Below are positions 1-64,000 of a stretch of 64,000 bases of DNA, in pieces; positions within the stretch are counted from its first letter, which is position 1; every line of letters starts with the position of its first letter. Source of the stretch: an uncultured Acidobacteriota bacterium. Lineage in GTDB: Bacteria > Acidobacteriota > Thermoanaerobaculia > UBA5066 > Gp7-AA6. The position numbers were made by a program, and so were the translations under genes. Location of the stretch: NCBI GenBank assembly GCA_963815655.1, contig CAWFHK010000001.1, positions 1,997,813-2,061,812 of the forward strand, written 5' to 3'. The notes below the pieces were generated by a model. It had not been told where the DNA came from. It saw nothing but the letters and a program-made list of their open reading frames with translations, and did no database searches.

Positions 1-1003
1 AGGTTTCCGCCGACTCCTGCGCGAGCGCGACGAGGAGCCCTCCGGACGTTTGGGCGTCGCAGAGCAGGAGGAAGTCCTCATCGGTGACGCCGGGCCCGCT
101 CGCGGATCGCGGCTTCAAGTTCCGGACGTTGACGCGGGAGCCGTCCGGGGCGATCCCCCTGGCCGCCAGCCGCCGGGCGGCGGGCAGGAACGGGATCTTC
201 TCCACTTCGAACTCCGCCGTCGTCTTCGAGGCCGACATCATTTCGTGGGCGTGGCCGAGAAGCCCGTAGCCCGTGATGTCGGTTGCCGCGTGGATCTCGA
301 AGCCTTCCATCGCCTCCGCCGCGGGGCGATTCAACGCCGCCATGACTCCAACGGCCTCCTCGAGCTCCCGATCGGAGAGGAGGCGCCTGTGGAAGAAACC
401 TCCGGCGCTCCCGGAAGCCAGCGTGTCGGCGCGCCCCGCGCAGACCGTCACGCCGATTCCGAGGGGCTTCGTCAGCACGAGCGCGTCGCCCGGCCGCGCG
501 CCGGCATTGCGCGTGATCCGCGACTCCTCCGCGAGTCCCGTTACAGCGAGGCCGTAGACCGGAACGTCGAGGTCGATCGAATGCCCTCCGCCGACGACCG
601 CTCCGGCCTCCGCCACCTTCTCGACGCCTCCCCGGAGGATCTCCTCCAGGACCTCCGGCGGCAGGGCCCCCGTCGGAAACGCGGCGAGCGCGAGGGCGAG
701 CACGGGACGCGCCCCCATCGCATAGACGTCGGAAAGCGCGTTGGCCGCCGCGATCTGGCCGAAGAGAAAGGGGTCGTCCACGACGGGCGTGAAGAAGTCT
801 ACCGTCTGGACGAGGACCCGCCCCGCCCCGATCCGGTACACGGCCGCGTCGTCGGCATGGGCGTTGCCCACCAGCAGGTTCGGGTCCGCCGGGGCCGGCA
901 GCCTCGCGAGAAGCGCGGAAAGGTCGAACTGACCGATCTTGCAGGCTCAACCCGCGCTCGACGCGAACGTCGAGAGCGCGGGGTGACCCGATTTGTATGT
1001 CAC
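1..1003 (-). CDS. selD: Selenophosphate synthetase (selenide, water dikinase), selenocysteine-containing form; the C-terminal ~45 aa run off the window start
   Basis: Minus-strand frame translates to ...SSAG-U-ACKIGQFDLSALLARLPAPADPNLLVGNAHADDAAVYRIG...PLGIGV...HAATDITGYGLLGHAHEM...LLCDAQTSGGLLVAL, colinear with E. coli SelD. An in-frame TGA (fwd 947-949) aligns with the catalytic Cys17 position (GAG-C-GCK vs AG-U-ACK). GTG start at 1003. The track ORF 78..950(-) is in the wrong frame. Confidence 0.8.
900..946 (-). promoter_or_regulatory. Candidate SECIS-like hairpin (AAGAUCGGUCAGUUCGACCUU, GGUC-containing) just 3' of the selD UGA
   Basis: Position 10-30 nt downstream of the in-frame UGA; short stem GGUC/GACC with a 5-nt loop. 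Inferred by eye only, no folding was run. Confidence 0.3.
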
Positions 1004-1043
1004 GAGGGGATTATGTCGCGTCCACCGCGACGGTTCCAGACAC

Positions 1044-1130
1044 GGGTTCCAGGTTTCCGGTTCCAGGTTTCCGGTGGCCACGACAGCGCCAGGCCTTCCT
1101 GAAACCTGAAACTTGAAACTTGAAACCCCG
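1044..1130. repeat. Imperfect palindrome built from GGTTTCC/GGTTCCA ... TGAAAC(C/T) hexamer-like units (GTTTCA-family hairpin, copy 1)
   Basis: Left arm ggttccaggtttccggttccaggtttccgg (1044-1075), right arm cctgaaacctgaaacttgaaacttgaaacc (1099-1129). Lies between the DUF883 stop and the selD start. Same family as copies at 50590, 52296 and 61390. Confidence 0.7.
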
Positions 1131-1132
1131 GC

Positions 1133-1423
1133 TTAATCGTCTCCGCCGCGGACCAGGAATCCGAGGAGGAAACCGACGCCGAGGGAAATCGCGACCGCGG
1201 TCCCGGGATTCTCCTTGACGTAACGGAGCGCGTCGCTCCACACGTCGCCGTAGTCCTTTTCGATGCGGCGGGCGGCCGTTTTCACGCCCTTGCGGACGTC
1301 GTCGCTCACGTCGTCGAACTGCTCGCGCGCCTTCGTGTACGAATCGCCCAGGACCTCCTTGGTCTGATCGATCTTCTCTTCGACGAAGTCGCGGGCGCGG
1401 TCGAACGGAGTCTCTTTCGCCAT
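1133..1423 (-). CDS. DUF883/ElaB-YqjD family small membrane-anchored protein (96 aa)
   Basis: ATG preceded by GGAGGTGAAGG; charged helical N-terminus and a C-terminal TM segment (AVAISLGVGFLLGFLV), typical of the ElaB family. Confidence 0.75.
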   Translation of the reverse strand: MAKETPFDRARDFVEEKIDQTKEVLGDSYTKAREQFDDVSDDVRKGVKTAARRIEKDYGDVWSDALRYVKENPGTAVAISLGVGFLLGFLVRGGDD

Positions 1424-1510
1424 CCTTCACCTCCGGTTCCAAAACGCGGATCATATACCCTAGACACTCCGCACGATGAGCACCGCCTTCTCTCGCGCGC
1501 CGGGGACCGT

Positions 1511-2755
1511 GTGAGACGTCCGGTCACTTCGGTCGTCCAGAAGGCCCGCGCGCGGAACCCGTGGATCCCCCAGGCTCCGCTCCGGCTCCTCGTGACCGCC
1601 TGGAACATCATGGTCGAGACGTATCGCGGCTTCCGCGCGGACCGCGGCGCCGATCTGGCCGCCTCCCTCTCCTTCTCGACGATGCTGACCGCCGTTCCGC
1701 TGCTGGCGACGTTCGCGCTCTTCCTGGCCACCTTCTTCAAGCAGAACGTCGCCGCGATCTTCGACCTCGTCAACATCGTCCTCCCCTACCACACGGCGCA
1801 GGTCACGGAGAACCTCCGGGACTTCATCGCGCAGTCCACGACGATCACCGGGATCGGCCTCGCCGTGCTGATCGTGGCGTCCTTGCGCCTCCTCTTCATC
1901 GTGGAGGGCATCGTCAACACGGTCTGGGGTGCGCCCCGCCGGCGCAACCTGCTTCACCGCGTCGCGGTGTACACGCTCGTCCTCTTCGCGTTCGGCCTGC
2001 TCGTCGGCTCGATCGCTCTCGGCGTGCGCTTCTTGAAACATTTCGCCATGGCCAACGACATCCTCTCCGCGCCCGCGACCGATTTTCTCTTCCCCCTCGC
2101 CGTCGAGTTCGCGGCCCTGACGCTCCTCTACAGGTTCCTCCCCAACGCGCACGTCCGCTGGACCTGCGCCGCGCCCGCCGGCGGCGCGGTGGCGGCGGCG
2201 CTCGAGCTGCTGCGCTTCCTCTTCGGCCTCTACGTCAAGGCGCTCTCCCGCGTGAACCTCATCACCGGGTCTCTCACGCTGGTCCTCCTGACGCTCCTCT
2301 CGGTCTATTTCGTGTGGGTCTTGATCCTGCTCGGCGTCGAGCTCACCCACGTGCTCCAGACGCAGACCGCCGGCCGCCGCACGATCGGCGGGCCGCGGGC
2401 CGGCGAGGCGGAGAACGCGGTCCGGATGCTCCTGCGTCTCTCCCAGGGCGGGACGCACGCCCTGCGCGAGCTGTATACCGAGCAGGAGGCCTCCGCGACC
2501 GACGCGGAGAGGCTCCTCGAATGCATGAGGGAGAAGGGACTGATCGAGGGGGACGCCGCGCTCGGTTACTCGCTCGCGAAATCGGCGCGGAAGATCACGG
2601 TCGCCCAGGTCGTGGACGCGGTCTCGCCCAACCTCTACACGATCACCCCCGAGGAGGGGGACCGGGTCGTCGAACTGCTGTCTCCTCTCTTCGAGCGGCT
2701 GCAGGCGGAGCGGCGGGCGCTCCTCGGCACGACCATCGCCGACCTCAGGAAGTAG
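1511..2755 (+). CDS. YihY/BrkB family inner-membrane protein
   Basis: GFRADRGADLAASLSFSTMLTAVPLL motif plus a polytopic membrane profile; the exact start (1511 or an internal Met) is uncertain. Confidence 0.75.
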   Translation: MRRPVTSVVQKARARNPWIPQAPLRLLVTAWNIMVETYRGFRADRGADLAASLSFSTMLTAVPLLATFALFLATFFKQNVAAIFDLVNIVLPYHTAQVTENLRDFIAQSTTITGIGLAVLIVASLRLLFIVEGIVNTVWGAPRRRNLLHRVAVYTLVLFAFGLLVGSIALGVRFLKHFAMANDILSAPATDFLFPLAVEFAALTLLYRFLPNAHVRWTCAAPAGGAVAAALELLRFLFGLYVKALSRVNLITGSLTLVLLTLLSVYFVWVLILLGVELTHVLQTQTAGRRTIGGPRAGEAENAVRMLLRLSQGGTHALRELYTEQEASATDAERLLECMREKGLIEGDAALGYSLAKSARKITVAQVVDAVSPNLYTITPEEGDRVVELLSPLFERLQAERRALLGTTIADLRK

Positions 2756-4412
2756 CGCGGAACCGCCGCGAGAGCGCGACCTCCCCCCGATAGCCGGCGA
2801 TCTCCGACTCCCGCCTCGCCTCGCTCCAGCCGAGCTCTCGGGCCATCAGCGCGGCGGCCCGCTCCACGGCCTCTTCTCCCTGCCGCGGCGCCTGCCAGAA
2901 GAGATGCGTGCGGCGGATCAGGGCATCCGTCAGCGACCGGGCGTCCTCGCGGCGCGCCGCGAAGACGATCTCCGCCTCGATGTCGGGGAGGCCCGGGCAG
3001 AGCGGCCGCGCGAGCGCGGCGTCTCCCGCGACGACGTCGAGGACCTCGGCCGCCCGCGATCCGTACCGCCGCGCCAGGTGATCGGCCGTTCCCGCGTCGA
3101 TCGCTTGATCCGAGGCGGCGGCGATCTCCAGGAGCGCGGTGACGGACTCCTCGCGGGATCTCCCGGGCGCGCCCGGAAACGGCCTCGTCTCCGTCGTGCC
3201 GGCGGGCACGGCGACCCCGCGAGCGGCCAGCAGGCGCGCCGCCCGATCCACGGCCCGCGCCGCCATGCGGCGGTGCGTCGTCAGCTTGCCCCCCGTCGCC
3301 GTCAGGAGGCCGTCCGCGGAGAGGAGAAGGACGTCTTCGCGGCTCGTGTCCTCGACGCGTCTTCCCGGCTCGCGCACCAGGGGACGCAGGCTCGCGAAGG
3401 TCGCCACCACGTCGGACCCGGTCAGGCCCGACGCCGGGAAGGTCTCGTTCGCCTCTTTGAGCAGATACGCCACCTCCGCCGGCTTCGCCACGACCTCGTC
3501 GAGAGATCCGGCGTAGTCGGAGTCGGTCGTTCCGAGGAGCGTCACCGGCCCGTCGGGAACCGCGAACAGGAGACGTCCTCCGGAGTCGGGAAACGCGACC
3601 GGGCAGTTGACGGGAAGGCGCCGCGCCGGCAGCGTGACGTGGACCCCCTTGGCCAGACGCAACAGGGGCGCGCAACCCGGATCGTCCAGCGATCGCAGGC
3701 GATCGGCCCACGGCCCCGTCGCGCTCACGACGACGCGCGCGCGGACCGCGAAGCCCCGGCCGGATTCCCGGTCCCGGACCTCCGCCCCGCTCGCCGAGCC
3801 CGACGCGTCGTGGACGAGGCCCGCCACCTCGAGGCGCGAGACCGCGACGGCGCCCAGGGAAACGGCGTCGAGCACGTTCTCGAGGGTCAGGCGCGCGTCG
3901 TCCGTCCGGGCGTCCGCGTAGGCGGCGCCGCCCAGGAGGTCCGGGCTCTCGAGCGCGGGCTCCTTCCGGAGGATCTGTTCGCGCGAGAGCCGCCGGTGGA
4001 ACCGGTGAGACCTCCCGAGCGCCAGCAGGTCGTAGGCCGTCAGGCCGAGCGCCAGGAGCCACGGCGGGACGCCGCGCCCGCGATAGGACGGGAAGAGGAA
4101 CTCGACAGGCCGGACCAGGTGCGGAGCGAGCCGGACGAGCCGGTCGCGCTCGGACAGGGACTCGAAGACCAGTTTCACGTTGCCGGTCTTGAGGTAACGC
4201 AGTCCTCCGTGAACGAGCTTCGTGGACCGCCACGATGTTCCGGAGGCCCAGTCTGCGCGCTCGACCAGCGCGACCTCTAGCCCGCGCGTCGCGGCATCGC
4301 GCGCGATTGCGGAGCCGGTGATCCCGCCCCCGATGACGAGCATGTCGAAGAGCGCCCGCTCGAGCGCGGCGACCCGCTCGGTCCGGGGAGGAAAGCCGAA
4401 TCCGGAAGTCAA
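2745..4412 (-). CDS. glpD: FAD-dependent glycerol-3-phosphate dehydrogenase
   Basis: N-terminal FDMLVIGGGITGSAIARDAATRGL dinucleotide fold; KLVHGGLRYL motif; full-length similarity to GlpA/GlpD. Confidence 0.85.
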   Translation of the reverse strand: MTSGFGFPPRTERVAALERALFDMLVIGGGITGSAIARDAATRGLEVALVERADWASGTSWRSTKLVHGGLRYLKTGNVKLVFESLSERDRLVRLAPHLVRPVEFLFPSYRGRGVPPWLLALGLTAYDLLALGRSHRFHRRLSREQILRKEPALESPDLLGGAAYADARTDDARLTLENVLDAVSLGAVAVSRLEVAGLVHDASGSASGAEVRDRESGRGFAVRARVVVSATGPWADRLRSLDDPGCAPLLRLAKGVHVTLPARRLPVNCPVAFPDSGGRLLFAVPDGPVTLLGTTDSDYAGSLDEVVAKPAEVAYLLKEANETFPASGLTGSDVVATFASLRPLVREPGRRVEDTSREDVLLLSADGLLTATGGKLTTHRRMAARAVDRAARLLAARGVAVPAGTTETRPFPGAPGRSREESVTALLEIAAASDQAIDAGTADHLARRYGSRAAEVLDVVAGDAALARPLCPGLPDIEAEIVFAARREDARSLTDALIRRTHLFWQAPRQGEEAVERAAALMARELGWSEARRESEIAGYRGEVALSRRFRATS

Positions 4413-4419
4413 GCGCCTT

Positions 4420-5610
4420 TCACGAACGCGCCTTTTCGCCGGCCCCGACGCCCCGGCGGAAGGCCTTCAGCAGCGGAGGCGCGAGAAACGTCGTCGCGAA
4501 GACGGCGAGCACGACGGCCACGAAGACCCCCTCCGCCAGCGCGCCCGTCGCCTTCCCCAGAGACGCGAAGATCAGGCCCACCTCGCCGCGCGGCACCATC
4601 CCGGCGCCGATGAAGGCCCTCCGGACTCTCCCCCACGCGCAGAAGCCGGCCGCGAACTTGCCGAGGAACCCGATGACGGTCAGGCCAAGCGCGAGGAGAA
4701 GGGCGGGTCGATTCTCCCGCACGAGCGGGTTCAGAAGGGCGACGTCCACCTGCGCGCCCACCGCGACGAAGAAGAGCGGGGCGAAGAGATCCACCGCCGG
4801 CTTCAGGGCGAGGGTGATGTCGTGCCGCCGGTTCGTGCGCGCCAGCACGAGCCCCGTCGCGAAGGCCCCCACGATCTCGGCCGATCCCGCCTTCTTCGCC
4901 GCGACCGCCACGAGCAGCGCGAAGGCAACCGACGCCGCCACGAGCACGCCGCGCACGTTGGCCCGCCCGACGATCCCGATCAGCCGGTGGCCCAGGGGGA
5001 TCCCGAGCGCCAGCGCCACGACCAGGAATCCGACGGCGAGGCTCGTGGCCCGGAGGACCATCGCCGTCTCCACGGTTCCCCTCTCGGCGATCCGGGAGAC
5101 GACGGCGAGGACCACGAGCCCCAGCACGTCGTCCACGACCGCGGCCCCCAGGATGATCTGTCCCTCGCGCGACGACAGGGCCTTCAACTCGGAGAGGACG
5201 CGCGCCGTGATCCCGATCGACGTCGCCGTCAGGGCGGCGCCGACGAAGATGGCGGTCAGAGTCGGATGGCCGAGCACGCGCGTGAAAAAGAAGCCGCCCA
5301 GGAAGGGAAGCGCCATTCCCGCCAGAGCGACCACCAGCGCGGGAGCGCCGACGCGCGCCAGCTCGGCGAGATCCGTCTCCAGGCCGACCTCGAAGAGGAG
5401 CAGGATGACCCCGATCTCCGCCACCAGCAGGATCCCGGCCGTCAGGGAGACGAGGCCCAGGACCGAGGGACCGAGCAGCACGCCCGCGAGCAGCTCCCCG
5501 AGGACCGCCGGCTGCCCGAGCCTCTCCGCCACCTCCCCGAGGAGCTTGGCCCCCAGCAACGCCGAGGCGAACGCGAGCAGAAACGAGGAAAGGTCGATCC
5601 CGTGATCCAT
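4420..5610 (-). CDS. Cation:proton antiporter (CPA/Kef-NhaP-type Na+/H+ exchanger family)
   Basis: Twelve-TM profile with LGELLAGVLLGPSVLGLV and GLETDL motifs. The long antisense ORFs 4222..5778(+) and 4610..5605(+) are artefacts. Confidence 0.8.
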   Translation of the reverse strand: MDHGIDLSSFLLAFASALLGAKLLGEVAERLGQPAVLGELLAGVLLGPSVLGLVSLTAGILLVAEIGVILLLFEVGLETDLAELARVGAPALVVALAGMALPFLGGFFFTRVLGHPTLTAIFVGAALTATSIGITARVLSELKALSSREGQIILGAAVVDDVLGLVVLAVVSRIAERGTVETAMVLRATSLAVGFLVVALALGIPLGHRLIGIVGRANVRGVLVAASVAFALLVAVAAKKAGSAEIVGAFATGLVLARTNRRHDITLALKPAVDLFAPLFFVAVGAQVDVALLNPLVRENRPALLLALGLTVIGFLGKFAAGFCAWGRVRRAFIGAGMVPRGEVGLIFASLGKATGALAEGVFVAVVLAVFATTFLAPPLLKAFRRGVGAGEKARS

Positions 5611-5746
5611 TCCGATCGATGGTATCTCCGTCGGGCTTTCGGCCGGAGGCGCTCGCTTCGCGAGCGGCGGCCGAGAGAGTTCAAGGCCGGAGCCAGACCG
5701 CGAAGCGCATTCGCCACTTGCGTGCTATCCTTCGCGTTCCTCGCGT

Positions 5747-5823
5747 GGGGCTGTAGCTCAGTTTGGGAGAGCGCCTGAATCGCACTCAGGAGGTCGCCGG
5801 TTCGATCCCGGTCAGCTCCACCA
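5747..5823 (+). tRNA. tRNA-Ala (anticodon CGC)
   Basis: GGGGCUGUAGCUCAGUUUGGGAGAGCGCCUGAAUCGCACUCAGGAGGUCGCCGGUUCGAUCCCGGUCAGCUCCACCA: cloverleaf with G3:U70 Ala identity pair, anticodon loop AU-CGC-AC, T-arm GGUUCGAUCC, encoded CCA. Confidence 0.9.
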
Positions 5824-5949
5824 ACCCACGAAACCGCCAGGTCTCGCGACGGCACTCCGAACCGCCTCGCGGCCGCGGGATGTGGGGACCTCTCCTTTCA
5901 TGAGCGCCCCGCGTCAGCCAAACAGGCTCGCCTGTGTCTTGGAAGGGCT

Positions 5950-6723
<774 letters not shown>

Positions 6724-7497
6724 CTATTCCGGCGTGGTGTAGGCGACGGTGATGCCGCCGTCCACGGTCAGGGCGGCGCCGTTGACGTAGGAGGAGTCGT
6801 CGGAGGCGAGGAAGAGGGCGGCTCGCGCCACCTCCGACGCCTTGGCCAAGCGGCCGAAGGGGATGTGGACCATGCGGCGGGCGCGGCGGGCGGGGTCGCC
6901 GAGGAGCTCGGCCATGAGCGGCGTGTCCACCGGGCCGGGGCAGAGGGCGTTGACGCGGATGTTGCGGCGGGCGAACTCGACGGCGGTCTCGCGGGTGAGC
7001 GAGAGGACCCCGCCCTTGCTCGCCGTGTAGGCGATCTGCGGCGTCGCCGACCCCATGAGAGCGACGAACGACGCCGTGTTGACGACGCTCCCGCCCCCCG
7101 CGCGCAGGAGCGCGGGGATCCCGTACTTGCACCCGAGAAAGACCCCCTTGAGATTGACGCGCATCACGAGGTCCCACGTCTCCTCGTCGGTCTCCAGGAC
7201 TCCCCCGTCGGCGGCGGGGAAGATGCCGGCGTTGTTGAAGAGAACGTTCAGGCGCCCATAGCTCTCTTCCGCCGCCGCGACCATCGCGCGGACCTCGTCG
7301 GCGCGCGAGACGTCGGCATGGACGAAGCGCGCGCGCCCCCCCGCGGCCTCGACCAACGAGACGGTCTCCTTCCCGGCGGCATCGGCCACATCGGCGACGA
7401 TGACGCTCGCCCCCTCGCTGGCAAAGAGAATCGCCGCCTCCCGCCCGATCCCGCTCCCCGCCCCCGTGATCAACGCCACCTTGTCTTTCAGCCGCAT
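6724..7497 (-). CDS. SDR-family short-chain dehydrogenase/reductase
   Basis: TGAGSGIGRE Rossmann motif, NNAG, YTASKGG catalytic motif. Confidence 0.85.
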   Translation of the reverse strand: MRLKDKVALITGAGSGIGREAAILFASEGASVIVADVADAAGKETVSLVEAAGGRARFVHADVSRADEVRAMVAAAEESYGRLNVLFNNAGIFPAADGGVLETDEETWDLVMRVNLKGVFLGCKYGIPALLRAGGGSVVNTASFVALMGSATPQIAYTASKGGVLSLTRETAVEFARRNIRVNALCPGPVDTPLMAELLGDPARRARRMVHIPFGRLAKASEVARAALFLASDDSSYVNGAALTVDGGITVAYTTPE

Positions 7498-7514
7498 CTC
7501 GACCTCAGCTTGCT

Positions 7515-7542
7515 TTCACAATTCACAGTTCACAATTCACAA
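7515..7542. repeat. Tandem heptamer (TTCACAA/TTCACAG) x4 in the intergenic spacer upstream of the SDR start codon
   Basis: ttcacaa ttcacag ttcacaa ttcacaa read directly from the sequence. AT-rich against a 70% GC background; TCACA/TGTGA is a CRP-type half-site. Confidence 0.6.
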
Positions 7543-7549
7543 TTTCCTC

Positions 7550-8944
7550 TCATCCTCTCTCGAAGAACCTTGCCTTCTCCCAGTCCGTCACCGCCTCGTC
7601 GAACTTCCTCTGCTCGGTGCGCAGGAAGTGGACGTAGTGGTTGACGAACTCCTCGCCGAACGCCTCGCGCGCGAAGGCGCTCGACGCGAACCGGTCGGTG
7701 GCATCCCGCAGCGTCCGCGGGACGCGGGGCCGCGACCCGGCGGCGTACGCGTCCCCCTGGAAGATCGGCGGCGGCTCCGTGCGGCGCGCGATCCCGTCGA
7801 GTCCCGAGGCGAGCGCGGCGGCGTAGGCGAGATACGGATTCGCGTCGGCGCCCGGGATGCGGCATTCGATCCGCAGCGACGGGCCCTCCCCCACCACGCG
7901 GAAGCCCGACGTGCGGTTGTCGTGGCTCCAGGCGATGGCCGTGGGCGCGAACGACGCGCTCTGGAATCGCTTGTAGGAATTGACCGAGGGCGCCGCCATG
8001 GCGGCGAGCTCTTCCGCGCGGGCCAGCCAGCCGCCGAGGAACCACCGGAAGAGGTCGCTCGCGGCGATCGGGCCGAGCGGCGAAGCGCCAGCGAAGAGAT
8101 TCTCCTTCCCCGCCGCGTCCCAGAGGGAGACGTGCTGGTGCAGCGAGCTTCCCGCCAGCTTCTCGTTCCACTTCGCCATGAACGTCACGGCAAAGCCCTG
8201 CCGGTCGGCGATCTCCTTGGCCGCGTGCTTGGTCAGGACGTTTCGATCGGCCTGCTCCATGACCTCGCAGTACCGGACGTTCAACTCCTGCTGACCGGGC
8301 CCCCACTCCCCTTTGGAGCCCTCCATCGGCACGCCGCTCGCGTCGAGGCCGCGGACGACGGCCCCGACGAGCGGCTCCTCCCTCGTCCCCTGGAGGATGT
8401 GGTAGTCCTCGATGTAGCCGCCGAAGGTCTCGAGATCCTGGAACCGCTTCCTGCGCGCGGATTCGTACGTCTCTCGAAAGACGTACATCTCCAGCTCCGA
8501 TCCCGCCCGCGCCTCGAATCCCATGTCGAGGGCCCGGTCCACCTGGCGCGCGAGGACTCGCCGCGGCGCGACCTCGACCGGCCGCCCGTCGAAATCGCCG
8601 ACGACGTCGCAGAGGACGATCGCCGTCTTCTCGAGCCAGGCCGCCCGGCGCGCGGTCTTCCAGTCGGGGACGCACCGGAAGTCGCCGTACCCCTCCTCCC
8701 AGCTCGCGAACGCGTAGCCCGGCACGGGATCCATCTCCATGTCGCAGGCGAGGAGGTAGTCGCAGGCGTGAAAGCCGTGGCCCGCCACGCCCTCGATGAA
8801 GAAGCGGCCCACGAAGCGCTTTCCCAGCAGGCGACCGTAGAGGTCCGGGAAGACGGCGAGGACCGTCGCGATTTCGCCCGCCTCGACGAGCCGCGTCAGC
8901 TCCTGCCGACCGAGCTTGCCGGGAAGGGACTCCGCACCTGCCAT
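7550..8944 (-). CDS. Glutamine synthetase-family protein (gamma-glutamyl ligase, GlnA3/PuuA-like)
   Basis: GS catalytic-domain motifs (ELEMYVF, SLHQHVSLWD, NPYLAYAAALASGLDGI); 464 aa. Confidence 0.8.
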   Translation of the reverse strand: MAGAESLPGKLGRQELTRLVEAGEIATVLAVFPDLYGRLLGKRFVGRFFIEGVAGHGFHACDYLLACDMEMDPVPGYAFASWEEGYGDFRCVPDWKTARRAAWLEKTAIVLCDVVGDFDGRPVEVAPRRVLARQVDRALDMGFEARAGSELEMYVFRETYESARRKRFQDLETFGGYIEDYHILQGTREEPLVGAVVRGLDASGVPMEGSKGEWGPGQQELNVRYCEVMEQADRNVLTKHAAKEIADRQGFAVTFMAKWNEKLAGSSLHQHVSLWDAAGKENLFAGASPLGPIAASDLFRWFLGGWLARAEELAAMAAPSVNSYKRFQSASFAPTAIAWSHDNRTSGFRVVGEGPSLRIECRIPGADANPYLAYAAALASGLDGIARRTEPPPIFQGDAYAAGSRPRVPRTLRDATDRFASSAFAREAFGEEFVNHYVHFLRTEQRKFDEAVTDWEKARFFERG

Positions 8945-8989
8945 GGTTGCCTCCGCGACTGGCCGCCTGAGCGCGAGCGGAAGGCAAGT

Positions 8990-9859
8990 CTAACCGCTGG
9001 ATCCCAGGGAAGCGTCCGTCTCGGCGGCCGGGTAGGTTCCGAGCCGGCGCAGGCCCGTCGAGCGCTTCTCGAGCGCCTCGACCGCCGCGTCCAGGTCTCC
9101 CTCGCATCCGGCCGGGGCGACGGCGTCGAGGTAGAAGAGGTACTCGAAGCGCGAGCCCCGCACGGGACGGCTCTCGATCTTCGTCAGGTTGATGCCGAAA
9201 TCCGCGAAGGGGCGAAGACTCTCGAAGAGAGCCGCCGGGCGGTTCTGCGCACGAAAGAGAAGCGTGGTCTTGAGCGGGCGCGGATCGCTCCGGCCGCGGG
9301 CCGGGCGATCCTCCGGCCGCGCGATCAGGAGGAACCGGGTGAAGTTCGTCGGATCGTCCTCGAGGTGCTCCAAGAGCACGCGGCCCCCGTAGACCTCCGC
9401 GGCCCGGAGGCTCGCGATGGCCGCCGTGTCGCCGCGGCCGCCGGAGATCACTTCTTCGGCGGCGGCGGCCGTGTCCTGGACGGCCACCGCCTCGATCCCA
9501 GGGTACCGCCGAAAGAACTCCCCGCACTGGAGCAGGGCCATGGGATGGGAGAGCACGCGCCGGACGCCTTCGACCGCGACTCCCGCCGGCGCGATGAGCG
9601 CGTGCGCGATGCGGAGAACCGCTTCCGCCGACACGGTGACCCGGTGGCTCGCGAGCAGGTCGTAGCAGGCATGAACGGACCCGGCGAGCGTGTTCTCGAT
9701 CGGCACCGCTCCCCACCGCGCGCGGCCCGAGGAGACGGCCTCGAAGAGGTCCTCGAAGCGGGCGCACGGGAGAAGCTCGGCGCCGCCGGCGAAGTCCCGG
9801 GCGGCCTGTTCGCTGAAGGCTCCGGGGACTCCCTGGTAGGCGATCGCGCCGGCGCTCAT
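8990..9859 (-). CDS. pheA: Prephenate dehydratase
   Basis: [23 protein letters not shown].. ESRP PDT motifs with a C-terminal ACT domain; ATG overlaps the upstream stop (ATGA). The track ORF 8990..10864 has a spurious N-terminal extension. Confidence 0.85.
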
Positions 9860-11010
9860 TCCGATCTCTCTTCGGCGCGCCGCGTCTCTTCGATCACCGC
9901 GCGGAAGACCCTCGCGATTCCGCCGGGACCGAACCGGCCCGCGGCGAGCTTCGCCACGTTTCGGAGCACGGCATCCTCGCGCTCGGGCGCGTGGATCGAG
10001 AGCCCCCGCTCTCTCTTGGCCCGCCCGATCGCAGCCGCCACCTTCGCCCGCTCGTTGAGAAGACGGACGAGAGCCTCGTCCAGGACATCGATCCGCCCGC
10101 GAAGCCCATGAAGAAAGGCCTTCGCGCGCGGGCCGGTCTCGGGAGGTGGGCAGGCCAGCGTCCGGCCCTCCAGCGGCGCGCAACGCCCGAGCTCGCGCAT
10201 CAGGGCCGAGAAGCCCTCCGGCGTCAGGGATTGTTCTCCGTCGGAGAGGGAGCCCGCGGGATCCGGATGGACTTCCAGGATCAGGCCGTCCGCGCCGGCG
10301 GCGACGGACGCCTTCGACAACGGGCGCACGAGGTGGCGCCGGCCGGTGCCGTGGCTCGGATCGACGATGACCGGCAGGTGCGTGGCCGCCTTCAGCCAGG
10401 CGACCGCGTTCAGGTCGAGAGTGTTGCGCGTGGCCGTCTCGAAGGTCCGGATGCCGCGCTCGCAGAGCACGACGTCCGGGTTGCCGTGACAGACGACGTA
10501 CTCCGCCGCGAGCAGAAACTCTTCGACGGTCGCGGAGAGGCCGCGCTTCAGGAGCACCGGGCGGCCCGCCGCACCGAGCGCCTTGAGCAGCGCGAAGTTC
10601 TGCATGTTGCGCGCGCCGACCTGGAGCATGTCCGCGTGGCGCCCGACCAGCGGCACGTCTTCGGCGCTCAGGACCTCGGTCACGACCGGCAGGCCGCTCT
10701 CGCGGCCGGCGTCGGCGAGAAGGCGGAGCCCTTCCTCGCCCAGCCCCTGGAACGAGTACGGGGACGTTCGCGGCTTGAATGCTCCTCCTCTCAGGAGCCT
10801 CGCCCCCGAAAGCGCGACGGCGCGGGCGGCGGCCCGCATCTGCGGCGCCGTTTCGACCGCGCACGGCCCGGCCGCGACGACGAACTCCTCCGCGCCGATC
10901 TCCACGGCTCCGACACGGACGCGCGTCGTCTCCGAGCGGCCGTTTCGCGCCACGAGAGGGTAGGGGGCCGCCGACCGCGGCGCTGTCTCAATCTTGTTTG
11001 CTCCCGACAC
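9856..11010 (-). CDS. aroG: Bifunctional 3-deoxy-7-phosphoheptulonate synthase (KDO8PS-like, type I-beta) with a C-terminal chorismate mutase domain
   Basis: DAHPS core ([26 protein letters not shown]) followed by an AroQ-type CM helix ([26 protein letters not shown]); GTG start with GGAGG 6 nt upstream. Confidence 0.8.
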
Positions 11011-11037
11011 GGTTGCCTCCGTCCTGGCGACCGGGGG

Positions 11038-11078
11038 AGAAAGAAAAGGCCCGCTCCCTCGGTCGGAGAGAGCGGGCC
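11038..11078 (-). terminator. Intrinsic terminator of the MFS gene (GGCCCGCUC-loop-GAGCGGGCC + UUUUCUUUCU)
   Basis: 9-bp GC stem followed by a U-tract on the minus-strand transcript, immediately 3' of the MFS stop. Confidence 0.6.
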
Positions 11079-11200
11079 TTCGAGTCCTTCTGTTCGGGAC
11101 GGCTCTAGCCCGCTCCCCCGCGCGGGTAATAAAAGGTGCGGCTAAAGCTCGTCGGGGTCGTCATGCCGGGCGGATTCTAGCACGGGCTCCGCCAGCAACG

Positions 11201-12502
11201 TCAGAGGGAGGTCACGCCGGACCGGCTGTGGCGCAGGAGGACGACGGTGCCGACGGTGACGAGGACGAGGCCGTCGAGGACGAGAACGCGCGGAGCGGTC
11301 AAGGACGGCGCGAGCGAACCCGCCACAAGATTGCCGAGGGGCATGGCTCCACGGAAGGCGAGCGAGTAGACCGACACGATACGCCCGCGCAGGCGGTCTT
11401 CGACGTTGGACTGCACGAGCGTCATGAACATCGCGAAGACGACCATGAGCGCCCCTCCCGCCGCGAATAGCACCACGGAGGAGAGGACGAGGTCGCGGGA
11501 GAGGGCGAAGGCGACCATGAGCCCGCCGAACGTCATCTGCATCGCGACCGCCACGATCCCCTTGCGCCGCACGTGCCCGAACCCGGCGATCGCGATCGCG
11601 CCGAACACGGCGCCGATGCCGAAGGCGGCGAGGAGGCCACTGTACCCCTTGGCGTCCTTGTGGAAGACCTCGCGGGCGAAGACGGGCAGGAACGTCACGA
11701 GCGGCATCGCGCAGAAGCTCCCGATGAAGGCGAGCACGATGAGCCCCCGCAGCGGCTTCGCGTCCCGGGCGGCGCGAAGCCCCACCTTCAGGCTCTCCAT
11801 CACGCGCTCCCGCTTCTCCGTGCCCTTCTCGAGCGCCCCGCGCTTGAGCGCGAGGAGGGCCGCGATGACGGCGAGAAAGGAGAGCCCGTTCAAGCCGAAG
11901 CAGGCCGCGGCGCCCAGCTTGTAGAACGCGATGCCGGCGAGCACCGGACCGATGACGCGGGCGAGGTTGAACTGGATCGAGTTCAACGCGACCGCGTTTC
12001 CCAGGTCCTTCTGATCGACGAGAGTCGGAACGAGCGCCTGGTAGGCCGGACCGCCGAAAGACTGCGCGAGCCCCACGACGAAGGAGAGGATCAGGATGGT
12101 CCAGACGTGGATCGCGTGGCCCCAGATCAGGCCCGCCAGCAGGAACGCCGAGGAGAGCTGCACGATCTGCGACGAGAGCAGGATTCGCCGCCGGTCCACC
12201 CGGTCGGCGAGCACCCCGCCGAAGAGAGAGAAAGCGAGGAAAGGGGCGTCGCCCAGGAACGCGTCGAGCCCCAAAAGGAACGCCGATCCCGTCATGGTCA
12301 GGATCAGCCAGTTCTGCGCGACCTCCTGCATCCACGTCCCGACGCTCGAGGTGAACGCCCCGGCCCAGAGCAGGCGGTAGTCGCGATAGGTGAAGGCACG
12401 GAACGTCCGGAGCAAGGGGGACGTCCGCGTCGTCGAACTCGTCGGGATCGGCGCGGCGCCGGGAGGGCCTTCGGGCCCGTGATCGGCTTCGGGCCGGCTC
12501 AC
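11201..12502 (-). CDS. MFS transporter (EntS/MFS_1-like)
   Basis: Twelve-TM MFS profile (YRDYRLLWAGAFTSSVG..., GRIVSVYSLAFRG). GTG start at 12502 overlaps the pcm stop (GTGA), supporting translational coupling; the N-terminal 80 aa of the track ORF are artefactual. Confidence 0.7.
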   Translation of the reverse strand: MSRPEADHGPEGPPGAAPIPTSSTTRTSPLLRTFRAFTYRDYRLLWAGAFTSSVGTWMQEVAQNWLILTMTGSAFLLGLDAFLGDAPFLAFSLFGGVLADRVDRRRILLSSQIVQLSSAFLLAGLIWGHAIHVWTILILSFVVGLAQSFGGPAYQALVPTLVDQKDLGNAVALNSIQFNLARVIGPVLAGIAFYKLGAAACFGLNGLSFLAVIAALLALKRGALEKGTEKRERVMESLKVGLRAARDAKPLRGLIVLAFIGSFCAMPLVTFLPVFAREVFHKDAKGYSGLLAAFGIGAVFGAIAIAGFGHVRRKGIVAVAMQMTFGGLMVAFALSRDLVLSSVVLFAAGGALMVVFAMFMTLVQSNVEDRLRGRIVSVYSLAFRGAMPLGNLVAGSLAPSLTAPRVLVLDGLVLVTVGTVVLLRHSRSGVTSL

Positions 12503-13257
12503 TCCGGGGCGGGCGGAGTCTTCTCGATCTCCCCGGTCATCGGCACGAAGCGCACCGGCAGGATGTCCTTCTCGCTGATCTTGCCGTTCTTGTCCTTGGA
12601 CAGGACCTTGAGCTCCTGGAAGAAGCTGCCGACGGGGATCACCAGGCGCCCGCCGGACGCGAGCTGACCCAGCAGCGGCGAAGGGATGCGGTCGGGCGCG
12701 GCCGTCACGATGATGGCGTCGAAGGGAGCATGCTCCTCCCACCCGCGGTAGCCGTCTCCTTCCCTGACGGTGACGTTGCCGTACCCGAGCCGCCGCAGCC
12801 GCTCTGCCGACGCGCGCGCCAGCTCCGGGACGATCTCGATCGAATAGACCTCCCCGGCCAGCCGCGAGAGAACGGCGCTCTGGTATCCGGAGCCGGTGCC
12901 GATCTCCAGGACCTTCTCCCCGGGCGTGATCTCCGCGAGCTCCGTCATCAGGGCGACGATGTAGGGCTGCGAGATCGTCTGGTTGCCGGCGATCGGCAGC
13001 GGGTGGTCCTCGTAGGCCTGCGCGCTCTGGGCGGGGTCCACGAACAGGTGCCGCGGCACCTCCCGCATCGCCGCGAGCACGCGCGGGTCGTGCACGCCGC
13101 GCGCGACGATCTGGGATTCCACCATCCGCGCGCGCCGCTCGGCTTGATCGTCCCGCGTCTTCGGAGTCACGTTGCGGACGGAGGCTTTCTGGTCGTTACA
13201 GGCAAATGCCAGCAGGGGCGCGAGAAGGAAGGATACCGCGACGCCCGCCCGATTCAA
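12499..13257 (-). CDS. pcm: Protein-L-isoaspartate O-methyltransferase with an N-terminal signal/lipoprotein-like peptide
   Basis: ISQPYIVALMTE, VLEIGTGSGYQSAVL and PFDAIIVTAA motifs; TTG start (MNRAGVAVSFLLAPLLAFAC) overlaps the stop of the upstream amidohydrolase (TTGA). Confidence 0.8.
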   Translation of the reverse strand: MNRAGVAVSFLLAPLLAFACNDQKASVRNVTPKTRDDQAERRARMVESQIVARGVHDPRVLAAMREVPRHLFVDPAQSAQAYEDHPLPIAGNQTISQPYIVALMTELAEITPGEKVLEIGTGSGYQSAVLSRLAGEVYSIEIVPELARASAERLRRLGYGNVTVREGDGYRGWEEHAPFDAIIVTAAPDRIPSPLLGQLASGGRLVIPVGSFFQELKVLSKDKNGKISEKDILPVRFVPMTGEIEKTPPAPE

Positions 13258-14936
13258 GGCGCCTTCCCCGCCGACAGGCCCTGGCCGTAGGCCATCTTGC
13301 CCCCGACGAGCGTCAGGATCACCGGAATGCGGGGAATGTCTCGGGGCGCGGCGGCCATCGGATCCCGCGCGAACACAGTCACGTCCGCCTCGAAGCCCGG
13401 CGCGATCCGCCCCCGCCGGTCCTCCTCGAAGGCCGCGTAGGCGGCATCCGACGTGAAGAGCGCGAGCGCCTCCTTCCGGTCGAGCCTCTCCTGCGGACGC
13501 CAGCCGCCCGGGGGCTTGCCGTCGAGGTCCTGGCGCGTCACCGCTGCGTAGAACCCGAGGAGAGGGTTCTCCGATTCCACCGGAAAGTCGCTGCCGCCGG
13601 CGAGCCTCGCGCCGGCGTTCTTGAGCTTCCGCCAGGCGTAGGCGCCCGCGATGCGCCGGGCTCCCACGCGCTCCTCTGCCCAGGGCATGTCCGAGGTGGC
13701 GTGGGTCGGCTGGATCGAAGCGATCACGCCTTCCCGGGCGAATCGCGGGATGTCGTCCAGGGCAAGGATCTGGGCGTGCTCGATCCGCTGGCGCCGCGCC
13801 CCGGGCGGCGCGTCGGGCTGCCCGGCCGCGGCCTTCGCGAACGCGTCCAGCGCCACGCGGTTGCCGCGGTCCCCGATGGCGTGGATCCAGAGCTGCCAGC
13901 CGCTGCGCCGTGCCTCCCGGGCGAGCTCCTCGACCCGCTCCGGAGAGGTCACGAGGAGTCCCCGATTGCCAGGATCGTCCGAGTAGTCCGAGAGCATCGC
14001 GGCGCCGCGGCTGCCGAGCGCGCCATCGGCCAGGACCTTGATCGCGCGCACAGTCAGGAAATCGCTCCCCCGGCCGACGCGCTGCCCGCGCGCGAAGAAT
14101 CCGGGCAGGTCTCTCGCCTCGTTCGAGACGGTCGCGTACACGCGGATGGGAAGCAGCCCCGCGTCGGCGAGCCTGGCGAGCGCCGCGATTTCCTCCGGCC
14201 CGTAATGGGAGGCGTCCTGCACCTGCGTCAGCCCGACCTTCGCGCAGGCTTTCGTCGCCGCCAGGACGCGCCGCTCGAAATCCGCGGGCGAGGCGGGGGG
14301 CATGACCTTCTGGACGAGGTCCACGGCGCGGTCCACGAGAACGCCGGAGGGAGACCCGTCGGGCCGCCGCACGATCTTCCCGCCATCGGGGTCGCTCGTC
14401 GCGGCGTCGATCGAGGCGGCCTTGAGCGCCGCCGAGTTGACCCAGACGGCGTGTCCGTCCACTCGGCGGGCGACCGCGGGACGCCCGGCGACAACGGCAT
14501 CCAGATCGCGGGCATCCGGGAACTTCTCCCCGGGCCAGCGGTTCTGGTCCCAGCCCCTCCCCTGCGCCCACGTGCCCTCGGGCAGGGCGGCGGCGATCGC
14601 GCCGATCCGTCTGGCCGCTTGCGAGGCGTCGGCCGCGCCGCGCAGGTCCGCGACCTCGAGAGCCAGCCCGAGGCCCGCCAGATGCCCGTGCGCGTCGGCC
14701 CATCCGGGGAAAACGAAGCTTCCGGCCAGGTCCACGCGGGCGGCGCCGGGCGCCATCCGCCGGGCGCGGGACCCTCTGCCCACGAAGGCGATCTTCCCGT
14801 CCCGGACCAGGATGTCTCTCCTGCGCGGCCGGTCCTCGGCGAAACGGTAGACCATCGCCCCCTCGAGGATCAGCCCCGCGTCGGCCGGCTTCGGGGGACT
14901 CATCATCGCCAGGATCAGAAGCGCCCAGGCGGACAT
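13254..14936 (-). CDS. Exported metal-dependent amidohydrolase (Amidohydro_3/YtcJ-like)
   Basis: Signal peptide MSAWALLILAMMSPPKPADA; AHGH metal-binding motif; 560 aa. Confidence 0.75.
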   Translation of the reverse strand: MSAWALLILAMMSPPKPADAGLILEGAMVYRFAEDRPRRRDILVRDGKIAFVGRGSRARRMAPGAARVDLAGSFVFPGWADAHGHLAGLGLALEVADLRGAADASQAARRIGAIAAALPEGTWAQGRGWDQNRWPGEKFPDARDLDAVVAGRPAVARRVDGHAVWVNSAALKAASIDAATSDPDGGKIVRRPDGSPSGVLVDRAVDLVQKVMPPASPADFERRVLAATKACAKVGLTQVQDASHYGPEEIAALARLADAGLLPIRVYATVSNEARDLPGFFARGQRVGRGSDFLTVRAIKVLADGALGSRGAAMLSDYSDDPGNRGLLVTSPERVEELAREARRSGWQLWIHAIGDRGNRVALDAFAKAAAGQPDAPPGARRQRIEHAQILALDDIPRFAREGVIASIQPTHATSDMPWAEERVGARRIAGAYAWRKLKNAGARLAGGSDFPVESENPLLGFYAAVTRQDLDGKPPGGWRPQERLDRKEALALFTSDAAYAAFEEDRRGRIAPGFEADVTVFARDPMAAAPRDIPRIPVILTLVGGKMAYGQGLSAGKAP

Positions 14937-15001
14937 TCGGCAATCTTAGCCGAAGCCTCGTGCGGGAATCCGAAACCGGAAATCGGGGATCTCCGCGGCC
15001 C

Positions 15002-16663
15002 CTACCGGCCGGCGCTCTCCCCGCGGCGCACGAGGAGGAGAGTCTGATCGTCGTATTGCGGCATGTCGGCCGCGAAATCGGCCACCTCCGCGAACACCCG
15101 ATCGCACAGCTCTTTCAAGGGAAGCCCCCGCCCCTTTCCGATGAGGGTCGAGAGGCGGCCCAGGCCGAACTCCTCCTCGGCCGCGTCGACCGCCTCCGTC
15201 AGGCCGTCCGTGTACACGCAGAGCAGGTCTCCGGGCTCGAGCGTGACCGACACCTCCCTCCAGGAGGCGTCGGGGAACATCCCGACGGGCACTCCCGTGG
15301 AATTCAGATGCTCCATTTCTCCCGAGCCGCGCAGGAGGAGCGCCGGGTTGTGCCCCGCCGAGACGTAGGTCAAGAGGCCGCTGTCGGGCTCGAAGAGGCC
15401 GAAGAAGAGAGTCAGGAACTTGCGCGTCGCGGCGTAGCGCTGCAGGTGGCGGTCGATCCGGCTGACGAGATCCACGACGGTCTTCGCTTCGTCGATCTGC
15501 AGGTGCACGGCCGCGTGCACGGTCGACACGAGCAGCGCCGCCGGCACTCCCTTGCCGGAGACGTCCGCCACGAGAAATCCGAGGCGCCCCCGGGAGAGCG
15601 GGAAGAGATCGTAGTAGTCCCCCCCCACGTGCCGCGTCGGAAGGTTCGCCGCCGCGAGCTCGACGCCCGCGACCTCCGGCAGCGAGTGCGGAAGGATCTC
15701 CCGCTGGATCGCCGCCGCGAGCTCCATCTCCCGCTCGATCCTCTCGCTCTCGATCGCCGCGCGGTGGAGGCGCGCCGTCTCGATCGCCGCCGCCGCCTGG
15801 TTGGCGAAGAGCGAGAGGATCCGAGCATCGGAGGGGGTGAAGTCCAGGACGCCTCCGTCGCGGGATTCCTTGTCCGCCACGGCCAGCACGCCGATCCGCC
15901 GCCCCGAGACCGAGATCGGGACCACCAGGCACTTCTGGCAGGACATCAGGCGCACACCGGCGGTTGGAACGGTCGCGGCCGCGTTGTTGATCACGGCCCC
16001 GCCTTCGGGCAGGTTCCACGAGGCGAAGTCCTGCGGGGGAAGAAACTGTCCGCCGAGGTTCCGCTCGAGCAGGAGCCGTCCATCCTCGTGAAAGAGGACG
16101 AGGGTCCCCTTGCCCGCGTCGGTCAGCGAAATGGAGCGGAAGAGAACTTCGTCTCCGAGCGCCGCGATGTCCAGCTGCCCCGACAGCGAGAGCCCCAGGT
16201 CGTAGAGGGATTCGAGCTCCACCAGCCGCGTGCGGACCTCGAAATCCGCTTCCTTCACGAGGCGCGAAAGACGGTGGGCGCCGAGCAGCCCGCCCAGAAC
16301 GAATCCGAGAAAAGCGCCGAGCTCGGCGGAGTCTTCGGGCTCGACTCCGTCCAAACCGAGATGCCCGTGGACCTCCCCCTCGGCCGCGAGCGGGACCCAG
16401 AAGGTCCCGTCGCGATGCATCGGGACGGCGGGGGACGGATCGGGCAGGAGGAGGCCTCGCGACTCGGAGACTCCCGCCATGGCCGCGCGGACCCACGCGT
16501 CTTTTTCCCGCAGATAGAGGGCGCCGCCCCGCGCGCCGCTCCAGGAGACGGCGGCCTGCGCGAGGCGGGCCGGCAACGGGCGGTCGGAATTCCGAAGCGG
16601 TTCCTCGATCGTCTTCCAGAGCGGCCCGAAGCGCGAAGCGGAAACGGGCGGGGCGTCCGTCAC
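15002..16663 (-). CDS. GAF-domain PP2C-type serine phosphatase (SpoIIE/RsbU-RsbP family)
   Basis: Tandem GAF region followed by the PP2C motifs GGDYYD, VADVSGKG and YTDGLTEA. Confidence 0.85.
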   Translation of the reverse strand: MTDAPPVSASRFGPLWKTIEEPLRNSDRPLPARLAQAAVSWSGARGGALYLREKDAWVRAAMAGVSESRGLLLPDPSPAVPMHRDGTFWVPLAAEGEVHGHLGLDGVEPEDSAELGAFLGFVLGGLLGAHRLSRLVKEADFEVRTRLVELESLYDLGLSLSGQLDIAALGDEVLFRSISLTDAGKGTLVLFHEDGRLLLERNLGGQFLPPQDFASWNLPEGGAVINNAAATVPTAGVRLMSCQKCLVVPISVSGRRIGVLAVADKESRDGGVLDFTPSDARILSLFANQAAAAIETARLHRAAIESERIEREMELAAAIQREILPHSLPEVAGVELAAANLPTRHVGGDYYDLFPLSRGRLGFLVADVSGKGVPAALLVSTVHAAVHLQIDEAKTVVDLVSRIDRHLQRYAATRKFLTLFFGLFEPDSGLLTYVSAGHNPALLLRGSGEMEHLNSTGVPVGMFPDASWREVSVTLEPGDLLCVYTDGLTEAVDAAEEEFGLGRLSTLIGKGRGLPLKELCDRVFAEVADFAADMPQYDDQTLLLVRRGESAGR

Positions 16664-16673
16664 GGAGCGTCCG

Positions 16674-17027
16674 TCACGGCGAAGAGACGGCCCGCACGGC
16701 CTCGGACTCGGTGGGATAGATCGCCGCGTACTGGGCCAGGCCCATGATCCGGAAGGTCTTGTCGATGGTCGGCGTCAGGCCGCAGAAGGCCAGCTTGCCT
16801 TTCCTGTCCATGACCTTCTCGAGCACCTCGATCAGGATGGAGATGCCGATCGAGTTGACGATGCGGGTCTTTTCCAGGTTCAGGACGAGAGCGCGGGCTC
16901 CCGACTCGAGATGGGTGTACGCCTGCCGCGCGATCTCCTCTCCCCCCTGGTTGTTGATGTACCCGTCGGTCGAGAGAATCGCGACGTCTCCGCGCCGCTC
17001 CGCGGCAACCCTGCAAACCTCGCTCAC
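16674..17027 (-). CDS. STAS-domain anti-sigma-factor antagonist (RsbV/SpoIIAA-like)
   Basis: 117 aa with the conserved Ser-containing segment DVAILSTDGYINNQGGEEI; GTG start with GAGGA 8 nt upstream, overlapping the upstream stop (GTGA). Confidence 0.8.
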   Translation of the reverse strand: MSEVCRVAAERRGDVAILSTDGYINNQGGEEIARQAYTHLESGARALVLNLEKTRIVNSIGISILIEVLEKVMDRKGKLAFCGLTPTIDKTFRIMGLAQYAAIYPTESEAVRAVSSP

Positions 17028-17464
17028 TTGTATTTCCTCATGAGGATTCGCGTCCCCCCTTCGCTCGACGAGATGGCCACGGAGTCCATCAGGCTGCGAA
17101 TGATCTGCAGCCCCCATCCCCTCTTCTGGCGCCCGGAGAAGGTCTTCTCCGCCGACGGCATCTCGATCGACGCCTGGTCAAAACCCTTTCCCTGGTCCAG
17201 GACTTCCACCTCCAGGAATTCGCGGTCGTTGTCTTCCCGGCCGACCCGAAACGTCAGATGGACGCGGTCGTCGCGCGCCTGCGCATGCTCGAACGCGTTG
17301 ATACAGGCCTCCACGAGAGCCAGCTTGACCTCGTCGATCTTATCGCGGGGCATCTCGATGAACTCGCCGACCGCGGCCGCCTGAGCGGTCGCGACGATCT
17401 CCATGTCCGGCGCCACCGGGATGGTCAACGAGATCTCGCGAGCACCCGTCGCGTCGAGGCTCAT
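17024..17464 (-). CDS. Anti-sigma regulatory factor Ser/Thr kinase (RsbW/SpoIIAB-like, HATPase_c)
   Basis: 146 aa; N-box EACINAFEHA, G-box VLDQGKGFD...GWGLQIIRSLMD. The track ORF's N-terminal 43 aa are an artefact; ATG with GGGAG upstream. Confidence 0.8.
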   Translation of the reverse strand: MSLDATGAREISLTIPVAPDMEIVATAQAAAVGEFIEMPRDKIDEVKLALVEACINAFEHAQARDDRVHLTFRVGREDNDREFLEVEVLDQGKGFDQASIEMPSAEKTFSGRQKRGWGLQIIRSLMDSVAISSSEGGTRILMRKYK

Positions 17465-17817
17465 TCGGGCCGACTCCCGCCGTGACATCAGATGCTTCCG
17501 CCGCCTCCGGTTCCGCGTTCGCCTGGGCTCGATCGCGGCCGAGAGGATAACCCGTCGCGACCGGGCCGGAGCATTGCGGTCGGGACGGCACACTTGGCGG
17601 GAGAGACGCGAGGGGAGGGCTCAGTCATGGGAACCGGCCTAAAACCGCAGGAAGATCTGCAGCGAGCGAACCAGGATCTCGGGCACCCGGTTGGAGGAGA
17701 AGAGAAGCGCGGCGGCGGCGATCTCGGCCAGGAGAAGCGGCCACGCAAGCGAGGGCGCCTGCGAGAGCTCGACGGCGAGGGCCTGCACTCTTTTCATGTT
17801 CGTTCGTGAGGAGCAAG

Positions 17818-17832
17818 CGCAAGTCCCCTGCC
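17818..17832 (-). promoter_or_regulatory. Candidate sigma-54 (-24/-12) promoter TGGCAG-N5-TTGC reading toward the rsbW-rsbV-PP2C operon
   Basis: Reverse complement of 17818-17832 is TGGCAGGGGACTTGC (consensus TGGCAC-N5-TTGC, one mismatch). It lies 100-170 bp downstream of an AT-rich palindrome-bearing island and next to a sigma-54 EBP gene. Confidence 0.4.
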
Positions 17833-17879
17833 AGAGGCGGGGGGTGCCGCAACCCGAAGATAACCCCTTGAGCCAAAGT

Positions 17880-18026
17880 GGCTTGCGGGGGAACGGCGAA
17901 GGAGTCAATCATCTCAGTATAGCGCCAATTGGATACATATACCATCCATGACAAGAAATATCCATATAAGTAAGCTACCTATATGGAGAATTTAGCGCCG
18001 AAACTGTGACTTTTAGATACTGAGAC
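17880..18026. other. AT-rich (~40% GC) island with palindromes (GGATACATATACCATCC; CCATATAAGTAAGCTACCTATATGG); candidate enhancer/UAS
   Basis: Sharp GC drop relative to the ~70% flanks, read directly from the sequence; inverted repeats CCATATA...TATATGG. Confidence 0.5.
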
Positions 18027-19529
18027 TTATCGTCCCAACATCTTCTTCCGATAGAGAGTGCGGCGGCTGATCCCGAGAAGTCTGGCGGCCCGGCTCTTGT
18101 TTCCGCCGGCCATCTTCAGAACCGATCGGATGTGGCGCTCCTCGAGAGCCCGCAGGTTCGGGACTTCGGCCGCCTCCGCCCCCGAAGGAACGTCGAGCCT
18201 CGCCGGGACGCGCGACGGGAGCCACTGGAGGTCTTCCCGCCGGATCACGCCGCCCCGGCAGAGCGAGGCCGCCCCCTCGAGCAGGTTCTCGAGCTCCCGG
18301 ACATTGCCGGCAAAGTCGTGGGCAAGCAGGGCCGCGAACGCATCGCGGTCGATGGTCGGCAGCTCCCGCCCTTCCCGGGCCGCGAACCGCTCGAGGAAAT
18401 GGCGCGCGAGCTTCGGGATGTCCTCCCTCCGGTCGCGCAGCGGCGGGAGCGCGATCTCGACGACGCGCAGCCGGTAGTAGAGATCCTCGCGGAATTCGCC
18501 GCGGAGGATCTTCTCCGTCAGGCGGGCGTTGGTCGCTGCGAGGACCCGCACGTCGATCGGGATTCGCTTCCTCCCCCCGACGCGCTCGATCTCTCTCTCC
18601 TGGAGGACGCGCAGGAGCTTGGCCTGCAGGGCGAGCGGCATGTCGCCGACCTCGTCCAGGAACAGGGTCCCGCCGGTGGCCGTTTCGAACCGGCCCGATC
18701 TCGCCTCGACTCCGGTCGCGACGCCCCTCTCGATGCCGAAGAGCTCGGACTCGAGGAGAGACTCGGGGAGCGCCGCGCAATTGATCGCGACGAAAGGCTG
18801 ATCGGCGCGGTCGCTGCGCGCGTGGATCATCCGCGCGACGAGTTCCTTGCCGGTCCCGCTCTCTCCGGTGATCAGGATCGAGGTCCGGGAGGGAGCGACG
18901 CGGCCCACCAGATCGAGCACCCGGCGCGCCGCCGGGGAATCGCCCACGAAGAGGCGGCCCGCCGCCACGCGTCCCGTCTCGTCCAGGAGCCTGCGGTTCT
19001 CCTCCTCCAGCCGCTCGCGCTCGCGCGTCAGGCGTTCCAGGTGGCGGCGGTTCTCGATCGCCATCCCGCAGAGGCCGGCGAGCGAGGTCAGGAAGCGCGC
19101 GTCCTCCGGGTCGAACGCGGTCTGCCCTCCGCGGCGCAGTTCCTTGTCCGCCAGGACGAGGACGCCGACGGTGCGGCCGCCTCCGCGGATCGGGACCCCG
19201 ATCGCAGCCGAGACGGCCGTGCGGAGAAAACGGAACTTTTCGCGGACGAGTGCGGTTTCGGCGGGGAGAAGATCCCGCAGGAAGTCGTCCTCCGCGACGA
19301 CGGACTCGGAGGGGCGGCGCGGGAAGCCGACGCGGGCCTCGGCCCGACGGGCGCCTCCTTCCCCGAAGGTCGCCAGGTACCCGCGGGAGGCGTCCAGGAC
19401 GCCAACGGCGCGGCCGAGCACGTCTTCGACCAGGGCCTCCTCGTCCGGAAGGGACCCGAGGGACAGGCCGGCGTCGTAGAGCGTCTCGAGGAGGAGGAGC
19501 TTGTGCTGGGTCTGGAAATCGCGATCCAT
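18027..19529 (-). CDS. Sigma-54-dependent transcriptional activator with N-terminal GAF domain and C-terminal Fis-type HTH
   Basis: GAF region, then the AAA+ sigma-54 interaction domain (GESGTGKE, GAFTGA-like ESELFGIERGVATG, RVDVRVLAATN) and an HTH. ATG at 19529 with GGAG upstream. Confidence 0.85.
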   Translation of the reverse strand: MDRDFQTQHKLLLLETLYDAGLSLGSLPDEEALVEDVLGRAVGVLDASRGYLATFGEGGARRAEARVGFPRRPSESVVAEDDFLRDLLPAETALVREKFRFLRTAVSAAIGVPIRGGGRTVGVLVLADKELRRGGQTAFDPEDARFLTSLAGLCGMAIENRRHLERLTRERERLEEENRRLLDETGRVAAGRLFVGDSPAARRVLDLVGRVAPSRTSILITGESGTGKELVARMIHARSDRADQPFVAINCAALPESLLESELFGIERGVATGVEARSGRFETATGGTLFLDEVGDMPLALQAKLLRVLQEREIERVGGRKRIPIDVRVLAATNARLTEKILRGEFREDLYYRLRVVEIALPPLRDRREDIPKLARHFLERFAAREGRELPTIDRDAFAALLAHDFAGNVRELENLLEGAASLCRGGVIRREDLQWLPSRVPARLDVPSGAEAAEVPNLRALEERHIRSVLKMAGGNKSRAARLLGISRRTLYRKKMLGR

Positions 19530-19713
19530 CACAGTCGCTCCGCGCTTGCGCGGGAAATGCGCCTGACGGCGCACCGGCGAGCCGCTCGCCCGGATGCGGC
19601 GCGAGGTTCCTCCCTCCGGTGACTCGGGAGACTCCTCGCGCCGCGACCGGGGCCAGGCGCGACCGGAGCAAATACACCGCGATCGGGAACCGGCACGACG
19701 AGGGCTGGGGCGG

Positions 19714-21141
19714 TCACCTCTCGTGAGGCGTCGCCGTGCCCCCGGAAGCGGCCAGCACCTTTTCGCGGCGCATCTGTTCGACGACGAGCTCGGCCGGCCG
19801 CGTCGGCGCCCAGCTCGGATTCCACTTGTGGTTCTCCGCGAGCAGCTTCTCGGCCCGATCGAGGTCTCCCTTCCGGGCGAGCAGCTCGGCGAGGTCGGCC
19901 CGGGCTCTGTAAACCCAACGGCGCTGTTCGAAGGTCTTCCACGGCGTGGGCGGATTGACCATCTCCTCGTAGAGAGGGACCGCTTCTCCCGTCTTTCCCT
20001 GCGCGACCTTGGCGCGGGCCATCAACGCGTTCCACTCCGGATGGTACGAGAGCTTCTTTCCTTGCTTCTCCTCGGCGGGCGAGAGCGCCTGGAGCTTCCC
20101 CCGAACTTCCGCCAGGCGCCGCTCCGCCTCGGACGGCCGTCCCTCGACCAGATCGAGCGCCGCCGCGACGATGGACATCGTCGTTTCGTAGTCCTTTCCC
20201 TTGGGTAGGGCGGCGAACCGGTCGGCGATCTGGTGCGCGGAAGCGCGATCGCCCGATTCGATCGCCGCGAGAAAGGCCTGACCGAGGTCGCTGCCGCGCT
20301 CGCCGTCGTTCAAGGATTCCTGCGCCGCCTTCAGATAGTCCTGGATGGCGCGCGCGTACTCCCCCTTCCCTTCGTAGGCCACGCCCAGATGCGCATAGGA
20401 CTGGAAGAAGTCCGGCTTGAGCGCCAGGGCCTTGTTGAGGTTCGCGATCGCCTCGTCGTAACGGCCCGAGTAGGCCTGCACCTCGCCGAGACTGTCGTAG
20501 GGATTGGCCTGGTCGGGAGCCATGAACTGGTACTTCCTCAGGTTCTCCATCGCCTTGTCGTAGTCTCCGCGGTAGGCGTAGTAGTAGCCGATCTGGTTGT
20601 ACGCGCCGGCATTGTTCGGGTCGTTCGCGAGCAGCGCCGAGTAGATCTGGAGCGCCCGCTCGGCATGCCCCTGGTCCATTTCGATGCCGCTCAGGATCAT
20701 GGCGGCGTCAACGTCGTCCGGGTACCTTTCGAACATCGCCTTCGCGAGCTTGTTTCGTTCCTCCGTGCTCCGCTGGACTTCGGCGTGGGCCATGTCCACG
20801 AAGAGGCGCTCCCGCTCGGTCAATCGCCCGCGCAGGCGGCTGGCCCTCTCGACCAGCGAAACGGCCTGGTCGTGATTGCTCAGGCTGGCCAGCCGCAGCA
20901 TGGCCATGGCGAAGTTGGGGTCCAGAGCGAGGGCCCGGGCGAAGGCGACCCGGGCGTCCTTGAAGTAGTACCGCCGGTAGTTCTCGAGCCCATCCCGGTA
21001 GAGCTGGTAGGAAGCCGCGGACGAAGTGGTCACGTCGCGCCGCTTCGTCAGGTACAGCGCGGCCAGCCCGCCTGCGACGAGCAGAAAGAAGACCGCGACC
21101 ACCACGATGGCCCGCCGGGACTTCGCACTCATCTGTCTCAT
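19714..21141 (-). CDS. Membrane-anchored TPR-repeat protein
   Basis: N-terminal TM (RRAIVVVAVFFLLVAGGLAALYL) followed by multiple TPR units (AYNQIGYYYAYRGDYDKA...). The track ORF's first 209 aa are artefactual. Confidence 0.7.
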   Translation of the reverse strand: MRQMSAKSRRAIVVVAVFFLLVAGGLAALYLTKRRDVTTSSAASYQLYRDGLENYRRYYFKDARVAFARALALDPNFAMAMLRLASLSNHDQAVSLVERASRLRGRLTERERLFVDMAHAEVQRSTEERNKLAKAMFERYPDDVDAAMILSGIEMDQGHAERALQIYSALLANDPNNAGAYNQIGYYYAYRGDYDKAMENLRKYQFMAPDQANPYDSLGEVQAYSGRYDEAIANLNKALALKPDFFQSYAHLGVAYEGKGEYARAIQDYLKAAQESLNDGERGSDLGQAFLAAIESGDRASAHQIADRFAALPKGKDYETTMSIVAAALDLVEGRPSEAERRLAEVRGKLQALSPAEEKQGKKLSYHPEWNALMARAKVAQGKTGEAVPLYEEMVNPPTPWKTFEQRRWVYRARADLAELLARKGDLDRAEKLLAENHKWNPSWAPTRPAELVVEQMRREKVLAASGGTATPHER

Positions 21142-21191
21142 GATACGGCCGGAAGGCTCCCGAGTTTCAGTCCGGCCGTCCCTTTTCGACC

Positions 21192-23810
21192 TCACTCCAC
21201 TCTCAGGAGCAGGAACGTCATGTCGTCGTATTGCTCGGCCCCCCCCACGTGCCGGCGGATGTCGGCGAGGATGCCGTTGGCGAGGTCCTCCAGGGTCTCC
21301 CCCCTCCGGGCCGCCAGGGATTGCGTCAGCCGGTCCTCGCCGTAGGGGTTCATCTGCTCGTCCATGGCCTCGGAGAAGCCGTCGGTGTAGAAGAAGATCA
21401 GGTCGCCCCGCTTCAGGTAGATTTCTCGCGTGTCGTAGGGGACCTCCCGGAAGGCCCCCAGGGGAAGCCGGTGCTCGGGGGCGGCCAGGGGCCGGGGTTC
21501 CCCGTCTCCCGTCCGCAGGAGAAGGGGAAGCGGCTGTCCGCCGATCGCGTAGCGGAGGCTCATGGCATCGGGATCCAGGACGAAGTAGCCGAGCGAGACG
21601 AACATGCGCCGCTTGATCGAATAGATGCGGCGGTTGGATTCCTGGAAGAGGAGACCGGGGTCCCGCGTCGTCAGGGCCCGAGAATAGACGATCTCCTTGG
21701 AGGCCACCATCAGGAGCGAGGCGGGAACGGATTTCCCCGAGACGTCCCCGATCACGATGCCCAGGCACTTGTCCTCGAAGGGAATGAAGTCGTAGAAGTC
21801 GCCTCCGACGACCTTCGCCGGCAGGCTGCCGCCCAGGATCGTGAAGCCCGGCACGATCGGTACGGAGCGGGGCAGGAGGCTCGCCTGGATGTCGCGCGCG
21901 ATCTCCAGGTCGCGCCGGAACTCGGCCTGCCGGGTCATCTCGTCGTGCAGCAGGGCGGTCTCGATCGCCAGCGCCGCCTGGTTGGCGAGGGTCGAGAGGA
22001 GGGCCTTGTCCTCGGCGTCGAATCTTTCCCCGGACAGTTTCTCCTTGAGCGCGAGGACACCCATCAGGTTCTCGCGGTAGACGAGGGGCACGACGAGGCG
22101 GAAGCCCTCCGCGTCCAGACGCTCCCGGAAATCCTGGCTCTCCGGGTCCGCGAAGGAGAGCGAAAGGTCCTCCAGCGCGATCGGCTTGCCTTCCCGCCGC
22201 AGGAGACGCCGCACGCCCGCCTCCGGAGAGAGTCGATCGTCCTGCCTTCCCCGCCGCTCCAGAAACCCGTCCCGGGTCCGCAGCCAGATCGAGGCCTTCT
22301 CCAGCCGCATCGTGGCCGCGACGCTCGCGGTCAGGTAATCGGTGATCTTGCCGAGGTCGAGCTCCCCGGTGATGGCCTCGCTCATCTCAAGCAGCGCCGC
22401 CTGGTAGTCGAATTTCTCGCGGAAGAACAGCTTGTCCAGGGGCGTCTGGAGGCGCCGCCGCACCAGCTCGAAGAGCGGGACGACGACGAGGAAGAACCCG
22501 AAGTTGAAGAGAGGCGAGGCCGACAGCCTCCTGGCGAACAGGGCGTTGGCCGTCGCGATCGCGGAGATGTACAGGCCGAAGAGAATGGCCGTCGTCCCGG
22601 CGTAGAGGAACGTCCGCTTCACGACGAGCCGGACGTTCAACATCTGGAACCGCACGATCGCGTAGGCGAAGGTCAGGGGAATCAGGATCATCGGCACGAT
22701 CCCGTAGAAGACGTAGTCGTCGTTGTTGAAGAGGGAGGGGAGGACGATGGCGAGGAGCACGAAGGGGGTCGTGCCGAAGATCGTTCCGACCAGGACGTGG
22801 AAGGCCTGCCGCCGCTCCGCGGGTTCCTGGAGGGTGAAGGCGGAGTGCGCCAGGGCGAGAAGACCGAGGATCAGGTAGTCGCCGAGGAGGACCCACGAGG
22901 ACAACGGCGCGCCGGACAGAATCGAGACGTGGTGCCCCTCGAGCTGCCGGAAGACGTCGTAGAGGAACACGAACGGCGGGATCGAGTAGATCATGTAGAG
23001 GAGCCCCGGGCTCGCGGAGAGAAAATCCTGGAGCCGCACCTTCCAGCGCGCCGGAGGCTCCTCCGACCACTCGTCCGCCTTCGCGAACGTGAGCCTCTTC
23101 GGCCGCGGGAAGATGAGGAAGAAGTGGAGGAAGACCGCGGGAAGCAGGAAGAGGCTCACCGTCCCCGTGTTCTGCACGAAGACGTCGATCCACCAGTAGG
23201 AGGAGGGACGCAGGCGGCACACGAAGAAGAGCAGAAAGAGAACGCAGAGCAGGAAGAAGATCTGCGCCGCCCGGTCTTCGGGCCGCCGCTGGAACACGAA
23301 GAGGCCGATGAAGAAGAAGAGGAACCCGAGCACCGCCGTGTAGACGTTGGTGGTCCCCCCCAGGCGGATCGAGGAGAGCCGCACCGGGACCGTCCTCATC
23401 TCCCCCGCCGGCGCGGCCGCGCTCAGGGCGACGACGCAGGGGCCTCGGCGCACCAGATAGGAGACGGTCTCTCCGATCCGGTGCCGGCGCAGCTCCCGCG
23501 AGGCGTCGGAGATTGACTTCACCAGGCGGGAGCCGATGCCGAGGACGCAGTCGCCCGGCGTGATGCCCGCGCGCTCGGCCGGCCCGCCGGAAGCGACCCC
23601 GCGGACTTCGATTCCCCCGGTCCGGTAGGGCATCGGCACGATGCCGTCGTTGGGACGGGCCGAGAACATGTCCGCGATCGACGCGACCGCGATCGCCAGG
23701 CCGACCAGGCCGACCGCGTAGAACCACCCGCGCACGGAGCTACCGCGCCCGAGCGGGTCCTCGCGCGGCGGCGGCGCGGGCACGGGCGTCATCGGTCTGG
23801 ATACGTCCAC
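21192..23810 (-). CDS. PDZ-domain, polytopic-membrane, GAF, PP2C (SpoIIE) sensor phosphatase
   Basis: N-terminal TM plus PDZ (GITPGDCVLGIG), a ~10-TM block with the FLHFFLIFPRP motif, a GAF domain, and C-terminal PP2C motifs (GGDFYDF, IGDVSGKS, YTDGFSEA). Confidence 0.85.
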   Translation of the reverse strand: MDVSRPMTPVPAPPPREDPLGRGSSVRGWFYAVGLVGLAIAVASIADMFSARPNDGIVPMPYRTGGIEVRGVASGGPAERAGITPGDCVLGIGSRLVKSISDASRELRRHRIGETVSYLVRRGPCVVALSAAAPAGEMRTVPVRLSSIRLGGTTNVYTAVLGFLFFFIGLFVFQRRPEDRAAQIFFLLCVLFLLFFVCRLRPSSYWWIDVFVQNTGTVSLFLLPAVFLHFFLIFPRPKRLTFAKADEWSEEPPARWKVRLQDFLSASPGLLYMIYSIPPFVFLYDVFRQLEGHHVSILSGAPLSSWVLLGDYLILGLLALAHSAFTLQEPAERRQAFHVLVGTIFGTTPFVLLAIVLPSLFNNDDYVFYGIVPMILIPLTFAYAIVRFQMLNVRLVVKRTFLYAGTTAILFGLYISAIATANALFARRLSASPLFNFGFFLVVVPLFELVRRRLQTPLDKLFFREKFDYQAALLEMSEAITGELDLGKITDYLTASVAATMRLEKASIWLRTRDGFLERRGRQDDRLSPEAGVRRLLRREGKPIALEDLSLSFADPESQDFRERLDAEGFRLVVPLVYRENLMGVLALKEKLSGERFDAEDKALLSTLANQAALAIETALLHDEMTRQAEFRRDLEIARDIQASLLPRSVPIVPGFTILGGSLPAKVVGGDFYDFIPFEDKCLGIVIGDVSGKSVPASLLMVASKEIVYSRALTTRDPGLLFQESNRRIYSIKRRMFVSLGYFVLDPDAMSLRYAIGGQPLPLLLRTGDGEPRPLAAPEHRLPLGAFREVPYDTREIYLKRGDLIFFYTDGFSEAMDEQMNPYGEDRLTQSLAARRGETLEDLANGILADIRRHVGGAEQYDDMTFLLLRVE

Positions 23811-23855
23811 AGGAACGGAATGTTAACGGGAGAAGTCTCCGATATTCTTCTCCCG

Positions 23856-24479
23856 ATGCCGTTCGTGACGTTCGAGGGGGTCGAAGGCTGCGGCAAGTCC
23901 ACCCAGCTGCGCCTGGCAGCGGAGCGCCTGCGCGCGCTCGGCAAGGACGTGCTGGAGACCCGCGAGCCCGGTGGAACGGCCGTCGGACGGACGCTGCGGG
24001 ACATCCTGATGGACGCTGCCAACACGGGGCTCGATCCCGTGACGGAGTGGCTCCTGCTCGAGGCCGACCGCCGCCAGCACGTCCGGGAAACGCTCCGTCC
24101 TGCGCTGGCCCGCGGGGGTTTCGTCCTCTGCGACCGTTACTCGGATGCGACGGAAGCGTACCAGCAGGGGGGGCGCGGAATCGATCCAGCGGCGGTGCAG
24201 TTCGTGGACGCGATCGCGCGCGACGGCTTGCGGCCGAACTTCACGCTTCTCTTCGACCTGGACGCGGGCGCGGGGCTCGCCCGCGCCCGGCACCGCGACG
24301 GCGGCCGTTCCGGCCGCTTCGAAGCCGCGGACCTCGAATTCCACGAACGGGTGCGGGCGGCGTACCTCGCGATCGCGCGGCGCGAACCGGAACGCGTGGC
24401 CGTCGTCTCGACGGACGCTCCCCGCGAGGAGGTCTCCGAGCGGACCTGGCGCCTTCTGGCGGAGCGCTTTTCGCTGTGA
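23856..24479 (+). CDS. tmk: Thymidylate kinase
   Basis: FVTFEGVEGCGKST P-loop and DRY motif. An alternative upstream ATG at 23820 is possible. Confidence 0.85.
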   Translation: MPFVTFEGVEGCGKSTQLRLAAERLRALGKDVLETREPGGTAVGRTLRDILMDAANTGLDPVTEWLLLEADRRQHVRETLRPALARGGFVLCDRYSDATEAYQQGGRGIDPAAVQFVDAIARDGLRPNFTLLFDLDAGAGLARARHRDGGRSGRFEAADLEFHERVRAAYLAIARREPERVAVVSTDAPREEVSERTWRLLAERFSL

Positions 24480-25405
24480 CCGCGGCCTCTCTGCTCGAGC
24501 GCCTCGCCGCGCGGCCCGGGGGCTTCCCCGGCTCTCTGCTCCTGACCGGCTCCCGGGAAAACAGCCTGGAGAGCGAATCCCTCCGCCTGGCGGCCATCCT
24601 GCTCTGCCCCGGGGAGGGTCCGGAGGGACGATGCGACTCCTGCCGCCGCGTGCTCTCGCGGATCCACCCGGACCTGCTCCTCGTCGAGCCCCAGGGCGTC
24701 CAGATCCGGATCGACAGCGTTCGGGAAGCGGTCGCCTTCGGCGCCGGAAAGCCGTACGAAGCCAGGCGCCGCGTGGCCGTCGTCCGGCGCGCGGATCTGC
24801 TTGGCCCGGAGGCCGCCAACGCACTGCTGAAGTCCCTGGAGGAGCCCGGAACGCACTTTCACTGGATCCTCACGACCGCGCGCCCCGAGGCGCTCCTGCC
24901 CACGATCCGGTCCCGGTGCGTGGCGATTCCTCTCGCGCGGCAGCCTCGCGACGAGCGCGTGGGGGGATGGGTTTCCCGCGGTTTCTCGGAAGAAGACGCG
25001 GCGGAGCTGGCCGCCCTGGAACCAGCGGTCGAGGAGGACGCGCCGGCACGGCTCGAACAGTACCGGAGGTGGCGGCAGGACATCCTGCATGCCCTCCAGG
25101 ACGGGATCTCCGAGCGCCGGGCCGCGCCGTTGCTGCTCCTCGCGGAAACGCTCGCCCACTGCGAACCGGAGCGGGAGCGTCTCTTCTCGAAGCTTCTCGC
25201 CGACGCCGCGGTCGCCTCCGGCGCTTCGAGCGAGAACCTCCGGCACCCCGCCGTCGCCGCCGGGATCCACGCCCTGGCCCGGCGTCTGGCCCCCGAGGCG
25301 CTCGCCCGCGCCGCCTTGAAAGCGGCGGACGCTCCAGCCGACAACCGGCGCGGGAACAAGCGCCTGCACTACGAGTCCGTGTTGCTCGAGCTCGCCGGGA
25401 TCTGA
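24476..25405 (+). CDS. holB: DNA polymerase III delta-prime subunit
   Basis: GTG start overlapping the tmk stop (GTGA); AAA+-like clamp-loader fold with CDSCRRV zinc module and SRC motif (TIRSRC). Confidence 0.75.
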   Translation: MTAASLLERLAARPGGFPGSLLLTGSRENSLESESLRLAAILLCPGEGPEGRCDSCRRVLSRIHPDLLLVEPQGVQIRIDSVREAVAFGAGKPYEARRRVAVVRRADLLGPEAANALLKSLEEPGTHFHWILTTARPEALLPTIRSRCVAIPLARQPRDERVGGWVSRGFSEEDAAELAALEPAVEEDAPARLEQYRRWRQDILHALQDGISERRAAPLLLLAETLAHCEPERERLFSKLLADAAVASGASSENLRHPAVAAGIHALARRLAPEALARAALKAADAPADNRRGNKRLHYESVLLELAGI

Positions 25406-25445
25406 TGAGATCCCGGAGCCCAGACGTCTCCTGGCTTTCGACGGA

Positions 25446-26378
25446 TCAGTGCTCGAGACTGAGCTCGACCTGTTCGGTATCGCCTGACTGGACGCTGACG
25501 TCCATCGAGCGATCCTTGAACCCCGGGCGAGAGACCGTCACCGTGTGCTTCCCGGGCGAGACGGCGATGCCGCGTTCGAGGGAATTGACCTCTTCGGCCG
25601 TGCCGATGAACCGGTTGTCCAGGTAAACGGCGGCATCGGAGGGTTCGACCGTCAGACGCAGGCGCGTCCTGGTGTCGCGCGGCGCGGTCTGCGCGGCGCC
25701 GCGCCAATCGTCCCCGGAACGGTCCCGGCGAGGCCGGCGGGCCGCCGGAGGGCGATCGCCCTCGGCGGGCGGAAGGTCTTCGTCGCCTCCCGCGGAAACG
25801 GACGCCTCCGGCGGCTGTGAAGGATCGACCGGCTCGACGGAGTTCCGGCGTTTTCCGAAGTACCGGTTCACTTCCCCTTGCGGCTTCGGCGTGTCGTAGG
25901 AGCCGTAGCGCCGGGCTCCGGGGACCTTGCGGAGCTTGTCCTTGTAGTCCACGTACATGCCGGGGCGGGAGTTCACCTCCCGGACGAGAGGCTCGTAGCC
26001 CTGGAGACGGAACTCGATGCGATAGTGGCCCGGCTTGAGGTAGAGAAAGTCCGGATAGCCGTCGAAGTCGTCGGCGCTCCCGATGTCGCGGCCATCCAGG
26101 TAGACGCGCGCCTCCTCGGGCGAGATGTCCGTATCAACCACTCCCCACGGCGAGGAGGGACCGTACGCGCGGGGACGGGAGTAACCGTCATAGCCTGGCC
26201 CGTACCAGCCCGGCCAACCCCCCCAGCCCCAACCCCAGCCGCCGCCGACGCCGATGAAGACGCGTGTCCGGCCGCCGAAGTGGCCACCGCCGTGACCGCC
26301 GGGAGCGGCTTGCATCAGCGCGGGAGGCATCAGGGTCAGCCCGAGCGCCAGAAGAAAAGCCTTGCTCAGTCGTTTCAT
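25446..26378 (-). CDS. Secreted Gly/Trp-rich protein with two PEGA domains
   Basis: Signal peptide MKRLSKAFLLALGLTLMPPALMQAAP; the PEGA motif (PxGxH) occurs twice: YLKPGHYRIEF and SPGKHTVTV. Confidence 0.7.
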   Translation of the reverse strand: MKRLSKAFLLALGLTLMPPALMQAAPGGHGGGHFGGRTRVFIGVGGGWGWGWGGWPGWYGPGYDGYSRPRAYGPSSPWGVVDTDISPEEARVYLDGRDIGSADDFDGYPDFLYLKPGHYRIEFRLQGYEPLVREVNSRPGMYVDYKDKLRKVPGARRYGSYDTPKPQGEVNRYFGKRRNSVEPVDPSQPPEASVSAGGDEDLPPAEGDRPPAARRPRRDRSGDDWRGAAQTAPRDTRTRLRLTVEPSDAAVYLDNRFIGTAEEVNSLERGIAVSPGKHTVTVSRPGFKDRSMDVSVQSGDTEQVELSLEH

Positions 26379-26527
26379 GGCAGTTGCCTCCCGCAGGCAA
26401 TCAAAAGCAAGACTAGCGCCAGATCGCGGCCCCGAGAGGACCCGAAACAACACCTTCAGAATCAACGGCTTGTGAGATCACTCCGGCGGCGACTGCGGAG
26501 CCGATGACCTCCCGAAGGGTCAGGACG

Positions 26528-27481
26528 TCACCTCGGAGCGGCGCAGAGGAGCGGCGCGGCCTTCTGCAGCCCGCGACGTATCAGGGCGCGGCTCAAGCCG
26601 CGCAGATAGTCCCGCCGCAGGACCCGATCGAGCGCGCTTCTGCCGCCCGGGATCTCCCACCGCTGGCAGAGGGAGGCCCAGCCGGCGAGGAGCCTGCCGC
26701 GGACGCGGCCTTCCTCCTGGAACTGGAGCGCCTGCGGCACGGCGAGGAAATCCCCGAGCTCAGGGTGCTTCTCGAAGAAGATCGCCGCCGCCTCGCCCGC
26801 CTTCTCCTGCCGGCGCCGGAACGACGCGAACGTGATGTCGTGGTAGTGCCGCGCCACTGCCTCGGGCCGGTAGACGATCTTCATTCCCATCCGCATCATC
26901 CGGTACGCGATCTCGATGTCTTCCCACGCGGCGTGGGGGAACGTCGTGTCGAAGAGGCCCGCTTCGCGAAGGAGCGAGCGCGGGAGCGAGATGTTCGACG
27001 TGTAGAAGAAATTGAAGGGGACGGACTCGGGGTCCTCGATCAGCCCGTAGCCGAACTGGAGGCCGTACTCGTTGATGTGGTGGAGGAAGGGAGAGACGCG
27101 GCGGTCCTGCGGCCAGGTCGTGTAGCCGAGCACCGCGACCGGATGCGGGCGCGGCTCCGCGTGCGTCCGGGCGTGGGCCGCGAGGAGCTCCGCCTCCGGG
27201 ACAGTATCGTCGCCGAGGAAGAGGACCGTGCGGCCCGCCGCCTCCTCCACGCCGCGGTTGCGGGCGGCCGCCGGCCCGGAGTTCTCCTGGCGAAAGCAGC
27301 GGAGGGGATAGGAGGGGGAGAAGGCGCGCAGCCGCGCGGGGGTCGAGTCGCGGGACCCGTCGTCCACGACGATCACCTCGAAGTCGGGGGGGGCCGCCTG
27401 GCGCTCCAGCGCGGCGAGGACGCGGACGAGCGTGTCGGGGCGCTCGAAAGTCGGGATCACGACGGAGAAGGAGAGCGTCAC
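26528..27481 (-). CDS. Family-2 glycosyltransferase
   Basis: VVIPTFERPDTLVRVL...VIVVDDGSRD...LFLGDD (GT-A DXD). Confidence 0.8.
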   Translation of the reverse strand: MTLSFSVVIPTFERPDTLVRVLAALERQAAPPDFEVIVVDDGSRDSTPARLRAFSPSYPLRCFRQENSGPAAARNRGVEEAAGRTVLFLGDDTVPEAELLAAHARTHAEPRPHPVAVLGYTTWPQDRRVSPFLHHINEYGLQFGYGLIEDPESVPFNFFYTSNISLPRSLLREAGLFDTTFPHAAWEDIEIAYRMMRMGMKIVYRPEAVARHYHDITFASFRRRQEKAGEAAAIFFEKHPELGDFLAVPQALQFQEEGRVRGRLLAGWASLCQRWEIPGGRSALDRVLRRDYLRGLSRALIRRGLQKAAPLLCAAPR

Positions 27482-28665
27482 GCGAAGATCTCCCCGAGCG
27501 TCGTCCGGACCAGGGCCGGCGCGCCCGACAGGAACTCCCGGAAGAAGTCGGAGTCGAGCCGCTCGTCCCCCGGGTAGGTCGGGACGAGCCTCAGCGGGAA
27601 CCGGGCGAAGATCTCCGAGTCCGGCCGGCGGCGCCCGGCCTGCACGGCCCGGCGCTTGGCGGCGAGGGCCGCTTGGTTGCGGTGGATCCAGAGGAGCGCC
27701 CTCAGGTGGGCGACCGTCAGGGGGTCCTCGACGGTGACCCTCCCGCCGGCCCCGTCGGCGCGGATGCCGAAGAGCCGGCGGAGGAAGGACGGGGCCGGGC
27801 GTCCCGCCGCGTAGGGGTCACGTCTCAATTCCGCGGCGCCGGGATTGCGCGATTCGAGCATCTCGGAGATCCGGAGAACGAACGCGGCCAGCACGGCCGG
27901 CATGAGGTCGTGAAAATGCTCGGCGTCGAAGTTCTTGTAGGCGGTCGCGAAGGCGTTCTTCTCGAAGAGGAAACCGCGGGAGAAGACGCCGAGGGCTTCG
28001 CCGGTCGCGCCGCCGCGGTGCCGCGCGACCGCCCGGGGCTCGGCGATGATCCTCCGCCCGAAGATCCACTGGCGCCAGCCGAAGTCCACGTCTTCGAGGT
28101 AGGCGAAGTAGTCGTCGTCGAAGCCGCCCGATTCGAGGAAGGCGTCCCGCCGGACGGACATCAGGCCGCCGCAGGCGAACAGTCTCTCTTCTCCCGGGAC
28201 CGCTTCCGGCAGCGCCTCGACCGGCCGCCCCACGTCCCTCTGGAAGGCATGGCCGTCGAAGGTAAGGAACCCGTCGGAAAAGTCGTTCTTCCGTCCCGTG
28301 ACGTCTACCAGCCGGCCGGCGGCCGCCACGACGTCCGGAGCGGCGTCCGAGAGAGCCGCCGCGAGGTGGCCGAGGGCATCGGGAAGCACGGAGGCGTCAT
28401 CGTTGACGAACGCGAGCAGCGGCGCCCGCGCCGCCTCCGCGCCCAGGCGGCAACCGGCCGCGAACCCCGCGTTGCGTCCGGCGACGACCCGTCGCACGTT
28501 CGGGTGCCGGCGGAGCACCTCCTCCATCGGCCGGCCCGCCGTGTTGTCCACGAGGATCGTCTCGAACGCGGCGCCGGAGGACGCGTCCAGAGCGTCGAGC
28601 GCCTCGAGCAGGTGCTCCTGCCCCCTGTGGTGCACCACGACAACCGACAGATCGGGCCGCGTCAT
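27478..28665 (-). CDS. Family-2 glycosyltransferase (rhamnosyltransferase-like)
   Basis: SVVVVHHRGQEHLLEAL...ILVDNTAGR...FVNDDASV; start overlaps the downstream gene's stop. Confidence 0.8.
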   Translation of the reverse strand: MTRPDLSVVVVHHRGQEHLLEALDALDASSGAAFETILVDNTAGRPMEEVLRRHPNVRRVVAGRNAGFAAGCRLGAEAARAPLLAFVNDDASVLPDALGHLAAALSDAAPDVVAAAGRLVDVTGRKNDFSDGFLTFDGHAFQRDVGRPVEALPEAVPGEERLFACGGLMSVRRDAFLESGGFDDDYFAYLEDVDFGWRQWIFGRRIIAEPRAVARHRGGATGEALGVFSRGFLFEKNAFATAYKNFDAEHFHDLMPAVLAAFVLRISEMLESRNPGAAELRRDPYAAGRPAPSFLRRLFGIRADGAGGRVTVEDPLTVAHLRALLWIHRNQAALAAKRRAVQAGRRRPDSEIFARFPLRLVPTYPGDERLDSDFFREFLSGAPALVRTTLGEIFA

Positions 28666-28688
28666 GCGATGGAAGAGTAATCCATGAG

Positions 28689-28775
28689 GTGACAGGTCGT
28701 AGGTGGTAGGTGGTAGGGGAAGATTGGAGCATTGGAACTCCGGTCCCTACCACCCATCACCTACGACCTACCACC
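28689..28775. repeat. Long imperfect hairpin of GGTGG/GTAGGTGG units (GGTGG-family, copy 1)
   Basis: Left arm gtgacaggtcgtaggtggtaggtggtaggg, ~26-nt loop, right arm ccctaccacccatcacctacgacctaccacc; ~24-bp stem. The same family occurs at 37534-37611. Confidence 0.7.
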
Positions 28776-30007
28776 TTCTTGCGGAGGCGCCGCCAGAGAG
28801 GCTGCGCTTCCGTACGAGGGAGAGGCATGCGGCCCGGATCCACGCGCGCTTCGCGACACCAGGCCGCCAGCGGGGCGGCGACCGCGGACCAGGCGCGGGC
28901 AGCGGCGAAGCGCCGCGCGGCCGTGACGGCCTTCTGCCGTTCGACGGAGTCCGTCAGCATCTGGGCGACGGCTTCCGCGAGCGCCGGGGCGGTCCTCGCG
29001 ACCCGCCGCCCGGCCCCGGCCTCCTCCAGTTGCCGCGCGAGCGGTCCGCCCGCGACCGAGACCGAAGGGACGCCTCCCCAGGCGGCGTCGAGCAACCGTG
29101 TGCGGAAGGCCAGGTCCCGTTCGAGGCCCTCCGAGGAGATGGAAACGAGCAGGTCCACCGCGGCATAGAGGTCGGGACGCGCGGCGTAGGGCAGCCAGGA
29201 AGAAAAGAGGATGGACCTTCCCTGCGGATCGATCTCCCGCGCGCGCTCGCGGGTGCGGGCATAAACGCGCTGCGGCGTCGTCTGCGGGTTCGGGTTCTCG
29301 AAGAAGACGAGCTTTGCCTCGGCGCACCGGCGCAGGACCCCCGGCCAGGCCTCGAGCAGCAGGTCCGGCTCGTACCAGTCGTAGATCCCTCCGAAGAGGG
29401 CGAGCGGCCCCTCGGTCGGAGAGCCGAGCAATCGGCGGCCCGCCGCGCGGTCGCCCGCGGCGGGCTCGGCCGGAACGCCGAACGGCACGGTCGCGAGGAG
29501 CCCGGAGAGCGTCGGGTCCGACGGGAAGTTCGAGGGACCGATCCGCCCGCGCGTGTAGAGCGCGCCCGCGTAGAAGAGACGCTGCTCTGCGGAAGCGCAC
29601 AGAAAGAAATCCGCCCGGTCGAGCGAGAGCTCGAGCGTCGCGCGGTCGTGCAGCGCCGTGCCCTCCCCGAGCGTCGAGGCATAGTGGAGGTTCTCGACGA
29701 AGAAGGGATCGTACAGGTCCGCCGCGACCGGGACGCCGGGCACCTGGTGGAACCACCAGTTGGCGGCATGGCCCGAAACGACCGCCGCGTCGGCGTTCAC
29801 GGCCGCGGCGGCGAGCCCGCCCGGCGGCGCCGCGACGACGGGGATGTCGCCCGCGGCGCCCGCGGCCTCGGCGGGGTCGTTGGCCACGAGGAGGCGCACG
29901 TCGAATTCGCCGCGGAGCGCCCGCGCGAGCTCCAGCGCGCGGATGCCCATCCCGGCCATCCTCGGCCGGATCGGCTCGGGGGCCAGGACCACGACCCGAC
30001 GCGTCAC
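28757..30007 (-). CDS. Family-1 (GT4-like) glycosyltransferase
   Basis: GTG start with GGAGGG 13 nt upstream; GT-B motifs (ALFGGIYDWYEPDLLLEAW, E-x7-E region DLLVSISSEGLERDLAFRTRLLDAAWGGVP). The track ORF's N-terminal ~270 aa are an artefact. Confidence 0.7.
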   Translation of the reverse strand: MTRRVVVLAPEPIRPRMAGMGIRALELARALRGEFDVRLLVANDPAEAAGAAGDIPVVAAPPGGLAAAAVNADAAVVSGHAANWWFHQVPGVPVAADLYDPFFVENLHYASTLGEGTALHDRATLELSLDRADFFLCASAEQRLFYAGALYTRGRIGPSNFPSDPTLSGLLATVPFGVPAEPAAGDRAAGRRLLGSPTEGPLALFGGIYDWYEPDLLLEAWPGVLRRCAEAKLVFFENPNPQTTPQRVYARTRERAREIDPQGRSILFSSWLPYAARPDLYAAVDLLVSISSEGLERDLAFRTRLLDAAWGGVPSVSVAGGPLARQLEEAGAGRRVARTAPALAEAVAQMLTDSVERQKAVTAARRFAAARAWSAVAAPLAAWCREARVDPGRMPLPRTEAQPLWRRLRKKVVGRR

Positions 30008-30027
30008 CCGGCGGCCCTCCGCGCCGC

Positions 30028-31962
30028 CTAGCGGCGGCCTCTCAGACGATCGGCGAGAAGGTGGAGCTTCCAGGTCCGCGACCGGTAGATCTGCGAGAGG
30101 GTCCCGTCGAGCCGCTCGACCTCCGCCTGGACCTCGGCGATCCTGCGGTTGTACTCCTCGTTGCTCGCGAAGAGCTCCGCCACGCGTTCGTGGACGAGCT
30201 CGTTTTCGGCGAGGAGGCGATCGCGTTCGGTCCGGAGGGCGGCGGATTCGGACTCGAGCGCGGCGACGTCCCGCTCGAGCTCTTCGCCCCGCTCCCTCGC
30301 GGCCGAGAGTTGCGCGGCGAGCTGCGCCGACCCCTGCTCGGCTCTCGCGAGCGTCGCCGCCAGGCGCCGGTGGCTCTCCCGTTGATAGCGCAGCTCGCCC
30401 TGCGAGATCCCGTCGCGGTCGGCGCTGTGGGAAATCTGCGCGCGGAACCGGTCGAAGACCCGCGCGAGCCCCTCCTCGGTTCGGCGGCCCGCGTAGCGCG
30501 CGTAGATCTCGGCGCGGGCCCGCTGGAACGCGTCCCGGCCCGCGGGCACGTGGAAAGGATCGCCTTCCGGACCTTCGAAGACCCGGTACTCGCAGGTCAC
30601 GGCGCGCACGTGCCGGAAGGCGGTCTCGAAGGAGAGACGGATGAGGAAATCCCAATCCTCCGAGTACTCCAGCTTCTCGTCGAATCCTCCGACGCCATCG
30701 AAGAGCGCGCGGGGCAGGAGCAGCGTGTGCAGCGGGATGTAGTTGGCGAGGAGCAGGTAGTCGGGATCGAAGTCGAGCGAGTATTGAAGGGTCCGGTGCA
30801 GCGGCTGCCATGACTCCTCGCGCCGCTCGTAGACCACGGTGACCGCGTCGGAGTAGACGACGGGCTCGGGACCGCTCCGGTGCGCCCGCAGGAGGCGATC
30901 GAGGTGGTCGGGATAGGTGAGGTCGTCGTCGTCCAGGAACGCGACGAGCTCCTGGCTTGCCATGGAGACACCCTGATTGGCCGCGTGCGAGCGGCCTCCG
31001 CGCTCCGGCAGCTCCTCCAGCATGAGCTCGAAGGCGCCGCGGAACGCCTCCCGCAGCCCGCCGACGGAAGCGCCGCCGTCGTTGACGAGCACGACCTGCG
31101 CGGGCCTCGCCGCCTGGCGGCGGAGGCTCTCCAGCGCCTCCTTCACGAGCGCCGGCCGGTTGCGCGTCCGGATGACGACGGAGATCGGCGCTTCCCCGCT
31201 CTCTCCCTCGCGGATCAGGGCCGGCCCGATCGAGCGACGGAACTCCTCCATCGATCGCGTCGAGGCCTCCGCGTAGTCGACGACGCGAAAGGCCTCCACG
31301 GGGCCCTCTCCCGCCAGGGTGAGCCTCCGGTAGGCGTTCAGCCCGCCGATCGCGCGGGCGTAGTCGCGCACCGCCTGCTGGGAGGCGTAAAGGGCGAGGG
31401 CTTCCTCCTTCAACCCCGAGACGCTCGCGATGTCCACGAGAGTGTCCGGAAGCAGCGGATGGGAGATCTCGTAGAAGGCCAGACGCAGGAAGCGGAATCG
31501 ACCGTGGTCCGGGTCTCCGGGACGGGACGCCGCGAGCTTCTCGTAGAGCGCTTCGGCGAGAGCCCGGTGGTCGGGGTGAATCTCGACCGGCGAGGGACAG
31601 AAGACCAGGTCGGGCCGGAACTCCCCGACGAGCGCGTCGAGCGCCGCGGCCAGCGCGCCGGCGCTCGCGGGAAGCCCGCGATCCGGCAGCGACCCGAAGA
31701 GGGGCGGTTCGAGGCCGAGAGTCTTCGCCGCCCTGCGCGATTCATCCCGCCGCTTCTCCCCGTAATCCTCCTCCTGCTCGGCGCCTTCCTGGCGCTTGCC
31801 GTCGGTCGCGATCCAGATCCGGATCGCCTCCGCGCCGGCGGCGTTCAAAGCGAGCGTTCCGCCGGCTCCGAGGATCTCGTCGTCGGGATGGGCGGCGAGG
31901 ACGAGGATGCGCGCGGCCGAGAGGTCCGTCGCCCGGTAGGGAATCAGGAACGCTTCATCCAT
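30028..31962 (-). CDS. Fusion protein: N-terminal PIG-L/LmbE-family N-deacetylase, central GT2 glycosyltransferase, C-terminal coiled coil
   Basis: ILVLAAHPDDEILGAGGT...HPDHRA (LmbE zinc motif), then ISVVIRTRNRPALVKEAL...VVLVNDGG...FLDDDD (GT2), then a heptad-rich tail. Confidence 0.75.
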   Translation of the reverse strand: MDEAFLIPYRATDLSAARILVLAAHPDDEILGAGGTLALNAAGAEAIRIWIATDGKRQEGAEQEEDYGEKRRDESRRAAKTLGLEPPLFGSLPDRGLPASAGALAAALDALVGEFRPDLVFCPSPVEIHPDHRALAEALYEKLAASRPGDPDHGRFRFLRLAFYEISHPLLPDTLVDIASVSGLKEEALALYASQQAVRDYARAIGGLNAYRRLTLAGEGPVEAFRVVDYAEASTRSMEEFRRSIGPALIREGESGEAPISVVIRTRNRPALVKEALESLRRQAARPAQVVLVNDGGASVGGLREAFRGAFELMLEELPERGGRSHAANQGVSMASQELVAFLDDDDLTYPDHLDRLLRAHRSGPEPVVYSDAVTVVYERREESWQPLHRTLQYSLDFDPDYLLLANYIPLHTLLLPRALFDGVGGFDEKLEYSEDWDFLIRLSFETAFRHVRAVTCEYRVFEGPEGDPFHVPAGRDAFQRARAEIYARYAGRRTEEGLARVFDRFRAQISHSADRDGISQGELRYQRESHRRLAATLARAEQGSAQLAAQLSAARERGEELERDVAALESESAALRTERDRLLAENELVHERVAELFASNEEYNRRIAEVQAEVERLDGTLSQIYRSRTWKLHLLADRLRGRR

Positions 31963-32034
31963 CGGTCAAGTCGGCGTGTCGCATCGTCTTTGCTGCCTGG
32001 AGTTTATCCGTTTCCATTCGCCCGGGGCGTCCGC

Positions 32035-32979
32035 TCAAACGACGTCGTAGAGGGCGGGCGTGAAATGCGCGCGCAGCGCGAAGCGTTCCGCGGCGGCGTC
32101 GTCGAAGGAGCGCACGACGAATGGAAATCCGGCCTCGCGACTCTCTCCTCCGAGCCCGGCAATCACCGCGGCGCCCGGACCGCCCGGCGTCTCCCAGAAG
32201 ACCAGGCGCCGCGCGCCCAGGCGCCTAGCCTCCGCCGCCGCGGCCGCAAAGAGCGGGGGGAGATCGCTTCCATCCCGGCGCTCCGAAAGGAAATCCGCCA
32301 CGAGGGCCCGCTCCCCGACGACCGAGAGCGCCGCCCAGCCGCGAAACCGCCCGGTGGCCGGCCGCCAGACCATCCGGTAGTAGCGGGTCGGCCGGGCGTG
32401 GAACCTCCAGTTCGCCCGCAAGCGGTCGCGCACGGCGGCATGGGGCAGCAGGGGCGCCGAGGCGGTCCAGAGCGGATCGAAGTCCTCGCCCACGAAGTCG
32501 CCCGCCGCCGCGTCAGGCGGCGCCGGGGGAAAGGCGTCGCAGGGGACGTGTCGCTCCCGGACCGGGAAGAGCGCCCGGGTCCCGACGAAGCGGTTGCTGA
32601 TCTCGAGCGCGCGGGCGTTCGGAAACCCGAAGCAGAACGGGACGCCCCGCGCCGCGATCGTTTCGTAGAACGCGTCGGCCATCGAGCGATAGACCCCGCG
32701 GCGCGTTCCGATCGAACGCACGGCCGGGTCCGTGGCCACGTCCCCGACCGCGTAGACGAGCCTCTCCTCCCCGTCGAGCCGGAAGCGCATGGCCCAACCG
32801 GCGTAGTTGCCCACGATGTCGCCGCCGAGAACCGCGACGGTTCCGAACCACCCGTCCGGGTTGCGCGCGAACTTCCACTCCCATTCTTCCTCGGATAGCG
32901 GAGCCCCGAACACGCGCTCGAAGAGGCGCCGGATCCCCGGCGCGTCTCGCGCAGTCGCCTCGCGGATCTCAAAGCCCAT
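32035..32979 (-). CDS. GNAT-family N-acetyltransferase (two-domain, FemAB-like fold)
   Basis: MGFEIREATARDAPGIRRLFERVFG...; 314 aa. Confidence 0.6.
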   Translation of the reverse strand: MGFEIREATARDAPGIRRLFERVFGAPLSEEEWEWKFARNPDGWFGTVAVLGGDIVGNYAGWAMRFRLDGEERLVYAVGDVATDPAVRSIGTRRGVYRSMADAFYETIAARGVPFCFGFPNARALEISNRFVGTRALFPVRERHVPCDAFPPAPPDAAAGDFVGEDFDPLWTASAPLLPHAAVRDRLRANWRFHARPTRYYRMVWRPATGRFRGWAALSVVGERALVADFLSERRDGSDLPPLFAAAAAEARRLGARRLVFWETPGGPGAAVIAGLGGESREAGFPFVVRSFDDAAAERFALRAHFTPALYDVV

Positions 32980-34030
32980 GCCGCGCGTCCCACACGGACC
33001 GTCCGAGCAGCCGGCCATCCGCCGTCCGAAAAACGGTCGCGTACCAGAGGCCCGGTGCCAGCCCGGACCGGACCTCGTCCGGCAGCCGGAACTCCGTGGA
33101 CAGGTCCGCGGCCGCGAACGGGACGCCGGAGGGATTCGGCGAAAGAGCGATGGCGGCGCCCGGACGAGCGGCGAAGCGAGGCTCGGAAAGAAGGGACCCG
33201 GCGGGCCGCGGCACGGGCAGGCGCGCCGCCCGCTCGAGCAGCGCCGTCGCGGCCCGGCCGTAGCGCCGGAGCCGGTAGAGCCTCTCGGAGGCGGCGCGGC
33301 GCGCGGCGGTCTCGGGATTGCGCGAGGAGCTCACCGCCCAGAGATGGCGCACGCGGGCCTCCGGGACGAAGAGCAGCCCGAACCCCTTCGAGCGGACCCG
33401 GTCTTCCCACTCGGTCTCCTCGTACTCGAAGGGAAAGCGCTCGTCGAAGCGGCCCGCCGCGTCGAAGACGTTCCGGCGCGCGGCGAGGACCGCGCCCGAG
33501 AGGTGCGGCGCGCGGCCTCCTCTCTCCCACAGCCGCAGCGTCTCGCGGGCAAAGCGCGCGAAGCGCCGCCGGTCGAGCGCCGGGAAGCGCCCGGAGAGAA
33601 GCTGCGCGGCGTCCCGAAAGAGACCGGGAGCGAAGCCGGGCGGAAGGCGCAGGCGCCCCTCCGCGTCCCAGCTCGACAGGGGCGCCGCGGCGCCGACGTG
33701 TGGCTCGGCGATCGCCTCGAGGAGGCGCCCGACGGAGCCGGCGGAGAAGACGACGTCGGCGTTGGAGAGAATGAGCCTGGAACCCCGGGCCCGGGCGAGA
33801 CCGGCGTTGACGCCTCCCGAGTAGCCGCGGTTCTCGGCCAGAAGCAGGTGCCGGTCGGCCGGGATCTCGCGCAGAAGCGCCGCTTCCTCTTCGCCCGATC
33901 CGCAATCCACGAGCACGACTTCTCCCGCGATCCCGTCGTGCGCGAAGGCCTCGACGAGCGAGGCGACACACCGCGCCGCTTCCGCCGCGCTGCGATGGCT
34001 GACGACGACCGCGGAGACCTCCGGTGTCAT
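32969..34030 (-). CDS. Family-2 glycosyltransferase
   Basis: VSAVVVSHRSAAEAARCVASL...VVLVDCGSG...LSNADVVF; ATG overlaps the upstream stop (ATGA). Confidence 0.75.
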   Translation of the reverse strand: MTPEVSAVVVSHRSAAEAARCVASLVEAFAHDGIAGEVVLVDCGSGEEEAALLREIPADRHLLLAENRGYSGGVNAGLARARGSRLILSNADVVFSAGSVGRLLEAIAEPHVGAAAPLSSWDAEGRLRLPPGFAPGLFRDAAQLLSGRFPALDRRRFARFARETLRLWERGGRAPHLSGAVLAARRNVFDAAGRFDERFPFEYEETEWEDRVRSKGFGLLFVPEARVRHLWAVSSSRNPETAARRAASERLYRLRRYGRAATALLERAARLPVPRPAGSLLSEPRFAARPGAAIALSPNPSGVPFAAADLSTEFRLPDEVRSGLAPGLWYATVFRTADGRLLGRSVWDARHGL

Positions 34031-36006
34031 GGGGCGGGAGCCGGACCACCGGCGAGAGCTCTCTCGAACGCGGCCTCGAGATTGGCGGCGACTCGCGCCG
34101 TGTCGAACCGGGAGGCTGCCCGCGGCCCCTCGATACGGGCGCGCGCGCGCGCCTCCCCGGCCGCGAGGGCCGGAAGGGCCGCGGCCAGGCCCTCGGGATC
34201 TCCGTCCGGAAAGTACCAGGCCGCCTCTCCCGCGATCTCCCGGTGTCCCGGCGTATCGGAGAGCAGGCACGGCAGGCCGCAGGCGAGCGCCTCGAGCGCC
34301 GGCAGCCCGAAGCCTTCTTCGGGCCGGTTCGGCCCGAGGAAGAGGTCGGAAGCGCGATAGGCGAAAGGCATCCGCCGCGGAGGGAGGTCGTGATGGTACT
34401 CGCCCGGCAGGGCCGTCGCCTTCTCCTCGGCCGAGAGCGGCAGCGTCGAGACGCGGCGAAGCCGGAAGACTCCCCCGCGCTCGCGCCAGATCCGAAGGCC
34501 CTCGAGCCCGAGGCCGATTCCCTTCACGTCCGCTTCATAGGGGCCGACCATGAGGACGGCGGGCGGCCTGTCCGACGCCGCCCGACTCTCCGGAGCGGGG
34601 AAGAACTCGCGGCCATCGAAGGTCTGCCCCACGTTCTCGGCCGGGCCGAACCCGAGATCGTCGAGCCGCGCGGCGAGCGCGTTGGAGATCGCGAGCTTGC
34701 TGGTCGGCATCCCGTACGCGGCCTCGATTTCCTCCCGCCGGTGCGCATAGAAGCTGAAAGCGCCCTCGTAGCCCTGGCACAGATGAAAGACGGGGCCGCG
34801 CGCGCCGTCGAGGGCCGGGGCGACCGTCGTCCAGAACGTCGCGACCCGGATGTCCGCTTCGGCGAGCTCCCGCGACTCTCGAAAGGAGGACCGCTCGAAG
34901 CGTGCCCGGGACATCGGGAACCATCCCGGCTGTGGCCCGGGAGAGACGACCGCGGCCCGGTGGCCGCGCCGCGCGAGGGCCTCGGCCTGCTGGAGCACCA
35001 CCTTCACTCCCCCGGAGACTTCCGTGGATTCCAGCAGGTAGGCGATCTTGAGAATCGGGTGATCGGGTGATCGGGTGATCGGGCGTTCGTCGCCGAAAGC
35101 GACTCTCGGCGCATCGCCCGGGCGCGTGGAAGCGGGAACGGCCACGGCGATCCATCGCTCCGTGTTCAGGCTGACGCGATCGAGACCCGGCAGCGCCGAG
35201 AGGCTCGCCAGAAACTCTTCGAGGAGAGGAGCGGGATCTCGCGGCCACGGCTCGATCGAGACCACGCGCCAGCCCGCCTCTTCCAGCGCCTCGGTGAGAG
35301 TGCCCTTCGTGAACCAGCGCAGGCGCCCCGCGTCGTGCGGGCCGGCGGGGACCGGGTCGAACCGGCCGAGCACCAGGTCACGCGCGAGCGAGAGATGGCC
35401 GACGTTGGAAACGCCCGCGACCAGCGTCGCGGACGGCGCGGCGAGGGCTCGCGCCCGCTGGAGCGACGAGACCGGGTCCTCGAGGCGATCGAGAACGTCG
35501 TCAAAGAGAAAGGCGTCGAACGTCTGACCCTCGCGAGCGAGATCCTCGAGGATCTGCGGCGCGTCCCCCACGAGCACGCGGTCCGGACTCGAGCGGGCGC
35601 TCGCGGCCGAGCCCGGGCCCTTCCAGATCCGGGTGACCCGGAGCCCCTTCTCCCGTCCGCGAAGCGCCGCCCAGCGATCCCCGGCGCCGCTTCCCAAGTC
35701 GAGCAGCCTCCGGACGCCTGGCGGAACGTGGCGGGTGAGGTCGGGCCGCGCACTGCCCGAGCCGTCTTCGAATCGGACGGCGCGGAAATCCGGATCGTGC
35801 TGCCTTCGGTCTGAGGCGGCGAGCAGACGGTCGAGCAATCCGGCGACGGTCTCCCCCGGGAAACCCGGAAAGTCGGCGACACGAAAGCAGATCGCGGGCG
35901 GGCGCGCCGTTTCGTTCGTCTCGGATCGTTCGGAAACCGGCGGAAGCGGCAGGATCTCGAGCTCGCGCAGCGTGAGCACTCCCCTTCCGGACGCCGGAAT
36001 CGTCAT
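34027..36006 (-). CDS. Fusion: class-I SAM-dependent methyltransferase domain, repeat-encoded linker, GT1 glycosyltransferase domain (WsaE/WbdD-like chain-terminating architecture)
   Basis: MT motif LLDLGSGAGDRW...FDAFLFDDVLDRLEDP; the GT1 domain begins ILKIAYLLESTEVSGGVKVV with no start codon of its own, so it must be fused. Linker ...PITRSPDHPIL is encoded by the octamer repeat. Start is ATG 36006, or possibly GTG 36081 with GGAGG upstream. Confidence 0.65.
   Translation of the reverse strand: MTIPASGRGVLTLRELEILPLPPVSERSETNETARPPAICFRVADFPGFPGETVAGLLDRLLAASDRRQHDPDFRAVRFEDGSGSARPDLTRHVPPGVRRLLDLGSGAGDRWAALRGREKGLRVTRIWKGPGSAASARSSPDRVLVGDAPQILEDLAREGQTFDAFLFDDVLDRLEDPVSSLQRARALAAPSATLVAGVSNVGHLSLARDLVLGRFDPVPAGPHDAGRLRWFTKGTLTEALEEAGWRVVSIEPWPRDPAPLLEEFLASLSALPGLDRVSLNTERWIAVAVPASTRPGDAPRVAFGDERPITRSPDHPILKIAYLLESTEVSGGVKVVLQQAEALARRGHRAAVVSPGPQPGWFPMSRARFERSSFRESRELAEADIRVATFWTTVAPALDGARGPVFHLCQGYEGAFSFYAHRREEIEAAYGMPTSKLAISNALAARLDDLGFGPAENVGQTFDGREFFPAPESRAASDRPPAVLMVGPYEADVKGIGLGLEGLRIWRERGGVFRLRRVSTLPLSAEEKATALPGEYHHDLPPRRMPFAYRASDLFLGPNRPEEGFGLPALEALACGLPCLLSDTPGHREIAGEAAWYFPDGDPEGLAAALPALAAGEARARARIEGPRAASRFDTARVAANLEAAFERALAGGPAPAP
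35044..35075. repeat. Octanucleotide tandem repeat (ATCGGGTG) x3 plus a degenerate fourth copy, inside the coding sequence of the MT-GT1 fusion
   Basis: atcgggtg atcgggtg atcgggtg atcgggcg; three perfect copies (24 nt) keep the frame, whereas a change of one unit would shift it. Confidence 0.8.
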
Positions 36007-36242
36007 GGGCACCAGGACCCGTCCCGGCCCCGGGGCCGGGAACCGGGACGCGGCGCCCGGCAGCGCGGTCTCTTCCGTCACGACGAGCCAGACCTCCGCG
36101 CCGGCGAAGGCATCGTGGGCGGGCGCGTCCGCCGAAACCTCCGACACCGCGTCGGCGGGAATTCCCCGGCGCCAGCGCAGGCGGGAGAGACGGCGGCCGT
36201 AGTCCGGCGGATCGGACCCCGCGAGAAACGCGAGTGCGTTCT

Positions 36243-37499
36243 TCAAGTGCCGGCGGCGGAGCGCCCGGCCGGCATCTCCTCGACGGGATCCTCGTCGGCG
36301 ACGCTCCAGACGTGTCTCGGCCGCAGGAGCCCGACAGCGTAGTCCGGCGCGACGAACTTGAAGCCGGGCTTGACGATCTTCAGGTCGTGCAGATGAAGCG
36401 CGCTCTCGTCGCCGAGAAAGGCGTAGAGGCGGAACTCTCCCTGGACGATCGGCAGCTCCGGAAAGACGAGCCGCAGCCGGTAACGGCGGCGCCCCGTGAG
36501 CGGAGCCCACGGCTCTCCCCGCGTGTCCACGGCGAAGGCCTGGACGCCGTCTTCCCGGTCGGCGCCCACCCGAAGCTGGAAGGCGAGGCCGGGATCCTCC
36601 GTCTCGAACAGGAGGTCCACGGCGACCGTTTCTCCGGCGGCGAACTCCGAGCGCGGATACCCCGACCCGTCGTGCACCAGGACCTCCGTGAAATGCGCCG
36701 GACGCCTTCCATTGGTCCCCGCGGCGGCGTCGGACGGCCGCTCGGCGTCGGGACTCCGGAGACGCTCCTTCTCCTGGAGGAACTCCTCGTAGGCCCGGAC
36801 CACCGTGAGCGAGGAACCGGCCGCGGCCACGAGACCCTGTTTCAGCCAGATCGCCTGCTCGCAGAGCAGCGCGACGTAGTAGAGCGCATGGGAGCAGAAG
36901 AGGAGCGTGCCGCCGCGCTTCTGGAATTCGGTGATCCGGTCGATGGACTTTTTCTGGAAGTAGCCGTCGCCCACGGCGAGCGCCTCATCCACGATCAGGA
37001 CGTCGGCCTGGGCGTGCGTCGCCACCGCGAAGGCGAGGCGGAGGGACATCCCGGAGGAGTAGGTCCGGACCGGCCGGTCGAAGAAGTCTCCGAGCTCCGC
37101 GAAATCGCGGATCTCCGGCAGTCGCTGGCGGATCTCCGGGCCCGTCAGCCCGAGCAGCGCGGCGTTCATGCGCGCGTTCTCCCTCCCCGTGAACTCGGGA
37201 TGAAAGCCCATGCCGAGTTCGAGGATCGAGGCCACGACGCCGCGCCGCACAATGGATCCGGAGGTCGCCTGCGTCGTGCCGGCCACGATCTTGAGCAGCG
37301 TGGATTTCCCCGCACCGTTTTCCCCGATGAGCCCGAGGGCGCGTCCCCGCGGGAGCTCGAAGGACACATCCGTCAGGGCCGCGAATCCCCGGTGCCGCGG
37401 GCGCCGGAGGAGCAGCTCTTTCAACCGGTCCGAAGGGGAATCATAGAGTCTGTACGTCTTGCAGACCTTGTCGGCTTTGACGGCGATCTCCGAGCTCAT
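36243..37499 (-). CDS. wzt: ABC transporter ATP-binding protein Wzt/TagH-type with a C-terminal carbohydrate-binding extension
   Basis: Walker A GENGAGKST, signature SSGMSLRL, Walker B VLIVDEAL; a ~170-aa C-terminal beta-rich domain follows the NBD. Confidence 0.85.
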   Translation of the reverse strand: MSSEIAVKADKVCKTYRLYDSPSDRLKELLLRRPRHRGFAALTDVSFELPRGRALGLIGENGAGKSTLLKIVAGTTQATSGSIVRRGVVASILELGMGFHPEFTGRENARMNAALLGLTGPEIRQRLPEIRDFAELGDFFDRPVRTYSSGMSLRLAFAVATHAQADVLIVDEALAVGDGYFQKKSIDRITEFQKRGGTLLFCSHALYYVALLCEQAIWLKQGLVAAAGSSLTVVRAYEEFLQEKERLRSPDAERPSDAAAGTNGRRPAHFTEVLVHDGSGYPRSEFAAGETVAVDLLFETEDPGLAFQLRVGADREDGVQAFAVDTRGEPWAPLTGRRRYRLRLVFPELPIVQGEFRLYAFLGDESALHLHDLKIVKPGFKFVAPDYAVGLLRPRHVWSVADEDPVEEMPAGRSAAGT

Positions 37500-37533
37500 C
37501 TCTCGCTCATGGTCCGGCGCTTCACCTGATGCA

Positions 37534-37611
37534 CAGGTGGTGGGTGGAAGGTGGCAGGTGGTTGGGACCGGAGGCCTTCCCTAACACCTACCACCTGACA
37601 CCTACCACCTG
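37534..37611. repeat. Long imperfect hairpin of GGTGG units (GGTGG-family, copy 2)
   Basis: caggtggtgggtggaaggtggcaggtggttggg ... taacacctaccacctgacacctaccacctg, sitting between the radical-SAM stop and the wzt start. Confidence 0.65.
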
Positions 37612-37612
37612 T

Positions 37613-38722
37613 TCAATCCCCGAGGGCGAACTCGCAGCGGCGGCAGAGAAAATCGGCGGGGGCGTCCTCGACCCCGTAGGTCCAGCGGCGCAGCCGCGCC
37701 ATGACGTCGCCCCCGAGAATTTCCGCCACGGTCTGCGTCTTCAGGTCGCCCACGACGAGCCGCTCGTAGTAGTCCTGGCAGCAGAGCACCGCCTTCGCGG
37801 TCGCGGTCACGTGCAGGTGCTCGAAGGGCCTCGAGCCCATCAGCTCGCAGCCCCGGAGGTTCTTCTTCGCGGGAGGCTCGGGCACGAACGTGCCGCTCGC
37901 CGGGCGGCTGCGAATCCGGAACGGCTTCACCTGCCATCCCATCGGCTCGAACCTCTCCCGGATCCGGACGACGTCCCGAAGGTGATCCTCGTCCTCCTCG
38001 CCCAGGACGACGATGACCGTCTCCTCAGCGAGCGCGCCGCTCCGCATCGCGTCGATGTTCGCGATCACCCGCGCGAGATCCCTCGTGCCGTGGAGCTTCT
38101 GATAGCGCTCCGGGTCGAGCGTGGGCAGGTTGATTCCGATGTAGCGGAAGCGGCCCGCCTCCTCGAGGCGCCGGGCCCGCTCCGGCGTGAAGTGCGACGC
38201 GTTCGTCAGGATCGAGACGGCGAGCCCGCGGCGGAAAAGCGCGAGGCATCTCTCCTCGAAGAGCGGATCGATCGTCGGCTCGTTGTAGTTGGAGAGGAAG
38301 ACGACGACCCCCTTGCCGCCCGCCGCGACGGTCTGGTCGACGATCGACTCGAAGAGCTCCTGGCTCATGACCTCCTTCTCCCGCGGATCCACCGAGACCG
38401 GACAGAAGGGACACCGGTGATTGCACGCGGTGCAGGTCTCGAGCGAGAGAAAGAGCAGGTGCGAGCGGCGCGTCTCCGAGTCCAGGTCGTCGATCAGAAA
38501 ACGGGCCGCCCGCAGGTGCTCGACCGCGGCGGACCCCGCCTCGACGGACAGGCCCTTCTCGATCCGCGAGAGGGCCCGGTATTCCTCCCCGTCCTTGGGG
38601 ATCGAGACGCCGGTCGCCGGGTTGTAGAGGACCCTTCCCCGGTTGTGCAGATACGGGGAAACCATCTCCGGTTCCACGACGGCGGAGGCGCCTCGGGAGG
38701 CGGGAGACGGGCGTTCGCTCAT
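37613..38722 (-). CDS. Radical SAM/SPASM-domain maturase with an N-terminal PqqD-like RiPP-recognition element
   Basis: N-terminal ~90 aa (YLHNRGRVLYNPATGVSIPKDGEEYRALSRIEKGLSVEA...) is PqqD/RRE-like; CTACNHRCPFC (CxxxCxxC) radical-SAM cluster; C-terminal Cys-rich SPASM region (CCQDYY...CRRCEFA). Confidence 0.75.
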   Translation of the reverse strand: MSERPSPASRGASAVVEPEMVSPYLHNRGRVLYNPATGVSIPKDGEEYRALSRIEKGLSVEAGSAAVEHLRAARFLIDDLDSETRRSHLLFLSLETCTACNHRCPFCPVSVDPREKEVMSQELFESIVDQTVAAGGKGVVVFLSNYNEPTIDPLFEERCLALFRRGLAVSILTNASHFTPERARRLEEAGRFRYIGINLPTLDPERYQKLHGTRDLARVIANIDAMRSGALAEETVIVVLGEEDEDHLRDVVRIRERFEPMGWQVKPFRIRSRPASGTFVPEPPAKKNLRGCELMGSRPFEHLHVTATAKAVLCCQDYYERLVVGDLKTQTVAEILGGDVMARLRRWTYGVEDAPADFLCRRCEFALGD

Positions 38723-38813
38723 GAGAAAGGCGGTCTCATCACTCTGACTAACCGGGCCATTCTAGCGCCTGTTTCTACGGACACGGGGCTGCGAACGTCG
38801 GTCTCCACGCGCC

Positions 38814-38845
38814 CGCAAACAAAAGGCCCCGGCCGAGCCGGGGCC
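38814..38845 (-). terminator. Intrinsic terminator of the giant adhesin gene (GGCCCCGGC-UCG-GCCGGGGCC + UUUUGUUUG)
   Basis: Perfect 9-bp GC stem plus a U-tract on the minus transcript, 25 nt after the adhesin stop. Confidence 0.7.
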
Positions 38846-38869
38846 TTTCCCTTCATGGCGAAGTCGGGT

Positions 38870-41800
38870 TCAGTTCTGGGGGAGCGCCTGGATGAAGTTC
38901 GTGTCGAGCGTCACCTTGTCCACGGTGAACGCGTAGGCGCCCACCCGTCCCCCACTCAACTGTTCGAACCGGATCGAGACCGGCTTGCCCGGGTTGGTGA
39001 AGTGCATGTTCGGATCGGTGAGGGAGATCTGTCCATAGCGCGGACTCGTTCCGCCGAGCTCGAACCCGACCGAACCGACCTCCGACCCGTCCGGCGCGAC
39101 CGCGACGATCCGTCCGGTGACGTGACCCGGGTCCAGGGCGAAGACGCCGATGCGGGAGGAATAGCGGACGCTCTCCTCGACGCCCGTCAGGAAGAGGTCC
39201 TTGGAGGCTCCGCCCGCCTGGGCTCCAGTGTAGACGGCGAGCTGGGACCCCGCGGTGCCGGCCGGCTCGTCGTCGTAGTTTCGAGATCCGATGACGAGCG
39301 GGCGCGTCGCCGACTCGTCGTCCTGGGGATAGAAGATGCGGAGGATCCCCGCGTTGCTTCCGGAGAGGTCCACTCTCGTGTCCCTCGACATCAGCGCGGA
39401 GACGACATCGTCGTAATTGAGCAGCTGGCCGGCCGCGACCGGGAGATTGGCGACCTCGGCCACATGCTCCGTGACGCCGTCGGAGGTGTAGGAGTACTGG
39501 AAGGAGAGATTCCGGGACCTCGAACCGCGGTTGAAGATTCGCAGGTCGGTGCGCCAGTGGGCTCCGTACGTCGTGTCGTAACGGGAGACGCCCGCCACCC
39601 AGTAGGAAATGACCCCGTCTTCGGCGGCCGGGGCCTGGCTGTCGTCGCTGATCTGGACGAGGTCGAGGGTCTTCCTGTCGAGCGCCGTGCCGAAGGCGAG
39701 CAGCGTTCCCTTCGTGGAAGTCGCCGTCAACACGTAGTGCTTGCCGTCGTCCAGTCCGAGATCGCCGTCCCTCAGGTAAACCTGCTGATAGGGCCCGAGA
39801 TTGTTGAACTTCCGGGAGGCGACCCGGCTGCCGGCGGCGTCCAGAATCAGGACTTGAGCGCCCTGATCATCGGTGGCCTTGAGCTCGAAGTTGCCCTGGG
39901 AAGCGCCGGCGTTGAAGAGAGTGACGACGAACCGGTATCTCGGATCGGACCGGAGGCCGATCAGGTACTGGTCCCCCGACGGGGGCGGCAGCACCGGCGT
40001 GGTGGTGAACGTGGCCATGACCGACGCGTCGGCCGACATCGTCAGGGAGCAGGTGCCGGTACCGGAGCACGCCCCGGTCCACCCCGAGAAGTTCGAGCCG
40101 GCGTCGGGCGCGGCGCTCAGCGTCACGCCCGTCCCTTCGGGAAAAGCCGCGCTGCAGGCCGCCCCGCAACTGATGCCGGACGGAGCGCTCGAGACAGTCC
40201 CCGAGCCGGCTCCGCCCTTCGAAACCGTCAACGTGTGGTTGGTCGGACCAGGTGTCGGTGTGGGTGACGGGCCCGAGCTGTCGAAGCGCGCCGTCACGCT
40301 CTTGCTGGTGCTCATCGACATCGTGCACGTTCCGAGAAGATAGGCGTCGCAGCCGGTGATTCCTTTGAAGAGCGATCCGGACGCGGCCGATCCATACAAC
40401 TGAACAGAGGTGCCGTCCGGAAAGGTCGCCGTGCAAGTGGATGGGCAATTGATCCCGGCCGGGTTGCTGGTGACCGTTCCGTTTCCGGTCCCCACCGGAT
40501 CGAAGCTGACGGAGAGGGCGACGTCGGTTGCCTCCGCTTCGGACTCGGTCCCGAGCCCGCTCGAGAGACCCGAAAGCACCGTCGAGACGAACCCCTGCGG
40601 CGAAACGCCTCCACTGCCGTCCACCGCGTAGACGGGGATCCCCGACCCGTAGGAGACGTTGCCCGGGTTGACCTTGGGCCGGAAATACACCCTCGCGGTG
40701 ACGAGGGGCGCCCGCGTGCCCGGCGTGTACCGGATGACGACGGTCCCCTTGTTGTTGCCGCCGCTCAAGGCGGCCACCACGTCGCTGATCGAAAAAGAAC
40801 CGCCGGGCGGAAGCGCCACCGGGGTGCCATAGTTCAACTGGGTCAGGTCCAGCGACGGCGGCGCGACGGCGTCCGGCACCAGAGGTACGAAGGCCAGGCC
40901 GACGTTCATCGAAGCGGTCCCACCGTTGGTGATCGAGATGTCGGTGCCCCAGGTCGTGGTCCCGTCGTCCAAGTGCGCGGCGCCCGGGACGATCACGGCC
41001 CGGAAGCTCGGCGGCGTGATGGCCATGGCGATGTCCACGTTGGCCGTGCCCACCGTGTTCGTGCCGTCGCCCGTCACGGTCAGGCGCACCGTGCGCGCTC
41101 CCGCGGAGCTGTAGGTCTTGGTGACCGTCCTGCCCGCCTTCGTCTCATCTGTGAAGTCCCAGGCAAAGGCCGACGCCTGGGTCGCGCCGGCCGTGAACGT
41201 GATCGCCCGGCCGGCTTCCGCCGTGTAGGCGTTGGTTCCTGTCTGCGTGGCGCCCGTGACGGTGTAGGCGGTCGAAGGGGGAGGCGGCCCCGTGATGGCC
41301 ATCGGGATCGTGACCGACGTCGCGCCAGACGTGTTCGACTCGTCTCCCGCGATCGTCAGGTGCACCGCGTACGAGCCCGCGGCCACATATGTCTTGACAA
41401 AAGACCGGGTGGTGGCGAACGTCCCGTCCTTAAAATCCCAGGCATAACTGCCGGCGTGGGTCTCGCTCGCCGTGAAGGTGATCGGAGAACCGTTGCCCGC
41501 GGTATACCCCCCGCTGAGATTCCCGCTCACGGTGGGTCCGGAAACCGTGTAAGCCGCCGATGGCGCCGGCAGGCCCACGATCGTGACGGAGGTGAAGTTC
41601 ACGGCGGACGCTCCGGTCGACACGTCCGTGGCCCTGGCCGCGACGGTATAGACGCCGGCGGCCGCGTAGGTGCAGGTCGTCGCGGAGCCTCCGGGGCTGA
41701 ACGTCGGAGCGATCGCGACGTAGGAGCAGTTCCAGCCGTAGGAGTACGAGCCGCTGCCGCCGCTGGCGCTCGCGGAAAACAAGAGCGCGACGCTCCTCGA

Positions 41801-43492
41801 GCCCGACGAGGGACCCGACACCGAAACCGTCAGCGAGCCGCCGGGGGGCGGAGTCGCGGTCGGGACGGGAGTCGGAACGGGAGTCGGAGACGAAGAAGAG
41901 ATGACGACCGGACTGGAGCTCGAGATCGTGCCGACGGTGACCTTGACCGTGCAGCTCGACAAGCAAACCGCGCCCGGAGTCCAACTCAGCGGGCCGGCGC
42001 CGGTCGTCGGTGAACCCGGCAGCTCCACGTCGCCCGAGCTGTTGTTGAAATAGAAGTGCGCCGAGGGAGGAGCGGCCGCCTCCGTGTCCTTCAGGTAATA
42101 GGCCGTGCCGGCGTTGAGCTGGAAGGCGCCTCCGCCGAAGAATGCCGGCACCGTCGCGGCCGGATCGGTGAAGATGCCCAGGACCGGCGTCGAGTCCACG
42201 ATCGTGACCGATCCCGTGGCGGTCGCCCGGTAGCCCCCCGGGAAGGCGATCGTCAGCGTGAATCCCGTCGCGCCGGACGGCACGGGAACGATCTTTCCGG
42301 AGACGTCGATCGGGGAAGACCCCGTGAAGTGCCAGTCGAACGAGGCCTCCGGGAGATTCCCCTTCGAGGGACTCGCGTCCGCGTTGCCGCCCCTGACGAC
42401 CGTCAGCGTGCCGCCGCTCTTGTCGCACGTGCCGCTGAAACCGGCGTAACCCGCGATGCCGACCTGCGGACAGACCACCGGGTACGACGCGGAGACGAAC
42501 GGCGAAGCGGACACGCTGCTCTGCATGGCAAAGCGGTAGGACCCGGCGGAAGGCGGATTCGTCAATCCGAGGCTCTGCATGCAGAGGTCTCCGGAGCGAA
42601 ACGTCCCTTGCTGGGAGGCGGCCGGGTCGCAGGGGAAGTAGCCGGTCACCGTCCCCTCGTTGTCCGGGGAGCCGGGAGTCCCCCCCTCATCCGACAGGAA
42701 AGAACCGCCGTAGACAAAGTCCCAGTCGGTCCGGGTGGGACTCGGATTCGATGTGTCCTGGAGCTGCCACTTGTCGCCGTAGTAATTCACCGAGTCCCCG
42801 CGCAGCAGCGAGGACTGGTTCGTCGCCTTGACGCCGGGCCCCGGCGTCGGAGTCGGGGTCGGCGTCGGCGTGAAAACGGCCGTCGGTGTCGACGTCGGCG
42901 TCGCCGTGACGCTCCCCCCCGAGACGGTCCAGTTGAAGTTCCTGGGGGGAGTATCCACCGGCCGGATCGTCCAGGTCCTGCCGAGGGGATCGGTCGTCTG
43001 GGTCGAATCGGGAATCTCACCCAGATCGCCCTTGTAGTCCCACGTCCCGAGACCGAAGGTGAACCGGGAGTGCCCGTCGTCCCGGAGCCCGCCGCAGCCA
43101 TGGGTCTGAGCAATACATTGACCCGAGACCATTCGAACCAACGCGAGGGTTCCCGAGGCGGAGACGTTCGAGATCGAGTTGCAGTCCGCGAGGACAATGA
43201 TGCCGGTGTCGGAGGGAGGAAAGCCTCCGACGCATTTGGAGACCGCCTGGATATGCCCGCCTGTGAGCGCGGTGGTGTCGAGCCAGAAGAACCCGTACTC
43301 CGTCTGCTGGAGAACGTACTGCCCGACGTAGATCGCCGAGACTCCCGTTATCCCGACGATCCCGCCGGCCGAGACCGGGACCGTCTGAGCCGACAGGAGT
43401 GTCGGCAAAAAGAACAACAGGAGGGCGACCGGCCTCCCCAGCGCGCGGAACGCGCTCAGCGATCGAGAACTTGGAAAGAGGTTCATGGGCAA
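38870..43492 (-). CDS. Giant (1540 aa) secreted multi-domain surface protein: PKD domains, Pro/Thr-rich linkers, Ig-like/InlB-B-type repeats
   Basis: Signal peptide MPMNLFPSSRSLSAFRALGRPVALLLFFLPTLLSAQT; PKD motifs (SYAWDFKDGT, AFAWDFTDET); TPTSTPTAVFTPTPTPTPTPGPG linkers; repeated GTGTCS...SGWTGACSG modules. GGAGG Shine-Dalgarno upstream. Confidence 0.8.
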   Translation of the reverse strand: MPMNLFPSSRSLSAFRALGRPVALLLFFLPTLLSAQTVPVSAGGIVGITGVSAIYVGQYVLQQTEYGFFWLDTTALTGGHIQAVSKCVGGFPPSDTGIIVLADCNSISNVSASGTLALVRMVSGQCIAQTHGCGGLRDDGHSRFTFGLGTWDYKGDLGEIPDSTQTTDPLGRTWTIRPVDTPPRNFNWTVSGGSVTATPTSTPTAVFTPTPTPTPTPGPGVKATNQSSLLRGDSVNYYGDKWQLQDTSNPSPTRTDWDFVYGGSFLSDEGGTPGSPDNEGTVTGYFPCDPAASQQGTFRSGDLCMQSLGLTNPPSAGSYRFAMQSSVSASPFVSASYPVVCPQVGIAGYAGFSGTCDKSGGTLTVVRGGNADASPSKGNLPEASFDWHFTGSSPIDVSGKIVPVPSGATGFTLTIAFPGGYRATATGSVTIVDSTPVLGIFTDPAATVPAFFGGGAFQLNAGTAYYLKDTEAAAPPSAHFYFNNSSGDVELPGSPTTGAGPLSWTPGAVCLSSCTVKVTVGTISSSSPVVISSSSPTPVPTPVPTATPPPGGSLTVSVSGPSSGSRSVALLFSASASGGSGSYSYGWNCSYVAIAPTFSPGGSATTCTYAAAGVYTVAARATDVSTGASAVNFTSVTIVGLPAPSAAYTVSGPTVSGNLSGGYTAGNGSPITFTASETHAGSYAWDFKDGTFATTRSFVKTYVAAGSYAVHLTIAGDESNTSGATSVTIPMAITGPPPPSTAYTVTGATQTGTNAYTAEAGRAITFTAGATQASAFAWDFTDETKAGRTVTKTYSSAGARTVRLTVTGDGTNTVGTANVDIAMAITPPSFRAVIVPGAAHLDDGTTTWGTDISITNGGTASMNVGLAFVPLVPDAVAPPSLDLTQLNYGTPVALPPGGSFSISDVVAALSGGNNKGTVVIRYTPGTRAPLVTARVYFRPKVNPGNVSYGSGIPVYAVDGSGGVSPQGFVSTVLSGLSSGLGTESEAEATDVALSVSFDPVGTGNGTVTSNPAGINCPSTCTATFPDGTSVQLYGSAASGSLFKGITGCDAYLLGTCTMSMSTSKSVTARFDSSGPSPTPTPGPTNHTLTVSKGGAGSGTVSSAPSGISCGAACSAAFPEGTGVTLSAAPDAGSNFSGWTGACSGTGTCSLTMSADASVMATFTTTPVLPPPSGDQYLIGLRSDPRYRFVVTLFNAGASQGNFELKATDDQGAQVLILDAAGSRVASRKFNNLGPYQQVYLRDGDLGLDDGKHYVLTATSTKGTLLAFGTALDRKTLDLVQISDDSQAPAAEDGVISYWVAGVSRYDTTYGAHWRTDLRIFNRGSRSRNLSFQYSYTSDGVTEHVAEVANLPVAAGQLLNYDDVVSALMSRDTRVDLSGSNAGILRIFYPQDDESATRPLVIGSRNYDDEPAGTAGSQLAVYTGAQAGGASKDLFLTGVEESVRYSSRIGVFALDPGHVTGRIVAVAPDGSEVGSVGFELGGTSPRYGQISLTDPNMHFTNPGKPVSIRFEQLSGGRVGAYAFTVDKVTLDTNFIQALPQN

Positions 43493-43674
43493 GGATTCCT
43501 CCTGGGGCTGCCCTGACGGGCACGTTGGTTTCTTTGGATGTTGGCTTCGAAGCCGGATTTCAGATTCCTAGCCTTGGTCGATGTCATGAGAACTGGGGAT
43601 CTGAGATCAGGCTTGGCTGGGGTCAGCTTTTCCTCTGTTTGCGCCTTGGCTGGGGCGAGAAGGCCTTCCGACCG

Positions 43675-43717
43675 ACGAGAAAAGAAGAGTGGGCGGGACT
43701 CTTCGTCCCGCCCACTC
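43675..43717 (-). terminator. Intrinsic terminator (GAGUGGGCGGGAC-loop-GUCCCGCCCACUC + UCUUCUUUUCU)
   Basis: 13-bp stem with a U-rich tail 3' of the 43729 stop on the minus transcript. Confidence 0.65.
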
Positions 43718-43728
43718 GAGGGAAACGA

Positions 43729-45330
43729 CTATGGCTGTGCCGGACCGGTGCCGACGAGCAGCGGAATCACGGGGACCGAATTCGTCACGCCCAGCGCGGC
43801 GGGATTCGGGCCGTAGCAGTTCGGAGGCCCTCCTGCGTTGAAGCACGGCACGTTGAGCGGCTGACAGTTCGTCGGATCGAGCTGGGCCGCCGGCACGCCG
43901 GCCGACAGGAACGCGGCAGCACCCGCGAAGTCGTACGTCACGTACGCCTGATCGAGGACACCACCGAAGGGACCACCCGTGTTGAAGAACTCCATGCTGA
44001 CCCAGCCAGCGGGCCAGGCCGGATGCGGGAAGCCCACGATCGATGTGCGCTGGGTCTCCAGCGGGAAGTTGAACGTCGGAGGCGTTCCGCACGGCGAAAC
44101 CGTGCAGCCCACGCTGACCGTGTTCTCATCTTCGTCGTAGAAGGCCAGAGCCACCTCGGTTTCCGAGGTGTTGCACTTGCCCGGGGTGTACCCGAGGAGA
44201 TCCTCGCGGCCGGTGGAGATACTGTCGGCTCCGGCCGAACCGCGCCACACGTTGAAGTAGGAGGTCGTCGCGCTGGCAGCGGCTCCCGGAGGCGGGGTCG
44301 TGCCGTCGAACCAACGCGCAGCGTACTTCAGGCCCAAGGGCTCACGCTGGTCGCCGCCGCCGCAATCGAACGCGGGCGGAGCGATGAAGCCGCCGCCGGT
44401 CGGGTTGAAGCAGCCGGGCCCATCGATTGCGTGCACGTAACGGCGGTAGAAGGTACGCCGTCCGGGGACGCTGGTGGTATTCGCGGAGGACAGAGCCGTA
44501 TAGTCAAACAGGGAAGGATCCGCCTCGATCGCGACGGCGGGGAACCCGCGAGTGCCGACGCCCGCGCCCGAGGTGTAGATGTAGTCGCCGAACAGGTTGT
44601 TCTCCATTCCGATCGCGTCGTTGGTGTAGTAGGCCGCGTCGTTCGGATTGGAGAGCGTGCAGTAGTTGGCGTGGTCGATCGTGATGTACCCGTGGATCGG
44701 GTTGGTGATCACGCCGTCCACGTCGCCGCACGTGAAGGTGTCCTTGGTCGTATCCAGCGAGTCGAGGACCTGGAACAGGAATGCGGCCGAGAAGGGTCCA
44801 GGCGGATACGACACGGTCGCGGAATTGTTGTCGAAGCTCGAGTTGGCCGGGAACTGAGGTCTGGCGCGCAGGTAACCGCCCGCCGCCGGATAGACCGGGG
44901 CGCTGGGGTTGCGCTGGCAGACATCGCCGTTGATCGTCACCTGGTTGGAGTCCTTGACCTCGGACACGTGATTCTGGTTGATCGGCGTGACCGGGAGGAA
45001 GCCCCGCAGCACCTGCGCCACCGAGAACGACTGGATGTCGAACCCGGTCAACGCGATGTTGAAGTCGAGGACCAGCTCGGTCCTCTCGTTCCACACGGAG
45101 ACGTGGGCGAGCATCGGCGCCGAGGAAGCGTTCCCGATCGTCACCAGCGTGTCGAGTGCCGTCGCGCCGGTGTTCAGGACCGTTCCATCCGCGTTGTAGG
45201 TCGCCTGGAAATAGGGAATGAGCAGCGTCGCAGCAGGACGCTGATCAATGGTACACGTGATGGCGCCCGCGCCGCTCGCGATCGCGAGCAAGGCGACGAC
45301 CGCCATACACGTCAGGAAGGTTTTCTTCAT
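43729..45330 (-). CDS. Exported Cys-rich hypothetical protein (533 aa)
   Basis: Signal peptide MKKTFLTCMAVVALLAIASGAGA; GGAGA Shine-Dalgarno; no recognisable catalytic domain; many paired Cys residues. Confidence 0.65.
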   Translation of the reverse strand: MKKTFLTCMAVVALLAIASGAGAITCTIDQRPAATLLIPYFQATYNADGTVLNTGATALDTLVTIGNASSAPMLAHVSVWNERTELVLDFNIALTGFDIQSFSVAQVLRGFLPVTPINQNHVSEVKDSNQVTINGDVCQRNPSAPVYPAAGGYLRARPQFPANSSFDNNSATVSYPPGPFSAAFLFQVLDSLDTTKDTFTCGDVDGVITNPIHGYITIDHANYCTLSNPNDAAYYTNDAIGMENNLFGDYIYTSGAGVGTRGFPAVAIEADPSLFDYTALSSANTTSVPGRRTFYRRYVHAIDGPGCFNPTGGGFIAPPAFDCGGGDQREPLGLKYAARWFDGTTPPPGAAASATTSYFNVWRGSAGADSISTGREDLLGYTPGKCNTSETEVALAFYDEDENTVSVGCTVSPCGTPPTFNFPLETQRTSIVGFPHPAWPAGWVSMEFFNTGGPFGGVLDQAYVTYDFAGAAAFLSAGVPAAQLDPTNCQPLNVPCFNAGGPPNCYGPNPAALGVTNSVPVIPLLVGTGPAQP

Positions 45331-45579
45331 TGAGATCTCCTCGTTACTGTTAACTGCGAAAAAACACGCTTGAGTTCCTTCCCCTCGCGCGATCCCATCA
45401 CCTCCCATATCTCAATTTTTTTCAGACCCTTGAAGTCCTTGATTAACGATACCGGAAGTCTTCGATCCTCCGTAGGTTTAGAGGCATCTTCGGACCTTCG
45501 GAAGCGGCTGTCAAGGGGAAAGTGTGAAAAATATGCTCCGAAATCATGGGGCTGGGGGTAAGTGGCCTGTCATCAGCCA

Positions 45580-47205
45580 CTAACGCCGGTTCAGGTAGAC
45601 GTTCCACCCCCCACGATCGTTTAGTCGGTAGGAGGCAACGGTCTTTGACAGGACGATGTCGGGACGCCCGTCGCCGTCGAGATCGGCGAACCGGATGCAC
45701 TGGCCGGGCGAGTCGAGCTTCGGTTCCTCGCTTTCGTCCATCTCCCCGAACGTGCCGTCCGGATGCTGGAAGAAGATCCTCAACCGGTCGAGCTCGCTGT
45801 CCGCGAAGGCAACGTCGTCCAGGCCATCCCCGTCCAGATCCCCCATCGCAAGCGCGTATTGGGCGCTGCGGCCCGATTTCTTCCGCCAGACCCGGTGGCG
45901 CGTCCAGGTCCCCTTCTCGTAGCTGTAGAGAGTGATGCCGGTCGCGCGCGCCACCTCCGGTTCGTTGGTCATCATGTAGTAGGCGTCGGCGAAGGTCGGG
46001 ATTCGGGCCTTTCCCAGGGTGCCCGGCACCGCGGCGAAATGGTAGGAGTAGACCTCGAGCTCCGGGAAACGGACCGGTTCGAAGCGGCCGTTGCCCGTAT
46101 TCCTCCAGAGGAGCGTATTCGCTCCGATGAAGTGGCTTCCCGACAGAATGTCCTTTCGGCCGTCACCGTCGAAATCCCAGCCGGCCAGCGAATTGGAGTA
46201 GAGGCCGACGAAACTGTCCGGCTCGTACTGCCACCCGTCGGCACCCCGATAGAGATAGACCCGGACCTGGTGCGTGTCCGTCGGGCCGCCGCTGTCCGTC
46301 GCGGCGACGATGTCGAGCTTGCCGTCTCCGTCCGCATCGGCGAGCACGACGGCCTGCGAAGAGAAGTCCCGAGTCGGAAGCCCCCGGCGCACCACGCGAA
46401 ACGTTCCCTTCCCATCTCCGAACAACGCCACCACGCCGGCGCCATGAGAAGCGGCGACCACGTCCGCGCGGCCGTCCCCGTCGATGTCGCCGACCGCGAC
46501 TCCACCGTAATCGAGGGAGAACGCGGAGTTGGGACTTCCGTCCTCGATGAAGTTGAGCCCCCAGGCCGAAAAGTGCCCCTTCCCGTCGCCGAGCCAGATG
46601 TGGAGCCTCGACTCGCCCAGCCGCGAAGGGGGAGCGACGATGTCGGGAATCCCGTCTCCGTTCATGTCCGCGATGACGAACGACGCGCGCCACAGGCCGC
46701 TCGACGGCAGGCCGGCCGCCGAGACCTCCTCGAGCCGGATGCGGCCCCGCTCGCGTGCCGGCGAGAGGTCTTCGAAGTCGGAGAGAGCCGGGCCGGCCGG
46801 AGTCGGCGTCGTTCCCGGTATGGATGGGACGGCGGAGGACGCGGTCGTTTCCTGGCCGGCGGGTGTGGGAGTGGGAGACCGCTGCAAGGCCTTCTCGATC
46901 GCTTCCGACTCAGCGTTTCGCTTGTACGTGTAGACGTAGTAGTACTTATCGTCCTCCTTGAAGAATTCCACCGGATGGGGGATCAGCATGTGCCGGAAGT
47001 GCCTGTCGTCGACTCGAATGTACTCGTCCTTGGGAAACCGCTCGACGATGTGCATGTCGTCCTCTTCGATGATGTTCGGGTTCGTGCGGGACAGCGGCGG
47101 CTTCGTCGGCGTCGGCGGCGGCAGGGACGCTCTCGGAGTCGGCGCCGTGCACGCGAGGGGCATCAACAAGGCCGAGACGAGCAGGCAGGGTCGGATGAAC
47201 TTCAC
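45580..47205 (-). CDS. FG-GAP/VCBS-repeat exported (lipo)protein
   Basis: GTG start with AGGAGG 9 nt upstream; signal MKFIRPCLLVSALLMPLAC; multiple DxDGDGxxD FG-GAP repeats. Confidence 0.75.
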   Translation of the reverse strand: MKFIRPCLLVSALLMPLACTAPTPRASLPPPTPTKPPLSRTNPNIIEEDDMHIVERFPKDEYIRVDDRHFRHMLIPHPVEFFKEDDKYYYVYTYKRNAESEAIEKALQRSPTPTPAGQETTASSAVPSIPGTTPTPAGPALSDFEDLSPARERGRIRLEEVSAAGLPSSGLWRASFVIADMNGDGIPDIVAPPSRLGESRLHIWLGDGKGHFSAWGLNFIEDGSPNSAFSLDYGGVAVGDIDGDGRADVVAASHGAGVVALFGDGKGTFRVVRRGLPTRDFSSQAVVLADADGDGKLDIVAATDSGGPTDTHQVRVYLYRGADGWQYEPDSFVGLYSNSLAGWDFDGDGRKDILSGSHFIGANTLLWRNTGNGRFEPVRFPELEVYSYHFAAVPGTLGKARIPTFADAYYMMTNEPEVARATGITLYSYEKGTWTRHRVWRKKSGRSAQYALAMGDLDGDGLDDVAFADSELDRLRIFFQHPDGTFGEMDESEEPKLDSPGQCIRFADLDGDGRPDIVLSKTVASYRLNDRGGWNVYLNRR

Positions 47206-47284
47206 AGGACCTCCTCTTACCGGATTCGAGTCTCGAATTCCGCCGCTCCCAACCGCCGCCGCCGGCGCATTCTTCCCTGCGCGC

Positions 47285-48073
47285 TCAGAGCAGGTCCGCA
47301 AAATGCGGCCGGGCCCGCAGGAACAGCGCCGAGGCCAGAACGACGGCGACACCGGAAAAGACCGTCAGGTACAGGACCGACGCGGCTTCGGGGAAGACGT
47401 GCAGCGTAAAAGCGCGGCGATACCACTCGACCAGGTGCGCGATCGGATTGACCGCGAGGATCCAGCGGTAGCGCGACGGCATGAGGCCGGCCGGATAGAC
47501 GATCGGAGTCGCGTAGAAAAGGACGGTCAACGCGATGCCGATCCCGTGCGCCACGTCTCGAAGGAAAGTCGTGACCGTCGCCGCGAAGCACGCGACTCCG
47601 AACGTCAAGGTCGTTTGAACGAGGAGGGCGGGCAGCGCGAGGAGTGTCCACGGAAGGGAGAGGTGTCCGAGCCAGGCGAGGTAGATCGCGAAGATGCCGA
47701 AGGCGATGACCTGGTTGACAACCGCCGCCAGGACGACCGAGAGGATCAGAGTCTCCACCGGGAAGACGGTCTTCTTGACCATGGCCGCGTTGTCGGTCAG
47801 GACCGACGAGGCCCGCCAGATCCCTTCCTGGATGGCCATCCAGGGCAGCAGCCCGGCCAGCAGGAACTCCGGAAAGCCGGCAAACCCCTTCTCGACCGGG
47901 ATCCGGAGGATCAATCCGAAGACCCAGGCGTAGAGCAGGAGCCAGAGAACCGGCTGGCCAAAGGCCCAGAAGACACCCAGCCCCGAGCCGGCGTACCGCG
48001 CCCGGATGTCCCGCACAACCATCTCTTTAAGGAGAAAGAGGCGGGCGGAGAGTCTTTTCCTGTTGCTTGACAT
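47285..48073 (-). CDS. wzm: ABC-2 type polysaccharide/O-antigen export permease (Wzm/KpsM-like)
   Basis: 262 aa with 6 TM segments and an ABC-2 signature region (LNPIAHLVEWYR). Confidence 0.8.
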   Translation of the reverse strand: MSSNRKRLSARLFLLKEMVVRDIRARYAGSGLGVFWAFGQPVLWLLLYAWVFGLILRIPVEKGFAGFPEFLLAGLLPWMAIQEGIWRASSVLTDNAAMVKKTVFPVETLILSVVLAAVVNQVIAFGIFAIYLAWLGHLSLPWTLLALPALLVQTTLTFGVACFAATVTTFLRDVAHGIGIALTVLFYATPIVYPAGLMPSRYRWILAVNPIAHLVEWYRRAFTLHVFPEAASVLYLTVFSGVAVVLASALFLRARPHFADLL

Positions 48074-48123
48074 CGGGGGCGGGATTATAGTGGCCGGAGT
48101 TTATGATGCAATAACATTTTCCG

Positions 48124-48528
48124 GTGACCCAAATGTCGTCCCCTCATTCTCCGCGCAAAGTCCAGCTCGTCGGCTCTCGCATCCGGGAGTTGCGCAAAGG
48201 ACACCACCTGACCCAGACGGAGCTGTCCGAGAAGATCGGGATCGCTCAGTCCGATCTCTCCCGGATGGAACAGGGAGAGTACAAGGTCGGTCTCGACACG
48301 CTTTTCAAGATTCTCCACGTCTTCGACCTGAAGATGGGAGAGTTCTTCGGCGAAACGGAGAAAGCCGACGACGCGGAGGCCCGCGAGCTCGTCGCCGAGT
48401 TTCTGGTTCTCTCGGACGAGGCGCAGCGCGAGGTGCGTGATTTCGTCCGTTTCAAGAAGTCGCAGCAGCAGGAAGAGAAGCCCGCGGCGGACTCCTCCGG
48501 CGCGCCGAAAGAGGAAGAAACATCTTGA
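48124..48528 (+). CDS. XRE-family (Cro/C1-type) HTH transcriptional regulator
   Basis: IRELRKGHHLTQTELSEKIGIAQSDLSRMEQGE HTH_3 motif; locally lower GC (~60%). Confidence 0.75.
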   Translation: MTQMSSPHSPRKVQLVGSRIRELRKGHHLTQTELSEKIGIAQSDLSRMEQGEYKVGLDTLFKILHVFDLKMGEFFGETEKADDAEARELVAEFLVLSDEAQREVRDFVRFKKSQQQEEKPAADSSGAPKEEETS

Positions 48529-48568
48529 GTTCCGCCCGCGAGCCCCTAGAATCGTGCAAGCGACTCTC

Positions 48569-49471
48569 ATGAGCGAACGCCGGAAACATTTGGAGTTTCT
48601 CCGCAAGACCGCCAGGGAGGCGATCTGGGCCGGGGACTACGAGCGCGCGCTGACGCTCTACGACGACGGGCTCTCGCTCGCCCGCTCCTGGAAGGACCGC
48701 GATCTCGAGGACCTCTTCACCTGCAATCGCGCGACGACCTTGATCGAGATGGACCGCCAGGATTTCGATCTGTCGCGACTGAAGGAAATCCTGATGAGGA
48801 GCCCGTCGACCTACAACGGAGCGCTCGCCGGGTACGTCGCCGCCAACGCCCACGAGGCCCGGGGAGAGTACGGGCGCGCCCGCTTCTACGCTCAGGCGGC
48901 GTTGACGCGAAGCCGCGAGCTTGGACTCGAGGAGCTGACGGGGACGTCGCTCAATCTTCTGGCAAACCTGGAGCTTCACGAGGGACGATTCGAGTCGGCG
49001 CGCGATCTCTTCCAGGAGGCGGTCGAGCGATTGGAGTCGGAAGGCGAGAGCCTGTCGCGGCAGTCGGCCGTGGCCGCGGACAACCTGGGCTACTGCCACA
49101 TCGCCCTGGACAACATGGATCTCGGGCTTCCGCTGGTCCACCGGTCGCTTTCGGTGCTCGAGAGCCTGGGCGCCCGGCAGGCCATGGATTATCCGGCGCT
49201 GGATCTCTGCTTCGCGCACGTGAAGATGAGCCGGCTGGACGAGGCGGAGAGCTGGGGAGTCCGCGCCCTCGGCCTCGGCAAGGAGTTCGGTCGCGAGGAT
49301 GTCGTGAAGAACTCCCACTACCTGTTGGCCGAGACGTACTCGGAGATGGGGCGGACGTCGCGCGCGGACGAGCAGTACGAGGCGCTGGCGAGCTACTACC
49401 CGGACTTCCCGACCCTGAAGAATTACCTCCGCCAGATCAGCCTGATGGAAGTCATCAACTTGCGAGCATGA
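48569..49471 (+). CDS. TPR-repeat protein
   Basis: AREAIWAGDYERALTLYDDGLSLARS... repeated TPR-like helices; the stop overlaps the next start (ATGA). Confidence 0.65.
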   Translation: MSERRKHLEFLRKTAREAIWAGDYERALTLYDDGLSLARSWKDRDLEDLFTCNRATTLIEMDRQDFDLSRLKEILMRSPSTYNGALAGYVAANAHEARGEYGRARFYAQAALTRSRELGLEELTGTSLNLLANLELHEGRFESARDLFQEAVERLESEGESLSRQSAVAADNLGYCHIALDNMDLGLPLVHRSLSVLESLGARQAMDYPALDLCFAHVKMSRLDEAESWGVRALGLGKEFGREDVVKNSHYLLAETYSEMGRTSRADEQYEALASYYPDFPTLKNYLRQISLMEVINLRA

Positions 49472-50571
49472 TTCTGATGACGCGCCGCGTGTTCCGCTCT
49501 TTCCTGGCCACCGCAGCCTTCGCGCTGGCGGCCGGGGTGGCGCTCGCCTCCGGCAGCGCGTCTTCCACGGCGAGCCGGGAAGAGAAGTCCCTTCTCGCGT
49601 CCGACGGGACTCTCTACTCTGTCCGCTCGGGATACGCGTCGGACCTGGGACTCGTCGACGGCAGCGCGAGTGCAAACGACTATGTCGTGGCATGGAGCTT
49701 CCGCCGGCAGGATGGGAGCGTGGGCCAGGGCTTCGTTCCGGACACGGTCAGCCACAGCTTGAAGAGCGACCTCCAGCTGGCCTACGACGATCCGACGGGG
49801 TCCCTCGTCCTTCTCTGGAAAGAAGACTTCACCATCTTGAACGTCCTGCGGCTCGGAATCTTCCGGGATGGCGTCTGGACGCTCGCCAATCTCCTGCCGA
49901 ACCTCGGTTTCGCGCACGCCTTCAACCCTGAGATGCTGCTTTCCCACCAGACGGTCAGCGTCCAGGACGCCGACGGCGCCTCCGTCTCCCACCTGCGCAC
50001 GATCCTTTCGGTCATCTGGGTGGAGGAGGCGCAGTCCGTGCAGGCCCGCTATGCCCCGATCTTTCTGGACGAAATGTCCGACGCCAGCGATGTGAAGGTC
50101 TACGACCTGCCGGCGGCGGTTGGCGGCGGCGGAGGCCCGACCCTCTCCGGTGATCGGGCCCGGGGAGCCTACATGTTCCCGGCGCTGCAGCTCGAGGGAA
50201 TCGGCGGGGCGATTCTCGCGAGCTTCGCCGATCTGGCCTCCGGAAAGCACTACGTTGTCCGCGTGACGTTCCCGAGCGAGCTCGGCAAGCCCGGGCCCGA
50301 CAACGTGACGTGGCAGCGGCGGCGCATCCCGGTCGTCGGCGTCGCCTCCGAGGGCCCGATCTCCGACAGCGTTCCTTCAGGAATCGACCGCGTGACGACG
50401 ATGATCGGAGCGTCCTACCACCCGACGATCGTCTGGCGCACGGACGACTCGGTGGGCTTCAGCCGTTTCGACGGCTCGGCATGGTCGGTCGCCAGAACGA
50501 TTCCGCTCGACAGTTCCATGACCTACGACCGCGCGCTGCGCCTCGTCCAGGAGATGGCCACCAGGAACTAG
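49468..50571 (+). CDS. Exported hypothetical protein
   Basis: Signal peptide MTRRVFRSFLATAAFALAAGVALASG; no recognised domain. Confidence 0.6.
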   Translation: MILMTRRVFRSFLATAAFALAAGVALASGSASSTASREEKSLLASDGTLYSVRSGYASDLGLVDGSASANDYVVAWSFRRQDGSVGQGFVPDTVSHSLKSDLQLAYDDPTGSLVLLWKEDFTILNVLRLGIFRDGVWTLANLLPNLGFAHAFNPEMLLSHQTVSVQDADGASVSHLRTILSVIWVEEAQSVQARYAPIFLDEMSDASDVKVYDLPAAVGGGGGPTLSGDRARGAYMFPALQLEGIGGAILASFADLASGKHYVVRVTFPSELGKPGPDNVTWQRRRIPVVGVASEGPISDSVPSGIDRVTTMIGASYHPTIVWRTDDSVGFSRFDGSAWSVARTIPLDSSMTYDRALRLVQEMATRN

Positions 50572-50589
50572 CCGACGCTCCGCGTCGGC

Positions 50590-50682
50590 GGTTTCAAGTT
50601 CCAGGTTCCAGGTTCCAGCCGGCCACTCGGGAGAGACACGTCTCCGGCCTCACGTGAAACTTGAAACTTGAAACCTGGAACG
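50590..50682. repeat. GTTTCA-family palindromic hairpin (copy 2) between convergent genes
   Basis: ggtttcaagttccaggttccaggttccag ... tgaaacttgaaacttgaaacctggaacg. Confidence 0.7.
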
Positions 50683-50698
50683 TGCCGCGCAGCGGCGC

Positions 50699-51709
50699 TC
50701 ACAGACCCTTGGGCAGGTCCTTCCGCACCGGTTCATCGTAGAGAGAATCGAGAAGCGTCGCCGCATCGAGTCCCGCCGGCGTCACGGTCCTGGGGACGAC
50801 GACGCGAATCGTGTAGATGTGGTCTCCGGTCTGGCCGGTCCGTGGGTTGCGCACCCCCTTCCCTCGAAGCCGCAGCTTCTGGCCGCGCGTGCCGGGCGGA
50901 ATCCGGGCACGCAACGTCCCGTGGACCGTGGGCACATCGACCTCGGCCCCGGCATAGGCCTCCTTCACGGTGACGGGCACGATGCCGTGAATGTCGTCCC
51001 CGCGCCTTTCGAAGTAGGGATCGGGGGTCACGCGCACCGTGACGTAGAGATCTCCCGTCCCCCCTCCGCGCGATCCGGGCCTCCCCTTGCCCGGGACCCT
51101 CACGGTGCCGCCGTCCTCGGTTCCCTCGGGGATCTTGATGCGCACTGTCTCCACATCCCCGACCCGCCCGCGTCCCCGGCACACCGAGCACACCTCCCGA
51201 CCGAGCCTTCCGGTTCCGTGGCAACGCGGGCATTCCTTTTCGCGCCGGAGAGAGAGGGAGGCCGTCCCGCCGAGCACCGCCTCTCGGAACGGGATCTCGA
51301 TGGTCCCTTGCGCGTCTTCCCCTTTCTCCGGTTCCGCCCGGCGCGCTTTCCCGCCGAAGAGATTGCCGAAGAGATCGCCCAGGTCGCCCCCCTCGAATTG
51401 GAATCCTTCAAAGGTGGTCCCCTGGAAGCCGCCTCCCGGCGCACCGCCGAAGCCCCCGGCGGAAGAGGGATCGAATCCCATCGACGGTCGCCCGGCGTGC
51501 CCGAACCGATCGTAGGCCCGGCGCTTCTCCGCGTCCCGCAGGACGTCGTACGCCTCCTGGACCTCCTGGAATCTCTTCTGCGCCGTCTTGTCGCCCGGGT
51601 TGACGTCGGGATGGAGTTTTCGAGCCAGGCGCCGATAGGCCTTCTTGATGTCGCTCTCGGAGGCCTCTTTCGATACCCCAAGGACTTCGTAGTAGTCCCG
51701 TTTTTTCAT
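50699..51709 (-). CDS. J-domain chaperone (DnaJ/CbpA-like, reduced zinc-finger)
   Basis: DYYEVLGV...HPD J domain, Gly/Phe-rich region, [16 protein letters not shown] zinc motifs. Confidence 0.8.
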
Positions 51710-51746
51710 GCGTTTCCGTGATTATAGCGGCGCCGAAAATAAGCTA

Positions 51747-51774
51747 TTGACACTCCAAGGCGGTCTAATATTAT
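51747..51774 (+). promoter_or_regulatory. Candidate sigma-70 promoter (TTGACA-16 nt-TATTAT) for lrp
   Basis: Hexamers read from the AT-rich divergent intergenic region, ~45 nt upstream of the lrp ATG. Confidence 0.35.
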
Positions 51775-51818
51775 TAGCCGCAAGCGAGCAGTCTTCTAAT
51801 CTTATAAGGGCGACGGGG

Positions 51819-52295
51819 ATGAGCATCGACGATATCGATCTCCGGATTCTGGACATGCTCCAGCGCAACGGGAAGCTCTCGCAGGCGAAGATCGCCGGCG
51901 CGGTCGGTCTCACGACGCCATCGGTCAACGAGCGGATCAAGAAGATGGAGCGCCACGGAATGATCCGGGGCTTCGTCGCTCTGCTCGATCACGAGAAGAT
52001 GGGCTTTCCCCTGACTGCTTACGTGGATGTCGCGCTCGAGCACCCACGCTACGAAAGAGCATTCGTGGACGACCTGGAGAAACTTCTCGGCGTTCAGGAG
52101 TGCCATTACCTCGCCGGAGAATACGCGTATCGCCTGAAGGTGAAGGCCGTTTCCACGGCCGCTCTCGCCGACTTCCTTCAGCACCGCCTGATGACCATCA
52201 AGGGAGTGACTCGCGCCCGCGCGGAGATCTCCCTCTCCTCGAAAAAGGAATCCACCCTCCTCCCCCTCGCCGTCCCCCCCGAAGAAAAGAAATAG
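51819..52295 (+). CDS. lrp: Lrp/AsnC-family transcriptional regulator
   Basis: MSIDDIDLRILDMLQRNGKLSQAKIAGAVGLTTPSVNERIKKME HTH_AsnC followed by a RAM domain. Confidence 0.85.
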   Translation: MSIDDIDLRILDMLQRNGKLSQAKIAGAVGLTTPSVNERIKKMERHGMIRGFVALLDHEKMGFPLTAYVDVALEHPRYERAFVDDLEKLLGVQECHYLAGEYAYRLKVKAVSTAALADFLQHRLMTIKGVTRARAEISLSSKKESTLLPLAVPPEEKK

Positions 52296-52356
52296 TTTCA
52301 GGCAAGTTTCAAGAAACCAGAGCGTTCCTGGAACCTGAAACCTGGAACTTGAAACC
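52296..52356. repeat. GTTTCA-family palindromic hairpin (copy 3)
   Basis: gtttcaggcaagtttcaagaaaccag ... ctggaacctgaaacctggaacttgaaacc. Confidence 0.7.
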
Positions 52357-52373
52357 TCGGCTCAAGGGAGGGC

Positions 52374-52417
52374 GTCCGCCCGGCTTTCGCCGGACGGATC
52401 GGCCTATCGGCCTTTTT
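52374..52417 (+). terminator. Hairpin (GUCCGCCCGGC-UUUC-GCCGGACGG) plus GGCC-UAUC-GGCC-UUUUU; candidate terminator after lrp
   Basis: Stem-loops and a T5 tract read from the sequence. Confidence 0.45.
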
Positions 52418-52604
52418 GGCGGGAGCCTCTGCGTTAGAGAGGAGGGACTGCCGGGCCGCGCTTCAGCGCGGTCGGAGAGTGGGGATTTTGTTGGCAGGAG
52501 GCAAGCCAGTTGCTTTTCATAGCTTGCCTCCGGCAAGTGCAAACGATGTGCCACCGCGGAACACGGGTCCCCTTTGTCTCTGACCCGGGAAATCCGGTGC
52601 GGAA

Positions 52605-53240
52605 CTAGAAGCGATAGGCGAATCCGGCGTTGGCCGTTACCAGAGAGCGGCCCGATGAAGAGCGAATGTTGTGGTACGTCAGGCGAACCATGAGACTGAG
52701 GCGCGAAACGAGACGGACGCCTCCATCCACTCCCACATGCCACCCGAACACGGTCTCACGCGGGTCCCTGTAGTTCGCGACGGACGGGTCAACCGCATCG
52801 GGGCGAATCGTGTATCCACCCAATCCCGCGAAGAGCCCGGACGTGTATCCCCGCTCGACGAACTCGTAGGAGACTCCGATCGTGCCGTAGTCCACCTGGT
52901 TCGTCAGGTCCGGAAGGGTGATCGAAGGCGAGAAGAGTTCCGGCGTCACGACCCGACCCGCGTTGACGCCTTTCATTCGCAGCCTGCCGAGAGTCGCCCG
53001 AACGACGACCTTGTCCTGGACCTCGTAATCCACCCAGGCATTGAGGTCCCTGGGCTCGAACTCATCGATGTGAACCCGATCCGACACGTCGTTGACGAGT
53101 CCGATCGCGGCCCCCACGTTGATGCTCTGAGCCAGGGCCGGGGCGGCTGCGAGAAGGATCAGAAGGCCGAATCCGATTTTTCTCTGAGGGAACACAGACA
53201 CCTCCGGGACCAGTCTACGGCCACAGGTTTCGGGTTCCAA
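52605..53240 (-). CDS. Outer-membrane beta-barrel protein (OmpW/OmpA-like small porin family)
   Basis: Signal peptide ...RKIGFGLLILLAAAPALAQS and a C-terminal GFAYRF beta-barrel signature. The more likely start is GTG near 53195 (GGAGG upstream) rather than the track's TTG at 53240. Confidence 0.65.
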   Translation of the reverse strand: MEPETCGRRLVPEVSVFPQRKIGFGLLILLAAAPALAQSINVGAAIGLVNDVSDRVHIDEFEPRDLNAWVDYEVQDKVVVRATLGRLRMKGVNAGRVVTPELFSPSITLPDLTNQVDYGTIGVSYEFVERGYTSGLFAGLGGYTIRPDAVDPSVANYRDPRETVFGWHVGVDGGVRLVSRLSLMVRLTYHNIRSSSGRSLVTANAGFAYRF

Positions 53241-53338
53241 GGTCCGGGGATCGAGAACTCACCCGATACTCGAACCGCGCAACTCGAAACACCCTTAGAA
53301 TCGCCCTCTCCGATGCTTACGGACAGCCGGAGCGATTC

Positions 53339-54142
53339 GTGGAGGAGAATCTGAACCCGCTCATCCGCTCGGCCGCCAATTTCCTGTTCCCCTCGCTCTG
53401 CCTCGCCTGCCGCCGGGGCGCCGTCGAGCGCTTCTTGCGCGGCGGAGTCTGCGAGATCTGCTGGGAAACTCTGCCGATGCCGGAGGAGTCGCGTTGCGAT
53501 ATCTGCGACGAGCCGCTCCCTCCGCGCGAGCGAGTCGGCGAATCTCCGATTTTCCCATCCCTTTCGAATGTCGCTCGCTGCGGGCGTTGCCTGCTGTCGC
53601 CCCCCCCCTTCCGCAGCCTTCGCGCCGCTGCTCCCTACCGCGACTCGGCGCGCGCCATCCTCATCGCCTTCAAGTTTGGAGGCGCAGACTATCTCGCCCC
53701 GTGCCTGGCGAGGATCATGGCGTCGCGCTTGGCCACTTCCGCGACTTGGGACGAAACGGCGGCCGTGCCCGCGACCTCCGGCGCTCGCCGACGGGGCGAT
53801 CACGCCGCCGATCTTCTCGCGGCCGCCGTGGCGAAGCGCCTGGGAATCCCGCTGTCTCCGCGAAGGCTCGTCAAGATCCGTTCGACCGAACGCCAGAGCG
53901 GACTCCCCCTCGTGCGCCGCGCCCAGAATGTTCGCGGCGCCTTTCGCGCGCGCGCCGGAGCGCCGCGCCGCGTTCTCCTGGTGGACGACGTGGCCACTTC
54001 CGGCGCGACCGCGAGGGAATGCGCTCGCCTCCTGCTCGCGGAGGGCGCGCGCGAAGTCGACGTCTGGTGTTTCGCGCGCGCCTCGCGCGACGACGCGCTC
54101 GCCGCGGACCTCCGCGGCAGGCCCCCCGCAAACCGCCGATGA
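53339..54142 (+). CDS. comF: ComF-family protein (phosphoribosyltransferase domain)
   Basis: N-terminal Cys4 zinc ribbon (CLACRR...CEICW) and a C-terminal PRTase motif LLVDDVATSGAT. Confidence 0.75.
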   Translation: MEENLNPLIRSAANFLFPSLCLACRRGAVERFLRGGVCEICWETLPMPEESRCDICDEPLPPRERVGESPIFPSLSNVARCGRCLLSPPPFRSLRAAAPYRDSARAILIAFKFGGADYLAPCLARIMASRLATSATWDETAAVPATSGARRRGDHAADLLAAAVAKRLGIPLSPRRLVKIRSTERQSGLPLVRRAQNVRGAFRARAGAPRRVLLVDDVATSGATARECARLLLAEGAREVDVWCFARASRDDALAADLRGRPPANRR

Positions 54143-55041
54143 AGCTTCTCAACGACCTCATCGTCAGGACTCTTCCGCTCGTCCCGAGCCGCCTGGTCCG
54201 CGGCGTCGCTTCGCGCTACGTCGCCGGAGAAACGCTCGACGACGCCGTCAGGACCGTCCGCCAGCTGAACTCCGAGGGATGCATGGCGACTCTGGACGTG
54301 CTCGGCGAGGACGTCACGCGGATCGCCGAAACTGAGCCGACCGTCGCGGAATACGGCCGCGCCCTGCGGGCCATTGCCGAGCATGGGCTCGACTCGAACG
54401 TTTCCGTCAAGCTCACGGCCCTGGGCCTGAAGCTGGACCCGCGCCGGTGCCGTGAGCACTTCAACACGATCCGGGAAACGGCGCGCGCGCACGGCGATTT
54501 CGTGCGGATCGACATGGAAGATTCCTCGGTGACCGAGGAGACGATCCGCATCTTTCTCGAATCCCGGAAGCTCACCGACGACGTCGGGCTCGTTCTCCAG
54601 GCCTACCTGCGGCGCAGCCGCGACGACGCGCGGCGCGCCGCGGCCGTCGGAGCGAACGTCCGCGTCTGCAAGGGAATCTACGTCGAGCCGCCGGACATCG
54701 CGTACCAGGGGCGCGAAGAGATCCGGGACAACTTCATCGCGCTCGTCGATGACCTTTTCGAGGCGGGGTGCTACGTCGGGATCGCGACGCACGATGAAGT
54801 CCTGGTGACGAGAGCGCTCGAAACCATCCGGCGGCGAGGCGTTCCCCGCGATCATTACGAGTTCCAGATGTTGCTGGGAGTGGCGGCGAACCTGCGCCGC
54901 GAGCTCGTTTCCTCAGGTCACCGCCTTCGCGTTTATGTGCCGTACGGACGTTCCTGGCGCGCGTATTCTCTGCGGCGCCTGAAGGAGAATCCCGCGATCG
55001 CCGGGCATGTGCTGAAGGGTCTCCTGACCCGCGGCCGCTGA
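54139..55041 (+). CDS. Proline dehydrogenase (monofunctional PutA-like)
   Basis: ATG overlaps the comF stop (ATGA); PRODH TIM-barrel motifs (VSVKLTALG, RIDMEDS, VGIATHD). Confidence 0.8.
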   Translation: MKLLNDLIVRTLPLVPSRLVRGVASRYVAGETLDDAVRTVRQLNSEGCMATLDVLGEDVTRIAETEPTVAEYGRALRAIAEHGLDSNVSVKLTALGLKLDPRRCREHFNTIRETARAHGDFVRIDMEDSSVTEETIRIFLESRKLTDDVGLVLQAYLRRSRDDARRAAAVGANVRVCKGIYVEPPDIAYQGREEIRDNFIALVDDLFEAGCYVGIATHDEVLVTRALETIRRRGVPRDHYEFQMLLGVAANLRRELVSSGHRLRVYVPYGRSWRAYSLRRLKENPAIAGHVLKGLLTRGR

Positions 55042-55178
55042 GGCCCGCCATTGGAACGCTGAAGCACGGGTAACTCCCTGGGTACACGCGGTTTTAGGCT
55101 CCCCGCTCAAATCTGCTCGAGGCATTGGCAATTGACACCCGGGAGTCATATACTTCCCCGGGGACACGGGTTCCTTCT

Positions 55179-57080
55179 ATGAGACGTCGCCTTTCGGCAG
55201 CGTTCGCGTGGTTCATGCCGGTGTGCATCTCCGGTGGATGGTGCTTGGCCGCGCCCGCGCCTTCGCCGGTACTCGCGTCGCCTCTGGCTCCCCCGATTTC
55301 CGGGATCGTCAGCCACCTCGAGAATCCGATCGGGGGCGCGCTCGTGATCCTGTACAACCTCGGGGATACTTCACTGACCCGCTCGCGCACAGCTCCGGAC
55401 GGCACGTTCGTTCTCGCTTCGGCGCCGGTCGGCCTGTACGACCTGGTCGCCTACAAGACCGGGTTCCTTCCTTCGCTGGTGCGCCTGTGGCACCAGCCCG
55501 CATCCGTCGGAGTGAGCGCGGTGCGGATCCAGCTGGCCGCCAGGTCTGAAAGCCCGCGCGTTCGTGACGCCTCCTCGAGCGTCTGGGAGCTGCGTGACAA
55601 ACTTCCCGCCGACGTCTTGAGGGAAATCGAGCTCGAGGCCGGCGCCGAGGGAACGCCGCTTTCCGGCCGCGTCCGCCTCGACAAGATGGTCGTCGGGGAA
55701 GTCCGGGCCGTCTCGGACGTTGCCCAGGGCGATTCTTCTCTTTCCCGCACCGCCGTCGGTGTGCGCGGGGGACTTCCGAACGGCTGGCATTACGACCTTC
55801 GGGGAGACTACGCCGCCGTGTCCACCCCCTCGGGAGTGTCCGATGCGTCCGTGACCGCCGGAAACGCGGCGGGACTGGCCCTCGACGTCGCCATGTCTCC
55901 GCTCGACCGAGTCAGCTTGACGACACGCCGCCACACCCTCAGCCTGCACGACGACCGCGTTGCGAGTCTCCAGACCCACGGGGTCTCCTGGTCCCGCGAC
56001 AACGAGGAAGGGAATGTCGAATCGGTCGCGGCGCGATACGTGGAAGAAACAAACCTCTACCGGGCCACGTCGCCCGGATCCACGTTCTTCCCGCTCGCTT
56101 CGCGTACCTGGGAGGTCCGCGGGAACTACGCACGGGCCGCGACGGACTCGCCCGGCGTCGCGGTCGCGATGACTTACCGCCACCGGGAGGGAACCATCGG
56201 TCCCTCGGGCGTCGGCTCCGACGGGGCCTTCCTGATGTCGGCGCCCGATGGAGACCTTTCCGCTGTCTCCTCGGTGCGCGTCTCCTCGCGGGCCGAGGTC
56301 GAGGGGGGAGTCGTCGCTCGCTATCTCGCGGGTGGGTACGGTCTCGCGCCGCGTCTGGGAGCGAGCTACGACCTCGGGGACAAGACCTACGTCTTCGTAC
56401 ATGGCCTCTACCGGGTCGCGGAATCGGGCACCGCCACCGGAACCGTGCTCCCGCTGGTCACTTCCGTCGAAGACAGCGGAGAAGCGGTTTCCCGCAGGGG
56501 ATTCGTGCTCGGGCTCGAGCGGCGCGCCGGCCCCAACGGCTCCTTCCGCCTCGAAGCGTCGGATCAGCGGATCAACGAAACGGTCCGGGCCTTCTTCGAA
56601 GGGGACTTCCTCACGGACTTCGATAGCATCTACCTCTTCGACGGCAATTCCGTCCGCCAGTACAAGCTCTCGGGAAGCCACCGCCTGACCGACAAGGTCT
56701 CGGGCAGCATCGGGTTGCGTTACGGAAGGATCGGAGGCGATCCGGCCTCCGACTCCGGGAAGAGCTTCGGAATCACCGGCAACAAGGGGCGCTTCTGGTC
56801 GGCCCGCGCAGCGGTGGAAATCGTGCCGACCCACACGGGAGTCGCCGTCATCGTCCGGGGAGTCCGCCAAGACCTGGCGACGGCGGCGGCGCTCCAGACC
56901 AACGACTCGAGCAAGATCGCGATTTCCCTCGCTCAAGACCTTTCGGTCGTCGGTGTCAATCCGTTCGGGTCGGTCTGCAAGCTCCTCGTTGCCCTGGAAA
57001 CAGCCCGAAGCGCCGCTCTCACCGGCGACGATTCCTCCTCGACCAACCGCCTGCTGGGAGGGGTGGCAATCTCGTTCTAG
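55179..57080 (+). CDS. Outer-membrane protein with an N-terminal carboxypeptidase-regulatory-like (CarbopepD_reg) domain and a beta-barrel
   Basis: Signal peptide MRRRLSAAFAWFMPVCISGGWCLAAPA; SGIVSHLENPIGGALVILYN...DGTFVLASAPVGLYDLVAYKTGF Ig-like domain; alternating beta-strand pattern; terminal F. Confidence 0.65.
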   Translation: MRRRLSAAFAWFMPVCISGGWCLAAPAPSPVLASPLAPPISGIVSHLENPIGGALVILYNLGDTSLTRSRTAPDGTFVLASAPVGLYDLVAYKTGFLPSLVRLWHQPASVGVSAVRIQLAARSESPRVRDASSSVWELRDKLPADVLREIELEAGAEGTPLSGRVRLDKMVVGEVRAVSDVAQGDSSLSRTAVGVRGGLPNGWHYDLRGDYAAVSTPSGVSDASVTAGNAAGLALDVAMSPLDRVSLTTRRHTLSLHDDRVASLQTHGVSWSRDNEEGNVESVAARYVEETNLYRATSPGSTFFPLASRTWEVRGNYARAATDSPGVAVAMTYRHREGTIGPSGVGSDGAFLMSAPDGDLSAVSSVRVSSRAEVEGGVVARYLAGGYGLAPRLGASYDLGDKTYVFVHGLYRVAESGTATGTVLPLVTSVEDSGEAVSRRGFVLGLERRAGPNGSFRLEASDQRINETVRAFFEGDFLTDFDSIYLFDGNSVRQYKLSGSHRLTDKVSGSIGLRYGRIGGDPASDSGKSFGITGNKGRFWSARAAVEIVPTHTGVAVIVRGVRQDLATAAALQTNDSSKIAISLAQDLSVVGVNPFGSVCKLLVALETARSAALTGDDSSSTNRLLGGVAISF

Positions 57081-57198
57081 ACGGGTCTTCCCCCCTGCTC
57101 TCCTTCTCGCAAACCGTTTCCGCCTATCCAAAATAATCTCAAGGTATATTCACAAAATTGGATTTCGGACTGTCTGCGCTCGCTGTTCTTTTTCGTAA

Positions 57199-59994
57199 GT
57201 GACTGTGAAAAATGGCTTTCCTTCATGGTATCCAATGGCTTGGCGTGGCATCCGGATTGCTGAATCAGCACTCGTGTCTCGCCTGACCAAGTCGCTGGCC
57301 CTGGGGCTCGCTCTGCTCGTCACTGCGGCGACGGTCGGCATCGCGTTCCTGTCTTTCGCCCGCAAGGTCGACACGTTTTCGCGGCCGGGCTTCGACTCGG
57401 TGCGATCGGGTGGCGCCCTGACGATTACGCGGATCGAGCCCGGCGGGGCGGCCGCCGCGGCGGGCCTCTCGCCGGGAGACCGCATCATCACCGCCGACGG
57501 CCAGACGGCGGCCTCTCTGCCCCAGCCCGAACGGAGCCTGGCGCGCAAGCCCTTCCCGCACCGCCTGGTCGTCGTCTCCAACGGAGAAGTCCGCGAGGTG
57601 CGCCTGGCGCGACCAGGTGTGGCGCTCGACCGCACCTATCTCTTCCTCGCGTTCGTCGGTTTTCTCTATCTCCTGATCGGGCTCTTCACGGTCTCGCGGG
57701 AGCGCGCCGGAGCCGCACGAATCTTCTGGGCGCTCTGCCTCTCCTCCTTCGCGGTCTACGTGGTCACTCCCGCGGGGCCGCACGATGCGCTCTGGAAGGC
57801 GTTTCTCCTGACGGAGGATGTCTATCGCGCGCTCCTCCCGGCCCTCTTCCTCCACTTCTTCCTGGTCTTCCCGCGCCCCCTCCCGGCGGGACGGCGCCGG
57901 ACCTTGCCGCTTCTCTACCTCCCGGGGGCGGCCTACCTGGCCCTGCAGGAAGCGCCGCTCATCTCGCCCCGCGCGGACGCGGCGGTTCTGCTCGAGCTCG
58001 CGACACGGTTATGGCAGCTCTACTTCGCGCTCTTCGGCGCCGCCGCGCTCTGGCGCCTGGCGAAACTCCTGCGGCGTCGCCGCGAGGACGCCGAAGCGGA
58101 AAAGCAGATGCGCTGGATCGGGCTCGGAGTTGCGGTCGGTCTCGCCCCGTTCCTGCTGCTGTCGGTCTTTCCGCGGATTCTCGGACTGGCTTCACCGCTG
58201 CTCTCGAGCCTTTCGGTCGTCCCGCTCGTCCTCATCCCGCTCGCCTTCGCCTATGCGATCCTGAAGTGGCGGCTCTGGGACGTTGAGATCTTCGTGCGGG
58301 AAGCGCTCGCGACGACGGCGGCGGTTCTTCTGGGCGGCATGACGTTCGTGCTTCTGAACACGCTTCTCGACCGCACGTTCGAAGGGATGGCGGAGGCGGG
58401 AAAGAACGTCATCGCATTCGGCTCCGGCATCGTCCTCGCCGCGCTTCTCGTTCCGATGAAGAAGCGGATCACGGGCGTCCTGGAGAGGATTCAGTACCAC
58501 GATACCTACCGGGCGCGCCGCGCTCTGCTCGACATCGCCAGGGACTTCTCGACTCCGCGCGCTCAGGAGGACCTCTCGGCCGCGATCGTCCAGCGCGTGG
58601 AGGACGGGCTCCACGTCGTGCCCTGCTCGCTCTTCCTCTTCGAGGGGCGGAGCCTGGCGGGCGAGGACTGGGAGCTGCTCTCGCGGCGCCTGGCCGCGCG
58701 AGACGTCTGGCGCTTGCGCGGGGCCGCCTTCGGGCAGGAGGACGAGCCCGCGGCGGAGCGGTTTCACGCGGCGGGCTACCGCGTCTTCTTCGCGCTGCGC
58801 TGCGCGGGCAATCTCGTCGGCGCACTCGGCGCCGGCCACAAGGATGGGCGCGTGCCCCTCTCCTCGGAAGATGAGTCGTTGCTGATGGCGGTCATGGCCC
58901 AGGCCGGCCTCGCCTACGAGAACGCCCGCCTCTACGGCGCTCTGGCCGAGCGGCTGGAGGAGATCCGGAACCTGCAGCAGTACCAGGAGAGTGTCATCCG
59001 CTCCTCTTCTTCCGGAATCCTCGTCATCGACCGCGAGGGCCGCTTGCAATCCGCCAACCCCGCCTTCGCGGCGATCGTGGGTCGCCCGGAAGCGGATCTG
59101 GTCGGCTCGACGTTCGCGCAGGTCCTGCCGAACGTGGACCTGCCGCCGACCCCGGAGGAAGGGGGCGAGAGCGCTGTCGAGGCCCGTTTCTGGAACTCCC
59201 GCGGCGAGGAGCGGGATCTCCGCGTCTCGGTCTCGGCTTTCCACGGAGAGCCGGACCGGCGGGTCGTCCTCGTGGACGACGTGACCGACCGGGTCCGCGC
59301 CGAAAAGGCGCTCGCGGAGCGGGAGCGCCTGGCGTCGCTCGGCGTGCTCGCGGCCGGCGTCGCCCACGAGGTCAACACCCCCATCGCGGGCCTCTCCTCC
59401 TATGCGCAACTGCTTCTCGCCGAAACGGCGCCCGGCGATCCCCGATACAAGATCCTGAAGAAGATGGAGAGACAGACCTTCCGCGCCGCTCATCTGGTCA
59501 ACAACCTGCTCGAATTCGCGCGCCCCCGGCCGCGCGCCAGCGTTCGCGCCGACCTGCGCTCTGTGATCTCCAACGCGGCCGAGTCGGTGGAGACGACGTT
59601 CGGCAACCGCCGGCTCGTGTTCCATCCCGACGGAGGGGGCGAGCCGGCCTGGGTCCTGGGCGACCCGCGCGAGCTCGAGCAGGTCTTCGTCAACCTGTTC
59701 ACCAATGCCCGCGACGCCTCGCCCGACGGAAGCGAGGTCACGTGCCGCTTCGACACGGACGGCCAATCCCTCCGCGTCGGGATCGCCGACCGCGGAGTGG
59801 GGCTCCCCCCGGGCGGAGCCGACAGGCTCTTCGAGCCCTTCTTCACGACCAAGAAGTCGGGCGGCACCGGGCTCGGCCTCGCCATTTCGCGGGACATCGT
59901 GCACCGCCACGGAGGCGAGATCCGGCTCGCGCCTCGCGACGGGGGAGGGGTGGAGGCCGTGGTGACGCTGCCTCTTTCCCCTCCGGTGCCATGA
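57199..59994 (+). CDS. PDZ-domain, polytopic-membrane, GAF, PAS, histidine kinase sensor
   Basis: PDZ (GLSPGDRIITADG), a membrane block with FLHFFLVFPRP (paralogous to the 21192..23810 gene), GAF, PAS, the H-box LAAGVAHEVNTP and HATPase_c G-boxes. The start codon is uncertain (GTG 57199 or ATG 57235). Confidence 0.8.
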   Translation: MTVKNGFPSWYPMAWRGIRIAESALVSRLTKSLALGLALLVTAATVGIAFLSFARKVDTFSRPGFDSVRSGGALTITRIEPGGAAAAAGLSPGDRIITADGQTAASLPQPERSLARKPFPHRLVVVSNGEVREVRLARPGVALDRTYLFLAFVGFLYLLIGLFTVSRERAGAARIFWALCLSSFAVYVVTPAGPHDALWKAFLLTEDVYRALLPALFLHFFLVFPRPLPAGRRRTLPLLYLPGAAYLALQEAPLISPRADAAVLLELATRLWQLYFALFGAAALWRLAKLLRRRREDAEAEKQMRWIGLGVAVGLAPFLLLSVFPRILGLASPLLSSLSVVPLVLIPLAFAYAILKWRLWDVEIFVREALATTAAVLLGGMTFVLLNTLLDRTFEGMAEAGKNVIAFGSGIVLAALLVPMKKRITGVLERIQYHDTYRARRALLDIARDFSTPRAQEDLSAAIVQRVEDGLHVVPCSLFLFEGRSLAGEDWELLSRRLAARDVWRLRGAAFGQEDEPAAERFHAAGYRVFFALRCAGNLVGALGAGHKDGRVPLSSEDESLLMAVMAQAGLAYENARLYGALAERLEEIRNLQQYQESVIRSSSSGILVIDREGRLQSANPAFAAIVGRPEADLVGSTFAQVLPNVDLPPTPEEGGESAVEARFWNSRGEERDLRVSVSAFHGEPDRRVVLVDDVTDRVRAEKALAERERLASLGVLAAGVAHEVNTPIAGLSSYAQLLLAETAPGDPRYKILKKMERQTFRAAHLVNNLLEFARPRPRASVRADLRSVISNAAESVETTFGNRRLVFHPDGGGEPAWVLGDPRELEQVFVNLFTNARDASPDGSEVTCRFDTDGQSLRVGIADRGVGLPPGGADRLFEPFFTTKKSGGTGLGLAISRDIVHRHGGEIRLAPRDGGGVEAVVTLPLSPPVP

Positions 59995-61373
59995 GCCACG
60001 CCCTGCGCCTCCTCGTCGTGGATGACGAGGAGGTCATCCGCGACGTTCTTTCGACGCTCCTCGAGCGCGAGGGCTACGACGTGACGGTGGCGGCCGACGC
60101 GGCGGAAGCCCTTTCGCAGTTCGAGTCGGAGCCGTTCGACGTGGTCCTGCTCGACCTGATGCTCCCCGACCGCCCCGGCCTCGAAGTGCTCCGGGAGATC
60201 CGCAGCCGCGACCCGGACGCCGTCGTGGTGATCGTCACGGCTTACTCCTCGATCGAAGGGGCGATCGACGCGATGAGGGAAGGGGCATTCCATTACATTC
60301 CCAAGCCCTTCCAGAACGAGGAAGTCCTCCTGACTGTCGAGAAGGGCGCGGAGAAGCGCCAGCTGACGGAGGAGAACCGCCGGCTGCGTCAGGAACTCTC
60401 CAGGCGCTATGGCCTCGGCCGCATCGTCGGGAAATCGGAAGGGATGCGCCGCGTCTTCGAGCTCGTGCGCCTGGCGGGCCCCTCCAAGTCCACGATTCTC
60501 GTGGAAGGGGAGAGCGGCACCGGCAAGGAGCTCGTGGCGCGGGCGATCCACACGCACTCGCCGCGCTCGGGCGCGCCGTTCGTCACGGTCAACTCGGGCT
60601 CGATGCCGACGGATCTGCTGGAGTCGAATCTGTTCGGGCACGTCCGCGGCGCCTTCACCGGGGCGGTCGCCAACAAGAAGGGGCTCTTCGAGGCGGCCGA
60701 GGGAGGGTCGATCTTCTTCGACGAGATCGGAACCGTGAGCCTGGAGACGCAGGCGAAGCTCCTGCGGGTCATCCAGGAGAAGGAGTTCATGCGGGTCGGC
60801 TCGGTGGAGACCCAGAAGGCCGACGTGCGCATCATCGCCGCGACGAACGCGGACCTGAAGCAGATGGTCGCGGAAGGCCGCTTTCGCGACGACCTCTACT
60901 ACCGCCTCTGCGTCATCACGATCCCGATCCCTCCGCTGCGGGAGCGCCGGGAGGACATCCCGCTCCTCGCCGAGCACTTCGTCCGACTCTACGCGTCGGA
61001 GAACTCCAAGACGATCTCCGGCCTCGACCCGGACGCGCTGCGCGCCCTGCTCGACTACAACTGGCCGGGCAACGTCCGGGAGCTGGAGAACGCGATCGAA
61101 CGGGCCGTCGTCCTCTGTTCCGGCGGACTGATCGGCCTCGACCTTCTGCCGGAGAGCGTCCTGCAGCCGGACCGCGCGGAGATTCCCGTCCGGCTTCCCG
61201 AGAACGGCTCCACCTACAAGGACCTTGTCGAAGACTACGAGCGGCGCCTCGTCCGCACTGCCCTGCGTCGCACCGGCGGTGTTCAGAAGCGCGCCGCGGA
61301 GCTCCTGCGCGTCAAGCCCACGACGCTGCACGAGATCATCAAGCGCCTCGAGATCATGAGCCGGGGAACGTGA
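59991..61373 (+). CDS. Sigma-54-dependent NtrC-family response regulator
   Basis: ATG overlaps the kinase stop (ATGA); REC domain (LLVVDDE...D at LLDLMLPD), AAA+ sigma-54 domain (GESGTGKE, GAFTGA, RIIAATN), C-terminal Fis HTH. Confidence 0.9.
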   Translation: MSHALRLLVVDDEEVIRDVLSTLLEREGYDVTVAADAAEALSQFESEPFDVVLLDLMLPDRPGLEVLREIRSRDPDAVVVIVTAYSSIEGAIDAMREGAFHYIPKPFQNEEVLLTVEKGAEKRQLTEENRRLRQELSRRYGLGRIVGKSEGMRRVFELVRLAGPSKSTILVEGESGTGKELVARAIHTHSPRSGAPFVTVNSGSMPTDLLESNLFGHVRGAFTGAVANKKGLFEAAEGGSIFFDEIGTVSLETQAKLLRVIQEKEFMRVGSVETQKADVRIIAATNADLKQMVAEGRFRDDLYYRLCVITIPIPPLRERREDIPLLAEHFVRLYASENSKTISGLDPDALRALLDYNWPGNVRELENAIERAVVLCSGGLIGLDLLPESVLQPDRAEIPVRLPENGSTYKDLVEDYERRLVRTALRRTGGVQKRAAELLRVKPTTLHEIIKRLEIMSRGT

Positions 61374-61389
61374 CGAGGTCTCAAGTTTC

Positions 61390-61467
61390 AGGTTTCGAGT
61401 TTCAAGAGGCGTGAGCTCCGGGACCTGTCTGAAACCTGAAACTTGAAACCTGAAACGGACCTCACAT
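61390..61467. repeat. GTTTCA-family palindromic hairpin (copy 4) between convergent genes
   Basis: ctcaagtttcaggtttcgagtttcaag ... tgaaacctgaaacttgaaacctgaaac. Confidence 0.7.
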
Positions 61468-62805
61468 GCGCGACTTGAGGCTCACGACAGCCGCGCGGAT
61501 CTCTTCGGGAGTCGGCTTCAATCCGCCGACGGTGGCGTCTCCGGCCCTGTAGCGGATGATGCCGTCCACGACGGTCGCGAAGACGTTGGCGGGGCCCATC
61601 GAGTAGACGACGGCGCCGTACGGCTCGTCGGACCAGTCGTCGGGGAGCGACCACCCCGCCTCCGGGTCCAGGATAGCGAGATCCGCGCGGGCGCCCGGCA
61701 GCAGGCCTTCGGGGCCCGGGAGATGGAGAGCGCGCCCCCCTCCCCAGGTGGCCATTCGCAGGACCTCGAAGGCGGAGAGCCCCTCCGGCGTCGGGCGGGT
61801 CCGGGGCAGGAAGCACGCCAGCCGCATCTCCCGGAAGGGATCAAGCGAGTTGTTGCAGGCCGCTCCATCCGAGCCCAGCGCGACGTTGACGCCCGCGTGG
61901 CGAAGGTCGGCGAGTGGGCAGACTCCCGATGCCAGCCGCATGTTCGACGTCGGGCAGTGCGCGACGCTCGTCGCTCGGGCCCGCAGGATCTCCCAGTCCA
62001 CCGCGTCCGTGTGGACCGCGTGCGCCAGGCAGGTCCTTCCGGTCAGGAAACCGGTGGCGTCGAGGTAGGCGACGTTCCCCAGGCCGGTGCGGCGACGAAC
62101 GAGCGCGACCTCGGCGCGGTTCTCCGACGCGTGGGTGTGCAGGAGAAGTTTCGCGTCCGCCGCATACTCCGCGGCGCGGCGCAGGAGCGCATCGGTGCAA
62201 CTGACCGCGAAACGCGGCTGCACGGCGACGCGCAATCTCCCCCCCTCCTTTCCGTGGTAGGCGGCGCGCAGCCGCTCGGTCTCGGCGAGTCCCTCCGTCG
62301 CGGAGGCGCGCAGGTTCGAGGGCGTCGTCTCCGGGTCGTCCATGAGCACGTTGCCGCCGGCGTAACGGACGCCGGCCCGCGCCGCGGCGACGAACAGCGC
62401 GTCGGAGTGGCGGACCGTGCCCATGTCGAGGATCGCCGTCACCCCGGCGGCGAGACACTCGGAGAGGCCGAGGCGCGCGGAGAGATCCATTGTCTCTTCG
62501 TCGTGGGCGGCTTCGCCCGGCCAGACGTGCGTCTCCAACCACGGCAGGAGCTCCAGCTCCTCGGGCCCGTTGCGAAGGAGCGTCTGGCAGAGATGGAGGT
62601 GGGCCTGCACGAAGCCGGGGAGCGCCCACTTGCCGCGCGCGTCCAGCCTGTCGACCGGCTCTCCCGGCTCCCCGGCGAGCCGGCGCGCCTCTTCGCCCGT
62701 CGCGCGGATCGCGCCCCCCTCCGCGTAGAGGTCGGTCGCGGGCCGGATGTCCTTGCGGTCGGCCAGGCCAAGCATCGTCGCGCCCTCGACAAGCAGGCGA
62801 CTCAT
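61462..62805 (-). CDS. Amidohydrolase of the TRZ/ATZ-cytosine deaminase family (MTA/SAH deaminase-like)
   Basis: HLHLCQT, HTHASEN and GSDGAACNNSLD metal-binding motifs. Confidence 0.75.
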   Translation of the reverse strand: MSRLLVEGATMLGLADRKDIRPATDLYAEGGAIRATGEEARRLAGEPGEPVDRLDARGKWALPGFVQAHLHLCQTLLRNGPEELELLPWLETHVWPGEAAHDEETMDLSARLGLSECLAAGVTAILDMGTVRHSDALFVAAARAGVRYAGGNVLMDDPETTPSNLRASATEGLAETERLRAAYHGKEGGRLRVAVQPRFAVSCTDALLRRAAEYAADAKLLLHTHASENRAEVALVRRRTGLGNVAYLDATGFLTGRTCLAHAVHTDAVDWEILRARATSVAHCPTSNMRLASGVCPLADLRHAGVNVALGSDGAACNNSLDPFREMRLACFLPRTRPTPEGLSAFEVLRMATWGGGRALHLPGPEGLLPGARADLAILDPEAGWSLPDDWSDEPYGAVVYSMGPANVFATVVDGIIRYRAGDATVGGLKPTPEEIRAAVVSLKSRM

Positions 62806-62839
62806 CGGCGCTCCGTATCGAGTCCCGCAGGACTCCGGC

Positions 62840-64000
62840 TTACATCACCGGCAGACGGCGAAGGATGACGAGCGTCCGATCGTCGCCGTAGGGCTCGCCG
62901 GCGGAGTGTTCCTCCTGGAAGCGCGCCAGCGCCGCGTCCACCTCCGCCGGCTCCCGTCCGATCTGGGTCTTCAGGAATTCCTTCAAACGGTCCAGCCCAA
63001 ATTCCTCTCCGGTCGGGTTGCAGGCTTCCGTGACTCCGTCCGTGTAGAGGCAGACGAACTCGTCGGGCTCGAGTGAGATCTTCGAAGAACCGTAGGGCCG
63101 CCCGGGAAAGAGGGCGAGCGGCAGCCCGTGCGAGGGGAGCTCGTCGATCTGTCCGCTCTTGCGGATCACGAGCCCCTGGTTGTGTCCCGCGTTGGTGTAC
63201 TCGATCTCGCCGGAGGCGGCGTCGAGAAGGAGGAGGAAGAACGTGATGAAGCGGTCGGGACCGGTGCGCCGGGAGATCGCCTCCGACAGCCGGCCGGTCA
63301 TCTCGGGCACCGGCACCTGCTCGTCGGCCCAGGCGTGGAACGACGCCTGAAGGGACGCCATCAGCAGCGCCGGCCCGATCCCCTTTCCGCAGACGTCCGC
63401 GATCGTCGCGTAGAACTTCCCGTCGGGCCGGGGCCGGAAATCGAAATAGTCGCCCGAGACCTGCCGCGATGGGAGGTTCGAGCCGTAGAACTCGTAGCCG
63501 GGCACGATGGGCGGGCTCTCGGGCAGGAGGCGTTGCTGGATCTCCTGGGCCAGCGCGAACTCGCGCTGCATCTGGCGCTTCTCGGCCGCCTCCGCCATCA
63601 GGCGCGCGTTCTGGATCTTCGCCGCGGCCACGTTGGCGAGCGAGGTCAGCAGGCGCAGGTCCGCTTCCTCGAACGAGCGGTGCCCCATCCGGCAGTCCAC
63701 GTAGATCAGGCCCACGACCTCTCCCCCGTTCTCCAGCGGCGCCGCGAGCACGGACTTGATGCCCGAGAGGCGGATGGACTCCGAGAGAGAGACGCCCGAG
63801 CCGCTCGCCGTGTCCATGAGGAGGAGGCCGTTCTTCTTCTCGACGACCGTGGCGACGAGGGTCTTGGAGAGCCGGATGTCCTCGGCGGAAATCCCCTCGG
63901 CGACGCGGACGACGGCCGGGACGAGCTCGCCCGTGACGTTCGAGCGCAGCAGGACGACGGCGCGGTCGGGCATGAGGGTCTCGAAGACCTTGTCCATCAG
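62840..64000 (-). CDS. GAF-domain PP2C (SpoIIE-family) phosphatase; N-terminus may extend beyond the window end
   Basis: GAF region plus the PP2C motifs GDYFDF, ADVCGKG and YTDGVTEA. Confidence 0.8.
   Translation of the reverse strand: MMDKVFETLMPDRAVVLLRSNVTGELVPAVVRVAEGISAEDIRLSKTLVATVVEKKNGLLLMDTASGSGVSLSESIRLSGIKSVLAAPLENGGEVVGLIYVDCRMGHRSFEEADLRLLTSLANVAAAKIQNARLMAEAAEKRQMQREFALAQEIQQRLLPESPPIVPGYEFYGSNLPSRQVSGDYFDFRPRPDGKFYATIADVCGKGIGPALLMASLQASFHAWADEQVPVPEMTGRLSEAISRRTGPDRFITFFLLLLDAASGEIEYTNAGHNQGLVIRKSGQIDELPSHGLPLALFPGRPYGSSKISLEPDEFVCLYTDGVTEACNPTGEEFGLDRLKEFLKTQIGREPAEVDAALARFQEEHSAGEPYGDDRTLVILRRLPVM

What the first reader, a model, noticed from the sequence alone, without database searches (positions are those of the whole stretch)
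25446..48073. 22.6-kb unidirectional supercluster resembling an ABC-transporter-dependent, methyl-capped glycan / surface-protein glycosylation system with wzm and wzt split by 10 kb
All 15 genes from wzm (48073) to the PEGA protein (25446) are on the minus strand, mostly with overlapping stops and starts. Wzt carries the C-terminal carbohydrate-binding extension that, in E. coli O8/O9a and Geobacillus S-layer glycan systems, recognises a methylated or phosphorylated chain terminator. Immediately downstream is a methyltransferase-GT1 fusion, the WbdD/WsaE-type architecture that caps glycans by methylation. Further downstream are GT2 x3, GT1, a GNAT and an LmbE-deacetylase-GT2 fusion, pointing to N-deacetylated/re-acylated amino sugars. 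Unusually, wzm is separated from wzt by three exoprotein genes (FG-GAP lipoprotein, Cys-rich protein, a 1540-aa PKD adhesin with TPTPTP linkers typical of O-glycosylation sites) and an RRE-radical SAM maturase, and the cluster ends with a PEGA protein. The glycan may therefore be destined for these proteins as a surface or S-layer-like glycoprotein system rather than for LPS. No Wzy_C-type oligosaccharyltransferase or WaaL ligase lies in the window.
Basis: partly seen in the sequence, partly recalled or inferred. Interest (0 to 1): 0.72.

Follow-up and report, generated by a model that had tools for sequence, protein, structure and literature searches.

The report
Class-wide glycan export and exoprotein locus
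This is a real gene cluster, conserved across the acidobacterial class Thermoanaerobaculia, that joins an O-antigen-type ABC glycan exporter and sugar-building enzymes (including an unusual radical enzyme) to three separately transcribed secreted proteins; it is an unusual variant of a known pathway, not a new kind of system.

Summary
The genes exist as described, but there are 14, not 15, all on the minus strand. Wzm and Wzt both match the Aquifex O-antigen transporter best. The Wzt C-terminal domain belongs to the Wzt_C carbohydrate-binding family: 29 of 30 orthologues hit it, though the window copy is sub-threshold.

The wzm/wzt split is ancestral. The order wzm, FG-GAP lipoprotein, Cys-rich protein, giant adhesin, rSAM, wzt, glycan genes recurs in about 80 species-level MAGs and in a relative with only 41% Wzt identity.

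1. Conserved terminators follow the Cys-rich and adhesin genes, and conserved promoter-like boxes precede the Cys-rich gene and rSAM. wzm and wzt are therefore predicted to lie in different transcription units.
2. The "RRE-rSAM maturase" is a BtrN-like, single-auxiliary-cluster (Twitch) enzyme. Distant relatives are fused to GT2, GT4 or methyltransferase domains and sit beside PIG-L–GT2, GNAT and GT4 genes, so it belongs to the glycan module.
3. The methyltransferase is absent from 7 of 69 loci, yet the Wzt binding domain stays conserved. A methyl cap is therefore unproven.

No ligase, oligosaccharyltransferase or initiating transferase lies in the window. Glycosylation of the exoproteins remains speculation.

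The parts
48124..48528 (+). XRE-family HTH regulator, divergent from wzm (context; candidate regulator)
   Evidence: Pfam HTH_3 3.3e-13. The same divergent gene is present in L001-L003.
48437..49471 (+). TPR protein downstream of the HTH gene (context; true start probably later than 48437)
   Evidence: Pfam TPR_12 and others. Conserved next to wzm in most loci.
47285..48073 (-). Wzm, ABC-2 permease of the glycan exporter
   Evidence: ABC2_membrane 8.9e-17. Best PDB match is Aquifex aeolicus Wzm 6m96_B/7k2t, 1.7e-20. Orthologues are 53-99% identical.
45580..47205 (-). FG-GAP/VCBS beta-propeller lipoprotein
   Evidence: FG-GAP_3 3.3e-41. GTG start with SD AGAGGAGG. Signal sequence with a conserved Cys and a Pro/Thr linker in about 19 of 22 orthologues. 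No terminator follows it.
45485..45548 (-). Conserved promoter region of the Cys-rich gene: upstream inverted repeat (45527-45548), -35 TTGACA (45508-45513), 17 nt spacer, -10-like GAAGAT (45486-45491)
   Evidence: Alignment of 46 intergenic regions: CTTGAC and the ATGA..AGCATA block are kept in at least 80%. Coordinates. Promoter function is inferred.
45331..45406 (-). Conserved 5' leader of the Cys-rich gene, with an invariant GGGAGGTGATGGGATCG block (45390-45406) that can pair with GATCTCA next to the start codon
   Evidence: A similar motif (GGGAGGTGATGCAATCG) is present in L089, where the protein is only 29% identical. No Rfam match. No covariation, because all 7 predicted pairs are invariant.
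43729..45330 (-). 533-aa secreted Cys-rich protein ('CysR') of unknown fold, with 7 conserved Cys and invariant acidic motifs (GDQRE, DEDEN, ETQ)
   Evidence: No Pfam or NCBIfam family. 432 homologues, none with a family or name. Alignment. AF2 model pLDDT 44.6 and no fold match.
43677..43717 (-). Strong intrinsic terminator 12 nt after the CysR stop (13-bp G+C stem plus T-run)
   Evidence: A hairpin of -21 to -30 kcal/mol on the same GGGCGGG/CCCGCCC stem core, plus a T-run, in about 34 of 45 loci, where CysR is 43-71% identical in most. Also present in L089.
38870..43486 (-). 1538-aa secreted giant protein: unassigned N-terminal 430 aa, TPTPTP linkers, 2 PKD, 1 Flg_new_2, and two copies of an unassigned ~130-aa domain
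   Evidence: PKD_4 3.4e-18 and Flg_new_2 7.8e-9. No family for the N-terminal, middle or C-terminal parts. Internal repeat E 2e-5. The least conserved gene, about 35% identity.
38816..38848 (-). Intrinsic terminator after the giant-protein gene
   Evidence: GGCCCCGG...CCGGGGCC plus T-run. A comparable hairpin is present in about 38 of 52 loci.
38758..38763 (-). Conserved TAGAAT (-10-like) box about 35 nt upstream of the rSAM start
   Evidence: Kept in at least 80% of 43 aligned intergenic regions. Function is inferred.
37613..38722 (-). Radical SAM enzyme with one Twitch-type auxiliary cluster (BtrN-like) and a conserved 85-aa N-terminal domain
   Evidence: Radical_SAM 5e-22 and SPASM 2.5e-7. 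BtrN is the only PDB hit, and both the core and the auxiliary-Cys region align. Cys pattern C292-x21-CC-x44-C-x2-C. Orthologues are 66-98% identical. Fused or linked to glycan enzymes elsewhere.
36243..37499 (-). Wzt, ABC ATPase with a C-terminal carbohydrate-binding domain (residues ~260-400)
   Evidence: ABC_tran 3.6e-21. Wzt_C scores 17.2 bits here, but 29 of 30 orthologues hit it. Best PDB match is full-length Aquifex Wzt 8dku/7k2t, profile E 8.5e-81, aligned to residue 315 of the chain. Binding domain 59-86% identical across the class.
34027..36246 (-). Unassigned 170-aa N-terminal region + class I methyltransferase + GT4, fused in this lineage; this is the variable cassette of the locus
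   Evidence: Methyltransf_23 1.7e-7 and Glyco_trans_1_4 3.6e-15. PDB 3cc8 3.5e-17 and PimA 1.8e-6, no WbdD hit. Separate genes in L002 and L003. MT absent in 7 of 69 loci.
32969..34032 (-). GT2 glycosyltransferase (GT2a)
   Evidence: Glycos_transf_2 5.2e-12. Relatives at 30-36% identity in L084, L086, L087 and L089.
32035..33018 (-). Eis-type GNAT N-acyltransferase (Acetyltransf_9)
   Evidence: 7.1e-13. A weak Eis match. Fused to PIG-L-GT2 in L086.
30028..31962 (-). PIG-L/LmbE de-N-acetylase + GT2 + ~120-aa C-terminal coiled-coil-like tail
   Evidence: PIG-L 1.4e-28 and GT2 1.1e-16. Weak hits to coiled-coil families (Macoilin, SMC) over residues 500-630. PDB TT1542, BshB and PglI. Adjacent to or near the rSAM in L084, L086 and L087.
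28757..30031 (-). GT4 glycosyltransferase (GT4b; exact start uncertain)
   Evidence: Glyco_trans_1_4 2.8e-6 and MshA-like 1.2e-7. 39% relative in L084.
27478..28665 (-). GT2 glycosyltransferase (GT2b)
   Evidence: Glycos_transf_2 2.2e-13. About 70% identity across the class.
26528..27481 (-). GT2 glycosyltransferase (GT2c, EpsD-like)
   Evidence: Glycos_transf_2 1.5e-24. EpsD 200.9 bits, below the 370 cut-off. A 54%-identical domain is fused to the rSAM in L084.
25446..26378 (-). Secreted protein with two PEGA domains, last gene of the block
   Evidence: PEGA 8e-17. Follows GT2c in L038, L061, L065, L068, L071, L072, L075 and L079.

Best explanation
The locus is the Thermoanaerobaculia version of an ABC-transporter-dependent envelope-glycan pathway, and it is inherited vertically.

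Proposed mechanism:
1. On the cytoplasmic face, GT2 and GT4 enzymes build a conserved glycan containing an amino sugar on a lipid carrier. The initiating enzyme is encoded elsewhere.
2. The PIG-L-GT2 fusion adds a GlcNAc-type residue and removes its N-acetyl group.
3. The Eis-type GNAT re-acylates the free amine.
4. The BtrN-like Twitch radical SAM enzyme abstracts a hydrogen from a sugar carbon and oxidises or rearranges that residue.
5. A variable cassette next to wzt (a methyltransferase in about 90% of lineages, here fused to a GT4) adds a further decoration.
6. The coiled-coil tail on the PIG-L-GT2 protein is the likely chain-length ruler.
7. The finished chain is recognised through its terminal structure by the conserved Wzt C-terminal binding domain and exported by Wzm2Wzt2.

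Three secreted proteins are encoded between wzm and wzt: an FG-GAP lipoprotein, a probably abundant Cys-rich protein, and a giant PKD protein. The Cys-rich and giant-protein genes end in their own conserved terminators, and the Cys-rich gene has its own promoter-like box; the FG-GAP gene appears to belong to the wzm unit. These proteins are envelope partners of the exported glycan (acceptor, anchor or scaffold), not substrates of the rSAM.

Shown: family assignments, synteny, fusions, terminators and conserved motifs. Inferred: every chemical step, the ruler, the cap, and the link between the glycan and the exoproteins.
For: - Transporter: Wzm and Wzt each match the same solved O-antigen transporter best.
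- Binding domain: Wzt_C is detected in 29 of 30 orthologues.
- Coupling: wzt, MT-GT4, GT2a and GNAT overlap, as do GT2b and GT2c.
- Synteny: the whole gene order is kept in about 80 species-level Thermoanaerobaculia genomes. The core FG-GAP, CysR, giant protein, rSAM, Wzt order is kept in L089, which has 41% Wzt and 29% CysR identity.
- rSAM chemistry: BtrN is its only PDB relative, with matching auxiliary-cluster Cys spacing. BtrN oxidises an aminocyclitol (PMC9012708).
- rSAM fusions: homologues at 34-42% identity are fused to a class I MT, GT2, GT4+GT2, an FkbM MT or a HAD domain.
- Recurring module: the set GT2a, GNAT, PIG-L-GT2, rSAM and GT2c, with GT4b in L084 and an MT in L087, recurs in the unrelated clusters L084 and L087; L086 has GT2a, GNAT, PIG-L-GT2 and rSAM. 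These include a GT2c-rSAM fusion and a PIG-L-GT2-GNAT fusion.
- rSAM position: within the class it sits between GNAT and LmbE-GT2 in 8 loci, or between the MT and GT2a in 2.
- Ruler: coiled-coil terminator or ruler proteins are a hallmark of this pathway type (PMC11231755). The only coiled-coil-like segment in this cluster is the PIG-L-GT2 tail. The PIG-L-GT2 of the non-ABC cluster L084 is 473 aa and lacks it.
- Transcription signals: conserved terminators and promoter-like boxes flank the exoprotein genes.
Against: - No initiating phosphoglycosyl transferase, ligase, oligosaccharyltransferase, LCP, OPX/PCP or nucleotide-sugar gene is in the window. Neither the carrier nor the destination is known.
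- The window's own Wzt_C score is below Pfam's cut-off.
- wzm and wzt, which must assemble 2:2, are predicted to be transcribed separately. This is odd for one transporter.
- The rSAM N-terminal domain is predicted, at low confidence, as two strands plus three helices. That is compatible with a peptide-binding wHTH.
- Both structure models were poor (pLDDT 54.9 and 44.6), so no fold evidence backs the rSAM or CysR assignments.
- The coiled coil was inferred from composition and weak family hits only.
- Linkage of the exoproteins to the glycan rests on conserved gene order alone.
Confidence: 0.62

Rival explanations
1. Surface or S-layer-like glycoprotein system. The exported glycan is transferred in the periplasm or at the surface onto the Cys-rich protein, the giant PKD protein or both. 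The Cys-rich protein would be the abundant, monocistronically expressed lattice or coat protein, as SgsE is for the Geobacillus slg cluster.
For: - The exoprotein genes are locked between wzm and wzt across the class and in L089.
- CysR has a perfect -35 box, a long conserved leader containing an extended Shine-Dalgarno-like motif, a strong SD, and a very strong conserved terminator. S-layer genes next to slg clusters are likewise monocistronic and independent (PMC2943079).
- The wzt-MT-GT order mirrors wzt-wsaE, and a TPR gene lies nearby, as wsaA does (PMC2943079).
- GT-C enzymes (PMT_2, YfhO-like) sit next to the rSAM or its module in L074, L080, L085, L087 and L089.
Against: - No oligosaccharyltransferase (Wzy_C/WsaB/PglL type) or GT-C enzyme is in the window.
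- CysR carries 7 conserved cysteines and many invariant polar or acidic motifs, and is 42-88% conserved. That looks more like an enzyme or specific binder than a fast-evolving lattice protein.
- No fold or family could be assigned.
- No glycosylation evidence is possible from sequence.
Confidence: 0.22
2. The radical SAM enzyme is a protein or peptide maturase, RRE-guided or QhpD/anSME-like. It would install cross-links or modified residues in the neighbouring Cys-rich protein before export, and the exoprotein block would be a separate maturation system.
For: - It is adjacent to the exoprotein block in most loci.
- There is a Pfam SPASM hit.
- The N-terminal 25-85 is modelled as strand-strand-helix-helix-helix.
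- CysR has conserved Cys and acidic residues.
Against: - There is no PqqD/RRE hit.
- Only one auxiliary cluster's worth of Cys is present, with BtrN-like spacing.
- BtrN is the sole PDB relative at E up to 1. No anSME, PqqE, SuiB, CteB or QhpD hit appeared.
- The N-terminal domain is retained in homologues fused to GT2, GT4 or MT domains.
- The module recurs in clusters with no CysR, FG-GAP or PKD homologue.
- The rSAM moves in among the GT genes in 10 loci, and away from the whole cluster in L074 and L080.
- The flanking intergenic gaps (113 and 147 nt) are too short for a precursor gene, and the 147-nt gap is filled by the terminator and promoter-like box.
Confidence: 0.07
3. Two functionally unrelated units sit side by side. 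The three exoproteins are ordinary adhesins or envelope proteins that became fixed between wzm and wzt in the class ancestor. Their order persists through low rearrangement rates, with no mechanistic link to the glycan.
For: - Separate promoters and terminators are predicted.
- The exoproteins are absent from all non-Thermoanaerobaculia clusters carrying the glycan module.
- G+C is lower in the exoprotein part (0.63-0.66 against 0.70-0.73).
- The neighbourhood (TPR, SpoIIE) is also syntenic, so the whole region is simply stable.
Against: - The glycan part itself does rearrange (rSAM moves; the MT cassette is swapped, inserted or lost) while the exoprotein block is never displaced from between wzm and wzt.
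- The arrangement survives to 29-41% protein identity in L089.
- Splitting an obligate two-gene transporter without selection for the arrangement would be expected to be reversed or to decay.
Confidence: 0.15

Closest known systems
ABC-transporter-dependent O-antigen export with a CBD-bearing Wzt (Aquifex aeolicus WzmWzt, PDB 7k2t/8dku; E. coli O9a/K. pneumoniae O3 type)
   Same: Wzm and Wzt are the best sequence matches to this transporter. The C-terminal Wzt_C domain is present. A modifying enzyme gene is coupled to wzt, and a coiled-coil-bearing biosynthetic protein is present in the cluster (PMC11231755).
   Different: - wzm and wzt are separated by 10 kb holding three exoprotein genes with their own terminators.
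- No WecA or WaaL is nearby.
- The cluster is class-wide conserved rather than serotype-variable.
- The binding domain is as conserved as the ATPase domain.
- The coiled coil is on a deacetylase-GT2 protein, not on the methyltransferase.
- A radical SAM enzyme is part of the set.
Geobacillus stearothermophilus NRS 2004/3a S-layer glycosylation (slg) cluster (wzm-wzt-wsaE, sgsE nearby; PMC2943079)
   Same: - wzt is followed directly by a protein with an N-terminal methyltransferase and a GT domain.
- Secreted structural-type genes are adjacent and independently transcribed.
- A TPR gene is in the neighbourhood.
- ORFs overlap in the biosynthetic part.
   Different: - There is no WsaB-type oligosaccharyltransferase, no WsaP and no rml genes.
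- The MT here is fused to one GT4, not two rhamnosyltransferase domains, and the fusion is lineage-specific.
- The organism is a diderm acidobacterium.
- The secreted proteins are not known S-layer proteins.
- wzm is split from wzt.
Coiled-coil terminator/ruler proteins WbdD, WbbB and K. pneumoniae O7 ORF6 (PMC11231755)
   Same: Catalytic domains are followed by a long coiled-coil-like segment in a protein of an ABC-dependent cluster. O7 ORF6 also combines an MT with GT2 modules.
   Different: - There is no sequence similarity to WbdD.
- There is no kinase domain.
- The coiled coil is C-terminal to PIG-L and GT2 domains.
- Ruler function is untested.
BtrN, the Twitch-domain radical SAM dehydrogenase of butirosin biosynthesis (PDB 4m7t; PMC9012708)
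   Same: It is the only solved relative (E 2e-6). Both the CxxxCxxC core and the auxiliary-cluster Cys pattern (C-x~20-C-x~44-C-x2-C) align. Both are accompanied in their pathways by a GT4 and a PIG-L/LmbE-type deacetylase; for butirosin this is from my own knowledge.
   Different: - The match is only about 30 bits.
- There is an extra conserved 85-aa N-terminal domain.
- The context is an envelope glycan, not an aminoglycoside.
- Substrate and reaction are unknown.
GlcNAc-transfer / de-N-acetylation / N-acylation modules (MshA-MshB-MshD, BshA-BshB, PIG-A/PIG-L)
   Same: GT4 (weak MshA and BshA matches), PIG-L/LmbE deacetylase (BshB1 2.2e-20) and GNAT are encoded together.
   Different: All scores are far below the equivalog cut-offs. 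The deacetylase is fused to a GT2. The products here are exported by Wzm/Wzt, not soluble thiols or GPI.

Membership tests
ABC-transporter-dependent glycan export (Wzm/Wzt) | ABC-2 permease and ATPase homologous to Wzm and Wzt | tested here: met
   Best PDB hits are the Aquifex WzmWzt chains: Wzt 3.1e-67 (profile 8.5e-81) and Wzm 1.7e-20.
ABC-transporter-dependent glycan export (Wzm/Wzt) | wzm and wzt adjacent and co-transcribed | tested here: not met
   They are 10 kb apart. Two conserved intrinsic terminators and two conserved promoter-like boxes lie between them. Transcription itself was not measured.
Wzt with terminator-recognising carbohydrate-binding domain (Pfam Wzt_C, PF14524) | C-terminal domain matching Wzt_C | tested here: met
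   The window copy scores 17.2 bits, below the 30.4 cut-off. However, 29 of 30 orthologues hit it (best 1.3e-8), and the profile aligns into the Aquifex binding domain.
Wzt with terminator-recognising carbohydrate-binding domain (Pfam Wzt_C, PF14524) | Binds a specific non-reducing-end cap (methyl, methyl-phosphate, Kdo) | not testable with these tools
   Indirect only. The binding domain stays 79-81% identical in loci lacking the MT, which argues that the ligand does not depend on that MT.
WbdD-type terminator | Methyltransferase (with or without kinase) followed by a coiled-coil ruler and a membrane-binding C-terminus | tested here: not met
   No WbdD hit in PDB at E up to 0.01. No kinase family hit. 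No coiled-coil-like segment in the MT-GT4 protein. The MT is absent in 7 of 69 loci.
WsaE-type MT-GT fusion | N-terminal O-methyltransferase fused to the polymerising GT domains, encoded directly after wzt | tested here: inconclusive
   The architecture MT + one GT4 directly after wzt is present here and in L001. The two are separate genes in L002 and L003. No WsaE sequence was available for comparison.
S-layer/protein O-glycosylation system | Oligosaccharyltransferase (Wzy_C/PglL/WsaB) or GT-C transferase | tested here: not met
   None among the ORFs scanned across the 64-kb window. The rest of the genome was not available.
S-layer/protein O-glycosylation system | Glycosylated target protein | not testable with these tools
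   Only features typical of high expression for CysR and TPTPTP linkers in the giant protein.
RRE-dependent radical SAM/SPASM RiPP maturase | PqqD-like RRE domain | tested here: not met
   No PqqD family hit at E up to 0.01. The low-confidence model shows a strand-strand-helix-helix-helix N-terminus. The domain is retained in GT- and MT-fused homologues.
RRE-dependent radical SAM/SPASM RiPP maturase | Full SPASM domain (7 Cys, two auxiliary clusters) | tested here: not met
   Only C292, C314, C315, C360 and C363 follow the core. Their spacing matches the single-cluster Twitch domain of BtrN (PMC9012708).
RRE-dependent radical SAM/SPASM RiPP maturase | Adjacent precursor peptide gene | tested here: not met
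   The flanking gaps are 147 and 113 nt. The first is filled by the conserved terminator and the TAGAAT box.
Twitch-domain sugar-modifying radical SAM enzymes (BtrN-like) | CxxxCxxC core plus a four-Cys single auxiliary cluster; carbohydrate-type substrate | tested here: inconclusive
   The sequence features are met and the genomic and fusion context is glycan-related. The match is only about 30 bits, and the substrate cannot be tested.

The most novel reading that the evidence does not exclude
The rSAM, PIG-L-GT2 and GNAT trio may make a radical-modified, N-acylated amino sugar that is itself the conserved chain-terminating cap read by the Wzt binding domain. The PIG-L-GT2 coiled coil would act as the ruler. 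The three exoproteins between wzm and wzt would form a previously undescribed periplasm-to-surface acceptor or anchoring apparatus. In that apparatus the abundant Cys-rich protein would be either a new kind of glycan ligase or the glycosylated coat protein of Thermoanaerobaculia, replacing the WaaL/OTase/OPX components that are missing from the locus.
Probability: 0.15. Interest if true: 0.8.

Novelty: new variant of a known kind. Interest (0 to 1): 0.55.

Why it matters
Thermoanaerobaculia are abundant in soils and sediments and almost uncultured, and nothing is known about their envelope. This locus is as conserved as a housekeeping operon, so it probably specifies a defining surface polymer of the class.

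Two leads go beyond this taxon.
- A BtrN-like Twitch radical SAM family is repeatedly fused or linked to glycosyltransferases, PIG-L deacetylases and sugar methyltransferases in several unrelated clusters. This points to radical chemistry in envelope-glycan synthesis, which has hardly been explored.
- An obligate two-gene ABC exporter has been kept split, over deep evolutionary time, by independently transcribed secreted-protein genes. That arrangement is a testable case of coupling between glycan export and its extracytoplasmic partners.

Tried and rejected
- **Exact look-up of the window rSAM.** It is not in the collection.
- **AlphaFold models.** The rSAM model (16-sequence alignment) reached pLDDT 54.9 and the CysR model (29 sequences) 44.6. 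Foldseek against PDB then gave only generic radical SAM barrels (TM at most 0.38) for the rSAM, and nothing below E 0.02 for CysR. No fold conclusions were drawn.
- **A shared domain between CysR and the giant protein's repeated domain.** BLASTP gave E 0.77 and hhalign probability 3.6%. Rejected.
- **A sigma-54 promoter in the FG-GAP-CysR gap.** The spacing of the conserved blocks does not fit the -24/-12 pattern (by eye). Rejected in favour of a sigma-70-type TTGACA/GAAGAT pair.
- **A uORF in the CysR leader.** The ATG lies 2 nt after the GGAGG, and indels break the frame between loci. Unlikely.
- **Leader structure.** RNAalifold predicts one long-range 7-bp helix, but all pairs are invariant, so there is no covariation support. 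Rfam gave no match.
- **WbdD or kinase similarity of the MT protein.** None was found.
- **Literature searches.** Searches for Thermoanaerobaculia plus radical SAM, and for rSAM/PIG-L/polysaccharide, found nothing relevant.
- **Gene-calling caveat.** ORFs listed in high-GC antisense frames, such as 24137-25369, were treated as spurious on GC3 grounds.

Full report
**1. The observation**

The window is about 63-73% G+C. I therefore called genes by third-position G+C rather than by ORF length and translated the candidates. From 48073 down to 25446 there are 14 minus-strand genes, not 15.

Pfam and NCBIfam give, in transcription order:
- Wzm (ABC2_membrane)
- an FG-GAP protein
- a 533-aa secreted Cys-rich protein with no family ("CysR")
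- a 1538-aa protein with two PKD domains and one Flg_new_2 domain
- Radical_SAM+SPASM
- Wzt (ABC_tran; Wzt_C only 17.2 bits against a cut-off of 30.4)
- a Methyltransf_23-GT4 fusion
- GT2
- an Acetyltransf_9 GNAT
- a PIG-L-GT2 fusion with a coiled-coil-like tail
- GT4
- GT2
- GT2
- a PEGA protein

Overlapping stop and start codons occur within the wzt-to-GT2c stretch (wzt/MT-GT4, MT-GT4/GT2a, GT2a/GNAT, GT2b/GT2c). The wzm-to-wzt part has gaps of roughly 80-250 nt. The rest of the window encodes housekeeping and regulatory genes. It holds no phosphoglycosyl transferase, ligase, OTase, LCP, OPX/PCP or nucleotide-sugar gene.

**2. Where it comes from and how conserved it is**

The window's rSAM is not itself in the protein collection. 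It has more than 700 homologues, and the best 120 are 76-98% identical. The few sources that name them call them Thermoanaerobaculia or Acidobacteriota.

A scan of species-representative genomes found 107 loci. All 80 that were returned are Thermoanaerobaculia or Acidobacteriota MAGs (taxonomy).

tblastn of the window proteins against those loci shows a consistent order wherever enough flank is available: TPR (divergent), wzm, FG-GAP, CysR, giant protein, rSAM, wzt, MT cassette, GT2a, GNAT, LmbE-GT2, GT4b, GT2b, GT2c, PEGA, and further on a SpoIIE phosphatase.

Typical identities to the window are:

| Protein | Identity |
|---|---|
| rSAM | 66-98% |
| Wzt | 60-99%, mostly 70-85% |
| GT2b, GT2c | ~70% |
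| GT4b | ~66% |
| LmbE-GT2, GNAT | ~62% |
| GT2a | ~58% |
| FG-GAP | ~54% |
| CysR | ~47% |
| MT | ~45% |
| giant protein | ~35% |

A much deeper relative, L089, has rSAM at 50%, Wzt at 41%, and CysR and FG-GAP at 29-30% identity. It still has FG-GAP, a CysR-like protein, a giant protein, rSAM and Wzt (with Wzt_C) in the same order. The wzm/wzt split is therefore ancestral and vertically inherited. It is not an insertion.

**3. The transporter**

Wzt and Wzm each find the Aquifex aeolicus WzmWzt O-antigen transporter as their best solved relative. A profile built from 30 orthologues aligns to the full-length Aquifex Wzt as far as residue 315, which is inside its carbohydrate-binding domain, with E 8.5e-81. 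Pfam Wzt_C is detected in 29 of 30 orthologues, with a best E of 1.3e-8.

I accept that the C-terminal domain is a Wzt_C-type binding domain. The window copy alone would not have passed the curated threshold.

**4. The cap question**

The gene after wzt is the variable part of the locus.
- 62 of 69 loci have the MT plus one more gene.
- 7 loci have no MT.
- In L038, wzt is followed directly by GT2a.
- L057 carries a 556-aa protein with no family plus a 2OG-Fe(II) oxygenase instead of the MT; L053 and L063 have gaps of similar size that I did not scan.
- L073 has a similar pair (a 537-aa no-family protein plus a 2OG-Fe(II) oxygenase) inserted on the opposite strand between rSAM and wzt.

The window/L001 MT-GT4 fusion is lineage-specific. 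L002 and L003 encode the two as separate genes, and the next relative's MT is only 56% identical although its flanking genes are above 90%.

The Wzt binding domain is almost as conserved as the ATPase domain (59-86% against 71-89%). It is 79-81% identical in the MT-less loci L035, L053, L063 and L081. In the enterobacterial paradigm, binding domains diverge with the cap. A conserved domain beside an optional MT therefore argues that the recognised terminus is made by the conserved enzymes, not by this MT.

The MT has no detectable similarity to WbdD; its best PDB match is 3cc8, a putative methyltransferase. It also has no coiled coil. Work from the Whitfield laboratory finds the terminator on a coiled-coil ruler protein in every system studied (PMC11231755). 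Here the only coiled-coil-like segment is the ~120-residue tail of the LmbE-GT2 protein, which gives weak Macoilin, SMC and DUF3450 hits. The homologous PIG-L-GT2 in a cluster that uses Wzy_C and Bac_transf instead of an ABC transporter is 473 aa and lacks that tail. This suggests a ruler on the deacetylase-GT2 protein, but it is inference from few cases.

**5. The radical SAM enzyme**

The evidence points elsewhere.

- *Sequence features.* No PqqD/RRE family is hit. After the CxxxCxxC core there are only five cysteines (C292, C314/315, C360, C363).
- *Solved relatives.* With either the single sequence or the family profile, BtrN is the only PDB hit up to E = 1. Both the core and the auxiliary-cluster region align. 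BtrN is a Twitch (single auxiliary cluster) enzyme that oxidises the aminocyclitol 2-deoxy-scyllo-inosamine (PMC9012708).
- *Wider family.* An exhaustive search of 1.8 billion representatives finds 774 relatives below 1e-10. Many align from about residue 20, so the N-terminal domain is part of the family.
- *Fusions.* Several relatives are fusion proteins: class I MT-rSAM (P0248, P0249), GT2-rSAM (P0280), GT4-GT2-rSAM (P0299), FkbM MT-rSAM (P0387) and HAD-rSAM (P0338).
- *Genomic contexts of distant relatives*:
  - L084 has a GT2c-like-rSAM fusion followed by PIG-L-GT2, together with GT2a-, GNAT- and GT4b-like genes, Bac_transf, Wzy_C and an SLH protein.
  - L086 has a PIG-L-GT2-GNAT fusion, then the rSAM, then a GT4.
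  - L087 has GT2c-like, GT2a-like, Acetyltransf_9, PIG-L-GT2, PMT_2, a sulfatase-like gene, the rSAM, a GT4 and an MT-GT2.
- *Position within the class.* The rSAM lies between GNAT and LmbE-GT2 in eight loci and between the MT and GT2a in two. In L074 and L080 it sits away from the cluster, next to a PMT_2-type GT-C enzyme and, in L080, a methyltransferase.
- *No precursor gene.* The gaps flanking the rSAM in the window are too short for a precursor gene, and the upstream one is filled by a terminator and a promoter-like box.

I conclude that the rSAM belongs to a widespread, uncharacterised glycan-building module with a core of GT2a, GNAT, PIG-L-GT2, rSAM and GT2c; GT4b and an MT accompany it in some clusters. 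It probably acts on a sugar, most plausibly the de-N-acetylated amino sugar made by its frequent neighbour. The reaction itself is unknown. My AlphaFold model was too poor to add anything (pLDDT 54.9).

**6. The exoprotein block and its transcription signals**

*After CysR.* Twelve nucleotides after the CysR stop lies a 13-bp G+C hairpin followed by a T-run (window 43677-43717). A hairpin of -21 to -30 kcal/mol on the same GGGCGGG/CCCGCCC stem core is found after the CysR gene in about 34 of 45 loci, in most of which CysR is only 43-71% identical. It is also present in L089.

*After the giant-protein gene.* A second terminator follows this gene in about 38 of 52 loci. Downstream of it is a conserved TAGAAT box about 35 nt before the rSAM start.

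*After the FG-GAP gene.* No terminator follows it.

*Upstream of CysR.* The FG-GAP-CysR gap is conserved at the nucleotide level in 46 sequences. It contains:
- an inverted-repeat-like block (ATGA-N6-AGCATA)
- a perfect TTGACA, then 17 nt, then GAAGAT or GATTAT
- a leader of about 150 nt containing the invariant GGGAGGTGATGGGATCG
- a strong GAGGAG Shine-Dalgarno sequence

The leader motif contains GGAGGTGAT, the extended complement of the 16S rRNA 3' tail (my own knowledge). This recalls STAB-SD mRNA stabilisers (Agaisse and Lereclus 1996, as cited in PMC3997798). It can also pair with GATCTCA next to the start codon, but that helix is invariant, so there is no covariation evidence. Rfam has no match.

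Together these features predict four transcription units: wzm-FG-GAP, CysR, the giant-protein gene, and rSAM-wzt through GT2c (possibly including PEGA). They also predict that CysR is an abundantly expressed monocistronic gene. This is a prediction from sequence; no expression data were available.

*What the proteins are.*
- CysR has a Sec signal peptide, seven conserved cysteines and invariant motifs such as GDQREPLGLKYAARWF, DEDEN and ETQ. No family, name, fold or solved relative could be assigned.
- The FG-GAP protein is a lipoprotein by its conserved N-terminal Cys.
- The giant protein has an internal duplication of an unassigned ~130-aa domain. It is unrelated to CysR.

**7. Interpretation**

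The core claim is well supported by homology, synteny and fusions: this is an ABC-transporter-dependent assembly and export system for an amino-sugar-containing glycan, with a Wzt that bears a binding domain.

In the Geobacillus slg system the S-layer gene is adjacent, monocistronic and independently transcribed, and wzt is followed by the MT-GT protein WsaE (PMC2943079). CysR's expression-type signals fit that picture. However, the defining oligosaccharyltransferase is missing from the window, and CysR's conservation pattern looks more enzyme-like. Nothing in sequence can show glycosylation. I give that reading about 0.2.

The maturase reading of the rSAM is largely excluded (about 0.07). A purely historical juxtaposition cannot be excluded (about 0.15). 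It is disfavoured because the glycan genes rearrange around a never-displaced exoprotein block, and because the arrangement survives to 29-41% identity.

**8. Novelty and score**

The pathway type is known. What is new is the following:
- a class-wide organisation with an obligate transporter pair split by independently transcribed exoprotein genes
- a Twitch radical SAM family tied to glycosyltransferases across unrelated clusters
- a coiled coil on a deacetylase-GT2 protein
- a conserved binding domain beside an optional methyltransferase

I found no literature on any of these. I rate it a new variant of a known kind, with interest 0.55.

Noticed in passing
window 45331-45548 (minus strand); same region in 46 loci and L089:1372-1660: The intergenic region upstream of the Cys-rich gene is conserved at the nucleotide level across the class. 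It holds an inverted-repeat-like ATGA-N6-AGCATA block, a perfect TTGACA/-10 pair, and a leader with an invariant GGGAGGTGATGGGATCG. That motif is the extended complement of the 16S rRNA 3' end and can pair with GATCTCA at the start codon. No Rfam family matches and there is no covariation. It may be an mRNA stabiliser or a translational control element.
   Followed up: partly
L057:12374-14758; L073:11106-13439 (opposite strand); possibly L053 and L063 (not scanned): In L057, which lacks the methyltransferase, the slot after wzt holds a 556-aa protein with no Pfam family plus a 235-aa 2OG-Fe(II) oxygenase. In L073 a similar pair (537 aa plus oxygenase) is inserted on the opposite strand between rSAM and wzt. 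L053 and L063 also lack the MT and have gaps of similar size. This looks like an alternative decoration cassette.
   Followed up: partly
L074:10001-14338 and L080:3311-11858: In two Thermoanaerobaculia genomes the rSAM orthologue (67% identity) has left the cluster. It sits next to an amidohydrolase and a PMT_2-type GT-C glycosyltransferase, plus a small class I methyltransferase and an FG-GAP/ASPIC protein in L080. PMT_2 or YfhO-like GT-C genes also neighbour the module in L085, L087 and L089.
   Followed up: partly
window 48124-50571 (+): A divergent unit next to wzm encodes an XRE-type HTH regulator, a TPR protein and a 367-aa secreted protein with no Pfam or NCBIfam family. HTH and TPR are conserved beside wzm in related loci, and L002 also has a 362-aa no-family gene in the corresponding position. 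The HTH is a candidate regulator, perhaps acting at the inverted repeat upstream of CysR.
   Followed up: no
window 40493-41035 and 38873-39985 (minus strand; giant protein residues ~848-975 and ~1313-1440): The giant PKD protein contains two copies of an unassigned ~130-residue domain with a W-x-T-D-[IL]-x-I-x-N motif (BLASTP E 2e-5). Its first 430 and last 371 residues match no Pfam family.
   Followed up: partly
window 15002-17593, 18027-19574, 21192-23810, 57199-61373, 62840-63997: The flanks are unusually rich in signalling genes. There are three GAF-SpoIIE (PP2C) phosphatases, one with PDZ and multiple transmembrane segments. There is also a STAS protein with an anti-sigma-type HATPase kinase, two sigma-54 activators and a PDZ-PAS histidine kinase. 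This suggests partner-switching and sigma-54 control in the neighbourhood.
   Followed up: no
window 38000-50000 versus 26000-36000: G+C falls to 0.63-0.66 over the exoprotein genes, wzm and the divergent unit, compared with 0.70-0.73 over the glycosyltransferase genes. Because the arrangement is ancestral, this more likely reflects amino-acid composition (Thr/Ser/Asn-rich secreted proteins) than recent transfer.
   Followed up: no
window 5747-5820 (+): A tRNA gene is the only Rfam match above the gathering score in the whole window.
   Followed up: no
L084:308-1276 and 8001-9890: One distant cluster carries two paralogues of the rSAM: one free-standing (31% identity) and one fused to a GT2c-like domain. 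It also carries an SLH-domain protein, Bac_transf and Wzy_C. The same glycan module can therefore be plugged into a non-ABC export route.
   Followed up: partly
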